DNA of 64,000 nucleotides from an uncultured Clostridia bacterium (GCA_964441745.1 CAYTYR010000006.1:1-64000), one strand, 5' to 3'; shown: positions 1 through 64,000, numbered from the stretch's first letter. The notes: generated by a model from the letters alone, not told the origin. Made by a program: numbers and translations.

Positions 1-178
1 CAATAGCGCCGACCGGATCAAAACGGAGATGGGTGTTAAACAGGTAATTAAGGCCAACTAATACTTCGATCTTTCATTTGAATCCTCCTCATAAAATTAA
101 AGAGCTGCCAAATAGTTAAATTTGGCAACTCTTATAATGGTAAAGCGTTTTAACTTCAAGGGTTACCTGCTTTGGCGG

Positions 179-319
179 TTATCCTTTTTCTTCTACCTTG
201 TAAAACTTGTTCTTCTGGTCCACTTCCATTTCTTTCTTGAGCTTCCTGATCATCTGCTCTACTTCAGAGACTACCTTCTCTTCCATAGAGCCATCCGAGT
301 TCTTCGGTACCCTGACCAT
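179..319 (-). CDS. Small hypothetical protein (46 aa)
   Basis: Internal ATG of track ORF 179..379; charged helical peptide, co-oriented with neighbours; no recognised family. Confidence 0.35.
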   Translation of the reverse strand: MVRVPKNSDGSMEEKVVSEVEQMIRKLKKEMEVDQKNKFYKVEEKG

Positions 320-448
320 TGCTTGGCTCTCGCTTTCTCTTAACCAAAATCTTTGCCTTAAAAAAAATAAAGTTACCACAGTTTTTCCCTACAAACCAAA
401 GTAACTTCATTCTTTTAACCGTGGCTGGTTATAGGAATTGATAAGTAA

Positions 449-476
449 GATATACCATAAAAAAACGCTTTGTCAA
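449..476 (-). promoter_or_regulatory. Putative sigma70 promoter overlapping the rng stop
   Basis: TTGACA (471-476), 16 nt, TG-G-TATATC on minus strand. Confidence 0.4.
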
Positions 477-1750
477 GCGGATTTTTTTCTCAGCATGCCG
501 GTACCGCCGCAATGCGGACAGGTGGTGCATAAGATCCGGCTTAAAGTAGGACGCATCCGCCGTCGGGTCATTTCGACCAGCCCGATCTCGGTCAGGGGAA
601 TAATATTAACCTTGGCCTTGTCAGTAGCAAAAGCTTCTTCAAAAGTCCTCATGACTTTTTCCTGGTTTTGCCTGATCTCCATATCAATAAAGTCCACGAT
701 AATGATGCCCCCAATGGACCGCAGGCGCACCTGGCGGGCAATTTCCACAGCTGCCTCCATATTGGTCCGGAAAACAGTGTCTTCCAGGTTTTTTCCGCCA
801 ATGAATTTGCCGGTATTGACATCTATGGCCGTCAAGGCTTCAGCTTCATCTATCACTATATGGCCGCCGCTTTTTAGCTTCACCCTTCTTTGCAGGGCTT
901 GCTCTATTTGCTGTTCGATGTTAAAAGCGGAAAAAAGCGGAGTATGTTCCTTATAAAGGTGCACCCGGCCTTTCATGCCGGGCATCATGGACTGCAGGAA
1001 ATTCATCAGTTTTTCATATTCAAAATTAGAGTTAATGATGACCTTGTCGCCAGGCAGGAAATTGTCCCTGACCACTTTCAGGACCATATCCAGGTCTTCG
1101 TAGACCAGGCTCGGAGTAGGCATCTGGCCGGCACGCTGTTTGATGTTTTCCCACATATTATTGAGAAATTTCGCTTCTTCCTGGAACTCTTCCAGCGGCT
1201 TGCCTTCTCCAGCTGTGCGGATAATGAACCCCTGTCCCTGTTTCTTGATCTTTTTGACGATCGTGCGCAGGCGCACTCTTTCCTTGCCGTGCACTATCTT
1301 CTTGGATACGCCAAAATGATTGACCATGGGCATGAATACCAAGTTGCGGCCAGTGACGCTGATATTGGTGGTCAGACGGGCGCCTTTTTTGGCGACGGCG
1401 TCTTTAGTGACCTGGACCAGGATTTCCTGGCCCCGTTTTAATTGTTTTTTAACATGGAATACTTTCTTAATGGCTTTTCTGATCTTGCCGACAATGATAT
1501 TGTCTTCTTCTTCACCCAGGATATCTTCGATTGGTTCGGTGAGCGGCAGAAAAGCGTCTTTGCCAACTCCGACATCAACAAAAGCCGCCTGCATCCCGGG
1601 CAGGACAGCATTGACCCGGCCTTTGTACAGGTTGCCGATCAATTGCTGATCCTGAAAATACTCAATGATCAGATCATTCATGATCCCTTTTTCCAATACC
1701 GCGATGCGGACCATATCCTTTCCTACATCAATTAAAAACTCCTTGTTCAT
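473..1750 (-). CDS. rng: Ribonuclease E/G family (RNase G-like)
   Basis: GNLYKGRV..PGMQAAFVDVG S1 domain, AIDVNTG, GGIIIVDFIDM, C-terminal CPHCGG. Confidence 0.93.
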   Translation of the reverse strand: MNKEFLIDVGKDMVRIAVLEKGIMNDLIIEYFQDQQLIGNLYKGRVNAVLPGMQAAFVDVGVGKDAFLPLTEPIEDILGEEEDNIIVGKIRKAIKKVFHVKKQLKRGQEILVQVTKDAVAKKGARLTTNISVTGRNLVFMPMVNHFGVSKKIVHGKERVRLRTIVKKIKKQGQGFIIRTAGEGKPLEEFQEEAKFLNNMWENIKQRAGQMPTPSLVYEDLDMVLKVVRDNFLPGDKVIINSNFEYEKLMNFLQSMMPGMKGRVHLYKEHTPLFSAFNIEQQIEQALQRRVKLKSGGHIVIDEAEALTAIDVNTGKFIGGKNLEDTVFRTNMEAAVEIARQVRLRSIGGIIIVDFIDMEIRQNQEKVMRTFEEAFATDKAKVNIIPLTEIGLVEMTRRRMRPTLSRILCTTCPHCGGTGMLRKKSA

Positions 1751-1764
1751 CTAAACCCCTTTTT

Positions 1765-1830
1765 GCGAATTACTCGAATGGTAGCTAATTACGCGAATAT
1801 TTTAACGAATAACGACTCTGTCGTATTCGA
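1765..1830. repeat. Degenerate CGAAT-core ~9-nt intergenic repeat array
   Basis: gcgaat-tactcgaat-ggtagctaat-tacgcgaat-attttaacgaat then gtattcg; same family as 42498-42608. Confidence 0.65.
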
Positions 1831-1850
1831 CTTGTTTCTTAATAAATTGC

Positions 1851-4253
1851 TCACCTAAACAATAATTTAATCCTTTTTATTTGCTTGATCTTATACCCTG
1901 GGGCAAATATTTCCGCACAGACTTTGTCTGGCCGGAGATTTTTTTCTCCCAGGGGTAGCTGCATTTGCAGCTCTATTCTTCCACTATCTTCTCTTTTGAC
2001 CTGGACATAAGCTGGCAACGCGCCAGTCATTTGCCCGTCGACACCAATATCATAAACTGCCCCGTTAATACTGGCAGACAGTGATTTAGTGACTAGCGGC
2101 ACTTCCTGCCCCTCCATAAGATTGATGCCTGGAGGCATCTCCCGGGACAGATTTTTAATCATTGTACTTAATTCCGAGTAATTAGTCAACTCAATATCTA
2201 CGAGTTCTGCTTCACTTTCAAATCCGACCGCGAGCGGCGGGCCGAAAGACATCTTAGGATGTGGATTGAATCCCTGTGAATAAGCCATGGGGATCTTAGC
2301 CCGGCGCAAGGCGCGGTTAAACATCACCATCAGCTCCAGGTGGGAAATATACTTGGCTTCCCCTTTTTTGGAAAATTTCACCCGTATCTTCTGCATCGGC
2401 GGCAAGATGGTCCGCTGCTGTATGAGTTGTTTCAAGGTAGCGGGCAAAGCCTCTATCTTCCGGAAAACATCTATCTGGCATTCTTCCACGCCGCAGGAAG
2501 AGCACGACACATGACAATCAGGTGTGGTTTCCTGATTTTTCGCTTTCTGGTAATCGGTCCAAAGAAACTTCTGTGAAACTCCGGCGTCTATATGGCTCCA
2601 AGGCAGTATTTCCTCTTGCCCCATAATCCGGTTGGCGTAGAAACCAGGGTCAATTCCTGCTTTGGCAAAGGAGTTCTGCCAGGTTGTGTTATTAAAATGT
2701 TCATCCCACTGGTCGAAGCGGCGGCCATTTTCCACTGCATTGGCTAATACTTGTCCCAATTTGCGGTTGCCGCGCGCAAATACTGCTTCCAGGAAGCTCA
2801 GCTCCATGGTGTGCCATTTCAGCTGTACCGGCAAATGCTTTTTAAGATAATCTTTTTTAGCCCTGATCTGTTCAATGGGTTCCTGATTATGCCACTGGAA
2901 GACGCTAAAGGCCTTAGGTACGAAGGGAGCAACATTTACATTCAGGTTCAGCCCTTTGTACAGGGATTTCAGCCTTTTTATGAGCGACACGATGCCTTCA
3001 ATGTCTTCCTGGGTCTCGAAAGGCAAACCAATCATGAAATAGAGCTTGACGCCCTTCCATCCTGCTTTGTAGCCAGCCCCGATGCTATTGATAAGATCGT
3101 CATCAGTGATATCCTTGTTGATAATGTTGCGCAGGCGCATGGTCCCGGCTTCCGGGGCAAAAGTCAGGCCGCTTTTGCGCACCTGTTGGACCAGGTTAGC
3201 CAGATTGATGGAAAAATTGTCTGCCCTGAGCGAGGGCAAAGAAAAAGAGACTTTTTCCTTTTCATATTTTTCGATCAATTCTGAAAGCAGAGGATATATT
3301 TCCGGATAATCGCTCGTAGATAAAGAAGAAAATGATACTTCTTCAAAACCGCTGGTAGTGAGTATCCGGTCCAGGAGCTGTTTGACATTCTCTTTGCTGC
3401 GGATCCGCGCTGGGCGATAGATCATGGTTGCCTGGCAGAAACGGCAGCCGCGGATACAGCCGCGCATCACTTCCATAATGACCCGGTTATGGACGATATT
3501 CAGGTTTGGGATAATGAATTTATCCGGATACGGCGCCTTTTCCAGATTAGTGACGCGTTTTTTGATCTTAGCCGGCACATCACTGTATTTCGGCGTGATC
3601 TCTTTGATGGTTTGGTCAGGATTGTAGCTGACATCATACAGTGCAGGCACATAAATTCCCTGCACTTTGGCCAATTGGATAAGCTGGGACTGCTTGTCCA
3701 GGTGCCGGACTTTTTTGTAATTATCCAGGAACTCAACAATAGCTTCTTCCCCATCACCAATAATGAAGATATCGATAAAGTCAGCCAGCGGTTCAGGATT
3801 GAAGGCGCACGGTCCGCCGGCAATGACTAAAGGATATTTTTCATTCATCCGGTCAGCTGACTTGAGCGGAATGTGCGACATTTTGAGCATATTCAGCACA
3901 TTGGTGTAGCTCATCTCATACTGGAGAGTGAAACCGATAATATCAAATTCTTTGAGCGGTCGCTTGGATTCCAGGGAGAATAATGGCAGGCGGCGTAAGG
4001 TAAGCGCCTGCTCCATATCCACCCAAGGTGAATAGACCCGCTCGGCCAGGGTATCCGGATGGCTATTGATGATGTAATACAAGATTTTCAAGCCCAGGTT
4101 GGACATGCCGATTTCATAGATATCAGGGAAAGCTAACACTACCTTGACATCTGTGGTATCCCAATCCTTGTGGATAGAATTGTATTCATTATTGGTGTAT
4201 CTCGCCGGCCTCTCAACCTCCAGCAAGAAATCATCTACATTAATCTTCGTCAT
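1851..4253 (-). CDS. B12-binding radical SAM protein (TIGR03960-like) fused to radical SAM-linked DUF2344 domain (TIGR03936-like)
   Basis: AFPDIYEIGMSNLG, RGCIRGCRFC, C-terminal YISHLE..FNRALRRA..YSQGFNPHPK; usual rodA-rng context. Confidence 0.9.
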   Translation of the reverse strand: MTKINVDDFLLEVERPARYTNNEYNSIHKDWDTTDVKVVLAFPDIYEIGMSNLGLKILYYIINSHPDTLAERVYSPWVDMEQALTLRRLPLFSLESKRPLKEFDIIGFTLQYEMSYTNVLNMLKMSHIPLKSADRMNEKYPLVIAGGPCAFNPEPLADFIDIFIIGDGEEAIVEFLDNYKKVRHLDKQSQLIQLAKVQGIYVPALYDVSYNPDQTIKEITPKYSDVPAKIKKRVTNLEKAPYPDKFIIPNLNIVHNRVIMEVMRGCIRGCRFCQATMIYRPARIRSKENVKQLLDRILTTSGFEEVSFSSLSTSDYPEIYPLLSELIEKYEKEKVSFSLPSLRADNFSINLANLVQQVRKSGLTFAPEAGTMRLRNIINKDITDDDLINSIGAGYKAGWKGVKLYFMIGLPFETQEDIEGIVSLIKRLKSLYKGLNLNVNVAPFVPKAFSVFQWHNQEPIEQIRAKKDYLKKHLPVQLKWHTMELSFLEAVFARGNRKLGQVLANAVENGRRFDQWDEHFNNTTWQNSFAKAGIDPGFYANRIMGQEEILPWSHIDAGVSQKFLWTDYQKAKNQETTPDCHVSCSSCGVEECQIDVFRKIEALPATLKQLIQQRTILPPMQKIRVKFSKKGEAKYISHLELMVMFNRALRRAKIPMAYSQGFNPHPKMSFGPPLAVGFESEAELVDIELTNYSELSTMIKNLSREMPPGINLMEGQEVPLVTKSLSASINGAVYDIGVDGQMTGALPAYVQVKREDSGRIELQMQLPLGEKNLRPDKVCAEIFAPGYKIKQIKRIKLLFR

Positions 4254-4259
4254 TATTAT

Positions 4260-4679
4260 TTATTCCCACGTCTTAAGAGTGATATCAGCATTATTGGTAT
4301 TGCATTTAGGGCAGAACCTGTTATCCATGTTGATTTTAATGTCTTCATAACGAATTTCTAAAAATGGCTTCTTGCAATTTGGGCAAGGAAATAGCCCTCT
4401 CTTTTTAGAGTTGCCGAAATACGGTGAATAAATATAGCCAACAGGAGTGGCGAGCTCTTTCCTTTTTTCTACTGGCATGTCGAAATCTTTATTCCTGATC
4501 CGGACATATTCATCACAGTTAAGGCAATAGCCATTGGCGATAATCTCAAACATTTCTCCCCGCCCATAATATAATGTAGTTTTATAACCACACTTACTGC
4601 AATTAATATCATACGCATTAGCTGCATAAAGATTAACTGCTACGAACAAAAACGCAAAAATCATCAAGCACTTTTTCAT
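4260..4679 (-). CDS. Exported Cys-rich hypothetical protein with four CxxC motifs (139 aa)
   Basis: GGAG RBS before ATG 4679; signal-peptide-like MKKCLMIFAFLFVAVNLYA; CSKC, CLNC, CPNC, CPKC. Confidence 0.75.
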   Translation of the reverse strand: MKKCLMIFAFLFVAVNLYAANAYDINCSKCGYKTTLYYGRGEMFEIIANGYCLNCDEYVRIRNKDFDMPVEKRKELATPVGYIYSPYFGNSKKRGLFPCPNCKKPFLEIRYEDIKINMDNRFCPKCNTNNADITLKTWE

Positions 4680-4704
4680 CTTTACACTCCTTTTATTAAT
4701 AAAA

Positions 4705-4755
4705 TCGCCGGCTCTCCGCTTCCAGCAAGAAATCATCTACATTAATCGTGGTCAA
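4705..4755 (-). pseudogene. Duplicated, truncated 5' end of the radical SAM gene
   Basis: 4721-4747 identical to 4219-4245 (27 nt); reads MTTINVDDFLLEAESRRFY* versus MTKINVDDFLLEVERPARY. Confidence 0.85.
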
Positions 4756-4779
4756 AATCCTTCAGTTTTTATAACCCTT

Positions 4780-4810
4780 ACTGTCAATTTCGCAAATTGA
4801 CAGTTGGTTA
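4780..4810. repeat. REP-like palindrome, left flank of RAYT
   Basis: actgtcaattt-cgc-aaattgacagt (11-bp stem) plus tggtta; 30/31 inverted match to 5487-5517. Confidence 0.85.
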
Positions 4811-5467
4811 CTCTAAGACAAGATGCTTTATATCTGCCAGTTCTCTCTGATATCCAATATGATCAATTACGAATTCACGATACTGATCAGGTTTTAGCTC
4901 TATCAAATCTTCAAATTTACAAACTCTCTCGTTATCTATTGCCCCAACATATTCTTTATATGAAGAATGGAACCATGCTTCTGGATCTTCTACAATATGT
5001 GCAGTCACAGGATTTAAGTGTACATATCTAGTTAAATGAAGCAATTGATTATCATCATTAACTAAAACATTTTGAAATCTGCTTTCCCAAAGAGGTCCTT
5101 TCCGGCCATGTTTCTTATTAAAATATCTAGTATGACTAGTAAGAAGGTTCTTCATGAAAAAAGAAATACCTTTTTCTTTATTTTGCTTTATAACAAAATG
5201 GAGATGTGTAGGCATTAAGCAATATGCTAATATTTCTATCTCTTCTTCTCCTATAGCAGATTTTGCAATAACTTTTTGTTTTGCAATCGAATATTCACAA
5301 AATCTAGAGAAGCTGACTAATGGTTTACCCATTTTATAGAATCTCACGCATTCCATCAATCTATCATATTCTTCTTTCGTATTGAATATCACATATCCAG
5401 CTATACTCTTTGTAAATACATGATAAACACTTCCTACGGCCAGCTTATCTTTTCTCAATTTCCGCAT
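4808..5467 (-). mobile_element. REP-associated tyrosine transposase (RAYT, Y1 HUH, IS200-like fold)
   Basis: YHVFTKS, AYCLMPTHLHF (HUH), LWESRF, RYVHLNPV, SSY; AT-rich; flanked by palindromes; start uncertain (5467 or nearby). Confidence 0.88.
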
Positions 5468-5486
5468 CCTCCATCTTGCATTATTA

Positions 5487-5520
5487 TAACCAACTGTCAA
5501 TTTGCGAAATTCACAGTTGG
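5487..5520. repeat. REP-like palindrome, right flank of RAYT, overlapping trmJ stop
   Basis: taaccaactgtcaatttgcgaaattcacagttgg; inverted copy of 4780-4810. Confidence 0.85.
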
Positions 5521-6236
5521 TGATTCTTCCCATCCAAATGATATTCCATTATGCTGAATAGCTTGTGCAGGAGCTGCACATCGCGGTTTTCCAGCGGCGT
5601 CCGGCCAAATATCCGGCGGAACCGGTGCACAAATTTGGGGATGCCGCCTGCCGCCTTGAAAGTCGTTTTACCGAGCAAGGTCCCCAAATGATCGTACATT
5701 CTCTGCATATCCTTGTCCTGCGCCAAATCCCAGTCAGCTACCTTGGCTTTGGTGCTATGCAGATACAGCTCATAGCAATAGATAATGATGGACTGGGCCA
5801 GGTTCAGTGAAAAGTTCTTCGCCGGTTGGGGAATGCGCGACACAATACCGCAGTGGCGCAGTTCCATATTAGTCAAACCGGTACGCTCCCGTCCAAAAAG
5901 TATGCCAATCTTGTTCTTCTGGCCTAAGGCAATAACCTTCTCTGCAGTTTCAGAAGCGGTGAAATGATTGATACCATCCATGCGCCCTTTACTGGTCGTA
6001 CCAACAATTAGATCAAGATCTTTGATCGCTGATTTGATATCTTTGAATACTTTAGCTTTATCGACTATATCTTTGCCTTTGCGGGCCACCACATAGGTAT
6101 GTTTATTTTTGTATGGCTCAGGATTGACCAGGCGCAGGTTCTTCAGTCCCATATTCTTCATCGCCCTGGCTGCTGCCCCGATATTTTCCGGGACACGAGG
6201 TTCTACTAATATGATGTATATGTTGTTAAGTTTCAT
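5511..6236 (-). CDS. trmJ: SPOUT RNA methyltransferase, TrmJ/LasT family
   Basis: IILVEP..PENIGAAARAMKNMG, LFGRERTGLTN, SLNLAQS. Confidence 0.85.
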   Translation of the reverse strand: MKLNNIYIILVEPRVPENIGAAARAMKNMGLKNLRLVNPEPYKNKHTYVVARKGKDIVDKAKVFKDIKSAIKDLDLIVGTTSKGRMDGINHFTASETAEKVIALGQKNKIGILFGRERTGLTNMELRHCGIVSRIPQPAKNFSLNLAQSIIIYCYELYLHSTKAKVADWDLAQDKDMQRMYDHLGTLLGKTTFKAAGGIPKFVHRFRRIFGRTPLENRDVQLLHKLFSIMEYHLDGKNHQL

Positions 6237-6296
6237 AATCTGTGTAATCTCTTTCGTAATCTGTGCTGTGCCCGCCGATCTTTTTGGCGGGTAATC
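6237..6296. repeat. 9-nt TAATCTGTG array with CTGYG-CCCGCC..GGCGGG hairpin insert
   Basis: aatctgtg-taatctctttcg-taatctgtg-[ctgtgcccgccgatctttttggcggg]-taatc. Confidence 0.75.
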
Positions 6297-6299
6297 GTT

Positions 6300-7616
6300 C
6301 TAATGATAGAACCTCTTCATTCTGATATTCAGCAGGATGCCAATGGCAAACATGTTCATTACGAGCGATGAGCCGCCATAGCTTACCAGCGGCAATGGCA
6401 CTCCGGTGATGGGCATGATGCCTAAAGTCATGCCGATATTCAGAAAACTATGGAACGCGAACATGGTGACTATCCCGATGGCTACTAAGGCCCCGAATTC
6501 ATCGCGGGCCTGGTTGCTGATAATAATACCGCGCCAGATAATAATAAATAGTAATATCAGCAGTAAGGACCCTCCGGCAAACCCGAACGTTTCAGCTATC
6601 ACGGAAAATATAAAATCAGTATGCTGCTCAGGCAGGAAACCCAGCCGGCTCTGCGTGCTATAGAGCAGTCCTTTGCCCAGCCAGCCGCCACTGCCGACGG
6701 CGATCTTGGACTGGATAATATTATAACCGGCGCCCAGCGGGTCAAGATACGGGTCCAGGAAGACGACCAGCCGCTTCTTCTGGTAGGTCTTTAAGAGTAA
6801 TTCAAAGAGATAAGAGGTCAGGATACCGGCCATGACTACTGAAAAACCAGCCATCATCTGTTTGAATTTTAATTCATATTTTAATTTTTTTGCCAAAAAA
6901 TAAATGAGCGCGAGCAGCAGGAATAGCCCGGCTAAAAAAACCAGCATATAATTGGGATTGGCAATGACCCGGATAAGATAATTATCCACTGCCGTACTTT
7001 TCAATTCAGCGTAGATCCTGGCCATAGTCAGGAATGAGATCAAGGTCCCGAATCCGATCATCGCTACGATATATTTCAAGCGGCAACCTCCAACATAGAG
7101 CATAACCAAAAGGATAGGAAAAAAAACCAGCGTGCTGCCAAAATCCGGCTGTAAGAGGATCAATCCTACTGGAAACATTAATAGCAGAACCGGCCAGCAC
7201 AGGTCATGCCAGGATTTCCAGGTGCGCATTGTTTCGATATATTTAGCCAGGAACACGATAAAAGCCAGTTTAGCCAGCTCACTGGGCTGAAAACTGAACA
7301 CCCCCAGGACAAACCAGCTTCTGACCCCTCTCACTTTGGACCCGAAGAGCAATACTAATACCAGCAGGAACAAGCTGGTAACATAGAATCCCAGCGCGTA
7401 TTTTTTAAGCGTCGGATAATTAAACTGCAGATAAAAAATTATGATCATTAAGCCGATACTAAAAGCCAGGCCTTGCTTGACCAGAATATTGGAAGAAATA
7501 GCTACCGGGTTTTGATAGATAATGGAGAATATCCCCAGCATGCCCATGATGCATACCAGGAACATGCTGATAAATAGCCAGAAATCAAAGCGGAATTTAT
7601 ACTTAAGCTGTCTCAT
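6300..7616 (-). CDS. rodA: Rod shape-determining SEDS protein RodA
   Basis: FQPSELAK, LQPDFGS, GYNIIQSKIAVGSGG, LPEQHTDFIF, PLVSYGGSS; follows mrdA. Confidence 0.95.
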   Translation of the reverse strand: MRQLKYKFRFDFWLFISMFLVCIMGMLGIFSIIYQNPVAISSNILVKQGLAFSIGLMIIIFYLQFNYPTLKKYALGFYVTSLFLLVLVLLFGSKVRGVRSWFVLGVFSFQPSELAKLAFIVFLAKYIETMRTWKSWHDLCWPVLLLMFPVGLILLQPDFGSTLVFFPILLVMLYVGGCRLKYIVAMIGFGTLISFLTMARIYAELKSTAVDNYLIRVIANPNYMLVFLAGLFLLLALIYFLAKKLKYELKFKQMMAGFSVVMAGILTSYLFELLLKTYQKKRLVVFLDPYLDPLGAGYNIIQSKIAVGSGGWLGKGLLYSTQSRLGFLPEQHTDFIFSVIAETFGFAGGSLLLILLFIIIWRGIIISNQARDEFGALVAIGIVTMFAFHSFLNIGMTLGIMPITGVPLPLVSYGGSSLVMNMFAIGILLNIRMKRFYH

Positions 7617-7632
7617 CTAGTGCCCTGTCTCC

Positions 7633-9456
7633 TCAATCCCTTATTTCTTCCAGCGCCACTGGCTGTATTTCGGAGGCTGATTTCTTGAAATATCCTTCCA
7701 GGATACGGCGCGCTAGCGGAGCGGCTTCCACACCACCATGCCCGCCATGTTCGATAAAAACCACGACCACTACCTGCGGATTGTCTACTGGAGCCAGACA
7801 GCCGAACCAGGCATGGTCCATACCCTGAGGATTCTGGGCTGTGCCAGTCTTGCCAGCAACGCGCAATCCCTTGATATAGGCCTGACGGCCGGTACCATGA
7901 GTTACTGCTTCTTCCAGTCCTTTTTTAATCAAATGCCAGTTCTGGCGGTTGAGCTCCACCATCCCCTGTTCTTCGGGAAAGAAATCATGAAATACTTTTC
8001 CATCCGGGGAAATGATCTTTTTCACTATTTTGGGACGGTAATATGGCCCGTCATTGGCCACAGCGCTGAAAATCCCAGCCATCTGCAGCGGGGTCATCCA
8101 TAAGTACCCCTGGCCAATACACATATTCAATGTATCGCCGTCATACCAAGCTTCTTTGACCACTTTCTTTTTCCAGTTGCGATCAGGCACAATACCTTTT
8201 TTTTCTGACGGCAAGTCGATACCAGTCAGGCTGCCCAGGCCGAATTTCTTGGCATAGTTGGCGATCCTGGTCACTCCCAGCCTTAATCCCAGCTGATAAT
8301 AAAATACATCGCAGGACTGGGCCATGGCGGTGGCCAGATTAATTTTACCATGTCCGTCTCTTTTCCAGCACCTGAATACCTGGTTATAGGTACCCAGTAC
8401 CATCTCACCGGTACATTCCAGTTTCTCTTCCGGAATGATGAATCCTTCCTGCAAGCCGGCGGCAGTAGTAATGATCTTGAAACCTGAGCCAGGAGGATAC
8501 TGGGCCTGGATCGCTTTATTAAACAATGGCCGGCCGCGATTCTTGAACAAGTACTGGAATTCTCCGCGGGTAACCGGACGCAAAAAAGTATTGGGATTGA
8601 ATCCAGGCGAACTGGCCAAAGCAATAACCTCTCCGGACCGCGGATTCATGACCACTGCCGCCCCATTAATTCCCTGCAGGACATCCTGAACCAATCTTTG
8701 TACCTCACTATCGATGGTCAGTTCCAGGTCATTGCCGCTGAGCGAAGCTGTTTCCCGCAAGAGGCGCAGCTGCCTGCCGCTGGCGCTGATCTCGATCTGC
8801 TTTTCTCCATGTGTGCCTCGGAGCAGATTATCATAATAAGCTTCCAAGCCGGTTTTGCCGATCTTATCACCGATCCGGTAACCGACACTTTTTAATTCCT
8901 TGTATTCTTCCAGGGTCAACTCACCGACATAGCCAAGAACATGGCAGGCCAGGGTCCCTTCAGGATATTGGCGCTTTGGTTCAATAGAGACATTGACTCC
9001 AGGCAGTAAAGCTTTACGCTCTAAAATGGTCAAAGCCTGCTCCCTGGTGATGTCTGAGGCCACCATCACCGGATCAAGAGGCTGTAAACTGGAAAAGGTC
9101 CTGGTTTTAACTTCCTGGAGGGAAAGGTTGAGGATCCGTGCTAATTCCTGGCTGATGCGCTCTATCTCCTGCAGGGTCAGGGAGTATGAAGTGAAAGACA
9201 CAACAAAAGAAGGTATATTGATAGCCAGCAATTTCTGATGGCGGTCATAGATCTGGCCGCGGGGCGCTTTCTGGTAAAACCGCTGGAGCCTGTTCGCTTC
9301 AGCCACCTGGCGGAAATAGCGGCCATTGAGCGCCTGCATATAAAAAAGCCGTAAAAATAAAATAACAAACCCTAAGACGACGATCAAGCCTACGACGACT
9401 ACTTTTTTCTTGCGTAAAGCCAATATTTCCAGGGTTTGTTTCTGTACTAAGACCAT
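7633..9456 (-). CDS. mrdA: Penicillin-binding protein 2
   Basis: APRGQIYDR, PPGSGFK (SxxK), SCD, KTGT; mre operon. Confidence 0.95.
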   Translation of the reverse strand: MVLVQKQTLEILALRKKKVVVVGLIVVLGFVILFLRLFYMQALNGRYFRQVAEANRLQRFYQKAPRGQIYDRHQKLLAINIPSFVVSFTSYSLTLQEIERISQELARILNLSLQEVKTRTFSSLQPLDPVMVASDITREQALTILERKALLPGVNVSIEPKRQYPEGTLACHVLGYVGELTLEEYKELKSVGYRIGDKIGKTGLEAYYDNLLRGTHGEKQIEISASGRQLRLLRETASLSGNDLELTIDSEVQRLVQDVLQGINGAAVVMNPRSGEVIALASSPGFNPNTFLRPVTRGEFQYLFKNRGRPLFNKAIQAQYPPGSGFKIITTAAGLQEGFIIPEEKLECTGEMVLGTYNQVFRCWKRDGHGKINLATAMAQSCDVFYYQLGLRLGVTRIANYAKKFGLGSLTGIDLPSEKKGIVPDRNWKKKVVKEAWYDGDTLNMCIGQGYLWMTPLQMAGIFSAVANDGPYYRPKIVKKIISPDGKVFHDFFPEEQGMVELNRQNWHLIKKGLEEAVTHGTGRQAYIKGLRVAGKTGTAQNPQGMDHAWFGCLAPVDNPQVVVVVFIEHGGHGGVEAAPLARRILEGYFKKSASEIQPVALEEIRD

Positions 9457-9485
9457 TTAAATGCTACTTTCAAACTAGCTAAAAT

Positions 9486-9965
9486 TTATGTATGCGCAGG
9501 ATAGATCTTTTTTACGACCATCGCTACCAATGGCGATAAAAGAGCGTTATATCCGGCGGAAACGACGATACGGACAGCTTCATGGGACAAAAATGTATAG
9601 GAAGTAAAAAATGCCTGGGCGAAAGCGCTAAGAAAACCGCTGAAGATGGTGACCAGAAATACCAGGATCATGATCAATAAAGGGCTATTCTCTTCCAGCT
9701 TATTCTTCAGAAAGCCGCTGGCAAAACCAATAATAGCTTTCACCAGAGCTCGAACACCCAGCACGCCATAGGACAGGCAATCCTGCAAAAGCCCGCCAAT
9801 AAAACCATAGAGCTGGCCGGGCATGGATCCTTTTCTGATCGAGATCAATATAACCAGGATCAAGACAAAATCAGGCTTAGCCCCGTAAATAGCTAACCGG
9901 TTGAAGAGCGTGGTCTCCAGCAGTAAGCTGATGATAAAGGATAATAGCACGTAAAATATAGACAT
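9486..9965 (-). CDS. mreD: Rod shape-determining protein MreD
   Basis: Hydrophobic, KPDFVLILV, GLLQD; between mreC and mrdA. Confidence 0.9.
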   Translation of the reverse strand: MSIFYVLLSFIISLLLETTLFNRLAIYGAKPDFVLILVILISIRKGSMPGQLYGFIGGLLQDCLSYGVLGVRALVKAIIGFASGFLKNKLEENSPLLIMILVFLVTIFSGFLSAFAQAFFTSYTFLSHEAVRIVVSAGYNALLSPLVAMVVKKIYPAHT

Positions 9966-9980
9966 TTAAATCCTTCTAAA

Positions 9981-10102
9981 ACCGGATACCAGGAGATCAG
10001 GAAATCAGGAAGTGGATATCAGGGAATCAGGACATCAGGTTTTACCTGATAACCTGTTATCCTGGTTACCTGCATCCTGGTATTCTGGTACCCTGATAAC
10101 CT
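9981..10102. repeat. 8-nt NNATCAGG array followed by inverted CCTGATNN array
   Basis: About 6 direct then about 7 inverted units filling the mreC-mreD spacer. Confidence 0.85.
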
Positions 10103-10106
10103 ATTT

Positions 10107-10934
10107 TTATCGTTTTACAGTATTTAAAATCAAAACTTCTTCCAGCAATCCGGGATTGATCTCCGGAAGAGCTATTCCACCCTTAAAAAGCTTATTTTCT
10201 TCCTGATAATTTTCAGTAACTGTCCCCACTTTTAAACCAGGTGGGAAAATACCGCCTTTGCCACTGGTCACCAAAATATCTCCGGGCGCAATATCCGCTT
10301 CGTTGAGAAAATAGCGCAGTCGCAAACTGAAATGATTTTCTCCCTGGGCCACCCCTTCATACCTGGTACGCTCATTGAGTATCCGTAATTCGCTTTCCTG
10401 GTCAGTGAGCAGCAAGACCCGGGAAGATTGCGGCAGGACCTCAACAATACGCCCGGCTACGCCAATGGAGCCGTGCTGGTAAGCCAGCACTACCATGTTT
10501 TCAAGAACATTATCTTCCCGGCCTTTGTTCACCCAGATACTGGTATAGCAATTTTCCGGCTCGGAACCAATCACCCTGGCTAATTGGCTATAATAGGCTG
10601 ATTCTTTCTTATAAGCCAGGAGAGCTTTTAGCCGCTCATTTTCAGCCAAAGCTTCGCGGGACTGCTGGATTTCGCTCTTTAAACGGTAATTTTCTTCCTG
10701 GAGATTAAGATTTTCTTCGCGCAGGTTGACGAGAGAGAGAATGTTCTTGGCCAAACGGCTGTTGTCCTGGAGCATTTCAAAGCTGACCTTTTGGCTTGGG
10801 CTGAGAAGATAATAGAAGAAGGTGCGGACAGACTGGACCTGCTGATTGAAGGGTGAGCCGATAAGGAATAGACTCAGAGCAACCAAAAATATTAAGACGA
10901 TGCTTTCTTTATATTTAATCCACCAGTAAGACAT
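10107..10934 (-). CDS. mreC: Rod shape-determining protein MreC
   Basis: N-terminal TM, coiled coil ENERLKALL, GDILVTSG.GGIFPPG. Confidence 0.93.
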   Translation of the reverse strand: MSYWWIKYKESIVLIFLVALSLFLIGSPFNQQVQSVRTFFYYLLSPSQKVSFEMLQDNSRLAKNILSLVNLREENLNLQEENYRLKSEIQQSREALAENERLKALLAYKKESAYYSQLARVIGSEPENCYTSIWVNKGREDNVLENMVVLAYQHGSIGVAGRIVEVLPQSSRVLLLTDQESELRILNERTRYEGVAQGENHFSLRLRYFLNEADIAPGDILVTSGKGGIFPPGLKVGTVTENYQEENKLFKGGIALPEINPGLLEEVLILNTVKR

Positions 10935-10950
10935 GTCTTACCTTAGAAGG

Positions 10951-11010
10951 CACTGATGAAAACGGATTTTAACAAATGCAAACGGATTAAATATCTGTTT
11001 GAATCTGAGC
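10951..11010. repeat. Degenerate ACGGATT / AATCTG array
   Basis: aaacggattt..aaacggattaa then atctgtttgaatctg in mreB-mreC spacer. Confidence 0.55.
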
Positions 11011-11035
11011 TTTCTTTCCGTATGCATCGTGCAGT

Positions 11036-12067
11036 TTATTTGTCGCGATGCGCTTTGGACAGGCGGTCAAGTTCTTCCAGGTATTTGCCGGTGCCTTTAA
11101 CGACACAGGTCAGGGGATCTTCAGCCACATTGACCGGCAAGCCAGTCTCTTCGCTCATTAATCTGTCTATGCCGCGCAACAGTGAACTGCCGCCTGACAG
11201 GACAATACCTCTCTCAATGATATCAGCGGACAATTCCGGCGGTGTCTGTTCCAGCGTGGATTTTACCATTTCGATGATCATTCTCACAGTGTCGGAAAGT
11301 GCGCCGCGGATCTCATCGCTGACTATTTCTACGGTTTCAGGAAGGCCGGTCTTCAGGCTCCTGCCCTTCACTTCCATTGATTCTTCTTTTTCCTGGGGAT
11401 AAATAGACCCGATCCTGATCTTGACATCTTCGGCCGTGCGTTCCCCGATAGTCAGGTTATATTTGCGTTTGACATACTGGATGATAGCTTCGTCCATCGC
11501 GTCGCCGGCAACCCGCAGGGAATTACTGATGACCATCCCGCCCAGGGAGATCACCGCTACTTCCGTGGTGCCGCCGCCGATATCCACGATCATACTGCCA
11601 GCTGCTTCATGCACCGGTATATCCGCCCCGATCGCCGCAGCCATCGGCTCTTCAATAATGAATACTTCGCGCGCTCCAGCCTGCTCAGCCGCCTCTTTAA
11701 CCGCTCTTTTTTCCACTCCGGTGATACCGCTGGGCACACCGATCGCGACCCGCGGACGGATCAGGGTCCGGTCCTGGCGTACTTTGCGGATGAAGTAGCG
11801 GATCATTTCCTGGGTGATCTCAAAATCAGCGATCACCCCGTTACGCAGCGGCCTGATCGCCACTATATTGGCAGGAGTACGGCCGATCATTTTCTTGGCG
11901 TCTTCCCCTACCGCCAGTACCTCGTTAGTATTCTTATCAATAGCGACAACTGAAGGCTCACGTAAAAGGATCCCTTTGCCTTTGACATAGACCAGGGTAC
12001 TAGCTGTACCGAGATCGATGCCCATATCACTGGCCAGAAGCCCTAAAAATCTTTTAAACATAGCCAC
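11036..12067 (-). CDS. mreB: Cell shape actin MreB
   Basis: [34 protein letters not shown]. Confidence 0.97.
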
Positions 12068-12070
12068 CTT

Positions 12071-12421
12071 CTACACTAGTTTAATGATTGATTCAACAGC
12101 GCCGTCACCTTGACGTGGTCCGAGTAAGAACATCTTGGTGTAACCGCCTTTTCTTTCTTTGTACCGGGGAGCAATCACCTCAAATAATTTCTTGTTGACC
12201 TTTTTGCTCCGGATGAATTTAAATGCATCCCGGCGGCTGGCCAGGGTGCCTTTCTTGGCCAAGGTGATCATTTTTTCCGCTGCCCGCCGACATTCCTTGG
12301 CTTTGGCAGTGGTAGTTTTTATTTGTTCATACTCGAAAAGGGACTTCACCAGGTTGTTCAAGAGGTTCTTCCGGTGCCCCATATTCCTGCCTAATTTTCT
12401 GCCTACTTTACCTTGTGCCAT
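12071..12421 (-). CDS. rplQ: 50S ribosomal protein L17
   Basis: RKLGR..HR, IKTTTAKAKE, RKGGYT; after rpoA. Confidence 0.97.
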   Translation of the reverse strand: MAQGKVGRKLGRNMGHRKNLLNNLVKSLFEYEQIKTTTAKAKECRRAAEKMITLAKKGTLASRRDAFKFIRSKKVNKKLFEVIAPRYKERKGGYTKMFLLGPRQGDGAVESIIKLV

Positions 12422-12430
12422 GACTGTATG

Positions 12431-13420
12431 TTACTCCTTTTCCTGTGGAGGTAATTCCATACCCAATGATAAATTTAATTCCTTGAGTTTTTTACTGATC
12501 TCATTGAGTGATTTCTTGCCGAAATTCTTGACTTTGAGCAAGTCCTGTTCGCGTTTCTGTACCAGGTCGCCGATCAACTTGATCTTGGCTACCCGCAGGC
12601 AATTCTGCGCCCGGATAGAAAGCTCGATGATGTCCACGCTCTGGTCCAGCAGGTCGCGCAGTTTTTTGCTCTTTTCCTCTTCTGCCACTGCTGATTCTTC
12701 CACTTTTTCGCTCTTGGTTTCTTCTTCATCAAAGTTAATGAATATTTCCAGGGAGTCTTTCAGGATCTTGGCGGTGTAAGCCAAGGCATCCTCCGGCGAT
12801 ACACTGCCGTCTGTCCAGATCTCCATAATGAGCCGGTCATAGTCTGTCATTTGGCCGACACGGGCATTCTCTACGGTATAATTAACCTTGGAAACCGGGG
12901 TAAAGATAGAATCAATAGGGATGAGGCCGATATCCTGGCCCTCTTTCTTGTTTCTTTCGGCGATCACATATCCGCGGCCTTTATTCACTTCGATCATGAT
13001 CTCCAGCTTGGCGCCGGGATTAAGTGTGGCGACCGGCTGTTCAGGATTGAGCACTTCGACATTAGTATTGACTTCGATCTGCCCGGCAGTAGCGATTCCC
13101 TGTTTGTTGGCGCGCAAATATATTGTTTCGGGACCGTTAGTATACAGTTTAAACCGGACTTTTTTCAGGTTGAGGATGATCTCGGACACGTCTTCTTTGA
13201 TGCCCGGGATACTGGAGAATTCATGCAGTACGCCCTCGATCTTGATGTTCGTGATCGCGGCGCCTTCCAGTGAATTCAATAAAATTCGACGCAAACTGTT
13301 GCCGATGGTATGCCCATATCCGCGTTCAAATGGTTCAGCGACAAATTTACCGAAATTGTCAGTAGCAGTCTTCTTATCCAACTCCAACCTCTTCGGCATT
13401 ACAATGGGACTTAACTTCAT
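12431..13420 (-). CDS. rpoA: RNA polymerase subunit alpha
   Basis: EPFERGYGHTIGNSLRR, KNFGKKSL. Confidence 0.98.
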   Translation of the reverse strand: MKLSPIVMPKRLELDKKTATDNFGKFVAEPFERGYGHTIGNSLRRILLNSLEGAAITNIKIEGVLHEFSSIPGIKEDVSEIILNLKKVRFKLYTNGPETIYLRANKQGIATAGQIEVNTNVEVLNPEQPVATLNPGAKLEIMIEVNKGRGYVIAERNKKEGQDIGLIPIDSIFTPVSKVNYTVENARVGQMTDYDRLIMEIWTDGSVSPEDALAYTAKILKDSLEIFINFDEEETKSEKVEESAVAEEEKSKKLRDLLDQSVDIIELSIRAQNCLRVAKIKLIGDLVQKREQDLLKVKNFGKKSLNEISKKLKELNLSLGMELPPQEKE

Positions 13421-13462
13421 ATCTCCTCCTGTTTCTTAAACACATTAAGCTAATTTAAGCTT

Positions 13463-13518
13463 TAATCTGTGCCTGTCCTCCCGATTAGTTTTGCGAAGCA
13501 AAACTAGGGGGGATAATC
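13463..13518. repeat. 42-nt CCTG-foot hairpin inserted in TAATCTGTG|TAATC
   Basis: cctg-tcctccc-gat-tagttttgc-gaa-gcaaaacta-gggggga; sister of 19451-19492. Confidence 0.75.
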
Positions 13519-13526
13519 TATTTTAT

Positions 13527-14156
13527 TTACTTCGAATACAACTCAACGATCAGCTGTTCATTGACCGGGTACGACAATTCAGTACGATCCGGCAGTTTGG
13601 TGATAGTCCCCACCAGGGAATCCTTGTTTAGTTCGAGCCAGGAAGGTATGCCTCTTTCCACGACTACTTTCTGCCCTTCCTGCACAGCGACATTGCCTTT
13701 TCTTTTTTCACTGACCGTAACCTTATCGCCAACCTTGACGATGAAAGATGGAATATCAACTTTTTTGCTGTTGACCCGGACACCGCCATGAGCCACCAGC
13801 TGCCTGGCGCCGGTCCTGGATGTCGAAAAACCAAGACGATAAGCCACATTATCCAAACGCATTTCCAGTAACCGCAACAGATTTTCGCCGGTCAGGCCTT
13901 TCGCCTGGTCAGCTTTCTTGAAATACAGGCGGAATTGTTTTTCCATCAATCCCGAGATCCTGCGGGCTTTCTGCTTTTCCCTTAATTGGGTCTTATAATC
14001 AGACATACCGAACGAGCGTCTCTTGCCTTGCTGTCCTGGAGGGGTAGCTTTCTTATCCACTGCGCATTTAGCCGAATAACAGCGGGTTCCCTTCAAAAAT
14101 AATTTTACTCCTTCAGCACGGCACAACCTGCAAACTGCACCAATAACTCTGGCCAC
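13527..14156 (-). CDS. rpsD: 30S ribosomal protein S4 (Cys-containing type)
   Basis: CRLCRAEG.KLFLKG.RC, QLREKQK, LEMRLDN. Confidence 0.98.
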   Translation of the reverse strand: MARVIGAVCRLCRAEGVKLFLKGTRCYSAKCAVDKKATPPGQQGKRRSFGMSDYKTQLREKQKARRISGLMEKQFRLYFKKADQAKGLTGENLLRLLEMRLDNVAYRLGFSTSRTGARQLVAHGGVRVNSKKVDIPSFIVKVGDKVTVSEKRKGNVAVQEGQKVVVERGIPSWLELNKDSLVGTITKLPDRTELSYPVNEQLIVELYSK

Positions 14157-14173
14157 AAACTCCTCCTTAATAT

Positions 14174-14230
14174 TATAGCGTATAGCGTGTAGCGGATAGC
14201 GTATAGCAACTGCTATTGCTATCTGCGATT
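14174..14230. repeat. 7-nt TATAGCG array
   Basis: 14178-14206 identical (29 nt) to 49226-49254. Confidence 0.85.
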
Positions 14231-14235
14231 ATTCG

Positions 14236-14670
14236 TCAAACTCTGCGTTGTTTCGGCGGACGGCAACCATTGTGCGGGATCGGGGTAACGTCCTTGATCA
14301 TATTCACGGCCAGGCCTGCTGCCTGCAAAGCGCGGATCGCTGTTTCACGGCCTGATCCCGGGCCTTTTACCAAGACGATAACTTCCCGCATCCCCTGCTC
14401 TACCGCTTTTTTCGCTGCCGCTTCTGCCGCCATCTGGGCCGCATACGGGGTCCCTTTTCTGGAACCTTTGAATCCCTGCGAACCAGTTGAACACCAGGAT
14501 ATCACATCACCTTTCATATCGGTAATACTGATAATGGTATTGTTGAAAGTTGCCTTGATGTGCGCCACGCCTGAAGATACATTTCTCAATGCTTTTTTCT
14601 TTTTGGCTGCTGGTTTACCTGCCCCTGGCGCTTTTTTGTCTTCTTTTTTTGGTAGCTGTTGATCAGTCAT
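14236..14670 (-). CDS. rpsK: 30S ribosomal protein S11
   Basis: [37 protein letters not shown]. Confidence 0.98.
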
Positions 14671-14675
14671 TAGGC

Positions 14676-15077
14676 TTATGCTCCTTTTGCTGGTGACTTA
14701 GACTCTTCTTTTACTTTTACTGCTCCGACGGTCTTACGCATACCGCGCCGGGTACGGGCATTGGTTTTAGTGCGCTGGCCGCGTGTCGGCAGGTTCCTTT
14801 TATGCCGATAGCCGCGATACGCCCCGATTTCCACCAACCGTTTGATATTATTAGCTATATCCCGGCGCAAGGTTCCTTCGACCTTGTAATCGCGCTGGAT
14901 AATGGTCTTGAGCTTGTTAATTTCCTCTTCGGTCAGGTTCTTGACCCTGGTATCAGGACTGATTTCAGCTTCAGCCAAGATCTTCTTGGAAAGAGCCAAA
15001 CCAATACCATACAGATAACCAAGAGCAACTTCTATCCTTTTATCTTTGGGTAAGTCAACTCCTATAATTCTTGCCAT
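14676..15077 (-). CDS. rpsM: 30S ribosomal protein S13
   Basis: [22 protein letters not shown]. Confidence 0.98.
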
Positions 15078-15101
15078 CTAAATTTCTCCTCCTGGTATGG
15101 A

Positions 15102-15215
15102 TTAACCTTGTCTTTGGTTATGCCGTGGGTTAGTGCAAACTACCCTGACAATACGTTTTCTTCTGACGATTTTACATTTTTTACAGATAGGTTTAACAGA
15201 AGCGCGAACTTTCAT
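15102..15215 (-). CDS. rpmJ: 50S ribosomal protein L36 (zinc-binding type; below track cutoff)
   Basis: Translated by hand: [45 protein letters not shown]. Confidence 0.97.
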
Positions 15216-15235
15216 GAGCACATCCTCCTGAAATA

Positions 15236-15268
15236 CAAATTCTAAATTCGAATATCTAAATTCTAAAC
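15236..15268. repeat. 7-nt TCTAAAT array
   Basis: ctaaattcgaatatctaaattctaaac; near-identical 27-mers at 24186-24212 and 44826-44852. Confidence 0.8.
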
Positions 15269-15278
15269 GCTATTGTTC

Positions 15279-15497
15279 TTACTTCACCCGGAAAATGATC
15301 CGGCCGCGGGACAGGTCATATGGTGACAACTGGACTTTCACTTTATCTCCCGGCAGGATCCGGATAAAGTTCATGCGCATCTTCCCGGAAATATGCGCTA
15401 AAATCTTGTGCCCGTTCTCTAATTCCACTCTGAACATGGCGTTGGGCAAGGCTTCCAGAATTTTTCCTTCTACTTCTATAGCATCTTCTTTGGGCAC
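15279..15497 (-). CDS. infA: Translation initiation factor IF-1
   Basis: [24 protein letters not shown] start after AGGAG. Confidence 0.97.
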
Positions 15498-15514
15498 AAA
15501 CACTCCTAAACGGT

Positions 15515-15628
15515 TTTTGGGTGTTGGGCTTGGAAGTAAGTATGGTCTAAGGTCTTAGGAAGTTAGGCTTGTACCAAAGACTATAGCCTTACTTCCATAC
15601 CTACTTCTACAACCTATTACCTTAACAC
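15515..15628. repeat. Degenerate low-complexity array with inverted partner
   Basis: G/T-rich block then C/A-rich block; tggaagtaag (15531-40) pairs with cttacttcca (15588-97). Confidence 0.55.
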
Positions 15629-15633
15629 TTTTT

Positions 15634-16380
15634 CTACAACTTTGTTAAGATCTCCGGCCCATTGGCCGTAATCACGATAGTATGTTCAAAGTGCGCACTC
15701 AATTTACGGTCTTTAGTCACCACCGTCCAATTATCGTCCAGCACTTCCACTTCAAATGTGCCGGCATTCACCATGGGCTCTATCGCCAGGGTCATGCCTT
15801 CTTTCAGCGCCGGGCCGCATCCGGCCGGCCCGTAATTAGGCACTTGCGGATCTTCATGCATCTGTCGGCCGATACCATGCCCGACATATTGCTCAACGAT
15901 GGAAAAGCCATGGCTTTCGGCATGTACCTGGACCGCATGAGAGACATCACCTAAATGATTTCCGGGACAGGCTTGAGCTATGCCTTGGTACAAGCTTTGC
16001 TCAGTCACGGTCATTAATTTCTGCGCTTCGGCATTGATCTTTCCAACTCCGGCTGAAAACGCCATATCGCCGACAAAACCATCATAAATCACTCCGGCGT
16101 CGATACCGACTATATCCCCTTCACGCAAAACCCGGCTGCCGGGAATGCCATGAACCACTTCTTCGTTGATGGAAACACAGATGCTCTTAGGATACCCTTG
16201 GTATCCCAAAAAAGCCGCTGTGGCTTTGTTTTTTTTGATAAAAGCCATCGCCACATCATCAAGCGTCTGAGTTGTAATTCCCGGTTTTATTTTTTCCTTT
16301 AAAAGAGCGCATAACTCGGCTGTGAGACGGCCGCTTTCCTGCATTAATTTTATTTCTTCGGGAGATTTCAGGATTATCAT
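15634..16380 (-). CDS. map: Methionine aminopeptidase type I
   Basis: CVSINEEVVHGIP, GHGIG, AIEPM, SAHFEHT. Confidence 0.97.
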   Translation of the reverse strand: MIILKSPEEIKLMQESGRLTAELCALLKEKIKPGITTQTLDDVAMAFIKKNKATAAFLGYQGYPKSICVSINEEVVHGIPGSRVLREGDIVGIDAGVIYDGFVGDMAFSAGVGKINAEAQKLMTVTEQSLYQGIAQACPGNHLGDVSHAVQVHAESHGFSIVEQYVGHGIGRQMHEDPQVPNYGPAGCGPALKEGMTLAIEPMVNAGTFEVEVLDDNWTVVTKDRKLSAHFEHTIVITANGPEILTKL

Positions 16381-16381
16381 A

Positions 16382-16942
16382 TTATTTCTTAATGGCATCC
16401 AGGATATTCCTGATCAAGGCAAATATCTGGTCAATCGAACCGATGCCATTAACCTTCCGCAAAAGCTTTTTTTCTTGATAGAAATCAAGGACCGGCCGGG
16501 TGGTTGACTCATAGACTTTTAACCTGTTCTTGATCGTCTTTTCATTATCATCCGCGCGTCCCCGTTTGGATAGGCGCGTTACTAATTCCTGTTCTGCCAC
16601 TTGTATGTACAATACCGCGTCCAGTTTTAACCCGCGTATTTTAAGGATCTCTTCCAGATCATGCGCCTGCCTGGTCGTCCGGGGATAGCCGTCAAGGATA
16701 AAACCATCCTGGCAATCAGGCTTGGCTAACCGCTCAGCCACGATCTCTTTCAACAAGTCATCAGAGACCAGCTCTCCCTTGCTCATTACTTCTTTAATTT
16801 TCAAGGCCAGGGGAGAACTACTGGCTGCTGTTTCCCGGAGGATATCTCCGGTAGAGATCTGCGGTAGATGATACTGGGCTACTATTTTCTCTGCTTGCGT
16901 ACCTTTGCCAGCTCCGGGACCGCCAAACAAGATGATGCGCAT
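16382..16942 (-). CDS. adk: Adenylate kinase (short LID type)
   Basis: GGPGAGKGTQA, STGDILR, LDGYPRT, RGRADD. Confidence 0.96.
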   Translation of the reverse strand: MRIILFGGPGAGKGTQAEKIVAQYHLPQISTGDILRETAASSSPLALKIKEVMSKGELVSDDLLKEIVAERLAKPDCQDGFILDGYPRTTRQAHDLEEILKIRGLKLDAVLYIQVAEQELVTRLSKRGRADDNEKTIKNRLKVYESTTRPVLDFYQEKKLLRKVNGIGSIDQIFALIRNILDAIKK

Positions 16943-18261
16943 TATTGCATTCTTCCTTTAAGATGGGCTTTTTTCATGAATCCTTCATAATGCCGCATCA
17001 GCAGGTGTGATTCTACCTGTCCCATAGTATCCAAAGCCACGCCTACTACGATCAGGACCGAAGTACCGCTTAATATCCTGGACCAGAACTCGGCATGCAA
17101 ACCGGCAAAAATATAATCCGGGATGATGGCGATAAATACTACAAAAACCGCGCCGATCAAGGTGATCCTGGTCAGGACTTTGTCAATATATTCACTGGTG
17201 GGAGGACCAGGCCTGATACCAGGCACGAATCCACCTTGCTTCTTCATATTATCCGCCAGATCGCTGGGATTAAAAGTAATAGCAGTATAAAAGTAACAGA
17301 AAAAAATAATCAAGGCAGCATAGACCAGGTTATAGACCCAACCGCCACGCGTAAACCAATCAGTCATACTTTTGAGAAAAGTCACATTCGGGAAGAATTG
17401 CCCGACAGTAGCCGGAATCATCATGATACTCACGGCAAAGATCACGGCGATCACGCCGGACTGGTCCACTCGTAAAGGCAGATAGCTGGATTGTCCGCCA
17501 TACATCCGTCGGCCGACGATCCGTTTGGCATATTGCACCGGGATCTTCCGCTGAGCTTGCTGGATATAAGTTACAAAGCCGATCAAGATCACGATGAAAA
17601 CTACGAGCGCCAGGAGAATTAGTAAACTCATTTCCCCGCTCTTGAACAACTGCCAGGTATCAAACATGACTGCCGGGATACGGTCAATAATACCGGCAAA
17701 GATCAGGATCGAGATGCCGTTGCCAATGCCGCGCTCGGTGATCTGTTCGCCTAACCACATGATAAATACTGTGCCTGTGGTTAAAGTGACCATAGTCAAT
17801 AGCTGGAACTCTATTCCCGGATTTTTGACTACGCTCAGGCCGCCAACCTTCATGCTTTGCATCCAGAAAGTCAAGCCATAAGACTGGACGGCAGCCAGGG
17901 CCAAAGTTCCGATCCGGGTATACTGATTTAGCTTCTTGCGGCCGCTCGCTCCTTCTTTGGCCAATTGCTCCAAAAACGGCACCACGGTCTGCAGCAAGGA
18001 CATGATAATTGACATATTGATGTACGGCATGATACCCATGGAGAAAATGGATAGTTTGCTCAAAGCCCCGCCGCTGAACAGGTCAAAGAACCCGATCAAG
18101 GTCCCTTTCTGGGTCTCAAAAAAGTTCTTCAAAACACCGGCATCAATCCCGGGAGTGGGGATGAAAGCCCCAATCCGGTAAACAATAACGACACCAAGGG
18201 TAAATAGAATTTTCTTTCTTAAATCAGGAATTCTAAAAATATCTCCAAATCCTTTAAGCAA
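16942..18261 (-). CDS. secY: Preprotein translocase SecY
   Basis: MGIMPYI, WLGEQITERGIGNGIS, PGIRPG. Confidence 0.98.
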   Translation of the reverse strand: MLKGFGDIFRIPDLRKKILFTLGVVIVYRIGAFIPTPGIDAGVLKNFFETQKGTLIGFFDLFSGGALSKLSIFSMGIMPYINMSIIMSLLQTVVPFLEQLAKEGASGRKKLNQYTRIGTLALAAVQSYGLTFWMQSMKVGGLSVVKNPGIEFQLLTMVTLTTGTVFIMWLGEQITERGIGNGISILIFAGIIDRIPAVMFDTWQLFKSGEMSLLILLALVVFIVILIGFVTYIQQAQRKIPVQYAKRIVGRRMYGGQSSYLPLRVDQSGVIAVIFAVSIMMIPATVGQFFPNVTFLKSMTDWFTRGGWVYNLVYAALIIFFCYFYTAITFNPSDLADNMKKQGGFVPGIRPGPPTSEYIDKVLTRITLIGAVFVVFIAIIPDYIFAGLHAEFWSRILSGTSVLIVVGVALDTMGQVESHLLMRHYEGFMKKAHLKGRMQ

Positions 18262-18331
18262 TTTCAGCTCCTTCGACCGAAGGTCGTCCCGATCGAAGCA
18301 GCGGGATAAACCTTAACGGTTTATTAATATT

Positions 18332-18778
18332 TTATTTTACAATTTCAACTTTGCCGCCGGCTTTTTCAATCATTTCCTTGGCCTTGGCGCTGCATTCATT
18401 AACTTTAACCGTCAGGTTTTTCTTGATCTCACCGCGTCCCAGTAATTTAACGCCGTCCCGACAAGCATCAATGATCTTTTTGTCTAATAATATTTGCGGG
18501 GTAACTTCGGCATTGGCCTGGAAATTATTTTCTAACTGGTCTAAATTAACTACGGCAAAATTGTTTTTGGTACGGCTGTTAAAACCGCGCTTGGGCAAAC
18601 GCCTGGATAAAGGCATCTGTCCGCCTTCAAATCCCGGCCGGGTTCCGCCGCCGGAACGTGAGTTCTGCCCTTTCATACCACGGCAAGCGGTATGCCCGTG
18701 ACCGGAGCCATGGCCGCGGCCAACGATCTTTCTTCTTTTAGTAGCGCCTTTTGCTGGTCTCAAATCTGTCAATTGCAT
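18332..18778 (-). CDS. rplO: 50S ribosomal protein L15
   Basis: GRGHGSG, FEGGQMPL.RRLPKRGF. Confidence 0.98.
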   Translation of the reverse strand: MQLTDLRPAKGATKRRKIVGRGHGSGHGHTACRGMKGQNSRSGGGTRPGFEGGQMPLSRRLPKRGFNSRTKNNFAVVNLDQLENNFQANAEVTPQILLDKKIIDACRDGVKLLGRGEIKKNLTVKVNECSAKAKEMIEKAGGKVEIVK

Positions 18779-18794
18779 TGTTCAATACTCCTTA

Positions 18795-18907
18795 TCTAAA
18801 TACAAGCTCTAAATACTAATCTCTAAATACTAAACTTTATTGTCTTGCCTCATTATTTATTTTTCATTTAAAATTATTTAGTATTTCGGATTTAGTTATT
18901 CGAATTT
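18795..18907. repeat. 7-nt TCTAAAT array plus inverted block at the usual rpmD position
   Basis: tctaaatac..ctctaaatactaatctctaaatactaaac / tttagtatttcggatttagttattcgaattt. Confidence 0.8.
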
Positions 18908-18911
18908 GTCA

Positions 18912-19424
18912 CTAAACAGTTGTGTTTTTAATTTCTGGCGCTGCTTTTTCAGATTCCATAGCTATATTGAGATTTTCAGTCCGCATTTGCGCTAAACCAT
19001 CAAAGGTAGCATAAACAACGTTATACGGATTTTTGGAACCTAATGATTTAGTCAGCACATTCTTGGCGCCAGCCAGTTCCAGCACTATTCTTACCCCGCC
19101 GCCGGCAATCACGCCGGTACCAGGGCACGCTGGCTTCATCAGCACATTAGCGCTGCCAAAATGGCCGTGAACTTCGTGCGGTACTGTCCCTTCTTTCAAA
19201 GTCACTTTGATCAAATTCTTTTTCGCGTTGGTCACGCCTTTTTGAATGGCATCCTGCACTTCTTTGGCTTTGCCTGTGCCGACGCCGACATGTCCCTTTT
19301 CATCGCCTACGACGACCAGAGCCGCAAAGGAAAACCGTTTTCCACCTTTGACCACTTTAGCCACGCGGGCCACGTTTACTACTTTGTCTTTTAATTCTAA
19401 TCCATCTGGACTGATCCGTGCCAA
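18912..19424 (-). CDS. rpsE: 30S ribosomal protein S5
   Basis: [30 protein letters not shown]. Confidence 0.98.
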
Positions 19425-19450
19425 TTTTCCCTCCCAAGCTTTATTCTTTG

Positions 19451-19492
19451 CTTGTCCCCCCGCCTAGATTTACGGACGTAAATCTGGGGGGA
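19451..19492. repeat. 42-nt CYTG-foot hairpin element
   Basis: cttg-tcccccc-gcc-tagatttac-ggac-gtaaatct-gggggga; compensatory changes versus 13472-13513. Confidence 0.75.
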
Positions 19493-19506
19493 TCGCTATA
19501 TTTTAA

Positions 19507-19872
19507 CTAAAATTTTAATCCTTTTTCTCTGGCGCTTTCGGCCAACGCTTTGACCCGGCCGTGATAAAGATTACCGCCCCGGTCAAAAACCACCTTGCTA
19601 ATCCCGGCAGCCAAAGCTTTTTCCGCGATCACGGTACCGATTACTTTGGCCGCAGCCACGGAACCAGCTTTCACTTTTTTATCCTTGAACTCAGGACCCA
19701 CCGTGCTGGCCGCTACCAGGGTCTTGCCCACAAGGTCATTAATGACCTGCGCATAAATATGTTTGGTACTTTTATATACGCATAATCTGGGCCGTTCTGC
19801 CGTTCCCTGGATCTTGCTGCGCACTCTCTCTTTGCGTAATTGTAATTTTACTTTATTCTTGGCTGTTTTCAT
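19507..19872 (-). CDS. rplR: 50S ribosomal protein L18
   Basis: RPRLCV, HIYAQ, VFDRGG..YHGRV. Confidence 0.98.
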
Positions 19873-20441
19873 TACTTCGCTCCTCCGCCTGATGCTGCCC
19901 CAGCCGCTACTCCGGTTTTACCGACTTTCTTGCGCACATACTCATTCAAGTAACGGATGCCAGTGCCTTTATATGGTTCAGGGATCCTTTGGGTCCTGAT
20001 CTTATTTGCGAATTCTCCTACTTTATACCGGTCAGATCCGCTGACTGCGATCTTGGTATTTTCTTCCACAATTACTTTTACGCCTTCCGGGATGTCCAAG
20101 ACGCAAGGGTGCGTATAACCAAGCTGTAAATTAAGTTTGGTCCCCTGGACCAGGGCTTTGAAACCGATACCCCGTATTTCCAGGTTCTTGGAAAAGGCTT
20201 TGGCCACGCCATTGACCAGGTTATTGACTAGCGCCCGGGTCAGGCCATAGACCGCTTTTTTGTCATTGGTCAGGTTTGCACAGAGCACGGAGATCGTTTC
20301 ACCTTCAAGCTTCACGCTCATCCAGCCGGGGATAGCATACTTTAAAGTTCCCAATGGACCGGTGGCTTCGACTTGCTGGCCGTTAACAGTGACCTTGACT
20401 CCTTTGGGAATAGTTATGATTTTTTTTCCTACTCTAGACAC
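19872..20441 (-). CDS. rplF: 50S ribosomal protein L6
   Basis: [19 protein letters not shown] start after GGAGG. Confidence 0.97.
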
Positions 20442-20462
20442 TCGTTTCCTCCTCTTGAAAAA

Positions 20463-20594
20463 CAAATCCCAAATTCTAATTTCAAAATTCTAAACAAATT
20501 CAAATATTTAAGCTCTAAACAACACTTCTTTGGAACATTCTAATTTTGGTCATTCGATATTGTTTCGGATTTAGAAATTAGAGCTTAGTATTTG
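20463..20594. repeat. 7-nt TCTAAAT array plus inverted block
   Basis: caaatcccaaattctaatttcaaaattctaaacaaatt.. / ..tgtttcggatttagaaattagagcttagtatttg. Confidence 0.85.
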
Positions 20595-20596
20595 TA

Positions 20597-20995
20597 TTAC
20601 CAGACATAGCAGATCACTTCGCCGCCAATTTTTGCCTGGCGCGCTTCCTTGTCAGTCATCAGCCCCTTATTGGTGCTGACTACGGCCGTACCTAAACCCG
20701 CCAGAATACGCGGGAGTTCATCGGTGCCTTTGTACGCCCGACGGCCGGAACAGCTGACTTTCTTGATCCCGGTGATGACACTCTTTTTATCCGGCGTATA
20801 TTTCAAATATACCCGCAATATTCCCTGCTTGCGGTCCTCGATCACTTTGCAGTTGGCGATATAGCCCTCATTTTTTAAAACGCGGGCAATTTCCGCTTTG
20901 AGCTTGGACGCGGGAATATCTACTTTTTCTTTTTTGGTCTTACTCGCATTACTAATGCGGTTAATCATATCACTGATAGGATCAGTTATGGTCAT
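20597..20995 (-). CDS. rpsH: 30S ribosomal protein S8
   Basis: DPISDMINRI, STNKG, GGEVICYVW. Confidence 0.98.
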   Translation of the reverse strand: MTITDPISDMINRISNASKTKKEKVDIPASKLKAEIARVLKNEGYIANCKVIEDRKQGILRVYLKYTPDKKSVITGIKKVSCSGRRAYKGTDELPRILAGLGTAVVSTNKGLMTDKEARQAKIGGEVICYVW

Positions 20996-21018
20996 GCAAC
21001 ATTCTCCTTTAAATTAAT

Positions 21019-21204
21019 TTACCAGCTGGACTTGGTTACGCCGACGATCTCGCCCTGATGGGCCAATTTCCGGAAACAGAGGCGGCACATGTTAAATTTG
21101 CGGAGCATACCACGCGACCGGCCGCACAGCGGACAGCGGTTGTATTTCCTGGTGCTGAATTTTGGCTCCTGTGTTGCCTTAATCCGTAAACATTTTTTAG
21201 CCAT
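21019..21204 (-). CDS. rpsZ: 30S ribosomal protein S14 type Z
   Basis: 61 aa, RCPLCGR..CRLCFR..KSSW. Confidence 0.96.
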
Positions 21205-21220
21205 GCAAAATTCCCCTTCT

Positions 21221-21763
21221 CTATTTTTCTCTAAAAGGCATACCGAACAACACCAGCAGTTTTTCTGCTTGTGCATTATTTTTAGCTGAGGTCACTACTG
21301 TTATATCCATACCTCTGATTTTGTCAATCTTTTCATAATCGATCTCAGAGAAAATTGTCTGGTCTTTCAGGCCTAAGGTATAATTGCCCCGGCCGTCAAA
21401 ACTATTCCTGGGAATACCGCGGAAGTCCCTGATTCTGGGCAAGGCCACATTGATCAGGCGGTCCATGAATTCATACATGATATTACCGCGCAAAGTCACC
21501 TTGCAGCCGATGGGCATCCCTTCCCTGATCTTGAAGTTGGAAATAGATTTTTTAGCCCTGGTCACTACCGGACGCTGGCCGGTAATAGAGGACAGCTGTT
21601 TCACGGCGATATCTATCACTTTGATATTTTCTTTGGCATCACTTAGTCCCATATTGATCACAACTTTGGACAGCCTGGGTACTTCCAGCGCATTTTTATA
21701 ACCAAATTCACTTTTCAGCGCCGGCACTATTTCTTTAGTATAAAAGTCCTTTAATCTGGGCAT
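21221..21763 (-). CDS. rplE: 50S ribosomal protein L5
   Basis: [21 protein letters not shown]. Confidence 0.98.
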
Positions 21764-21782
21764 TACTTCTTCTCCTCGTAGT

Positions 21783-22097
21783 TTAAACTAGAATTTCTCC
21801 GCATTTTTTGCACATACGCACTTTTTTACCGTCGGCCAGGGTGTCAATCTTGATCCTGGTGGGTGTATTACACTTGGTGCATAAGAGCATTACTTTGCTG
21901 ATATTAAGCGCAGCTTCCTGCTGAATGATCCCGCCACCGCCTGTTTGCGGATTGGGCCGGGAGTGCTTTTTCACAAAGTTTACCTTGGAAACGATCACCT
22001 GGTTCTTTTCCGGGATCAATTTCAACACTTCGCCTTTTTTCCCTTTATCCTTGCCGCTCAGCACGATCACTTTATCTTTTTTCTTCAAATGCAACAT
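21783..22097 (-). CDS. rplX: 50S ribosomal protein L24
   Basis: KOW motif [13 protein letters not shown]. Confidence 0.97.
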
Positions 22098-22128
22098 GTA
22101 TATCGCTCCTGTTTTATTCTCTGTTTTT

Positions 22129-22175
22129 CTATACGCTTGGTTTTCCTATACGCTATACGCTAAACGCTATACGCC
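22129..22175. repeat. 7-nt CGCTATA array
   Basis: ctatacgctatacgctaaacgctatacgc; reverse complement of the TATAGCG family. Confidence 0.8.
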
Positions 22176-22180
22176 GATTT

Positions 22181-22549
22181 TTAAAGTACTTCCGGCGCTA
22201 AGGAAATGATCTTCATAAAATTCTTCTCGCGCAATTCCCTGGCTACCGGTCCGAAAATACGGGTACCCCTGGGTTCGTTATTATCATCAATGATTACCGC
22301 GCTATTTTCATCAAAACGGATATAAGTACCGTCTTCGCGGCGCAGCGGGCGCACTGTACGGACAATCACCGCTTTGACTACATCGCCCTTTTTGACCGGG
22401 GCTTGCGGGATAGCTGATTTCACTGCCGCGACAATAATATCGCCGACGCTGGCATACTTGCGCCGGGATCCGCCCAGGCATCTGATGCACATGATGGTCT
22501 TGGCTCCGGAATTATCTGCGACTATTAACATGCTTTGTACTTGGATCAT
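22181..22549 (-). CDS. rplN: 50S ribosomal protein L14
   Basis: [28 protein letters not shown]. Confidence 0.98.
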
Positions 22550-22551
22550 AA

Positions 22552-22806
22552 TTATTTCGCCCTTTCTACGATTTCCACTAATTGCCAGCGTTTGGTCTTG
22601 CTTAATGGCCTGAATTCAACGATCTTGACGGTATCGCCGACTTTGGACTCATTTTTTTCATCGTGGACTTTGAATGAGGTAGTTTTCTTGATCAGCTTGC
22701 CATAGAGCTTATGCGCTACTTTGCGCTCGGTCGTGACCACTCTGGTCTTATTCATTTTGTCACTGACTACTTTGGCGATCTTAGTACGTTTATTGGTTTT
22801 AGCCAC
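22552..22806 (-). CDS. rpsQ: 30S ribosomal protein S17
   Basis: [21 protein letters not shown]. Confidence 0.97.
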
Positions 22807-23016
22807 TTATTTCTTCCTCCGTTCATTCATCAGCGTCTGGATCCGCGCGATATCTTTGCGGATGACCCCGAAACGCATGGGATTAGCCACTTTCTGATGA
22901 GTCACCTGCTGGATCTTCAACTGGAACATTTCATCTTTCAAGGAAAGATATTTACTCTGCAGTTCGTTATCAGTCAGGTTTCTTAAGTCTTTAGGAACAG
23001 TTTTGTTTTTAGCCAT
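22807..23016 (-). CDS. rpmC: 50S ribosomal protein L29
   Basis: DLRNLT..EL, IRKDIARIQT; position. Confidence 0.93.
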   Translation of the reverse strand: MAKNKTVPKDLRNLTDNELQSKYLSLKDEMFQLKIQQVTHQKVANPMRFGVIRKDIARIQTLMNERRKK

Positions 23017-23035
23017 TCTAATCCTCACCTTGAGT

Positions 23036-23446
23036 TTAATCGATCCGGCTCACAAATCTTGTTTTAACGCTTAGTTTTCCGCCAACCAGTTTCATGGCTT
23101 CTTTGGCTTGGGCTGCGGTTAACCCCTGCACTTCATACATGACCCGACCGGGCTTGATTACTACCGCCCAATGATCCGGGTCTCCCTTGCCTTTTCCCAT
23201 TCTGGTTTCAGCTGGTTTTCTGGTTATCGGTTTGTCCGGAAAAATACGCACCCAGACCTTGCCGCCTTTTTTGATAAAACGCATCAAAGCGACACGCGCC
23301 GCCTCTATCTGGCGGTCACTCACTTCTCCGCATTCAGTGGCCATTAATCCATATTCACCAAAGGACACTTTATTGCCGCGAGTAGCTTTACCGCGCATGC
23401 GCCCGTGTTGTGTTTTACGATACTTGACTCTCTTGGGCATTAGCAT
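23036..23446 (-). CDS. rplP: 50S ribosomal protein L16
   Basis: [18 protein letters not shown]. Confidence 0.98.
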
Positions 23447-24158
23447 TTTGAGCTCCTGTTTCAGTAGTAGTAGTATTTGTTTCTGTGTTTTCCTTAACTT
23501 CTTTCACTTCTTTTTTGGGAGGCCTTTTAATTTCTTTCATGATCTCTTTCTTGAAGACCCAGACCTTGATACCGATCTGCCCGTAGGTAGTAAAAGCTTC
23601 GGCAAAACCGTAGTCAATATCAGCCCGCAGTGTGTGCAGCGGAATGCGTCCTTCTTTCATCCATTCCCGGCGGGCGATTTCCGCGCCGCCTAAACGGCCG
23701 CTAATCGCTACTTTGATCCCCAGGGCGCCGCCCTGTATGGCGCTATTGATGGCTTTTTTCATCGCTCTGCGGAAAGAGATCTGCTTCTCAAGCTGAAAAG
23801 AGATATTGTCGGCGACCAATTGCGCATCTGTTTCCGGACTTTTGACTTCAATAATATTGATATAGACCTGCTTATCAGTAAGGGCCTGCAGTTCAGACTT
23901 GACAGTCTCAATGCCCTGGCCTCTTTCACCGATGACCCGTCCCGGACGGGCGGTGCTGATCTCAATACGGACAAATTTTCCGGTACGCTCGATCCTGATC
24001 CGGGAGACTCCGGCCAGTTTTAATTTTTTCTTCATGAAGGCCCTGATCTTGATGTCTTCATGCAGCTGGCTGGCATAGTCCCTGGTGCTAAACCACTTAG
24101 AATCCCAGTCTTTGTTGATTCCTAATCTTAATCCTATCGGGTGAACTTTCTGCCCCAC
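23415..24158 (-). CDS. rpsC: 30S ribosomal protein S3
   Basis: [36 protein letters not shown] start. Confidence 0.97.
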
Positions 24159-24185
24159 TCCGAACCTCCCTCTCGAAAACAATTA

Positions 24186-24212
24186 CTAAATTCGAATTTC
24201 TAAATCCTAAAC
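24186..24212. repeat. 7-nt TCTAAAT array
   Basis: ctaaattcgaatttctaaatcctaaac. Confidence 0.8.
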
Positions 24213-24213
24213 C

Positions 24214-24537
24214 CTATTGTTCAGCTACGACGATGGTGATATGGGACGTCCGCTTTCTGATGGTTGCCCCTCTACCCATGGCCATGGCCCGCATTCTTTT
24301 CATGGTCGGGCCTGCACCGACATACGCATCTTTCACGGTTAATTTTTGTATATTTTTCTGTTTCGAGTTTGCTATCGCCGACTTCAATACCTTGGTGACG
24401 ATCTTACCTGCTCCCTTGGTAGAGAACTTCAGCATGATCAGCGCTTCCGCCACATTTTTTCCCCTGATCATATCCGTCATTTGGGACGCTTTCCGGGGAG
24501 ATACACGTACAAAATTAGCTATCGCTTTAGCTTCCAT
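24214..24537 (-). CDS. rplV: 50S ribosomal protein L22
   Basis: RVSPRK, SAIAN, KRTSHITIVV. Confidence 0.98.
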   Translation of the reverse strand: MEAKAIANFVRVSPRKASQMTDMIRGKNVAEALIMLKFSTKGAGKIVTKVLKSAIANSKQKNIQKLTVKDAYVGAGPTMKRMRAMAMGRGATIRKRTSHITIVVAEQ

Positions 24538-24590
24538 TATTGCCTGTGCTCCTTTTCATTAATTCTTCTTTAGATATACTCTCACTCAGG

Positions 24591-24878
24591 TCAGGTCTTT
24601 TCCGCTGTTTCCTTAGTATGCGCCGCGCCGTGACCCTTGAAGTGCCTGGTCAGGGAGAACTCACCTAATTTGTGCCCGACCATGTTTTCGGTAACAAACA
24701 CGGGAATAAATTTCCGGCCATTATGAACAGTCAGGGTATGGCCGACAAATTCCGGGGTGATAGTTGAACGACGGGACCAGGTTTTGATCACTTCTTTCTT
24801 CTTGGCCCGGTTCATGGCGTCAATTTTTTTCATTAGTTTTTCATCTACAAATGGTCCCTTGTACGATGACCTGGACAT
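24591..24878 (-). CDS. rpsS: 30S ribosomal protein S19
   Basis: [18 protein letters not shown]. Confidence 0.98.
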
Positions 24879-24896
24879 CAATTCCTCCCTAAATTC

Positions 24897-24992
24897 GCAT
24901 ATAGCGTATTGCTTATAGCATATGGCAAAAACAAATCTCTTTCTTGTTCTGGTCAGCTTTTGCTATTAGCCATACGCCAATAGCCATAAGCG
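24897..24992. repeat. 7-nt TATAGCG array plus inverted block
   Basis: gcatatagcgtattgcttatagcatatggc / gctattagccatacgccaatagccataagc. Confidence 0.8.
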
Positions 24993-25002
24993 TTTTTAAT
25001 TA

Positions 25003-25842
25003 TTACATGCCTCTCGGCCCTTTGGGCCGGTGGTTCATGATAAATTGCTCGCTGGCTTTTCTTCTTCTGGTCTTACCGCCCTTGGCTAACTGTCCCCAAG
25101 GCGATCTCGGATGATTGGCGCCCTTGCTCTTACCACGGCCGCCGCCATGCGGATGGTCAACGGTATTCATCGCGGTACCGCGGACAGTAGGCCTGATGCC
25201 CATCCATCTGCTGCGGCCAGCTTTGCCGATAACCATATTCTTATATTCAATATTACCAACCTGCCCGATCGTGGCCAGGCAATTAATACTGACTACTCTC
25301 ATTTCACCGGAGGCTAATTTCAGCTGGGCATGGCTGCCTTCTTTGGCTAATAACTGGGCAAAGCTGCCGGCGCTGCGCACCATTTTCGCCCCTTTGCCTG
25401 GTTCCAGTTCGATATTATGAATGATCGTGCCATCAGGAATATTTTTCAGGAAAAGCGCATTACCTACTTTCACATCAGCCTGGTCCCCGCTGGATACCAC
25501 ATCGCCTACCTGCAAGCCTTCCGGCATGACGATATATCTCTTTTCACCATCTTTATATTGCAGTAAGGCGATCCGGGCATTGCGGTTAGGATCATATTCC
25601 ACCGCGACTACGGTCGCCGGAATATTATATTTTTCCCGGTAAAAATCTACCAGCCGGTACATTCTTTTGTGGCCGCTGCCTTTGTGCCGGACGGTCAGGG
25701 TCCCTGAATTATTTCTTCCGCCGGAAGAATTCAAGCTCGTAATCAAAGACCTTTCCGGACGGTGTTTGGTAATATCTTTATTATCGATAGTTGTAATAAA
25801 ACGACGCGATGCAGTAGTTGGTTTATAAGTTTTAATGCCCAT
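25003..25842 (-). CDS. rplB: 50S ribosomal protein L2
   Basis: [27 protein letters not shown]. Confidence 0.98.
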
Positions 25843-25847
25843 TGCTC

Positions 25848-26138
25848 TTATGCCCCTTCAAAGAATTTAATTGTTTCGCCGGCTTTGACGGAAACAAAAG
25901 CCTTTTTCCAATCAGATCTCTTGCCCATAAACATGCCCATACGGCGGACTTTACCGCCTATTCTCATGGTATTAACTCTGGTCACTTTGACCTTAAACAT
26001 CTTCTCTACGGCTTTCTTGATATCTTCTTTAGTGGCATCAATGTTCACTTTCAAGACATACTTGTTCTCTTTTTCTTTTAACAAGGTATTCTTTTCAGTA
26101 TTAAGAGGCCCAATGATTACTTGGCTTAAATCTTTCAT
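25848..26138 (-). CDS. rplW: 50S ribosomal protein L23
   Basis: [22 protein letters not shown]. Confidence 0.96.
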
Positions 26139-26140
26139 CG

Positions 26141-26770
26141 TTATTTCTCCTTGATCCTTGCTTCTAGGACAGCTAAGGCTTCTTTGGTAATTATCAGATG
26201 TTTGCACTGTATGATCTCATAAACATTCAACTTGGCGGCAGTAGCCAGTTCCAGGGACTGGATATTCCGGGAAGCCCGGGCCAGGTCAGTGGTGACTTTC
26301 TCTACTACCAGCAACGTGAGTCCCTGCACTTTCAGTTTCTTGAGCAGTTGACATACATTCTTTGTTTTCGGTTGGGCTAATTCCAGCTTATCCAAGATAA
26401 TGATGCCATTATCCTTGGCTTTGGAAGAAAGAGCCGAGATCAAGGCTGCCTGTCTTTTCTTCGCCGGAACATCATATTTATAACTGCGGGGAAGCGGCCC
26501 GAAAATGATACCGCCATGACGCCATAATGGTGACCGGGTACTGCCAGCCCGCGCCCGGCCAGTATGTTTCTGCTTATAGGGTTTGATGCCGCCGCCGGAT
26601 ACATTTCCGCGGGTCTTGGTAGAGGCTGTACCCAAGCGCTGGTTTGCTAATTGCATCGTAATGACTTCATGCAAAACCGTGGCATTTATTTTTTGGTCAA
26701 ATAATTTGGATGATAAAGCAACTGTCCCTGTTTTCTCACCCTTAAAATTAAATACATCTACTTCAGACAT
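26141..26770 (-). CDS. rplD: 50S ribosomal protein L4
   Basis: TKTRGNVSGGG.KP.KQK.TGRAR.GS. Confidence 0.98.
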   Translation of the reverse strand: MSEVDVFNFKGEKTGTVALSSKLFDQKINATVLHEVITMQLANQRLGTASTKTRGNVSGGGIKPYKQKHTGRARAGSTRSPLWRHGGIIFGPLPRSYKYDVPAKKRQAALISALSSKAKDNGIIILDKLELAQPKTKNVCQLLKKLKVQGLTLLVVEKVTTDLARASRNIQSLELATAAKLNVYEIIQCKHLIITKEALAVLEARIKEK

Positions 26771-26834
26771 ACCGTTATCTCCTTTAGAAATACTGATTAC
26801 GCATCCGCCTGAGGCGGACAGGGATTCAAAATAT

Positions 26835-27545
26835 TTAGACTAGTTTCTTCTTCGATGGTTTTTTCACTAATTTTTGATCGGCGCTCTTAGCTTTGACCAC
26901 TGCTTTTTTGTGTTTCAAAGCTTTGGTGGTCTTTTTGATCATGACTAAACCTTTATTATTACCAGGGATAGCCCCTTTGATCAACATGATATTATTAGCC
27001 GGATCAATATCCACGATCTCCAATTTAATCGTTGTTCTTTGCACATTACCCATTTGTCCGGGCAAACCTAACCCTTTTAACACTCGTGAAGGGTAACTTG
27101 ACGCGCCGATCGAACCTGGCTTGCGGTGAAACATGGAACCGTGCGATGAACGCCCGCCGGTATAACCGCATCTTTTGATCACGCCGGCATAGCCCTTTCC
27201 TTTGCTGATACCGGTGACATCCACATAATCGCCCACCTGGAAAATATCCAGTTTGATCTCCTGGCCGACATTATAGGTATCTACTGCCTCAGTCTTGAAT
27301 TCTTTGATTATTTCCACTGGTTTCTGATTAGCCTTGGCATAAAAGCCTTTACGGCATTTATTCAGGTTTTTCTCTTTTTTTTGCCCGAAACCGAGCTGGA
27401 TAGCATTATAGGCATCCTTGGCCATCATTTTCTTGCCTAATACTATGCACGGACCGGCTTGTACCACGGTCACCGGAACAATTGCTCCCTGGCCATCAAA
27501 CACCTGGGTCATACCAATTTTTCTGCCGAGTAATCCTTCCAACAT
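26835..27545 (-). CDS. rplC: 50S ribosomal protein L3
   Basis: GRKIGMTQVF, DVTGISKGKG, PGSIG. Confidence 0.98.
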   Translation of the reverse strand: MLEGLLGRKIGMTQVFDGQGAIVPVTVVQAGPCIVLGKKMMAKDAYNAIQLGFGQKKEKNLNKCRKGFYAKANQKPVEIIKEFKTEAVDTYNVGQEIKLDIFQVGDYVDVTGISKGKGYAGVIKRCGYTGGRSSHGSMFHRKPGSIGASSYPSRVLKGLGLPGQMGNVQRTTIKLEIVDIDPANNIMLIKGAIPGNNKGLVMIKKTTKALKHKKAVVKAKSADQKLVKKPSKKKLV

Positions 27546-27555
27546 TTAAAGCTCC

Positions 27556-27864
27556 CTATGATTTTATTTCTACATCCACACCCGCCGGCAGGTTGATTTT
27601 CATCAAAGCATCTACCGTGTTAGGGGTGGGACTGATAATATCGATCATCCTTTTGTGAATCCTCATCTCGAATTGTTCACGAGATTTTTTATCGGTATGG
27701 GGAGAACGCAGTACGGTGTATTTGCTGATCTTGGTCGGCAAAGGTATCGGTCCGATAATCTTAGCCCCAGTCCGCCTGACCGTTTCTACGATTTCCTGTA
27801 ACGACTGGTCCAATATTTTGTGATCGTACGCTTTTAACCTGATACGTATTTTTTCTGCTGACAT
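27556..27864 (-). CDS. rpsJ: 30S ribosomal protein S10
   Basis: [23 protein letters not shown]. Confidence 0.98.
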
Positions 27865-27887
27865 TTTTTTCTCCCCAATTTTAAGTA

Positions 27888-27995
27888 CAATTCTGAATTA
27901 CAAATTCTATCGCTTCGCTTATTCTAAATTAAGGTCTTACTACCAATATTTGGCATAAGTTCCGCAGGAACGATGTAATTTAGAATTTAGCATTT
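27888..27995. repeat. 7-nt array with inverted block and two GNA-loop inserts
   Basis: atcgcttcgcttat (27909-22) and gcataagttccgcaggaacgat (27953-74, identical to 45297-45318). Confidence 0.8.
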
Positions 27996-28002
27996 ACTTC
28001 TT

Positions 28003-29202
<1,200 letters not shown>

Positions 29203-29238
29203 ACAAGTGCCTCCCTGTCCGCCTGCGGCGGATTGTTA

Positions 29239-31314
29239 TTATCCTTTGACTCTCTCAATTATCTCTTGCGATATACTTGCAGGAACCTGCTCATAGTGGG
29301 ATGGAGCCATATTGTAATTGGCGCGTCCCTGGGTTAATGACCTCATGGATGTAGCATAACCGAACATGGTGGCCAGAGGCACATGAGCAGTCACTGCCTG
29401 TACCCCACCTTGAGGTTCCATATGTTCTATTCTTGCCCGTCTTGAACTCAGATCCCCTAGAATTTCTCCCATATATTCTTCCGGCACATAGACCTGCACA
29501 CCCATGATCGGTTCCAGCAACACGGGATGCGCTTTTTTCATACCTTCATGCAAAGCCATACTGCCGGCAATTTTAAAGGCCATTTCATTAGAGTCTACAT
29601 CGTGATAGGAGCCATCGGTCAGGGTAACTTTCACATCCACTACCGGATAACCGGCCACGACTCCGCTTTCGAGAGCTTCCTTAATACCTTTATCTACTGC
29701 CGGGATAAATTCACGCGGAATAGATCCACCGACAACCTTATTGATGAACTGGTAGCCGCCAGCCGGTCCGCTGGGCTCGATCTCGATCACTACATGCCCG
29801 TATTGTCCACGGCCACCGCTTTGCTTAATGAACTTGGCTTCCTGCTTGACTTTTTTAGTAATGGTTTCACGATATGCTACCTGGGGCTTGCCGACATTCG
29901 CTTCTACATTGAATTCGCGCTTCATGCGGTCAACGATAATCTCCAGGTGCAATTCGCCCATACCGTAAATAACGGTCTGGTTGGTCTCTTCATCAGTCTT
30001 GACCCGGAAGGTCGGATCCTCTTCTGACAACCGATTGAGGGCAATGCCCATTTTTTCTTCATCTGCTTTGGTTTTCGGCTCGATCGCGAGATTAATGACC
30101 GGTTCAGGGAAATGCATCGACTCTAATACTATCGGATGATCTTCCATGGTCAGGGTATCGCCGGTGAAAGTTGATTTCAATCCTACGGCTGCGGCAATAT
30201 CTCCGGCATATACTTCGTCCACATCTTCCCTCTTGTTGGCATGCAGGTACAGGATGCGGCTGACTCTCTCCCGGGTATCCTTATTGACATTATAGACATA
30301 TGAACCAGTGGATAATTTACCGGAATACACCCGGAAATAGGTCAGTTTGCCGACATAAGGATCAGTCATCATTTTAAAAGCTAAGGCGCTAAAGGGAGCA
30401 TTCTCACTGGTTTCCCTGACTTCTTCTTTATTAGTCTCAGGATTTTTTCCTGTAACCGGCGGCACATCCAGCGGCGACGGTAAATAGTCGACAATAGCAT
30501 CCAGCAACGGCTGTACTCCTTTATTCTTGAACGCCGTACCGCACAACACTGGCATTATTTTCAGGGAAATGGTAGCTTTTCTGACTCCCTGGATCAATTC
30601 TTCGGTTGGTATTTTTTCATTGTTGAGATATTTTTCCAGGATCCGCTCATCAGCATCAGCCACTGCTTCTACCAGGCGATGATAATATTTATGTATCTGG
30701 GACTCCACATCCGGAGTAATATCCCGCTCTGTAAATTCAGTGGAATTCTCATCTTCCCAGAGATATTCTTTGAGACGGACCAGATCGACAACCCCTTTAA
30801 AACTACTTTCGCTGCCAACTGGATACATAATAGGAACAGCATTGGTTTTCAGGCGTTTTTTCATCTGGCTGACGACATGAGAGAAATTAGCCCCGGTCCG
30901 GTCCATTTTATTGATGAAAACAATACGCGGTACTTTGTAACGGTCTGCCTGGTGCCAGACTGTCTCTGATTGGGGTTGAACACCGCCAACCGCGCAAAAT
31001 ACTACTACCGCGCCGTCCAGGACGCGCAAGGAACGCTCTACTTCCGCGGTAAAATCGACGTGGCCAGGAGTATCAATGATATTAATGCGGTTATTGCGCC
31101 AAAAACAGGTAGTGGCCGCGCTGGTAATGGTGATGCCTCTCTCCTGCTCCTGCTCCATCCAGTCCATCACCGCCGTACCATCATGGACTTCACCCATTTT
31201 ATGGGTTTTCCCGGTATAAAACAGCAACCGTTCGGTAGTAGTCGTTTTACCGGCGTCAATGTGGGCAATAACTCCTATATTTCGTGTTCTCTCTAACGGA
31301 TATTCTCTTCCCAT
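29239..31314 (-). CDS. fusA: Elongation factor G
   Basis: [25 protein letters not shown]. Confidence 0.99.
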
Positions 31315-31370
31315 GTAAGTTCTTAATTCCCTCTCTGTTCTTTATTCTATTTCAAATCTCAAATTTCAGA

Positions 31371-31841
31371 TTACCATCTATAATGAGCAAAAGCTTTGTT
31401 GGCTTCGGCCATTTTATGAGTATCTTCTCTTTTTTTGATCGCGCTGCCTTCATTCTTGGCGGCTTCGATGATCTCGCTGGCTAATCTTTCGACCATGCTC
31501 CTGCCGGAACGTCCCCGGGCAAATTCAATGAGCCATTTGATCGCAATGGAAATGCCACGGTCAGGCCTTACTTCTACCGGCACCTGATAGGTGGCGCCGC
31601 CAACCCGGCGGGATTTGACTTCTAACAGCGGCCGGACATTTTCCAGCGCGCGGTTAAATACACCCATCGGATCTTCTTTGGTTTTTTCCTTAACAAAGTC
31701 CAAGGTGTCGTAGAGGATATTCCTGGCTACGCTCCTTTTGCCTGCGTACATCATCTTGTTGATAAACATGGTGATCCGTTTATCACCTAATTTCAAGTCA
31801 GGCATTACTTCTCTTTTAGATGCTCTTTTTTTCCTGGACAT
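31371..31841 (-). CDS. rpsG: 30S ribosomal protein S7
   Basis: [24 protein letters not shown]. Confidence 0.99.
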
Positions 31842-31856
31842 TTTTACTCCTTATTT

Positions 31857-31935
31857 CAGCGTACAGCGTACAGTTAATAGCCGGCAATCCTGCCGCTGCC
31901 TGCCCGCCAATGCTTTAGTGGCGGGACCGCTGACA
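31857..31935. repeat. 7-nt CAGCGTA array with CCTG-CCCGCCA..TGGCGGG insert
   Basis: cagcgtacagcgtacag; insert at 31899-31925. Confidence 0.65.
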
Positions 31936-31946
31936 CTGTTTTATAC

Positions 31947-32324
31947 TTAGGCTGCTTTCGGTCTTTTAGCTCCATATTTAGAGCGTCCTTGTTTCCGGTC
32001 CGTGACGCCGGCTGTATCCAGCGTACCACGGATAATATGATAACGCACGCCAGGCAAGTCTTTCACGCGGCCGCCGCGAATCATCACAATTGAGTGTTCC
32101 TGCAGGTTATGGCCGATGCCGGGAATATAAGCAGAGACTTCCATACCATTGGATAATTTTACCCTGGCTACTTTACGCAGAGCAGAGTTCGGTTTTTTGG
32201 GTGTGGTGGTATAAACTCGTACGCACACGCCGCGTTTCTGCGGCGCCATTCCTAAAGCCGGTGTTTTCCCTTTTCTTTTTAGTTTTTCTCTGCCTTTTCT
32301 GATCAACTGATTAATTGTTGGCAT
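31947..32324 (-). CDS. rpsL: 30S ribosomal protein S12
   Basis: [22 protein letters not shown]. Confidence 0.99.
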
Positions 32325-32489
32325 ACACTCCCCTGTTCAATTTTTGCGCTGCAAAAATTAGAGCAATCGAGATTAGAAATTAGAAAATTGATTGCGGTCT
32401 AATCTCTATTTTCTACTTTCATCTTCTTGCAAAAAATCCCTAATTACTCTTTATATTTTTTCAAGCTACTTCCTAATTAATACCGGCCA

Positions 32490-35400
32490 CTACTTCTGAA
32501 GACCAGGCAAACCTGTACCAGCCGGGATCAAATGTCCGATAATAACATTTTCCTTTAATCCGCCCAGCTTGTCCACTTCACCGTTAACTGCCGCATTGGT
32601 CAGCACGCGGGTGGTTTCCTGGAAGCTCGCTGCGGAGATAAAGCTTTCGCTGGACAGCGAAGCCCGGGTTATACCCAGCAGGATCGGATTGGCCGTGGCT
32701 GCTTCTTTATCATCTTTTCTCATCTTTTCATTGGCTTGATTGAATTTGAATTTATTGATCTGTTCCCCAGGCAGTAAGTCACTGTCACCGGATTTATCAA
32801 TGATCACATTCTGCAGCATTTGCCGCACAATGACTTCAATATGCTTGTCATTGATGAACACGCCTTGCAGGCGGTACACTTCCTGGATCTCGTTCACCAG
32901 GTATTCCTGCACTTCCTTGTCCCCTTTGATCCGCAATACGTCATGCGGATTGATGGAGCCGTCGGTCAGCTGTTCACCAGCCAAGACCCGGTCTCCTTCA
33001 TAGATATTCAAATGCTTGCCGTAGGGGATCAGGTATTCGCGTTTCATGCCGGTTTCGCTCTGGATAATGATCTTGGTCGCGCCTTTGACCTGCTCGCCCA
33101 ATTTCACTACGCCGTCAATTTCGGAAATGATCGCCGAACTGCGCGGCTTCCTGGCTTCGAATAGTTCCGCCACCCTGGGCAGACCGCCGGTGATGTCCTT
33201 GGTCCGGGAAATTTCCAGCGGGATTTTCGCGATCACATCGCCGGTCTCGATCTTATCACCTTCATTGACTACGATATGCGCGTCGATCGGCAAGGGATAA
33301 TTGATCACCGGCTTGTTATGGGAATCCAGCAGAATGATCTGCGGATGTTTTTCTTCCTTATGTCCGATCACTATTCTTTCGGTAATATTAGTGCTCTTGT
33401 TGATCTCTTCATGGATGGTAATACCGGAAATAATATCGCCGAATTCAACTGTGCCGCTGTGTTCGGTAATGATCGGCATTGAGTATGGGTCCCACTCGGC
33501 AATGATGGTGCCGGCATCCACTTTTTTACCATCGCTCACGTTCAGCTTGGCGCCGTACGGGATCAGGTAATTTTCTTTCTTCTTGCCGTCTTCATCGCGG
33601 ATGAGGATCTCGCCGTTGCGGTTGATCACCACGAATTTATCATCTTTATTTTTAATGGTCTTTAAATTGTAATATTTTACTTTGCCTTCTTTGCGGGCTT
33701 TGATCTCTGACTGCTTGACGATACGACTGGCAGTACCGCCGATATGGAAGGTACGCAGGGTCAGCTGGGTGCCAGGTTCGCCGATGGACTGGGCCGCCAC
33801 AATACCTACCGGCTCTCCCAATTCAGCCATTTTGCTGTTGGAAAGATCACGGCCATAGCAGAGACGGCAGACGCCAACCTTAGATTCACAGGTCAGCACG
33901 GAACGGATACGGATCCTTTCAATGCCTGCTTCTTCAATCGCTTTGGCTTTTTCTTCAGTGATCATTTCGCCGGTCTGGACAATGATCTCATCTGTTAAGA
34001 GATTCACCACATTATCCAAACTTACCCGGCCGGCGATGCGTTCACGCAGGGATTCAATTATTTCATCCCCTTCCTTCAGCGCGCCAATGCGGATCCCGTT
34101 GACTGTGCCGCAATCTTCTTCAGTGACGATAACATCGTGGGCCACATCGATCAAGCGGCGGGTCAAATAGCCGGCATCAGCGGTTTTCAAGGCTGTATCA
34201 GCCAGACCTTTTCTGCCGCCGTGAGTGGAAATAAAGTATTCCAAGACGGTTAAGCCTTCACGGAAATTGGAAGTAATAGGTGACTCAATGATTTCACCAA
34301 TCTCGCCGGTAACCTTCTTCTGCGGCCGGGCCATCAAACCACGCATACCAGCCAGCTGCCGGATCTGCTGACGGCTGCCGCGGGCGCCAGAATCAGCCAT
34401 CATATAGATGGAATTAAACTTGGCGCGTCCCGGGGCGATCGGAAAATCATCTTCTGCTTTCAGGTCATTAAAGAGTATGTCTGAGACCTTATCAGTGGTA
34501 TGGGTCCAGATATCGATCACTTTGTTATAACGTTCCACATCAGTGATGATACCTTTCTTATACTGACGCTCGATCTCGTTGACTTCTTTTTGGGCTTTGC
34601 CGATCAGTTCTTTCTTTTCTTTCGGGATCTTCATATCATCTAAATTAATGGTCATGCCGGATACCGTGGCATAATGGAAGCCGATCTTTTTGATCTTGTC
34701 CAGCATGGTCACAGCCTGGGCATTACCCAGTTTAGTATAACAATCGTAGATCAGGGTAGATAATTCCCGCCGGGTAATATTCCGGTTAATAAAACGCATC
34801 TCCAGCGGCAGGATCTCGTTAAAAATAACGCGGCCTACTGTCGTCGCGATGATCTGCCCAAGCAGACGGACTTTGATCTTGGCATGCAGTCCGACAATGC
34901 CATTATCATAAGCCACAAAAACTTCGTCAGCATCGGCAAAGATCTTGCCTTCTCCCAGATCCCCGGCTTTTTCTTTGGTCAGGTAACAGCATCCCAATAC
35001 CATGTCCTGGCTGGGCGTAACGATCGGCCGTCCAGAGGCTGGGGATAAGATATTATTGCTGGCCATCATCAGGATCCTGGCTTCCAGCTGGGCTTCAATC
35101 GAAAGAGGCACATGTACCGCCATCTGGTCACCGTCAAAGTCTGCGTTAAACGCGGTACAGACCAGCGGGTGGATACGGATAGCTTTTCCTTCAATGAGCA
35201 CTGGTTCAAAAGCCTGGATACCTAATCTGTGCAAGGTCGGCGCGCGGTTCAGCAGTACCGGGTGATTCTGGATCACTTCTTCTAATGTGTCCCAGATCTC
35301 CGGACGCAGCTGCTCAATCATGCGCTTGGCGCTTTTAACTGTATGCGCTATATTCTTTTCGATCAGGTTTTTGATAATAAAAGGTTTAAACAATTCCAAA

Positions 35401-36557
35401 GCCATGGACTTAGGCAGACCGCACTGGTTCAGTTTTAGCTCCGGACCAACTACGATCACCGAACGGCCGGAATAGTCTACGCGCTTACCCAACAAGTTCT
35501 GGCGGAACCGGCCTTGTTTCCCTTTGAGAATATCGCTAAGTGATTTCAGGGGCCGGTTACCGGCGCCAGTCACCACGCGGCCGCGGGCGCCGTTTTCAAA
35601 TAAGGCATCCACTGCTTCCTGGAGCAAACGCTTTTCATTGTTGATCATGATCTCAGGGGCGCCGAGGTCCTGTATATGCTTTAAACGGTTATTACGATTG
35701 ATAATACGGCGATAGAGGTCATTCAGGTCGCTGGTAGCAAAACGCCCGCTTTCCAGGGGCACTAATGGCCGAAGGTCAGGAGGTATCACGGGGATAACAT
35801 CCATCACCATCCACTCGGGTTTATTGCCAGAGTGCATGAAAGAATCGATAATGCGTAATTGCTTCATCAATTTAATTTTATTCGGACCAGGCTGCTCGCT
35901 CTTGATCCTCTCGCGCAATTCCACGGCAGTCTTAGCCATATTGACGTCTTTCAATAATTCCTTGACCGCGCTGGCGCCGATGCCGGCTTTAAACGCGCCT
36001 TTATATTCCTGGCGGTATTTCTGGTAATCTTCTTCGCTTAACAATTGTTTTTTACGCAACGGGGTATTGCCTGGATCGATGACCACATAGCTGACGTAAT
36101 AGACGATCTGCTCCAGCTCTCCCACGCGCATATTCAAGAGTAAACCCATGCGGCTGGGTAATCTCCTGGAGAACCAAATGTGCGCCACTGGCACGGACAG
36201 TTCAATATGGCCCATGTGATCGCGCCGGACCTTTGATTCTGTCACTTCCACGCCGCAACGGTCACAAATGACACCTTTATGTTTGACCCATTTATACTTG
36301 CCGCAGGAACATTCCCAGTCACGGACCGGGCCAAAGATCTTTTCGCAGAAAAGGCCATCGCGCTCAGGTTTGAAAGTGCGGTAGTTAATGGTTTCGGCCT
36401 TTTTCACTTCCCCATAGCTCCATGTCCGGATCTGGTCGGGAGAAGCCAAACTGACCTTCATGGCGTCAAAATTATCATAGTTTAGCAGCATGCCTTTGTC
36501 TTTAGACTGCTTTGTCGATACTTTTTTAATTTTCGGTTCTTTATCTTTCTTGGACAA
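32490..36557 (-). CDS. rpoC: RNA polymerase subunit beta prime
   Basis: [13 protein letters not shown]-terminal Zn finger, trigger-loop insertion. Confidence 0.99.
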
Positions 36558-36575
36558 GGACGTTGTCCTCCTTTT

Positions 36576-36610
36576 ATCAGCGAACAGCGATCAGTTATCA
36601 GTGCTCAGTC
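36576..36610. repeat. 7-nt NATCAGY array
   Basis: tatcagc-gaacagc-gatcagt-tatcagt-gctcagt. Confidence 0.75.
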
Positions 36611-36637
36611 AAGCTAAATACAAAAATACTTACCCAG

Positions 36638-39600
36638 TTACTTCTTCAGTAATTCTACACTCAGGCCTAATCCCTGTAATTCCTTGATCAGCACCTTGAA
36701 TGATTCCGGGGTTCCCGGCGGAGGCGGTGTTTCACCCTTAATAATAGCCTCATACATCCTGGTGCGGCCGCTGATATCATCGCTCTTCACGGTCAGAAAT
36801 TCCTGTAAGGTGTAAGCTGCGCCGTAACCTTCAATGGCCCATACTTCCATTTCACCGAAACGTTGTCCACCGAATTGGGCTTTGCCTCCCAGAGGTTGGC
36901 GGGTAATCAGCGCGTACGGCCCGATCGAACGGGCATGCATCTTATCATCAACCAAGTGCGCCAGTTTCAATATATAGGTTTGTCCTACGGTTACTTTTTC
37001 ATGGAACGATTCCCCGGTCCGGCCATCATAGAGCGTTACTCTGGAGTCACGCGGCAAACCGGATTTTTCCAGCATCTCCTGGATCTCTGTCTCCCTGGCT
37101 CCATCAAAGACCGGAGTAATGGCGACACAGCCCTGCTTGCTGGCAGCCAAGCCCAGCTCTGCTTCCAGGATCTGCCCGATATTCATACGGGAAGGCACGC
37201 TCAATGGATTCAAGATAATATCTAAGGGCGTTCCGTCAGCCATGTATGGCATATCTTCCTGCGGCAGCACTTTGGAAATAACACCTTTGTTACCATGCCG
37301 GCCGGCCACTTTATCACCGACCGAGATCCTTCTCTTGGAAGCGATATAAACTTTGACCAGCTTGTTGACTTCCACGGAAAGCTCATCGCCTTTTTTATAC
37401 CGGTCGATCGCCTGATTTTTTTCGCGCCGCGCCTGTTCGATCATGAGCAGAGCCATACGCTCAAAAAATTCAGCCTGTTCCTTGGCTTCTTCTTTTAATT
37501 TAGCAGAGCCTTTGGGCTGTCCTTTTAAAGCAGAGGATAGCTCATTCTTGACCCGTTCCGCTTCTTTTTTAGCATCGCTCTTGATCTTGGAGACAGCAGA
37601 CTGGAATTCCTTATTAATGCGCTCTATTTCTTTCTTTTCGGTAGCTTTGGTCCGGCCCTTTTCCTTGCGGGAAAATACTTTTACGCCGATAACTTTGCCA
37701 TCTACTCCCGGCGGCACATACAAGCTGGCATCGCGGACTTCTTCCGCTTTTTCGCCGAAGATCACGCGCAACAGGCGTTCTTCAGGAGTAACCTGGGTCT
37801 CTCCCTTGGGAGTCACTTTACCGACCAGGATATCCCCGGGCCTGACTTCCGCGCCAATGCGAATAATACCGCGTTCATCCAGATTACGCAGGGTATCTTC
37901 CCCAACATTGGGAATATCCCGGGTAATTTCTTCCGCGCGCAGTTTTAAATCACGGGCTTCGATCTCAAATTCAGTAATATGCACGCTGGTAAAGACATCT
38001 TCCTTGAGCAACCTTTCGTTGATCAGGATGGCATCTTCAAAATTATAACCTTCCCAGGTCATAAATCCTACCAGCAAGTTACGTCCCAAAGCCAGGTCCC
38101 CGCCATCGGTCGCGGCGCCGTCAGCAATAATGGTACCCTTGCTGACATGATCGCCGGCCTGCACTATCGGCCGCTGGTTAATGCAGGTATCCTGGTTGGT
38201 GCGAACAAATTTTTTCAAATAATAGATATCAATATCGCTGTTATTTTCAAGGTTCCTTTTGCCGCTGGTTTCATCCCAGATGATGATCTTTTCACTATCG
38301 GCAAAACGGACAACACCCTCACGTTTAGCTAAAATCACGGCGCCACTGTCCACCGCGATCTTTTGTTCCATGCCGGTGCCGACAAACGGCCTTTCCGGAA
38401 AGAGCAGCGGCACTGCCTGGCGTTGCATATTGGAACCCATCAAAGCGCGGTTCGCATCATCATGCTCCAGGAACGGGATCAGCGCGGCGGCAATACTGAC
38501 CAGCTGTTTGGGTGAAACGTCCATATAAGCGATTTCGCTGGGCGGCAGTAAGGGGAAGAAATCACGAAGCCTGGTCAGCACTTGCGCATCCAGGATCTTT
38601 CCGGTTTTTTCTTCCATCAAGGTATTAGCCTGCGCTACCACCACTTCATCTTCATCATCAGCGGTAAAATACTCTATATCATTGGTCGCTTTTCCGTCTT
38701 TCACTTTACGATACGGGGTTTCCAAAAATCCATATTCATTAACTTTGGCATAAGTGGAAAGCGAAGTGATCAAACCGATGTTTGGACCTTCCGGGGTTTC
38801 GATCGGGCAGATCCGGCCATAATGGGTCGGGTGCACGTCGCGCACTTCAAATCCGGCGCGTTTCCGGTTCAGGCCGCCAGGTCCGAGAGCGCTCAAACGA
38901 CGTTTGTGAGTCAATTCGGACAGAGGATTGGTCTGGTCCATGAACTGGGACAACTGGCTGGAACCGTAAAACTTCCTGATCACGGCCACGATCGGTGACG
39001 TATTGATCAGATCGCGCGGAGTAATATTTTCCAGATCTTTGATGTTCATTTTTTCCCGGACCAGCCGTTCCATATGGGAGAGGCCGATACGAATCTGGTT
39101 TTCCAGCAGTTCCCCTACCGAACGGATACGGCGATTGCCTAAATGGTCAATATCATCAATGATCCTCCGGGCGGTAATCTTGCCATGACTGTCTTTCAGC
39201 TCGGAAATACCATTATTCAGGTCAATGACATATTTGATCGTTTCAATGATATCCTGCACCGTCAGCGTGCGTTTGGAATCAGCGATATCAAGATGCAGTT
39301 TTTTGTTTAGTTTATAGCGGCCAACTTTGCCGAGGTCATACTTCTTGGGATTGGTAAAGAGCAGTTCCTGCAGGTAATTCTGGGCCATTTCCGTGCCGAG
39401 AAAATCAAAAGGCCGCAGTTTTTTGAAAATTTCCATGGCTACATCGCGGTTAGATTTGATCGGGTCTTTCTTGATCGTATTGAGAATGGTAACATTATTG
39501 ATCTGGGTATCGATCTTGACGATCTTGACTTTGTCCACTTTCTCTTTCATCAAGAGGTCATAAAGCTCTTTGGTGATCTCTTTGGCTGCATCCAGCAGGA

Positions 39601-40369
39601 TCTCGCCAGTCTTGGGATTAACCACATCGCTGGCCAGATAGCTGCCGATCAGACGGTCCTGGCTTTCCTGGGAATCCCTGACTTTGATCTCTTCATTTTG
39701 GTAAAACAAGTTGAGGATCTTTTCATCAGTTTCATATCCCAGTACCCGCAGGAACGTGGTGACTGGGAATTTGCGTTTTTTATTGATCCGCACAAACAGG
39801 GCGTTATTGACGTCAAACTCAAATTCAACCCAGGCCCCGCGATAAGGAATGATCCGGGCGGTGTAAAGTTTCTTACCATAAGAAGAGATCACATTATTTT
39901 CATCTTCTTCGAAGATCACGCCTGGTGAACGGTGCAGCTGGCTTACTACTACCCGTTGCGCGCCGTTGATAATGAAAGATCCGGTAGTCGTCATCAGCGG
40001 CAATTCGCAGATAAAAATCTCCTGCTCCGTCACCTCTTTGACCTTGTTTTTGGCTTCAGCATCTTTGATAATAAGACGAATTTTCGCCTTGAGCGGCGAA
40101 GAGTAAGTCATATCCTTTTCGATACATTCATCTTCGTTATACAAAGGAGTATCCAGGATATAATTGACATATTCTAACGACAAAGTTCCCGTCGAGTTAG
40201 TGATCGGGAAAATGTCTTTGAAGGCAGCTTGGAGCCCGTTGTATTTCCGTTTTTCCGGGGCGGCATTCTGCTGTAAGAACTCAGCATATGATTTCTTCTG
40301 TATTTCCAGAAGATCAGGAAGATCCATTATTGAGGGAATGCGGGCAAAATTCAATTTCTTTTTGCTCAT
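36638..40369 (-). CDS. rpoB: RNA polymerase subunit beta
   Basis: [39 protein letters not shown]. Confidence 0.99.
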
Positions 40370-40407
40370 TTGAACCTCATACTTTCGTTAAAAAACATGT
40401 TTATTAT

Positions 40408-40455
40408 AAAAAGCTTAACTCTCTGCTCAAAAAATAGTAGAGAGGGAAGCTTTTT
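40408..40455 (-). terminator. Hairpin terminator/attenuator between rplL and rpoB
   Basis: aaaaagctt..ctctct..agagag..aagcttttt stem ending in a T run. Confidence 0.6.
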
Positions 40456-40501
40456 ACCTATATATTAGCTAACTGCGTGTGACATTGAGGTAAAAATTAG
40501 C

Positions 40502-40876
40502 TTATTTAAGCTCAGCGGTAGCGCCGGCTTCTTCCAGTTTCTTCTTCATTTCATTGGCTTGTTCTTTGGTCAAGCCTTCTTTCACTGGTTTGGGCACGCC
40601 CTCCACCAGATCCTTGGCTTCTTTCAAGCCCAGGGCAGTCAGCTCTCTGACGACTTTGATGACGCCGATCTTGTTGGCGCCAAATCCAGTCAGCATCACG
40701 GTGAAGTCAGTTTTCTCTTCAGCTGCGGCGGCTCCTGGCGCTGCAGCAGCGGCAACCGCTACCGGAGCGGCGCTGACGCCGAACTTCTCTTCCAGCGTCT
40801 TCACTAGCTCGCTTAATTCTAACACGCTCATTTTCTCAATTGACTCAATCATTTGATCTTTGGTTATTGCAGTCAT
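40502..40876 (-). CDS. rplL: 50S ribosomal protein L7/L12
   Basis: [21 protein letters not shown]. Confidence 0.98.
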
Positions 40877-40911
40877 GTACTGCACCTCCTTATTATATCC
40901 CATCCCGGGGA

Positions 40912-41445
40912 TTATGCGCTTGTTTGCGCTTTGTTTTTACTGATGTTATCCAGCACAGTTACCAGTTTTTGCAGCGGCCCGTTCAAGACATAAACCAAAT
41001 TCGCGTACGGCGCTTGCAGCCTGGATACGAGCATGGACAATAGTACCTGCCGGCTAGGCAGACTGGCCAACGATTTTAACTCTTTCTCATTCACCACCTT
41101 TTTTTCAATTAATCCTGCTTTGACTTTTAACTTATCATGGTCCTTTTTGAAATCCATAATGACCTTGGCCGGGCCAACAGGATCCCCATAAACAAAACAA
41201 ACCGCGGTCGGACCAGTTAAGGTCTCATCGATCGCGGTATAGTCTGTGTCTTTGCTGGCAATATGCAACAGCGTATTTTGAATAATATGATATTCGCAGG
41301 AAACTTTTCTCAATTTACCTCTTAAGTCATTAAGATCTCCTACGTTTAATCCCTGATATTCAGTGACAATTACTCCACTGGCTTTCTGGAGCTTGTCCTT
41401 CAGGTTGTCCATTGTTACTTTTTTAGCTTGTTTTGTTTTTGGCAT
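40912..41445 (-). CDS. rplJ: 50S ribosomal protein L10
   Basis: EYQGLNV, LTGPTA, LASLPSR. Confidence 0.96.
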
Positions 41446-41470
41446 TTTATCATCCTCATTTTATAAAAAG

Positions 41471-41589
41471 AAAAAAACTTCACACCGAACCGATGGAAGT
41501 TTTTTTGTTGACTCCTCTGTCTCGGCAGGCTCTTAGCAAAAGAATTAATCCGCCTTTAAGTACAAGGCGGATACCTTGCTTCTTAGACT
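41471..41589 (-). promoter_or_regulatory. L10 leader (autoregulatory RNA) with attenuator hairpin
   Basis: Minus strand GTCTAAGA..AGG..TTAA..CCTGCCGAGAC, then aaaacttc..gaagttttttt hairpin before rplJ. Confidence 0.7.
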
Positions 41590-41597
41590 ATATCTAT

Positions 41598-41626
41598 ATA
41601 ATATCAGATGTTTCAAATATTGTCAA
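41598..41626 (-). promoter_or_regulatory. Sigma70 promoter for rplJL
   Basis: TTGACA-17 nt-TATTAT. Confidence 0.75.
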
Positions 41627-41644
41627 GTGTTTTTTTCAACAAAA

Positions 41645-41701
41645 CGATTCCGCGGATTCAAGTTACGCCTGCCTGCCGTCAGGCAGGGATTACGCGGATT
41701 A
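41645..41701. repeat. 9-nt GATTACGCG array with CCTG-CCTGCC-GTCA-GGCAGG insert
   Basis: gattccgcggatt..ttacg[cctgcctgccgtcaggcagg]gattacgcggatt. Confidence 0.75.
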
Positions 41702-41704
41702 GTA

Positions 41705-42409
41705 CTATTTCGTTAATGAGTTAAGAACCTGGGTGGAGTCGAGCTTGATCCCCGGGCCCATCGTAGAACAGACGGACATGGATTTAATATAATGCCCCTT
41801 GGCAGTAGCCGGTTTAGCTTTGACCACAGCTTCGATCAAGGCCTTGGCATTCTCTTCCAGCTGGTTAGCGGCAAAACTGACCTTACCAACTATAGTATGA
41901 ATCACTGCTGACGCATCAGCCCGATATTCTACTTTACCTTTTTTAATTTCTCCTACCGCTTTGCCCACTTCAAAAGTAACTGTACCTACTTTAGGATTAG
42001 GCATCAAACCTTTTGGTCCTAAGACCTTACCAACCTTGGACAGGTCTTTCATCATATCCGGAGTCGCTACGATCACATCAAAATCCAGCCAGCCCCCGGC
42101 AATCTTCTCGATCATATCTTCAGCGCCGGCAAAATCAGCCTTGGCGTTTTCTGCTTCTTTTATTTTTTCACCTTTGGCGATAACCAGCACTCGTTTGCTC
42201 TTACCCGTACCATGGGGCATAACGACAGCCCCTCTGATGGATTGTTCAGCTTGTTTTGGATCGATCCCCAAGCATACGGTCAGCTCTACGGTTTCATCAA
42301 ATTTAGCAGTAGCTGTCTGTTTGACCAGCTCACAAGCTTCTTTTAAGGTATAGACCTTATGGTGGTCAACCAATTTTGCTACCTTATCATATTTCTTGCC
42401 ATGACTCAT
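41705..42409 (-). CDS. rplA: 50S ribosomal protein L1
   Basis: [24 protein letters not shown]. Confidence 0.98.
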
Positions 42410-42423
42410 TTTCTTTCCTCCTG

Positions 42424-42497
42424 GTGGTATTAGCGTCCAGCACCACTTTTTTAAGTCCCACCTTGTGAGCTATGAAAAGTGGTGCTGGACTCCCACA
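42424..42497 (-). promoter_or_regulatory. Putative L1-binding mRNA site before rplA, with long apical stem
   Basis: Minus strand GTGGGAG..GCTAATACCAC next to RBS; 16-bp perfect stem 42435-50/42475-90. Confidence 0.65.
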
Positions 42498-42608
42498 TGA
42501 ATATACGAATATCTCGAATGATAGCGAATGCCTATAATAAATATTTTCTTACCTTATATATTATATCATATTAGCGAAATTCGCTTCTCTTAATTCGCGT
42601 AATTCGGT
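42498..42608. repeat. CGAAT-core 9-nt array plus inverted ATTCG block
   Basis: tgaatatacgaatatctcgaatgatagcgaat / attagcgaaattcgc..taattcgcgtaattcgg. Confidence 0.75.
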
Positions 42609-42610
42609 AT

Positions 42611-43036
42611 TTACTCTATTTCAATACCCATTGACCTGGCAGTGCCTTCGACCATATGGATGGCCCCTTCCAGATCCTTGGCATTCAAATCAACCATTTT
42701 CTGGTTAGCGATCTCTTTTACTTTCTCTTTGGAAACCTTGCCGATCTTTTTGCGATTAGGTTCTCCGCTGGCTACCGCAATCCCGGCAGCTTTCTTTAAT
42801 AATATGGCTACTGGAGGCACTTTAGTGATAAAGGTAAAACTGCGATCTTCAAAAACCGTGATGATCACAGGAATAATGATACCTTGTTCCTGACTAGAGG
42901 TCTTGGCATTGAACTGTTTGCAGAACTCCATAATATTTACACCTTGCTGACCTAATGCCGGGCCAACTGGCGGAGCTGGATTAGCTGCTCCCGCGGGAAT
43001 CTGTAATTTGACTATTGCTTTTACTTTCTTAGCCAT
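42611..43036 (-). CDS. rplK: 50S ribosomal protein L11
   Basis: [20 protein letters not shown]. Confidence 0.99.
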
Positions 43037-43115
43037 TGTGAAACTCCTTTAAGGTAACTTCCGATAAAAATACGATTGCAGTGTTTTTACTGATTGCCGC
43101 TGCAATCGTGAAGGT

Positions 43116-43646
43116 TTAAATTTTTTCTACTTGCAGGAAATCAAGCTCAACCGGTGTAGCCCGGCCAAAGATCGTGACCATGACTTTTAATTTGCCCCGT
43201 TCCATATTCACTTCTTCCACGATTCCGGCAAAATTGGCGAAAGGCCCTTCAATAATGCGCACATTTTCATTCTTATCAAACATAATCGCGGGTTTGGGCT
43301 TAGCCGTATGTTCCCGGTTGCTGAGATCCAGGATCTTGGCGATCTCTTCTTCCGGTAAGGGTACCGGAGTAGTCCCACCCAGGAAACCGGTAATGCCCGG
43401 CGTAGTGCGGATGACTCCCCACACTTGCTCGTCCATTTCCATTTCGACCAGAACGTAACCAGGGAAAAATTTACGGGTATAGACTTTTTTCTTATTGTTT
43501 TTGATCTCTACTACTTCTTCTGTCGGGACCAGGACATTAAAAATTTTATCAGTCAGGTTTTTAGTAGCAACCAGCTTGAGCAAATTCTCTTTGACTCGGT
43601 CTTCATGTCCTGTATAGGTGTGCAGTACATACCAGCGCTTTGCCAT
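43116..43646 (-). CDS. nusG: Transcription factor NusG
   Basis: WYVLHTYTGHE, FFPGYVLVEM, IFGRATPVEL. Confidence 0.98.
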   Translation of the reverse strand: MAKRWYVLHTYTGHEDRVKENLLKLVATKNLTDKIFNVLVPTEEVVEIKNNKKKVYTRKFFPGYVLVEMEMDEQVWGVIRTTPGITGFLGGTTPVPLPEEEIAKILDLSNREHTAKPKPAIMFDKNENVRIIEGPFANFAGIVEEVNMERGKLKVMVTIFGRATPVELDFLQVEKI

Positions 43647-43664
43647 TATCTTTAACCTTTACCT

Positions 43665-43862
43665 TTACATAATCAGGCCAAACAACCTGGAAAGCACAAA
43701 ATCAACCAGCCCAATAAAGATGGAAAGAACCAGTATCGCAAAAATGACTACCACCGTAGCCCCAACAAACTCTTGCTTCGAGGGCCACGATACTTTTTTG
43801 CCTTCAGCTACTACTTCCCTGAAGAATTGCTTTACTTTTTCCAGAATCTGTTTAGCATTCAT
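43665..43862 (-). CDS. secE: Preprotein translocase SecE
   Basis: E.KKVSWPS, single TM; upstream of nusG. Confidence 0.94.
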   Translation of the reverse strand: MNAKQILEKVKQFFREVVAEGKKVSWPSKQEFVGATVVVIFAILVLSIFIGLVDFVLSRLFGLIM

Positions 43863-43896
43863 AGATAACCCGTAATTTAATTAATATAATCCAATA

Positions 43897-43925
43897 TATA
43901 TATAGCAAACTGAACTATTTGTCAA
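43897..43925 (-). promoter_or_regulatory. Putative sigma70 promoter for secE-nusG
   Basis: TTGACA-17 nt-TATATA. Confidence 0.55.
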
Positions 43926-43942
43926 GCACTTTTTTCTTAAAA

Positions 43943-44007
43943 TGATTACACCGATTACAAAAGAAGATTACCCGCCACTAAGGCTTCGGCGGGCGCGGCA
44001 CAGATTA
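43943..44007. repeat. 9-nt GATTACACN array with CCCGCC..GGCGGG insert
   Basis: gattacaccgatta..gatta[cccgccactaaggcttcggcgggcgcgg]cacagatta. Confidence 0.75.
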
Positions 44008-44799
44008 AAGCTTAAATCTTAGGCTGAGGGCGTAGGCTGAGTCGCCGCCAACCGTATTATATTCCAGCCCCAGCCGGAAAAAAGGCACCGGTGTTATTTC
44101 CACGCCAGCCAACAAGCGGGTCTCGGTACTTTCCTTATCCCAGGACTTATTAATTCCCAGGGAATTTATCCTGTAGGCAGCTTCGGTAGTAAATTGCTCC
44201 TGGCCAATACCAGCATAGGGTGTAAAGAAGAGTAATTCCTTTTGCACGATAGCCTTGACCCCCATATTATGAGCTTTAATTGTCGCCTGGGCATCGTCAG
44301 TATCACTGCCAAATTTTACATCTGATACTTTATTATAAGTAAAACTGACGCTGACTCCAGGAGTATTCAAGCTGTCATTTAATAAACCCACCCGCACTTC
44401 CCCACCGGTAACAGTGACACTATCTTCTGGTCCAGCTGTAATAGCTCCCAGTCGCGCCCCGATAGCAAGTGACCCGATACCGCTGACTGCAGGCAGTGAA
44501 AATCCACCAAACAAACCAAGACGGGCAGCAGCAAAAACTGTCGGAAAATACGTACTCTTGGATTCGCCAGTATTTATGTCCTTATAATCAACTTTATAAG
44601 CAGCTACGCCAGTACCAATGGTAAAATTCGGTAAGCCAGGCAGCGGTTCACTACCTACCATCCCAGTGGAAACGACCCCATTTAAGGGTTTATTAATGAC
44701 CTCCAATAAATCCAATACTCCTTGCTCGGTCGGCGCAGCTGATACAATCCGCGCCATAAGCAATATTGTTAAACCCGTTAATAGTAATAGTTTTTTCAT
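44005..44799 (-). CDS. Putative outer-membrane beta-barrel protein
   Basis: Signal peptide, alternating beta-strand patterns (FTPYAGIG, FRLGLEY), C-terminal ALSLRFKL. Confidence 0.65.
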   Translation of the reverse strand: MKKLLLLTGLTILLMARIVSAAPTEQGVLDLLEVINKPLNGVVSTGMVGSEPLPGLPNFTIGTGVAAYKVDYKDINTGESKSTYFPTVFAAARLGLFGGFSLPAVSGIGSLAIGARLGAITAGPEDSVTVTGGEVRVGLLNDSLNTPGVSVSFTYNKVSDVKFGSDTDDAQATIKAHNMGVKAIVQKELLFFTPYAGIGQEQFTTEAAYRINSLGINKSWDKESTETRLLAGVEITPVPFFRLGLEYNTVGGDSAYALSLRFKL

Positions 44800-44822
44800 A
44801 TAATCCCCCTAATTGAATTCAA

Positions 44823-44911
44823 TTTCTAAATCCGAATATCTAAATCCTAAACAAATACTAATTTCAAAATTCAAAACTGTTTAGAATTTAGGACTTAGCG
44901 CTTCGAATTTG
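44823..44911. repeat. 7-nt TCTAAAT array plus inverted block
   Basis: ctaaatccgaatatctaaatcctaaacaaat.. / tgtttagaatttaggacttagcgcttcgaattt. Confidence 0.85.
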
Positions 44912-44918
44912 TTCTTAG

Positions 44919-45221
44919 TTAGTTGATCATTCGGCTCCGGTCATCAGGTGTGACCATGGGTTTTATTTCGCCGAATTTCTGCTCATATTTCTTAATATTG
45001 TCCTGCAGTGCAGCCAGGAACCGTTTAATATGCGCCGGGGAGGAAATCACCCTGGCTCTGACCTTGGCTTTAGGCTGCTGCGGCTGGACAAAAATAAAGT
45101 CCAGCACAAACTCAGTCTCATTATGAGTGATCAGCGCCAGATTACTATAAGCGCCCTGGGCAGTTTGGTCATCTAATTCAACTTGCAGCTGGTTTTCATC
45201 CGGTTTTTTTTCTTCAACCAT
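44919..45221 (-). CDS. DUF3467 family protein
   Basis: GAYSNLALITH..EFVLDF, ARVISSP.H.KR....L..NI..YE..FGEI. Confidence 0.85.
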   Translation of the reverse strand: MVEEKKPDENQLQVELDDQTAQGAYSNLALITHNETEFVLDFIFVQPQQPKAKVRARVISSPAHIKRFLAALQDNIKKYEQKFGEIKPMVTPDDRSRMIN

Positions 45222-45249
45222 TGTATTTTACCCCCCTTTTTTTGAAAAA

Positions 45250-45335
45250 GCAAATGCTAAATTCCAAATTACATCGCTGCGCTTATGCTAAATTTAGCAT
45301 AAGTTCCGCAGGAACGATAGAATTTGTCATTTGGC
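45250..45335. repeat. 7-nt array with two GNA-loop inserts
   Basis: Sister of 27888-27995; overlaps the stop of the upstream ATPase gene. Confidence 0.8.
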
Positions 45336-47054
45336 ATTGCCTCTACTGAAGCATTCCTTGAATTCGGCTACGGAAAGTACCGTCTTGCCTAATTGTTGCC
45401 CTAAAACTGTAACTGGCGGCGGGACCAGTCGGGACTCTTGCAATTTATCAATACGGGCGAATATATCCCTGGCCTGGCCATCCAGACAAATCCGTCCACT
45501 ATCCATGACTACGACTCGCTGAGCATATTCGGCAGCAATCCACATACAATGGGTAACCATGATAATAGTGTGTCCGGCTTGATTGAGCTTATTGACTAAC
45601 TCCATCAGCTGGCGTAGTTCCTGATAATCCAATCCGGTTGTTGGCTCATCAAAAACCAGGATATCCGGACGGTTAGCCAGGACTGCCGCAACTGCTACCT
45701 GCTGGCGCTGACCTTTGGTTAAAGTAAAAGGATCGTGCTTTTCCAGGCCAGTCAATCCTACCGCCGCTAATGCTTCCTGGACCCTTGGTTGAACCTCAGT
45801 TTCTGGTAATTTGTTAAAACGCGGACCAAACGCTACATCATCATAAACTGTTTCCATGATAATCTGATGGTCCGGATTCTGGAAGACATATCCCACTTCA
45901 CTGCTGAAAGTAGCAGGATGATGTTCTTTCGTGTTCCGGCCGTTGATCCGCACTATTCCTTGCGCTGGCACTAATAAACCATTAAATTGTTTGAGCAGAG
46001 TGGTCTTACCGCTGCCATTCTGTCCCAGGATAGCGATAAATTCGCCCTTCCTGACCGATAAATTTATATCAGTTAGAGCCGGGATATCGCCATAACGGAA
46101 CCCAACCTTTGCCAATTCTATCACTACCGGTCCGTACTCCCGGTGATCATGCTGTGCGCAGCTAGCATATTTATCTTCGGCACATTGGTATTTTTGTTCT
46201 TTTAAGTATTCCAATCCTTCTTCCAGGGTTAAAGGCCGGTCCTCTGCCGGGACATCGGCAAAAACTTCACTAACCTGTAATGGTTTTATACCGAGTTGTT
46301 CCAGCGCCAGGTTTTGACATAAAACTTCCCTGGCCGGTCCAGAAATAATAATTTCGCCTTCTTTTAAAATAATGACCCGGTCACAATTAAGAATTTGCTC
46401 AGTCTCGTGCTCCACCAGCAATAAGGCCATGTTCATTTTTTTCTGCATGATCCGGATCAGGGCCAGTATTTCTTTTTTGCCGGCTGGATCCAAGTCTGTG
46501 GTTGGCTCATCCAGGTACAGCGCCGCCGGCTCCATCGCCAATATCGCCGCGATGGCTAAACGCTGCTTTTCCCCGCCAGAAAGGTTTGCCGGTTCTTTTT
46601 TTACTTGCCCGGCTAAACCAACCAGGTCGAGATAATCATGGACCCGCGTTTTAATAGTATCTACCGGCAGGCATAGATTCTCCGGGCCAAAAGCCACTTC
46701 CAGTTCCACGCTCGTAGTAAATAATTGCGTTTCAAAATCCTGGAATACTACTCCGACCGTAGCTGCCAGGTTACGCGGTTCATATTTAGCTGTGTCTTGG
46801 CCATCAATAATAACTTTTCCTGATAAAATACCCGGAACAAAATGAGGGATAATGCCATTCAGCAATAAACCCAAGGTTGATTTGCCTGCCCCAGTCGGCC
46901 CCATGATGCCGATAACTTCACCAGGATTGACCTGGAAAGTGACTTTTTTTAAGGCTGGAACCGAAGCTTTGCGGTAAGTAAATGAGGCCTGCTCCAGCTT
47001 GATTATTTCCTGATCTTTTTTAGCGGGTTTCTGATTCATGCCGGTCTTTTTCAT
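45327..47054 (-). CDS. ECF-type transporter ATPase with tandem ABC domains
   Basis: GPTGAGKST and GQNGSGKTT, EVAFGPEN, LSGGEKQR, FQNPDHQ. Confidence 0.9.
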   Translation of the reverse strand: MKKTGMNQKPAKKDQEIIKLEQASFTYRKASVPALKKVTFQVNPGEVIGIMGPTGAGKSTLGLLLNGIIPHFVPGILSGKVIIDGQDTAKYEPRNLAATVGVVFQDFETQLFTTSVELEVAFGPENLCLPVDTIKTRVHDYLDLVGLAGQVKKEPANLSGGEKQRLAIAAILAMEPAALYLDEPTTDLDPAGKKEILALIRIMQKKMNMALLLVEHETEQILNCDRVIILKEGEIIISGPAREVLCQNLALEQLGIKPLQVSEVFADVPAEDRPLTLEEGLEYLKEQKYQCAEDKYASCAQHDHREYGPVVIELAKVGFRYGDIPALTDINLSVRKGEFIAILGQNGSGKTTLLKQFNGLLVPAQGIVRINGRNTKEHHPATFSSEVGYVFQNPDHQIIMETVYDDVAFGPRFNKLPETEVQPRVQEALAAVGLTGLEKHDPFTLTKGQRQQVAVAAVLANRPDILVFDEPTTGLDYQELRQLMELVNKLNQAGHTIIMVTHCMWIAAEYAQRVVVMDSGRICLDGQARDIFARIDKLQESRLVPPPVTVLGQQLGKTVLSVAEFKECFSRGNAK

Positions 47055-48175
47055 TTTTCATTATTATTGAAATACTGGAGAATAGCTTGGGCGATCCGTT
47101 CGCTAGCCCGGCCATCCCCGTAAGGATTAATAGCGTTGGCCATTTTCTGGTAGGCAGGTTTGGAAGAGAGCAACCGTGATATTTCGCGATATACATTATT
47201 AGGTTCGGTACCAATTACTCTGGCGGTCCCAGCTTTCACTGCTTCTGGCCGTTCGGTTACCTGGCGTAAAACCAGCACCGGCTTACCCAGAGATGGGGCT
47301 TCTTCCTGTAAACCGCCGGAATCAGTCACTACCATGTATGATTGCTGCATCACATGCACAAAATCAAGATAATCAAGAGGTTCACAAAGCAGGATATTCT
47401 TCCTGCCGCCCAACCCGGTATAAACAGTATTCTTGACTTGAGGATTGAGGTGCACCGGATAAATGATCTGCACCTCAGGGTAACGGCTCGCGATCCGGGA
47501 CAAGGCAGTACAGATATTTTTTAACGGAGCCCCCCAGTTCTCTCGTCTATGGATGGTTACCAGGATGATCTTTTTCCCGGGATCAAGGGATTCAAGTTGT
47601 TTATTCTGGGCCTGATAAGGAGCTTTTAGGGCCATTAACAGCGCATCGATCACGGTGTTGCCGGTAACATAAATATTTTTTTCGGGGATCCCTTCATTTT
47701 TCAGGTTCCGGGCGCTCAAGCGCGTTGGCACAAAATAAAGGTCAGCCAGCACATCAGCAATCCGCCGGTTTATTTCTTCCGGGAAAGGATTGAATTTGTC
47801 AAATGAACGCAGGCCTGCTTCCACATGCCCTACCGGTATTTTTTCATAAAAAGCAGCCAGCGCTGCCACCAGGGTGGTCGTTGTATCGCCATGCACCAAT
47901 ACTATATCCGGTTTTTCCTTTTTATAGATCTCTTCCAGTTTTAACAATCCATTGGTCGTGATCTGATATAGACTTTGGGCTTTTTGCATAATATTCAGGT
48001 CATAATCACACTTAATGTGAAATATCTCCAATACCTGGTCCAACATCTGCCGGTGCTGAGCCGTCACACAAACTATTGTTTTGAATTTTGCGCCCAGGGT
48101 TTTAAGCTGATGGATGACCGGGACCATCTTAATCGCTTCCGGCCTGGTGCCGAATACAGCAATTACTTTAATCAA
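47051..48175 (-). CDS. wecB: UDP-N-acetylglucosamine 2-epimerase (non-hydrolysing)
   Basis: FGTRPEAIKM, HVEAGLRS, TDSGGLQEEAP. Confidence 0.96.
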   Translation of the reverse strand: MIKVIAVFGTRPEAIKMVPVIHQLKTLGAKFKTIVCVTAQHRQMLDQVLEIFHIKCDYDLNIMQKAQSLYQITTNGLLKLEEIYKKEKPDIVLVHGDTTTTLVAALAAFYEKIPVGHVEAGLRSFDKFNPFPEEINRRIADVLADLYFVPTRLSARNLKNEGIPEKNIYVTGNTVIDALLMALKAPYQAQNKQLESLDPGKKIILVTIHRRENWGAPLKNICTALSRIASRYPEVQIIYPVHLNPQVKNTVYTGLGGRKNILLCEPLDYLDFVHVMQQSYMVVTDSGGLQEEAPSLGKPVLVLRQVTERPEAVKAGTARVIGTEPNNVYREISRLLSSKPAYQKMANAINPYGDGRASERIAQAILQYFNNNEK

Positions 48176-49218
48176 TGGGTCACCCCTTTATAAATAGTCA
48201 ACATGATGGCAAAAATACCCAGTATGCCGCTCAAGACATAACTTAATAACACTATTTCCCGCTGGGTCCAGCCTTTGTCCAGGAGCCGGTGGTGCAAATG
48301 CTGCCGGTCAGAAGTAAACAAGGGAGCCTTATTATGCCAACGCCGCCAAACAGTCAGGCTGATATCTATGAATGGCAGTCCCAAAGTCAACATGGGGATG
48401 AACAAGGCAATGACCGCAGTAGTTTTTAATGTACCAATAGTGGTAATAACTGCCAGCATATAACCCAGGAACATACTGCCGGTATCACCCATGAATATTT
48501 TGGCCGGGAAAAAATTGTAGCGCAAAAAACCGAGACAAGAGCCGGCCAAGGCCGCGGAAAGGATAGCCGCAAGTTTCAGGTTTTGTACTACCAGAATTTT
48601 CTGGCTGCCCCACATCAACACGGATATCGCCAGGAAGGTAAAAGAGGAAATAGTTACTATGCCGCACGCCAATCCATCCAGGCCGTCACTGAAATTAACG
48701 CTATTAATAAACAGCAAAAACCAGGATACGGTTACCAGTTGGGTAAGCAGAATTGAATTGAAAGGCAAAAACTTAAAAAAAGGCAAAGCAAATCCGCTGA
48801 TCTTGATACCGTAGTTGATCAAGACCAGGACCACCAGTATTTGACCGAACAGCTTTGCTATTGCCGGCAATCCATACTTATCATCGATGCTGCCAATAAT
48901 GAGCAGGATAGCCCCACCTACCAAGATACCGATGATTTGAGAACTCATTGAGAATCTGGAAGTAGTAAAAAGAGCCAGTCGCCGGAAATATGGAAAAAAG
49001 AACCAGCATAAAAGTATGGACACAGTAAAAGCAACAAATATTCCCAAGCCGCCCCACCTGGGTATCGGTGTTTTGTGTATTTTCCTGTCCTCAGGTTGGT
49101 CCATTACCTTCAGCCGGGTAGCCAGGCGGATCACCAAAGGCGTTACCAGCCAACTCAAAGCCAAGGCTATAAAAAAAACGGCATAGATGATTGAACCCAT
49201 TTTCCAAGACATAAACAT
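48172..49218 (-). CDS. MraY/WecA/TagO family polyprenyl-phosphate GlcNAc-1-P transferase
   Basis: RKIH..PIPRWGG, IDD, NFSDGLDGLA, FMGDTGS, HLHHRL. Confidence 0.92.
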   Translation of the reverse strand: MFMSWKMGSIIYAVFFIALALSWLVTPLVIRLATRLKVMDQPEDRKIHKTPIPRWGGLGIFVAFTVSILLCWFFFPYFRRLALFTTSRFSMSSQIIGILVGGAILLIIGSIDDKYGLPAIAKLFGQILVVLVLINYGIKISGFALPFFKFLPFNSILLTQLVTVSWFLLFINSVNFSDGLDGLACGIVTISSFTFLAISVLMWGSQKILVVQNLKLAAILSAALAGSCLGFLRYNFFPAKIFMGDTGSMFLGYMLAVITTIGTLKTTAVIALFIPMLTLGLPFIDISLTVWRRWHNKAPLFTSDRQHLHHRLLDKGWTQREIVLLSYVLSGILGIFAIMLTIYKGVTH

Positions 49219-49225
49219 CCTTTTG

Positions 49226-49254
49226 GCGTATAGCGTGTAGCGGATAGCGTATAG
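49226..49254. repeat. 7-nt TATAGCG array
   Basis: Identical to 14178-14206. Confidence 0.85.
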
Positions 49255-49264
49255 AAAGACAAAA

Positions 49265-50512
49265 CTATTTCAATCTTTCAGCATAAATAGGGAATTTCAG
49301 GCATAGTTGCTTTACTTCAGCCTTGATCTTGGCTAACGCCGCTTCATTAGCGTTGACCGCCAGAGCCTGGTTGATCCATCTGGCAATCTGAATCATTTCC
49401 TTTTCTTTCATGCCCCTGGCGGTAATAGATGGCGTGCCCACCCTGATGCCGCTGGCCACAAATGGTTTTTCCGGATCATAGGGAATAGTATTCTTATTGA
49501 CGGTAATGCCGGCTTTATCCAGGGCTTCCTGGGCAATCTTACCGGTGATTTTTTTGGTCCGCAGGTCTACCAGCATCAAGTGGTTATCTGTGCCGCCACT
49601 GACGATCCGAAAGCCCTCATTCTGCAAAGCCTGGGCTAATTCCTTGGCATTGGCCACGATCTGTTTCTGGTAGATTTTAAATTCATCCCCCAGCGCTTCC
49701 TTGAAGGCTACGGCTTTGGCCGCGATGACATGCATTAATGGCCCCCCCTGAATACCGGGGAAAACTATCCGGTCCAAGTCCTTGGCAAATTTTTCTTTGC
49801 ACATCACCATCCCGCCACGGGGCCCGCGTAAAGTCTTATGGGTAGTGGTCGTCACAAAATCAGCATATGGTACTGGCGAAGGGTGCAAACCAGCGGCCAC
49901 CAGACCGGCAATATGGGCAATATCAGCCATATGGAAAGCCCCCACTTCATCAGCGATCTCCTTAACTTTCTTAAAATCAATAAAGCGCGAATAAGCGCTG
50001 GCGCCGGTCACGATTATTTTTGGTTTATGTTCCAGGGCTAGTTTCCGCATCTGGTCGTAATCAATGGTTTCAGAGTCTTTGGTCACGCCGTAAGGCACGA
50101 TTTTATAAAATTTACCGCTGAAATTAAGGGGATTACCATGCGAGAGATGACCACCGCAGGACAGGTCCATACCCATGATCGTGTCCCCGAAAGTCAGGAC
50201 AGTCAGATAGACAGCCAGATTGGCCGATGTTCCGCAATGCGGCTGGACATTTACATGTTCGCAGCCAAATAACTGCTTGGCCCGGTCAATAGCTAATTTT
50301 TCAGCAACATCCACAAACTCGCAGCCGCCGTAATACCGCTTGCTGGGATATCCCTCGGCATACTTATTGGTCATAACTCCGCCTTGCGCTTCCAAGACGG
50401 CTTCACTGACAATATTTTCACTGGGGATCAGCTCCAGAGTGTAGGCTTCACGTTCCGTTTCTTTGAGGATAGCGTCGTACAGTTCCGGATCGATCTTTTT
50501 AATGTAAGACAT
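49265..50512 (-). CDS. glyA: Serine hydroxymethyltransferase
   Basis: [22 protein letters not shown]. Confidence 0.98.
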
Positions 50513-50533
50513 GGTTATCTCCTTTTTTAAATA

Positions 50534-50597
50534 CGATTACCCAGATTAGAAAAACAGATTACCCGCCAAAGAGCGCCGGCGGGCGCAGCACCGATTA
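50534..50597. repeat. 9-nt GATTAC array with CCCGCC..GGCGGG-CGCAG insert
   Basis: gattacccagatta..gatta[cccgccaaagagcgccggcgggcgcag]caccgatta. Confidence 0.75.
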
Positions 50598-50601
50598 AAA
50601 A

Positions 50602-51060
50602 CTACTGGCTTTCTAAAATCTTCATTAATTGATACAGGTAATCTTTAATTTCATCTTTGCAGGCGCGATAATCTTTCTCTGCCAGCCCGATCGGGTCTTC
50701 AACATCTCCGGCGCCGGCGCCGGCAAACTGCTTTAACAGGAAAATTTTGCCTGCGACTTCCGGGAAATCAGTAATTATCTTCTCTTTATGATACCCTTCC
50801 ATAACGAGTACCAGGTCAGCCCGGGACAGGTCCTTAGCCGTCAAGGGAGTGGAAATATGGGTATTCAGGTTACATTTCTCCTCAGCCATTAATTTCAATA
50901 CTTCATCAGGGACTTTGAGCATACTTGAGCCAGCCAAGCCGCAGGACCAGACTTTTATGCCTTTTAGACCAAAGTCCTTGAGCATTTTCTTGCACAAGGC
51001 TTCAGCCATGGCGCTGCGGCAGACATTACCGGTACAAATAAACAATATTTTTTTATACAT
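50602..51060 (-). CDS. Low molecular weight protein tyrosine/arginine phosphatase
   Basis: CTGNVCRSAMAE, DP motif. Confidence 0.92.
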   Translation of the reverse strand: MYKKILFICTGNVCRSAMAEALCKKMLKDFGLKGIKVWSCGLAGSSMLKVPDEVLKLMAEEKCNLNTHISTPLTAKDLSRADLVLVMEGYHKEKIITDFPEVAGKIFLLKQFAGAGAGDVEDPIGLAEKDYRACKDEIKDYLYQLMKILESQ

Positions 51061-51658
51061 TTTTAATAGCCTGGAGAATCTCTTTCCGGCTGATATATCC
51101 AGCCCGCAGGATCTTTATTTTCAATCCAGTCAAATCTACTACTGTTGATTCCACAGCTAAAGGGCAGGTACCGCTATCGATGACCAGATCTACAGCCCTA
51201 ACAATATCTGACGGTATTTCCGTTACTGTCTTGGCACTGGCCTGGCCGCTGAAATTAACGCTGGTAACAGCCATCGGCCCGGTTTTCTTCAATAAAGCCA
51301 AAGCGATAGGATGTTGCGGCATCCTGACCCCTACTGAACCACCGGTAATAGCAGGCAAGACCAAAGTCAATGGCCCAGGCCAAAATTTTTTGACCAGCTG
51401 TTTAGTTTTCCTGGTTATTTTTATGTGCAGCTTCGCCAGTTGTCGAAAATCAGCTATCAATACCGGTAAGGGTTTATGCTGGCCCCGGTTCTTAATATGA
51501 TAAATACGCTTGATGCTTTTTGCGTTATCTGCCTGGCAGCCGATCCCATACACTGTGTCGGTGGGGAAAATCACTACTCCGCCTTTATTCACTTTTTGGA
51601 TAGCTTTAGCCATCAGAGATGGATTAATCCCGGCAGGATCTATTTTTATTATATTCAT
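51053..51658 (-). CDS. tsaC: L-threonylcarbamoyladenylate synthase (TsaC/YrdC)
   Basis: FPTDTVYG, K.R..KPL, FWPGPLT, STVVD. Confidence 0.92.
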   Translation of the reverse strand: MNIIKIDPAGINPSLMAKAIQKVNKGGVVIFPTDTVYGIGCQADNAKSIKRIYHIKNRGQHKPLPVLIADFRQLAKLHIKITRKTKQLVKKFWPGPLTLVLPAITGGSVGVRMPQHPIALALLKKTGPMAVTSVNFSGQASAKTVTEIPSDIVRAVDLVIDSGTCPLAVESTVVDLTGLKIKILRAGYISRKEILQAIKNV

Positions 51659-51667
51659 TCTATCAGC

Positions 51668-52894
51668 CTATGTTCTGTAACTGGCATTAATATCAATATA
51701 GCCATGGGTAAAATCGCAGGTATAGACAGTAGCATTAACTGGGCCCTGGTTCAGGTTAATAAGCAGTTTCAATTCTTTTCCATGCAATAACTTTTTGGCC
51801 TGGGTCTCAGAAAAACCCGGGTCGAGACCGTGGCGGCACATCTGGATCTTCTTTTTCCCGGCGGCTATGGCAATATCTATCCGCCCAGGATCAATATTTT
51901 CGCCGCTATATCCTATAGCCGCAATGATCCTGCCCCAGTTAGGGTCATTCCCAAAAATAGCTGTTTTGACCAGGCTGGATTTAGCGATGGACATGGCTAC
52001 ACTCTTAGCCGCGGCAAAATTCCTGGCCCCGGTGACCTCTACTTCCACTAATTTGGTCGCCCCTTCCCCGTCCCGGGCAATCATTTTGGTCAACTCCCTG
52101 CAGACCTGCAGTAGTTTTAGCGAAAATATTTCACTCTCCCGGCTTTGGCCGGAGATCGTTTTATGGCCAGCCTGGCTGCTGGCCAGGACCAGGACCATAT
52201 CATTAGTACTGGTATCGCCATCAACGGTTAACATATTAAAAGTAGGTTCAACACTGTTTTTTAACGCTTCTTGCAGAAAATCCTTTTCTACAGCCGCATC
52301 AGTCATAATAAAAACCAGCATGGTAGCCATATTCGGATGGATCATGCCAGAACCTTTGGCTACCCCGGTAATCGTGATTTTTTTACCGCCATTATTGAAG
52401 TTGACTGAAACGATCTTAGGAGTAGTATCAGTGGTCATGATGGACTGGCTGAAATCAGTCAGCGGATGGCGGACGGCGGACGGCAGTTTAATCTTTTTAA
52501 TAGCCTGTAAGATACCTTTTTTTAACTTTTCTAAGGGTAAGGGAACGCCGATAACGCCAGTGGAGGCAACGATCACCTGCTCTGGTTTTATCTGTAAACC
52601 GGCCGCCGCCAGTTTGGCAGATTCCCAGGCAGTACTAATTCCTTCTTTACCGGTACAGGCATTAGCATTGCCGCTATTCACAATTACGGCTTGGATCTTA
52701 CCCTTAGCAATGTGCTGTTGGCTTAAGAGGACCGGCGCTGCTTTCACCCGGTTGGTCGTAAACATGGCGGCAGCGGCGCACGGTTCCTGGGCATAGATCA
52801 GGCCAACATCAAGTTTCCCTTTTTTCCTGGCAATCCCGGCAGCCACACCGGTCAAAACAAAACCTTTTGGTATTATTAACTGGTTATTGCTCAT
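51668..52894 (-). CDS. argJ: Ornithine acetyltransferase ArgJ
   Basis: NSGNANACTG, KGSGMIHPNMATML, DGEGATK, DPNWGR. Confidence 0.97.
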   Translation of the reverse strand: MSNNQLIIPKGFVLTGVAAGIARKKGKLDVGLIYAQEPCAAAAMFTTNRVKAAPVLLSQQHIAKGKIQAVIVNSGNANACTGKEGISTAWESAKLAAAGLQIKPEQVIVASTGVIGVPLPLEKLKKGILQAIKKIKLPSAVRHPLTDFSQSIMTTDTTPKIVSVNFNNGGKKITITGVAKGSGMIHPNMATMLVFIMTDAAVEKDFLQEALKNSVEPTFNMLTVDGDTSTNDMVLVLASSQAGHKTISGQSRESEIFSLKLLQVCRELTKMIARDGEGATKLVEVEVTGARNFAAAKSVAMSIAKSSLVKTAIFGNDPNWGRIIAAIGYSGENIDPGRIDIAIAAGKKKIQMCRHGLDPGFSETQAKKLLHGKELKLLINLNQGPVNATVYTCDFTHGYIDINASYRT

Positions 52895-52926
52895 ATTAGT
52901 TAACCCCTCGGGAGCTTGTTTGCTTC

Positions 52927-52963
52927 TAATCCGCGTAATCCTAATTAATAATCTGCGTAATCA
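52927..52963. repeat. 9-nt TAATCYGCG array
   Basis: taatccgcgtaatc..taatctgcgtaatc. Confidence 0.7.
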
Positions 52964-52985
52964 AGTTTAGAAATTTTTCAAATTT

Positions 52986-54014
52986 CTAAACTAAGCCCTC
53001 TTTTTCATCAAAACCGCACATTATATTCAAATTCTGTATAGCCTGCCCGCTAGCCCCCTTGATCAGGTTGTCAATAGCGCTGACAATGATGATCCGTTTC
53101 GTCCGCTCATCAGCCTTGACTCCGATATTGCAATAATTAGTATTAACCACTTCATTAGTCTCTGGAAATTTGCCTTCCGGCAAGATGCGCACAAATGGCT
53201 CGCCATGGTAGAACTCCTTATAGATCTCCAATAACTCCTTAGTATTAAAATTACTATTAGGCATAATGTAAATTGAAGAGAGAATGCCCCGCATGATCGG
53301 GATCAAATGGGGAGTAAAAAGGATCATCGTCTCTTTCCCAGCCAGATTGGATAACTCCTGCTCTATTTCCGGAGTATGACGATGGATACCGATACTATAG
53401 GCTTTAAGATTCTCGCTCTTTTCTTCAGCCGCAGTAAAATTCTGGACAAAAGCTCGTCCGGCGCCAGTGACACCGCTTTTGCTATCTGCCAGGATATATT
53501 CGGTACCAGCCAAGCGCTCCCGGACCAACGGCGCAGTCCCGAGAATAATGCTGGTAGGATAACAACCAGGATTAGCGATCAGTCTGGCTTTTTTAATTTT
53601 TTCCCGGTATAATTCCGGTAATCCATAAACAGCTTCAGCTAACAGCTCCGGATACAAGTGCTTGGTTTCATACCACTGTTCATAAATTTTGGCGTCTTTG
53701 ATCCGGAAATCAGCGCTGAGGTCTATCACTTTTTTCCCGGCTTTGATAAAATCAGCGGCTATCCCCTGGCTGACCTTATGAGGCAGAGCCAGGAATACGA
53801 TATCGCATTTTTTAGCAACCTTTTCTATATCCAACTCAGCACAAGGCAAATCTATCTTTCCTGCTAAATACGGGTAAATAGTGGTGATCTCCCGGGATAT
53901 CCCGTCCATTTTGTCAGCCAAGGCAGTGATCTTTACTTGCGGGTGTTTAAGGAGTAACTTGATCAACTCTTCTCCGGCATAGCCTTTAGCGCCAACGACA
54001 CTTACCTTAACCAT
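52986..54014 (-). CDS. argC: N-acetyl-gamma-glutamyl-phosphate reductase
   Basis: DLSADFR, ANPGCYPT, HRHTPEI, DNLIKGASGQA. Confidence 0.97.
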   Translation of the reverse strand: MVKVSVVGAKGYAGEELIKLLLKHPQVKITALADKMDGISREITTIYPYLAGKIDLPCAELDIEKVAKKCDIVFLALPHKVSQGIAADFIKAGKKVIDLSADFRIKDAKIYEQWYETKHLYPELLAEAVYGLPELYREKIKKARLIANPGCYPTSIILGTAPLVRERLAGTEYILADSKSGVTGAGRAFVQNFTAAEEKSENLKAYSIGIHRHTPEIEQELSNLAGKETMILFTPHLIPIMRGILSSIYIMPNSNFNTKELLEIYKEFYHGEPFVRILPEGKFPETNEVVNTNYCNIGVKADERTKRIIIVSAIDNLIKGASGQAIQNLNIMCGFDEKEGLV

Positions 54015-54222
54015 GAACAACCTCCACTATTATGAGATTGTTGTAAAAAGACAACAATCTCTGTAATTTCCTTTAGAAATCAGTGTAATCAGATCGTTGA
54101 GTTTTTCTTCAACGATCTCGTTTTAATTATAGTCTAAAAATCCGTCTTTGTAAAGTTATTAATTTAGCTTGAAACATAGGCATAGATATGCTATTTTATC
54201 TATAATAAATATGGAGGCGCTG

Positions 54223-54846
54223 ATGAATACTATAAAATGGCTTTTGACTCTGGCTTTACTAACTATCTGCGCTTCAGCCTTGGCAGCAGGGAAAGACGAT
54301 TACTATCCCCTGACGCCGGGCAGCCAATGGGTTTATCAGATCACTGACCATGAACACAAGAATAAGGTGTTTGAGCAAACAGTTAGTATCGATCCACCGG
54401 AACTATACGCCAAAGCTCAATACAGCATCCTTAAACAGGAAGATAATCGGGGAATTATCAGGTCTTTTGTGCTTAAAAATGAAAAAGGCATTTTCTGGAA
54501 GAAAATTGCCGCCAGTAAATCCTTCACTCCTGAGGCAAACTCAGTTTTTACTCCGGAAATACCTATAATTTTGTTCCCTTTGGCTAAAGGCGCTGTTTGG
54601 GACTGGGAAGGCAAGCTCAAGGTCGCTTGGATCAATAAAAACATCAAAATGCATTGTGAAATCCTATCTACCAATGAAGAGCTAACCGTACCAGCAGGAA
54701 CTTTCAAATGCATTAAAATCTACATCCATCAAGTACGCGATGATGAGCCAAGTGAGGAGTATGGCTGGTATGCTCCAGGCATCGGTCAAATAAAATATGA
54801 GACCAAGCGCACCTTGAAAGTCCTTAAAAGCTACAATATAAAATAG
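54223..54846 (+). CDS. Exported beta-rich hypothetical protein
   Basis: GGAGG RBS, signal peptide, YYPL.PG..WVY, VPAGTF.C, WYAPGIG; only convincing plus-strand gene. Confidence 0.8.
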   Translation: MNTIKWLLTLALLTICASALAAGKDDYYPLTPGSQWVYQITDHEHKNKVFEQTVSIDPPELYAKAQYSILKQEDNRGIIRSFVLKNEKGIFWKKIAASKSFTPEANSVFTPEIPIILFPLAKGAVWDWEGKLKVAWINKNIKMHCEILSTNEELTVPAGTFKCIKIYIHQVRDDEPSEEYGWYAPGIGQIKYETKRTLKVLKSYNIK

Positions 54847-54962
54847 AGCGCAGATGGCATATAGCTTATGGCCAATAGCAAATGCAATTAAAAAAACCCT
54901 GTTGAATTTCATCAACAGGGTTTTATGATTTTCTATACGCCATACGCTATCCGCTATACGCC
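54847..54962. repeat. 7-nt TATAGCG array and inverted block enclosing a terminator
   Basis: gatggcatatagcttatggccaatagc / ctatacgccatacgctatccgctatacgcc. Confidence 0.75.
54890..54924. terminator. Bidirectional intrinsic terminator
   Basis: aaaaccctgttga-atttca-tcaacagggtttt between convergent genes. Confidence 0.8.
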
Positions 54963-54970
54963 GTATTAAA

Positions 54971-55363
54971 TTATCTCTTAGAGAACTGGAATCTTTTTCT
55001 GGCTTTTGGCCGTCCGGGCTTTTTCCGTTCGACTACTCTCGGATCACGGGTCAAGAACCCGGCTTTTTTTAAGGTCCCGTGATTGCTAGGATCTACTTTA
55101 TCCAAAGCCCTGGCGATACTATGCCTGACAGCTCCAGCTTGTCCCATACTGCCGCCGCCATAGACCTTAATACTGATATCATATCTATTAGTGGCCTTAA
55201 CTGCCTTAAGGGGCTCCATGACAATGGCCATTAGGATTTCATCTTTCTGGAAATACTCTTCAAATGTTTTATCATTAACAGTGATAGTCCCCTGCCCATC
55301 AACCAGGACGGCGCGGGATATGGAATTTTTTCTCCTGCCTACAGTTTGAATCTGCTCTGCCAT
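54971..55363 (-). CDS. rpsI: 30S ribosomal protein S9
   Basis: GRRK, GGG..GQAGA, ERKKPG..KARKRFQFSKR. Confidence 0.98.
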   Translation of the reverse strand: MAEQIQTVGRRKNSISRAVLVDGQGTITVNDKTFEEYFQKDEILMAIVMEPLKAVKATNRYDISIKVYGGGSMGQAGAVRHSIARALDKVDPSNHGTLKKAGFLTRDPRVVERKKPGRPKARKRFQFSKR

Positions 55364-55367
55364 GTAT

Positions 55368-55802
55368 CTAACCTCTCATCTCATATTTTTCGCTATTTTG
55401 GTAATTTGCCGGTACCACAGCTCCTTTAACCACTTTTAATCTTTTGATCATTTTGTCCCGCAGTTTGTTTGGCGGCAGCATCCCTTTAACCGCCATCGTC
55501 ACCGCTTTTTCCGGATTCTTTTTCATCAGGATACTGTATGGGGTCAGAGTTTGTCCCCCGGGATAGCCGGAGTAACGGAAATCAAATTTCTGGGTCAGCT
55601 TTTTGCCGGTTAAAACAACCTTGTCAGCATTAATGATCACTACGCCATCCCCTAAATCCTGATGCGGGGAAAATTCAGGCTTGCCTTTACCGCGCAAAAG
55701 AGAGGCAACCTCTGAAGCTACGCGCCCCAAGACTTTGCCTTCAGCATCAATAAGATACCATTTCTTTTTAACGTCATCTTTGTTTACAATCGTGGTCTTC
55801 AT
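55368..55802 (-). CDS. rplM: 50S ribosomal protein L13
   Basis: WYLIDAEG.VLGR, SGYPGG, VKGMLP; start may be 55817. Confidence 0.97.
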   Translation of the reverse strand: MKTTIVNKDDVKKKWYLIDAEGKVLGRVASEVASLLRGKGKPEFSPHQDLGDGVVIINADKVVLTGKKLTQKFDFRYSGYPGGQTLTPYSILMKKNPEKAVTMAVKGMLPPNKLRDKMIKRLKVVKGAVVPANYQNSEKYEMRG

Positions 55803-55856
55803 TTCTTTCTCTTCCACCTTTCCGTGCGTTTTCCTTAAATTGAAATTAGATTAGTT

Positions 55857-55885
55857 AGTATATCTAAAATACCCTTTAAAGTCAA
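55857..55885 (-). promoter_or_regulatory. Sigma70 promoter for rplM-rpsI
   Basis: TTGACT-17 nt-TATACT. Confidence 0.75.
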
Positions 55886-55981
55886 GCATTATTATCAAAC
55901 GGTTATTAAAACCAAAAAAACCTTATCCCGTTAACAAAGGTTTTTTATTTGCCGCTTGCACACTCTGGTTTTTTAGTTAAT

Positions 55982-58924
55982 TTACTGCCCGGCAGTCACA
56001 TTAATGATAATAGTTTGTATTCCTGTACCAATATCTATCGCCAAAGGAGCGGTAAGCCTTAACCATAATTTCCTTTGAGCATCCAGAGGCACACCTACTC
56101 CATTTTGGTCTCCCGCGTATATGACACTAGTGCACTTTACACTGCGGTTGGTCAGGAGATGATTGATATTATCCCACATGACCGCCCCGCTGGCGCTGCC
56201 AAAAGCTCCAAGCAACACATACTGATTCATTCCAGGGGTCATAGCGGCTTGCCAGCCTGGAGGATTAACCAAATTTAAAGATAAAGTTACAGGTACGCCG
56301 CCAATGTTGGTAACAGTGACCGGATCGAGGGCAGTTTTACTTTCTCCTGGCAGCATTTCCCCTAAATCAGCCAGGCCTTCCACCTTAATTCCAATCCCAG
56401 CAGTTCTCGCAAGAGCATAAAATATATTGGATTTGTCTGAGAGGTTTCCTTTTTCATCAATAGTCTGAACAGCGAAATAATACCCTTGCCCCGGAGTCAA
56501 GCCGCTCAGGGCTTGTGTTTCTGTAGTCCCGGGGGTGCCTGGGACCAGGGATTGGCTGTAATCTTCCCAATTGGAAATATAGCCAGTTGAATATTTGACG
56601 ATATAGCCGGTATTGAGATAATCCCCATCCGGAGCGGTCCAGGTCAGGGTGATATCTCCCGGGGCATTACCGTAATTAGCTTGTAAATCAGTGATACTGG
56701 ACGGGCCAGGACCGATGAACTTGATATCATCGATATAAAATGACGGGTCAATCATCTGCGCAGGGGTCATGACCACTAAAAGCAAGCCGTTCACATCTGT
56801 TAATATTTGATTAGTCAGGTCTATAGCATAAGTTTGCCATTCATTACTTAAGATCATCTGGCGAGTCTTAACTGCACAGGTGTCACCGGTACCACCTCTA
56901 TCCCCGCCCACGCCAAATTGAACCAAAATAGCCTGAGCATTAGTTTCACCGGCCTTAGCCCTGATGAGCATGGCAGAATAATTACTCAGATCGATACCTT
57001 TTCCGCCGTTAGCACGCCATTCCCCGCTGGCCTGCACATAGAATCCGGCCCAGGCCTCTTTAGCCGGGTCATAGGTAATCTTGACACAAGATGAACCGGT
57101 AGCTGGATTCTCATGACTAGCCGAATCCATGAGCATAGAATCAATCTTCTGTTTTTCGTCCATCCAGCCACTAGGGGGATAACGCCAGTCATCATCATAA
57201 ATATATAAGGTCTTATGATAAGCGCTGCCTTCCCCAGCCAATCTATACTCAATTAAGATGCTGTACATAATCGGGGAGACAAAAAGATTATTAGTGGAAA
57301 TTTCCGCTTTCCAGTAGAGACTGGTCCCAGTGGTATTAGTGAAAGAGAGCTCGGCGCCGTTCATATTCGCGCTTTGCCAAGTTGTCCCGTCATTAGATAA
57401 ATACAATTTGATTGTTTGGCCCTGGGAATAATAGCTGCCGTAAGCTTTAGCTGAAAGTATCGGGTTGACAGGATTATCCGGATAGAGCACATCATCAGAA
57501 ACAGCCTCAGCAGATAAAGCATATCCCCCGCCGGCTTCAATCTGGGTAATAGTCCAGTCACTGGCATTATTTGTCCCGGCAGTAGTGATTTTTTGCCCAA
57601 ACAGATCATAATCTGAATTGCGGTAAGAATGCCAGGTAACATACAAGCTGTTATCTGTATCTATGACAAAATTAGAATTATATCCAGTATAATACAAGGC
57701 GTTGGTATAAGGATTATCCCCTACATTCACTTTTACTCCTGTTGATGCCCACTGGGCTTCGCCAATAGCATTATAGCGCTGGGCATATACATTCAGCTTG
57801 CTAGTTGTCCGGGTATCTTCCCAGATCACATTTGGGAGATTGGCAGAATCGAGACGAACCTTGGGATTTGTCTGGTTATAATAACTGGTGTCATTATATA
57901 CTTTCTGAGCCGGCCAGAGCTCATTCCCGCTGGTATCGAAAGCCTTAATATAAACATCCATTCCCGAAGTAGAATTCAGCTGGTCCCAGACAACGTAGCT
58001 CTTACCCGAGGCATCAGTAGCGATATCTGTCCCGTAAATAGTCTTCATTGAAACGATGAACACACGATCCGCCCAGACTTCTGTAATAATACCGCTGAAA
58101 TCATCATATTTATATTTATTTATGAAAAGTTCCCGGTTTGTATTTGTGCTATTGTAACTGGAATAGATCATGAAATAATTATCATCACTATCGCGGCTTA
58201 CCTTAGCCAGATCAACTACATTCGAGCTTAAAAGCTGTATAGGATCACCAGCCAGGATTCCGCCAGGACCATCAGGATTGACTTTTTGCATATAAATAAC
58301 GCTTCCGCCATCCCAGAAGAAAGACAAGGTGCGATCACTGTTGACCAGGCCAGTGAAATACCCATAGTTATAACTACTAACCATCGCCGGTGAAGTATTT
58401 AGCTGTAAATCCCCGGTCCATTGGCATTCAGCAGCAGCATTAAATTTCTGTAAGTATAAGCAATTACCAACAGTCCAATAAACATATACATTCGAACCAT
58501 CATTGATCAATTTAACATAGGTGGCGAAAAAACCATCAGGGATATAAGTACTAGGAGAGCCATGGTCCACCAGCACATCTGCGGCCAGGGGATTATTCCC
58601 TGATTTATCATATCTTTGCAGGTAAATATGCCCATTCCTAGTGCCGATCCCGCCCCGGAAATCAACCCAGGCATAATAGAGATAATCACCCATTATGGTA
58701 ATACTGCCATTGACCTGCTTGGTATTGCCCAGTGGATCAGTACTGGCAGGCAAACGCAGCTCTTGATAGTCCCAAACAGCGGTAGTACCAGGTCCCTGGT
58801 GGTCAGTCGTCTCAAATTTCTCGGAAAACGTATAGGTGGTCGCCCAGAGACCGGCAACCGGACATACTAACAAAAATATGCCGGCAGTGATCAGGATAAT
58901 ATGTATTTTTCTCTTTAAAGGCAT
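55982..58924 (-). CDS. Large exported multidomain protein, putative adhesin
   Basis: Signal peptide; W.D.R..Y.Q..G..W repeats; CBM-like segment (GIDLSNYS..YIDDIKF); FN3-like (LTWTAP); C-terminal domain similar to 63565 ORF. Confidence 0.75.
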   Translation of the reverse strand: MPLKRKIHIILITAGIFLLVCPVAGLWATTYTFSEKFETTDHQGPGTTAVWDYQELRLPASTDPLGNTKQVNGSITIMGDYLYYAWVDFRGGIGTRNGHIYLQRYDKSGNNPLAADVLVDHGSPSTYIPDGFFATYVKLINDGSNVYVYWTVGNCLYLQKFNAAAECQWTGDLQLNTSPAMVSSYNYGYFTGLVNSDRTLSFFWDGGSVIYMQKVNPDGPGGILAGDPIQLLSSNVVDLAKVSRDSDDNYFMIYSSYNSTNTNRELFINKYKYDDFSGIITEVWADRVFIVSMKTIYGTDIATDASGKSYVVWDQLNSTSGMDVYIKAFDTSGNELWPAQKVYNDTSYYNQTNPKVRLDSANLPNVIWEDTRTTSKLNVYAQRYNAIGEAQWASTGVKVNVGDNPYTNALYYTGYNSNFVIDTDNSLYVTWHSYRNSDYDLFGQKITTAGTNNASDWTITQIEAGGGYALSAEAVSDDVLYPDNPVNPILSAKAYGSYYSQGQTIKLYLSNDGTTWQSANMNGAELSFTNTTGTSLYWKAEISTNNLFVSPIMYSILIEYRLAGEGSAYHKTLYIYDDDWRYPPSGWMDEKQKIDSMLMDSASHENPATGSSCVKITYDPAKEAWAGFYVQASGEWRANGGKGIDLSNYSAMLIRAKAGETNAQAILVQFGVGGDRGGTGDTCAVKTRQMILSNEWQTYAIDLTNQILTDVNGLLLVVMTPAQMIDPSFYIDDIKFIGPGPSSITDLQANYGNAPGDITLTWTAPDGDYLNTGYIVKYSTGYISNWEDYSQSLVPGTPGTTETQALSGLTPGQGYYFAVQTIDEKGNLSDKSNIFYALARTAGIGIKVEGLADLGEMLPGESKTALDPVTVTNIGGVPVTLSLNLVNPPGWQAAMTPGMNQYVLLGAFGSASGAVMWDNINHLLTNRSVKCTSVIYAGDQNGVGVPLDAQRKLWLRLTAPLAIDIGTGIQTIIINVTAGQ

Positions 58925-59015
58925 TACGCGACAGCTCCATTTAAATAAAATTGGCTACAGAAGCATTAAATATAATATAGCTTTGTAACCGAAGTCCGTG
59001 GCTTCTTATACTATA

Positions 59016-59043
59016 AATATAGCATGAAAATCGTAATTGTCAA
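59016..59043 (-). promoter_or_regulatory. Putative sigma70 promoter for the 980-aa gene
   Basis: TTGACA-16 nt-TATATT with TG extension. Confidence 0.55.
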
Positions 59044-59056
59044 CCTCTATTTGGAC

Positions 59057-59929
59057 TCAGTTAAATTGAATGATGATGAGGCCAAATTGCCCTATTTTAG
59101 GAGGATTGGCCGTATCTTTAACGCCGACCAGGATCAAGATCGGCTGGCTTTTTTTAAGTTTTAATGAAGGGAAATCTATGGCCAGATCTATGCTTTTTGA
59201 TTCTTTATTATTTAGTTCAATGACGGGATCTTTAAAACTTATCAACCTGGCTAAGGCCGGGATATTTTCCAATCCTACCGCATATAAGGTAAATGCCATT
59301 TTTTCGTTACTGTTATTGGTAACAGCCATCCTGGATAAATCCAACTTCCGCTTCAGGCTAGCTTTGTTAATGGAGAGTATTTTAGGGTAGATCATAACCA
59401 CTTTTTCATTGGTCTGGTCCGCGCGGACTTTTTGTCCCATGGCTTCACGCTTGTATTGCTCACTGGTAAAGCTCAGAAAAACATTGGTTTTAATGCTGTC
59501 TTTCTGCACTCCTGACCCGGTTAAAGTATAGGCCGACAGGATAGCCTGGAATTTCCTCCCAAATAATTTTGGGTCGTAGTGAGCATACACGATTAGGTCA
59601 AGATTTTCAGTCTGGTTCGCCTTGATCCAGGCGCTGCTGCGTTCCGGTTTTAACCAGCTGACACTAGGGATAGGTTCGTATCCTTTCTTCAACTGGTTCT
59701 TATTAGGGACTAATACTTCAAAATAGATATTATCACCCAGGGTATCAGTATTATTAATGCCGAGAGCGCTCCCGGTCCGCTGTAACAGGCTGGCCGGGAT
59801 CCCTGGCTGCAACTCTTCCATGGTAAGATCAGCATAATTGACAGTTAAAGTAGCAGACCAAGCGCCAACAGCAGAGCTGAGCACGATCAAAATCAAGCCC
59901 GTAATTTTAATCATCTTTTTTCGCCTCAT
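59057..59929 (-). CDS. Exported Ig-like protein, paralog of 59979..60878
   Basis: Signal peptide; LKKGYEPIP..W.K and G.KFQAI shared with neighbour. Confidence 0.7.
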   Translation of the reverse strand: MRRKKMIKITGLILIVLSSAVGAWSATLTVNYADLTMEELQPGIPASLLQRTGSALGINNTDTLGDNIYFEVLVPNKNQLKKGYEPIPSVSWLKPERSSAWIKANQTENLDLIVYAHYDPKLFGRKFQAILSAYTLTGSGVQKDSIKTNVFLSFTSEQYKREAMGQKVRADQTNEKVVMIYPKILSINKASLKRKLDLSRMAVTNNSNEKMAFTLYAVGLENIPALARLISFKDPVIELNNKESKSIDLAIDFPSLKLKKSQPILILVGVKDTANPPKIGQFGLIIIQFN

Positions 59930-59978
59930 CCCTCAATCTCCTATCATCAGCAGGTGTTAAGGTACTGTTCCTTTTACC

Positions 59979-60878
59979 TTACTTCTTTGTAGTTACATAG
60001 ACATAGGCATAACGGACTAAAGGAGCTTCCTGTTCACCTAAGACCACAGCAATTACGAACATATAGTTCTTGCCGGCATACTTTTTATCTTTCGGGAAAC
60101 TGAGAAACAGTTCCACTTCCTGGCTTTGTTTTGGTTTAATAGTTATGATTTCTTCACTAAATAATAGAAATTTGGGATCCGGAGTTTCTAAATAATCCTT
60201 TTTGAGGGTGGCATTGGCCAGAATAACCGGGACCGTATTCATATAATAATTCAGTTCTAGATCAGCGGTATTAGTGATCGTTAATGCTGTTTTGGCTAAG
60301 TCCCGCACCTTGACCTTCCGGCCTAAAGGGACATCTTTGATGGTGATTTCCAGCGGCGATAGGTCAAAAGTCACTTTTTCTGTGGTATTTCTGGTATTCA
60401 GCGCGACGGGGTATGGCCCATCGACAGTATCAATAGTAAATAAGATACTGCTGCTTAATCCTATTTTTAACATGCCTTCGTAGGTATAAGGATAAATTAT
60501 GGCCTGATATTTTTTCCCCTTAAGCCTTTCATCTTTGGGAATATTAAAAATAATATCTGTCACTATTTCTTCGTTGGGCTTGAGCGTAAAAAAGTTTTTC
60601 CCCAGCTTGATCCAGTTTATATTCGGGATCGGTTCGTACCCTTTTTTCAAGGTGCCCGCGACAGGAGCTTGGACTTCTACTTTTATATCAATGGATTTAT
60701 CACTCTTATTGGTTATGATATAAGGCAAGTTGGCTTTTTCCCGGGTATTAAACTCAGCCCCGATGCGCAAGTTTTGGATGATCACTTCCCCAAAATTCGC
60801 CGTTAACGCGGCGGCTAAAAGCTGCGCGGCTATGCTGATCAGGAATAAAGTTAAGACCATGATCTTTTTTTTATTCAT
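59979..60878 (-). CDS. Exported two-domain Ig-like protein
   Basis: Signal peptide; internal duplication TLKKGYEPIP..PKD..GKKY / TLKKDYLETP..PKD..GKNY. Confidence 0.7.
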   Translation of the reverse strand: MNKKKIMVLTLFLISIAAQLLAAALTANFGEVIIQNLRIGAEFNTREKANLPYIITNKSDKSIDIKVEVQAPVAGTLKKGYEPIPNINWIKLGKNFFTLKPNEEIVTDIIFNIPKDERLKGKKYQAIIYPYTYEGMLKIGLSSSILFTIDTVDGPYPVALNTRNTTEKVTFDLSPLEITIKDVPLGRKVKVRDLAKTALTITNTADLELNYYMNTVPVILANATLKKDYLETPDPKFLLFSEEIITIKPKQSQEVELFLSFPKDKKYAGKNYMFVIAVVLGEQEAPLVRYAYVYVTTKK

Positions 60879-60890
60879 CTGCCCCTCTTA

Positions 60891-60923
60891 AAAAATAAGG
60901 AGACCATAGTCACGGTCTCCTTA
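60891..60923 (-). terminator. Intrinsic terminator after the PorV-like gene
   Basis: taaggagacc-8 nt-ggtctcctta then T5 on minus strand. Confidence 0.7.
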
Positions 60924-60947
60924 AGGATCTTATAATTGCTATGACTT

Positions 60948-61886
60948 TTAGAACCATATACCCATTGATATCCTGTGACTGCCGGAAGAATCTTCTATCT
61001 CCAGCGGCATAATGAAAGAATAATCAAGGTTCAAGCCAAAACTCTCGGAACGAATACCATTAAAAGAGAAGCCGAAGGTCAGCTCGCTATTATTCCAGCC
61101 AGCCCTTAATCCCAGCGCTTTTTTCATCAGATAACTTTCAAATCCTAGATGCGTTGTAGTGACGCCATCGCGTATGGTCAGGTCAACAGCCGGAGTAATA
61201 AGTGTGTACCGGTAGGCGGCGCCTATCTTTAACTCCATCGGGACTTTATCTTCATCTTTCAATCCTACATCCGGCTGGGTCAGGTTCTTAGCCGCTAGGC
61301 CTATGGCCAATCTATCCCAGGGTTTAACCAAAGCTCCAAGATCCACAGTAAAGGCGCTCTTCGAAGTTCCTCCCTCAACAAAAACCGGGTCATCTTTGGC
61401 ATAATCATCCAAAGTATAAGAATGCCCCATAGATTTCAGGTTTAAGCCTAAATAGATAATCGGCGGCAGGTTTGGCAGCAAATCATTCAGCTTTTTTGCA
61501 TAGGTCAAGGTATAGGTATCTTCTTTATAGAGATCCGTGGCCGTAAAATTAGCCCAGCTTACACCAAAAGAGCCAATACTGTTCTTGGGATAGACAAAGG
61601 AGAGGTAATTAAATCCTAAGCTAATGCTGTCATCGCCTGCCTTCAGGTCCAACCCGTTATAATAAGTGGAATACATGAAACTTAGTTCAGTGTTTTTCAT
61701 TTGGGCGATACCAGCCGGGTTCCACAGGGGAGCATTGCTATCGTTAGCTACCCCCACAAATGCTCCCCCCATGCCAGCAGGCCTGGTCCCCCAACCACAG
61801 TCTTTAAACGCAGCTTGGGCAACTTGTATATTAAGAATTATGGCTATGGTCATTAAGGTGATTATCAGGTTCCTCTTCATCGTCAT
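60948..61886 (-). CDS. PorV/PorQ-family (FadL-like) outer-membrane barrel
   Basis: GTRPAGMGGAFVGVANDSNAPLWNPAG signature; C-terminal HRISMGIWF. Confidence 0.8.
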   Translation of the reverse strand: MTMKRNLIITLMTIAIILNIQVAQAAFKDCGWGTRPAGMGGAFVGVANDSNAPLWNPAGIAQMKNTELSFMYSTYYNGLDLKAGDDSISLGFNYLSFVYPKNSIGSFGVSWANFTATDLYKEDTYTLTYAKKLNDLLPNLPPIIYLGLNLKSMGHSYTLDDYAKDDPVFVEGGTSKSAFTVDLGALVKPWDRLAIGLAAKNLTQPDVGLKDEDKVPMELKIGAAYRYTLITPAVDLTIRDGVTTTHLGFESYLMKKALGLRAGWNNSELTFGFSFNGIRSESFGLNLDYSFIMPLEIEDSSGSHRISMGIWF

Positions 61887-61892
61887 CCCCCC

Positions 61893-63491
61893 TTACTTCG
61901 CCACGGCGATAACGCCGCTTACTAGAGTGCCATCTACCTTAAACTGATAGATATATACACCACTCTCGACAATACTGCCGCCATCGTCTTTGCCATCCCA
62001 CTCGCCTGTGCCGGCAGATATTGACCTGATCTTTCTTCCGGTAATATCGAATATCTTGATCTCTTCAGCTAAACCGCTGAAATCTGCCAGGTCGTTCTTG
62101 CCATCGCCATTGGGCGTGATAATCTTGTTACCTGGCCGATAATCTTCAGGACTGAGAGAAGTGACTGGGAATAAGGCATAATAGGCGAATTGGCTGGTTT
62201 TGACAGTAATAGTGTTTTCGTCAAGATCCTGGGTGTGAACCCCTTTGACCAATCTCCATTTAAAGCCATCCCACCAAAACATCTTGAGACTGGCTTCATT
62301 AATGGTGGCATTGCCATCACGATCTTCTAACCCATCTACTATCCCATTATTATCCAGGTCAAAATAGAGCAGAGTGAGATCGACATTTTTTAAGAACCTG
62401 GCGCTGTTGGGTGTTAGATTAAAAATCATAGCTGGTTTTTCTGATAAAGAAAAGCTTGGCGCGGCCGGGCAAGAAGAAGAAGTCTCGTCAATTTGCGTTA
62501 AAGTAACATCTAAGTCCTGCGCTACTGCCCCTCTGGGCGCAACGATCTGCACTTCACCGTCATAAGGATTGCCATCTACCACATTGATCGTAGATCCTGA
62601 GGTGCTAATTTGCCCTGTGGTTCTACGGGATATGGTAACCGGATGAAATTGAATTTGGGCCGGGTCTTCGAATTCCTCTGTCGTCTGGTCAGGAGAATAG
62701 GCGATAGTACTTCCCGCCTGGGTAGAGATTATATATTGCAGTTCGCCGGTAGAGAGGGCCGCTGCCGTGACCTCGCTAGCGGGAATTTCAAACGCATAAT
62801 CCGTGGTATTGTTGCCTTTAGCTGTACTCAAAGTTGCTGATTTTTGGGTCCAGGCAGTCACTCCTTTACGGCGATAGTAAAGTTTAACCGTCGGAGCGCT
62901 GGTGCTGGCAATATTCGTAGTAATGACTGCCTTATTACCGATCAATCCTATATTGCTCAACACCGGGTACGTAGTGACTCCGTAACCTATATAAATCGAG
63001 CTAATATCCATAAGTAAGGTAGAGGAAGCGCCGGCCCTTCCTGAGCCAGTATTTGTTTGTCCGGTGATTCTGAGTTGGATTTTCTTGCCTAAATATGAAG
63101 TATCATAAGGGATAGTAAAATTTACCGCTGTATCTTGAGTGCCGTTATTGGCAATAGAGAAAGTGGCCGGGGTAATCGTGACCGTAGAGGTGTCAGGATA
63201 AGCTTCATAGCCAGCGGCTAAAGTAATGCCGCTATTTAAAGCCGAGCAAATCACTTCATCAGTTTCATAACCAGTATAAGTCCAGGTAATATCCATGGCT
63301 ATTAAGTCTTTCAAGTTATAAGAAGAGCCTATTTTCAGGTCGCTTAACAAAACAGAAGGTAAATTATTGCTTAAACTTACCGCCAGGAGAGGAGTAGCGG
63401 AAAAGAACATAGTTAGAAAGCAACCAATAAGTATCGATAAAAATCTTTTTTCTATCAGTTGTCCTTTCCTTGCTTTTAAATCAGGGCTCAT
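61893..63491 (-). CDS. Exported protein with T9SS-type (CHU_C/FlgD-like) C-terminal domain
   Basis: AGGAG RBS at ATG 63491; signal peptide; ITPNGDGKND..KIFDITGRKI..WDGKD..SGVYIYQF. Confidence 0.8.
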   Translation of the reverse strand: MSPDLKARKGQLIEKRFLSILIGCFLTMFFSATPLLAVSLSNNLPSVLLSDLKIGSSYNLKDLIAMDITWTYTGYETDEVICSALNSGITLAAGYEAYPDTSTVTITPATFSIANNGTQDTAVNFTIPYDTSYLGKKIQLRITGQTNTGSGRAGASSTLLMDISSIYIGYGVTTYPVLSNIGLIGNKAVITTNIASTSAPTVKLYYRRKGVTAWTQKSATLSTAKGNNTTDYAFEIPASEVTAAALSTGELQYIISTQAGSTIAYSPDQTTEEFEDPAQIQFHPVTISRRTTGQISTSGSTINVVDGNPYDGEVQIVAPRGAVAQDLDVTLTQIDETSSSCPAAPSFSLSEKPAMIFNLTPNSARFLKNVDLTLLYFDLDNNGIVDGLEDRDGNATINEASLKMFWWDGFKWRLVKGVHTQDLDENTITVKTSQFAYYALFPVTSLSPEDYRPGNKIITPNGDGKNDLADFSGLAEEIKIFDITGRKIRSISAGTGEWDGKDDGGSIVESGVYIYQFKVDGTLVSGVIAVAK

Positions 63492-63519
63492 ACTCCTTCT
63501 CCTTTTTTTCTTTTGTTTC

Positions 63520-63554
63520 TTGGTGTGCAGGCGCTTGAGACGCCTGCACACCAA
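63520..63554. other. Perfect 14-bp hairpin after the pilin-like gene
   Basis: ttggtgtgcaggcg-cttgaga-cgcctgcacaccaa; no U tract on coding strand. Confidence 0.75.
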
Positions 63555-63564
63555 ATTTATTTAT

Positions 63565-64000
63565 TTACAGAACAGCGTTAGCAGTTACCACTACGATAAT
63601 TTCCAAATTGCCAGTCACCGTACTGGAACCAGGCAATTTCATACCGATAGAAAGGTCTCTCAGTTCAGCAGGATTAACATTAGCTCCGTTGGAAGGACTG
63701 CCAGCGATGCCATAAATCCCGGCACTGGAAGCGTCTCTTTGAGTTAAACCGATCGTATCTCTGTCCGTTGCGCTTAATGTACCTTTGTAATCAGCTATCA
63801 CCGGCCTAGATCCGGTAGCAGTGAATATGCCATAAATTCCGAAACGGTTTTGCGCCAGGGTACCCACAGCGGTAAGATCTGCTTGTGGTTCTTGGACTGA
63901 CCATCCGCCAGGATTAACAACATTGAGAGAATAGTTACTAACAGATTTGCCAATGTTTTCCACTATGAAGTGGTTATGCAGTTCATTGAGGATCATGGAT
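63565..64000 (-). CDS. Partial beta-rich protein, pilin/filament subunit-like (5' end probably outside window)
   Basis: Frame open to window edge; similar to last ~125 aa of the 980-aa protein. Confidence 0.65.
   Translation of the reverse strand, partial: SMILNELHNHFIVENIGKSVSNYSLNVVNPGGWSVQEPQADLTAVGTLAQNRFGIYGIFTATGSRPVIADYKGTLSATDRDTIGLTQRDASSAGIYGIAGSPSNGANVNPAELRDLSIGMKLPGSSTVTGNLEIIVVVTANAVL

Follow-up and report, generated by a model that had tools for sequence, protein, structure and literature searches.

What are the short periodic sequences that fill the spacers between core genes of an uncultured Clostridia bacterium, even inside its ribosomal and RNA polymerase operons? A first-pass annotation of a 64,000-nt stretch of its DNA (the window) described arrays of 7-, 8- and 9-nt units in 25-30 spacers, and took them as empty forms of a mobile system. 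The genome (G000) is metagenome-assembled in 39 contigs and 98% complete; it was compared with five congeners (G001, G002, G003, G004 and G005) and three outgroups (G006, G007 and G008). Of the genes flanking the spacers, 10/10 tested proved to be ribosomal, EF-Tu or RNA polymerase genes, as expected.

Periodicity of the spacers

The 7-nt periodicity is real. With window spacers pooled, autocorrelation exceeds that of shuffled sequences at lag 7 (z = 7.7), lag 14 (z = 6.0) and lag 21 (z = 3.0), and shows no excess at lag 8 (z = 0.8) or lag 9 (z = 0.6). When 43 window spacers of at least 25 nt were tested singly, 14 had p ≤ 0.01 at lag 7 and 15 had p ≤ 0.05, the latter being those with a lag-7 p value in Table 1. 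Two borderline spacers, starting at 18779 (p = 0.053) and 15504 (p = 0.07), are favored by TRF and folding. Strictly periodic spacers number 16-18, and the annotated 25-30 is reached only when non-periodic GATTAC and GC-hairpin spacers are counted. The TCTAAAT, TATAGCG/CAGCGTA and ATCAGG sites were all verified.

The whole genome contains 350 lag-7 arrays, of which 278 lie mostly in intergenic DNA; shuffled sequence gives 23. TRF reports 365 period-7 rows against 43. With tandem 7-8 nt units in 2-6 copies, an intergenic excess and frequent inverted pairing, the arrays belong to the heptamer/octamer-repeat class.

Two more proposed array families, the 9-nt GATTACRCN and the CGAAT-core, failed the lag tests. 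Periodicity was absent at 9/9 GATTACRCN sites and at the CGAAT site 1765 (per-spacer p 0.06-1.0), and the CGAAT site 42498 gives a lag-5 signal only (p = 0.013), with no 7-9 nt periodicity. CGAAT is not enriched genome-wide (323 vs 359). GATTAC is enriched, though not periodic: it occurs 328 times in spacers genome-wide vs 108 ± 9 in shuffles, and same-strand pairs 8-16 nt apart are found in 27 spacers vs 0.16; the favored spacings are 9 and 22 nt. It usually adjoins a GC-rich mini-hairpin, whose presence in the clusters varies among congeners, and GC hairpins are strongly enriched genome-wide. GATTAC is a dispersed motif in its own right, associated with small GC hairpins. As a side observation, one small GC hairpin (L24>L5 in G001) has a 5-6 nt flanking duplication; other such hairpins have none.

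Table 1 Repeat elements of the window and their counterparts in other genomes
Coordinates	Strand	Element	Tests	Counterparts
9966..10106	-	8-mer (ATCAGGNN) hairpin; direct block 9990-10039, inverted block 10044-10102	TRF period 8; lag-8 17/21, p = 0; fold z = -4.7	Filled cassette with this unit in G003 (L029)
14157..14235	-	S11>S4, TATAGCG array (14174-14207), weak inverted block	lag-7 18/21, p = 0	G005 nearly identical; G003 same family; G002 different sequence; G006 none
15223..15278	-	infA>L36, second-arm-type AGAATTT array (15237-15267) adjoining RBS	lag-7 p = 0	
15504..15633	-	map>infA, GGAAGTA/GGTCTAA hairpin	fold z = -3.5	Arms equal those of filled cassette L007; congeners other families or empty; 15 letters instead in one relative's contig
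18779..18911	-	S5>L15, TCTAAATAC (14-nt) hairpin; arms 18795-18833 and 18875-18907	TRF	Present G003; 3' arm alone G002; absent G004, G001, G006
20466..20596	-	S8>L6, AAATTCT-family hairpin	lag-7 p = 0.003	Absent G004, G001; G002 copy has 20-nt GC mini-hairpin nested in 5' arm
22098..22180	-	L14>L24, first-arm-type TATAGCG array (22146-22174 on + strand)	TRF; lag-7 p = 0	Same family G003, G005; other families G002, G001; GC hairpin G004
24183..24213	-	L22>S3, short second-arm-type array	lag-7 p = 0	Also G002; absent G004, G001; larger nested element instead in G003, G005
24882..25002	-	L2>S19, ATGGC/ATAGC hairpin	lag-7 p = 0; fold z = -4.0	Related G005, G001; different families G002, G003; 12-nt spacer G006
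27865..28002	-	tuf>S10, composite AAATTCT hairpin, inner core ATCGTTCCTGCGGAACTTAT	lag-7 p ≤ 0.05	27-nt spacer G004, G002; first 14 nt of core present 7 times in genome
31315..31370	-	S7>fusA, short GAAATTT array beginning at stop codon	lag-7 p = 0.007	20 nt in G004 and G002, stop TAG rather than TAA
31842..31946	-	S12>S7, CAGCGTA/CAGCGGT arms, nested CCCGCC...GGCGGG hairpin	lag-7 p = 0.007; z = -3.7	28 nt in G004; same composite in frame inside two other genes
32325..32489	-	rpoC>S12, ATTAGAA hairpin	lag-7 p = 0	35-37 nt in G004 and G002
36558..36637	-	rpoB>rpoC, second-arm-type CGCTGAT array adjoining RBS	lag-7 p = 0	Also G004; absent G002
44800..44918	-	AAATCCT/AAATTCT hairpin	lag-7 p = 0.017; z = -3.1	GGAAGTA-family hairpin instead in G004
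45222..45326	-	Composite AAATTCT element, second copy	lag-7 p = 0.003; z = -4.3	Also G004; 3' arm alone G002
49219..49264	-	TATAGCG array filling 46-nt junction	TRF; lag-7 17/21, p = 0	
52454..52490	-	Four-unit heptamer array, translated in frame in 408-aa gene 51668-52894		28-nt array kept in 4/4 full-length congener orthologues, units differ
54847..54970	.	Convergent junction, ATGGC/ATAGC arms around terminator-like hairpin	lag-7 p = 0; fold z = -7.7	
43863..44004	-	GATTAC motif cluster with CCCGCC...GGCGGG hairpin	Not periodic by lag test	
6237-6299, 13421-13526, 26771-26834, 41645-41704, 50513-50601		Further copies of the GATTAC cluster with hairpin		
52895-52985, 54021-54168		GTAATC motifs without GC-rich hairpin		
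42410..42610	-	CGAAT direct block and ATTCG inverted block, irregular 9-13 nt spacing	fold z = -5.3	
1751-1850		CGAAT-type site resembling 42410..42610		

Arm architecture, placement and turnover

The annotated arrangement of a direct block plus an inverted block holds for a minority. An inverted partner scoring at least 14 in a strict test accompanies 73 of the 350 arrays and is missing for 277, and the positions of apparently solo arrays fit decayed hairpins. The median distance is 1 nt from the stop codon to the beginning of a first-arm-type array and 13 nt from the end of a second-arm-type array to the next start, in agreement with the location between stop codon and ribosome-binding site (RBS) noted earlier. 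The annotation also proposed that an array sometimes supplies the stop codon; at S7>fusA and S5>L15 the stop coincides with the edge of the insertion and is not the one used by array-less congeners.

Arms are ~28-31 nt long, period-7 and period-8 arms both being ~28-29 nt. The unit count has its mode at 4-4.5, with more than 5 units in just 9/116 arrays, and each unit consists of a conserved core and ~2 free positions. Arm order is fixed in well-sampled families (ATAGCGT first in 12/12, AAATTCT first in 5/5); four rare units occur in either order. For hairpin spacers the fold z values run from -3.1 to -7.7, and their inverted arms could form stems of ~28-30 bp, although many arrays have no detectable partner, and AT-rich families fold hardly above shuffles (z -0.5 to -2.1). 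Complementarity of the free positions of mirrored units is at chance (60/142 observed vs 54.4 expected), and therefore perfect double-stranded RNA is not being selected.

The suggested targeting of highly expressed operons was not borne out, as arrays occupy 9/45 junctions of the ribosomal block vs 193/1718 other co-directional junctions (Fisher p = 0.09). Arrays also occur between tRNA genes and as in-frame parts of coding sequences, so insertion wherever a site permits is a simpler reading than targeting.

Within a single genus, elements appear, disappear and are overwritten. Lengths vary by at least 40 nt within the genus at 26/46 ribosomal-block junctions, and empty, solo and full states occur at one junction among congeners. 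The arrays are not fixed across relatives, whose orthologous spacers are empty, occupied or of another family. In relatives' metagenome contigs, array spacers are replaced by 10-39 letters. The tuf>S10 composite matches an L15>secY element of G004 at 91/110 aligned positions, with shuffle scores ≤14. Some arrays are stably inherited, such as that at S11>S4.

Filled cassettes and the four-helix-bundle gene

The first-pass annotation mentioned similar flanks around four-helix-bundle (TIGR02436) and GxxExxY (TIGR04256) genes in other genomes, and correctly stated that the window has neither. The window elements are gene-less, with no PF05635/TIGR02436 gene among them. The TIGR04256 profile has no match in this genome. 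The link stands for TIGR02436. The genome has seven TIGR02436/PF05635 genes, all outside the window's contig. Five of these filled copies have upstream and inverted downstream arrays of the window's unit families, and two (L003 and L005) have the downstream array alone. Five congeners yield 21 family matches, most between direct and inverted arrays, with the same unit families as at empty junctions. PF05635 was confirmed for 4/4 family members tested. Families of filled cassettes are TATAGCG, AAATTCT, GGAAGTA, AAAACTC and ATGGC in this genome, and ATCAGG and others in congeners; window arms match filled-cassette arms in unit family and order. The abundant CAGCGG/CAGCGT family (~24 TRF rows) has no filled copy in this genome. 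As filled copies with matching upstream and inverted downstream arrays were found, the view of the arrays as empty counterparts of a gene-bearing form is sustained. In the outgroups the median spacer length is 12-17.5 nt, 1/31, 0/26 and 1/19 junctions have arrays, and TIGR02436 has no match; G006 and G008 each have an array although no such gene was found in them.

The association extends across many phyla. Flanks are periodic at 67/78 TIGR02436/PF05635 loci, and the arm score is at least 14 at 60/78 vs 0/71 control flanks; control flanks 400 nt away have arrays at 1/71 on each side. The same arm unit is shared by 11/12 pairs at ≥85% protein identity and by 25/106 pairs at 60-70%, compared with 4.9% by permutation, and across phyla the unit core is conserved together with the protein. 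Arm unit and protein diverge together. Neighbors of filled cassettes are co-oriented in 124/147 cases across phyla and 50/51 in the genus. Purifying selection acts on the four-helix-bundle genes (dN/dS 0.07-0.14, 4 pairs). The protein has a weak PF22296 bAvd match below cut-off, and its nearest solved relative is 2gsc, deposited with five chains and cited as a homopentamer in a passage of a Coxiella paper (PMC4990558).

We consider that the periodic arrays are probably arms of small hairpin cassettes like the ORF-bearing intervening sequences (IVSs) of 23S rRNA. A full element would comprise a ~30-nt 5' arm (four to five units of 7 or 8 nt, with core and free positions), the PF05635/TIGR02436 gene and an inverted 3' arm. 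All window forms are gene-less; they would be complete hairpins with a short loop, hairpins carrying a tiny nested GC hairpin, and single arms that remained when the rest was deleted. As DNA, the elements are inserted in the short permissive stretch from stop codon to next RBS, and also between tRNA genes and where genes encode loops. Within a genome, unit variants are common to these elements and the filled cassettes; the G003 variant at the in-gene array occurs elsewhere in G003 only in the 3' arm of a filled cassette.

Because filled cassettes are co-oriented with their neighbors, the elements would be transcribed along with the host operon, and their arms may pair in RNA as an imperfect ~30 bp stem. 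RNase III, whose gene is present in this genome, would cut this stem by analogy with rRNA IVSs of other bacteria, and an operon could then tolerate the insert. New copies would be explained best by templated copying or by gene conversion from one array to another, the filled cassettes serving as sources. Counter to the IVS-type reading are the many arrays missing a strict-test partner and the CAGCGG/CAGCGT family without a filled copy, along with the poor folding of AT-rich families, the chance-level complementarity of free positions, the stably inherited arrays, the lone arrays of G006 and G008, and the lack of any visible target-site duplication or reverse transcriptase match.

Alternatives and relation to known repeats

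Alternatively, the arrays could be binding sites of post-transcriptional regulation, each four-helix-bundle protein reading its own unit on mRNA as a ring-forming oligomer. The proteins would tune translation or decay of neighboring cistrons, and the arrays would be kept as useful to the host. The unit core conserved with the protein, the bounded arm length, the 13-nt distance of second arms from the start codon, the purifying selection and the five chains of 2gsc agree with such a role, and roles of that sort are proposed in passages on Geobacter (PMC2700814) and Beggiatoaceae (PMC4679880) repeats. However, essential-operon junctions are freely empty, occupied or of another family among close species, unlike a conserved regulon. 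Arrays also lie in frame in coding loops, and for the abundant CAGCGG/CAGCGT family this genome encodes no cognate protein. At equal length in nt, period-8 arms contain fewer units than period-7 arms, which points to a length constraint, not one unit per subunit. We regard regulation as unlikely.

Still less do we favor ordinary simple-sequence repeats, an improbable reading in which local slippage and concerted evolution act on unconstrained sequence, nothing moves, and the gene link reflects shared permissive sites only. Slippage would give a decaying tail of unit counts, whereas the counts peak at 4-4.5 and are cut off above 5. The fixed arm order per family, the arm units that travel with the protein across phyla and the nearly array-free control flanks also speak against it, as do the complex non-repetitive core found at 7 loci and, between two genomes, at junctions that are not orthologous, and the genome-specific variant common to one filled-cassette arm and one in-gene array only. 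What it does accommodate is the failure to find a transposase, target-site duplication or reverse transcriptase, the stable inheritance of some arrays, and the 1-3 substitutions per unit between orthologous in-gene arrays, possible by concerted drift; heptamer repeats are over-represented in many bacteria according to part of PMC4692102.

Assembly or binning artefacts can be dismissed: the assembly has 39 contigs, relatives' contigs often end at arrays and metagenome contigs jump between same-family arrays, but second-sample contigs of the same study are identical over 18487-23965 and 24551-25261 (four array spacers), orthologous arrays recur in independently assembled congeners, and in-frame arrays leave reading frames open.

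For IVS-type cassettes, the closest likeness is the Coxiella burnetii IVS with its S23p ORF, described in passages of PMC4990558. It has the same gene family PF05635/TIGR02436 and, like the cassettes here, inverted terminal arms of ~28-30 nt; its RNase III stem is 28 bp, and heptameric direct repeats in the arm vary in number between strains. Gene-less, decaying forms occur in both. IVSs lie in rRNA helices, whereas the insertions here are at mRNA operon junctions, between tRNA genes and in loop-coding sequence. The assembly lacks the 23S rRNA gene, and window copies are all in mRNA junctions or a coding region, none being located at helix 25/45 of 23S rRNA. RNase III excision has been shown for IVSs and would hold here by extension. 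Also unlike IVSs, a single genome contains many unit families, and forms without a gene exceed filled ones by roughly 50:1 (350 arrays, 7 genes).

Comparable repeats have been described in other bacteria. Those of Geobacter metallireducens have four or five tandem units in opposite-strand pairs, between and within genes (passages of PMC2700814); Xanthomonas GGGAATC and Nostoc repeats are tandem 7-8 nt elements (part of PMC4692102), and TAACTGA repeats occur in Beggiatoaceae, Cyanobacteria and Bacteroidetes (part of PMC4679880). As far as these passages go, they resemble the arrays here in 7-8 nt units, sets of two to six, inverted pairs, location upstream of starts and inside genes, and differences between relatives. 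Term searches of the text of the three papers gave no mention of a four-helix-bundle gene, intervening sequence or S23. Unlike the Geobacter, Xanthomonas and TAACTGA repeats, every unit family here has a filled cassette to which it can be linked, either in this genome or in a congener.

Cyanobacterial STRRs are similar tandem 7-8 nt repeats. Small dispersed repeats are reportedly nested in cyanobacterial heptamer arrays, and likewise 20-45 nt hairpins are placed precisely in arrays here (S8>L6 arm, G002 vs G000), with other sequences and in another phylum.

REP/BIME with RAYT transposases, MITEs and Rickettsia palindromic elements are small palindromic non-coding intergenic repeats, and the Rickettsia elements also occur in frame inside genes. 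Their inverted repeats are unique, whereas the arms here are tandem arrays. Unlike REP/BIME and MITEs, the arrays have no visible target-site duplication, none being seen at 14 aligned empty/occupied junctions, and no related transposase was identified in this genome; MITEs were rejected on these grounds. Y1-transposase-like genes (PF01797) have 8 matches, and the copies examined are flanked by GACCCC-type repeats or none, with no heptamer arrays, so that a REP/RAYT system was rejected. Avd proteins of diversity-generating retroelements belong to a related four-helix-bundle fold family, as the weak PF22296 match suggests. Such a retroelement was rejected, as this genome (98% complete) has no reverse transcriptase (PF00078) match and no template/variable repeat pair.

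In the literature searched, heptamer arrays had not been linked to the four-helix-bundle gene. In our reading the elements are selfish or close to neutral rather than a tool that the ribosomal operons use.

Periodic arrays and the junctions that hold them

The window spacers had been proposed to hold 7-, 8- and 9-nt periodic arrays of several families. In an autocorrelation scan against shuffled spacers, the pooled spacers match themselves in excess at lags 7, 14 and 21 (z = 7.7, 6.0 and 3.0, respectively), and give no signal at lags 8 and 9. Tested singly, 14 of 43 window spacers reach p ≤ 0.01 at lag 7, with two more borderline, and one further spacer is an array of 8-nt units (see table). 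Genome-wide, 350 lag-7 arrays, 278 of them mostly intergenic, compare with 23 in shuffled sequence, and TRF gives 365 period-7 rows versus 43. The 7- and 8-nt families largely stand. On the other hand, periodicity fails at all nine sites assigned to 'GATTACRCN' and at the CGAAT site 1765, while the CGAAT site 42498 has a lag-5 signal only (p = 0.013). CGAAT is not enriched in this genome. GATTAC is a real motif with 328 occurrences versus 108 expected and favored spacings of 9 and 22 nt, and it combines with small GC-rich hairpins into a composite element; such hairpins are present in 146 of 1052 spacers versus 8 in shuffles.

All window genes but one are on the minus strand. The description of their operons as the str, S10, spc, alpha and rpoBC blocks holds, because all ten array-adjoining proteins tested were those expected (S10, EF-Tu, L2, S19, L14, L24, S11, S4, RpoB and RpoC). 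In the 2.07-Mb assembly of 39 contigs, genes beyond the window were delimited with our own ORF caller, so genome-wide junction counts are approximate: arrays occur at 202 of 1763 co-directional, 1 of 43 divergent and 7 of 42 convergent junctions. Incidentally, these totals make gene orientation extremely co-directional. Arrays are not significantly commoner in the ribosomal block than elsewhere (9/45 vs. 193/1718 junctions, p = 0.09), which does not support the earlier claim that highly expressed genes are targeted. Genes for tRNA, too, are separated by arrays. In two tRNA clusters, heptamer hairpins alternate with the genes.

The 116 high-scoring period-7 arrays most often have 4–4.5 units, and only 9 of them are longer than five. 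In period-8 arrays the median is 3.5 units, which makes both kinds about 28–29 nt long. Similar length limits also hold for cassette arms of other phyla. A pentamer reading, in which an arm would be five units, could draw on the 7-mer arms, whose 4–4.5 units hold five cores, but was rejected, because the 8-mer arms equal them in nucleotides with fewer units, and five therefore has no special standing as a unit count.

In the well-sampled families the two arms of a hairpin keep one order (12/12 and 5/5 for the two commonest), and both orders are met in four rare units. A clear inverted partner was found for only 73 of the 350 arrays. Partnerless arrays were typed as 54 first arms, which start a median of 1 nt past the stop codon, and 54 second arms, which end a median of 13 nt ahead of the next start, with 86 more being ambiguous. 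Such positions are those expected of hairpins that have lost one arm to decay. Complementarity of the free positions in mirrored units was not above chance in a comparison of low power with an assumed pairing register.

Cassettes with a four-helix-bundle gene

The first-pass annotation suggested similar flanks around TIGR02436 and TIGR04256 genes in other genomes. This was right for the former: five of the seven TIGR02436 genes in the source genome have an array upstream and an inverted one downstream, with unit families as in the window, and the other two (L003 and L005) have a downstream array only. For the CAGCGG family, the source genome has no filled copy. It found no counterpart for the latter, as no TIGR04256 gene was found in this genome. 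Five congeners contribute 21 further TIGR02436-family hits, nearly all armed, and their units match empty ribosomal-block junctions in some genome, including the 8-mer ATCAGG family. The common unit families bear out the proposed kinship of the window arrays with these cassettes.

All four cassette proteins tested match PF05635, and the closest solved structure is 2gsc, a Xanthomonas protein with five chains in the deposit. A cross-genome search with a single cassette protein returned 586 relatives. Among the loci of the best 80 of these, 78 had both flanks; the flanks pair as inverted arms in 60 of the 78, compared with 0 of 71 control flanks lying 400 nt further out, and 67 of the 78 have a periodic flank. 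Species of Flavobacterium and Niastella are among the carriers of armed PF05635 cassettes at these loci, and Bacteroides thetaiotaomicron is a further carrier. Protein and arm unit diverge in step across phyla. Filled cassettes are co-oriented with their neighbors in 124 of 147 cases across phyla and in 50 of 51 within the genus. For orthologous gene pairs dN/dS is 0.07–0.14, when L035/L036 (misaligned) and L025/L028 and L023/L022 (saturated synonymous sites) are left out.

Some loci are unusual in other respects. The 5′ arm of one cassette (L002) is incompletely assembled, as its roughly 38-nt higher-order repeats of arm units run into a 100-N scaffold gap. In two congeners, one locus conserves a possibly domesticated copy, an arm-less four-helix-bundle paralogue of 160 aa (L037 and L030), which overlaps the upstream gene at its start and has a dN/dS of 0.10. 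The cassette differs from species to species at one orthologous junction, which precedes a gene bearing a signal peptide (L005 in the source genome; L021, L026 and L038 in G002, G003 and G004), and the 3′ arm continues into the first part of the downstream ORF.

Coordinates of features (C, contig; G000, source genome; G002 and G004, congeners)
Feature	Genome and contig	Positions	Strand	Remark
8-mer array spacer	G000, window	9966-10106		
Gene with four-unit in-frame array	G000, window	51668-52894		
Y1 (IS200/RAYT-type) transposase	G000, window	4808-5533	minus	family match, eight in genome
Y1 (IS200/RAYT-type) transposase	G000:C22	25815-26810		family match
Y1 (IS200/RAYT-type) transposase	G000:C1	182315-183262		family match
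Y1 (IS200/RAYT-type) transposase	G000:C1	186341-187126		family match
Y1 (IS200/RAYT-type) transposase	G000:C8	5396-6343		family match
tRNA cluster	G000:C10	37854-38118		
tRNA cluster	G000:C14	18572-18850		
L002 5′ side	G000:C12	upstream of 24813		
Cassette protein gene	G000:C13	21128-21445		
L037 arm-less paralogue	G004:C48	19367-19693		
L030 arm-less paralogue	G002:C63	3344-3661		
L130 ValRS-like gene	G000:C2	53211-56048		
Two inverted 8-mer arrays	G000:C8	19799-20204		in ORF 8946-22289

Turnover within the genus and arrays in frame

In the genus, whose members have L2 proteins 89–98% identical, 26 of 46 junctions vary by at least 40 nt. Variation was scored by the range of spacer lengths, as a strict spacer-family classifier overlooked degenerate arrays. 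When orthologous spacers were compared as proposed, aligned single sites showed an empty junction, a full hairpin, a single arm and a nested GC hairpin in different members; across the genus, gene-bearing cassettes and in-frame copies are visible as well. The composite element at the tuf>S10 junction (upstream>downstream gene) of the source genome is missing from that junction in G004 and G002, yet G004 has it at L15>secY, with 91 of 110 positions identical (shuffles score ≤14). Mobility of the elements, as the first-pass annotation supposed, is upheld by this displaced copy and by the junction variation.

Metagenome contigs were used only for spacer presence or absence in relatives and for identity in a second sample, and joints between same-family arrays, which resemble repeat-induced joins, were left out. 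Seven array spacers are replaced by 10–39 other letters in related populations; for the strain itself, the second sample shows no difference across four arrays. Three outgroups have short spacers, almost no arrays and no TIGR02436 hit, which together make a single evolutionary contrast. The elements are DNA insertions that turn over fast, decay to single arms and are kin to the filled cassettes. Incidentally, a 44-nt GC-rich hairpin element unlike the arrays lies at L24>L5 in the congener G001 (L017), with an apparent 5–6-nt flanking duplication (AACTAC).

Well inside ORFs of the source genome lie 31 arrays, about 20 of which are clear heptamer arrays translated in frame. In one window gene, every full-length congener also has an array of four units at the identical codon position, with different units. 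Outside this gene, G003 has its unit variant nowhere but in the 3′ arm of a filled cassette, the broader family having 3 to 29 matches per genome. In the source genome, a ValRS-like gene (L130) carries one array-plus-GC-hairpin composite in frame at each of two loop sites, and the S12>S7 spacer has this composite as well. At these sites, genus members with a readable site have array-coded inserts, with other peptides in congeners, and such inserts are absent from the three more distant relatives compared. The unit swaps, the variant common to a cassette arm and the shared composite point to exchange between loci, not purely local drift. Separately, an ORF of about 4400 codons contains two inverted 8-mer arrays of AGTGGTAN type, 331 nt apart and apparently in frame.

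Possible mechanism and wider meaning

To our knowledge, decades of reports of tandem 7-/8-base repeats in cyanobacteria, Xanthomonas, Geobacter and Beggiatoaceae have brought no explanation, and we know of no function for the small gene of rRNA intervening sequences (IVSs). As far as the available parts of the papers go, the repeats of Xanthomonas/Nostoc (PMC4692102), Beggiatoaceae (PMC4679880) and Geobacter (PMC2700814) are arrays of this kind, with four or five units in inverted pairs between or within genes. A term search of their main texts found no mention of the IVS gene. Conversely, in the available parts of reports that found the four-helix-bundle gene within cas operons or rRNA insertions, heptamers are not mentioned. 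No link of the family to heptamer repeats was found in the accessible portions of the literature naming it, and the name 'TIGR02436' was not found in the literature searched.

The Coxiella IVS, in the part of its description available (PMC4990558), has a 28-bp stem and several heptameric repeats, the first of which is the site of RNase III cleavage, and the number of these repeats differs among strains. By analogy, the elements here would be co-transcribed with the host operon, their arms would pair with each other in the transcript, and RNase III would cleave the paired arms. An RNase III gene is present in the source genome; no 23S rRNA gene was found in the assembly.

No reverse transcriptase was found in the source genome, and at its eight Y1-transposase-like genes the flanks examined carry repeats other than heptamer arrays, or none. 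The long copies (about 315–330 aa) have their own tandem GACCCC-type repeats and lack flanking heptamer arrays; they may mobilize another repeat family. We consider it an unlikely, speculative possibility that the four-helix-bundle proteins are sequence-specific readers of their own units and copy them with host replication/repair functions. If so, gene and arms together would be a mobile element of a novel type, lacking transposase, integrase and reverse transcriptase alike, in which templated conversion overwrites arrays and colonizes stop-codon/RBS junctions, tRNA spacers and protein loops. It would also unite the 23S rRNA IVS, the cyanobacterial STRR and the 'orphan' heptamers of Xanthomonas, Geobacter and Beggiatoaceae.

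In practice, arrays interrupt assemblies, displace the predicted starts of genes and alter protein loop sequences between close strains. The genus presents the repeats and the IVS-type gene as one system, very dense even in the cell's most conserved operons. Because all intermediates of this dense system are visible, element movement, repeat reading by the protein and operon tolerance are directly testable.
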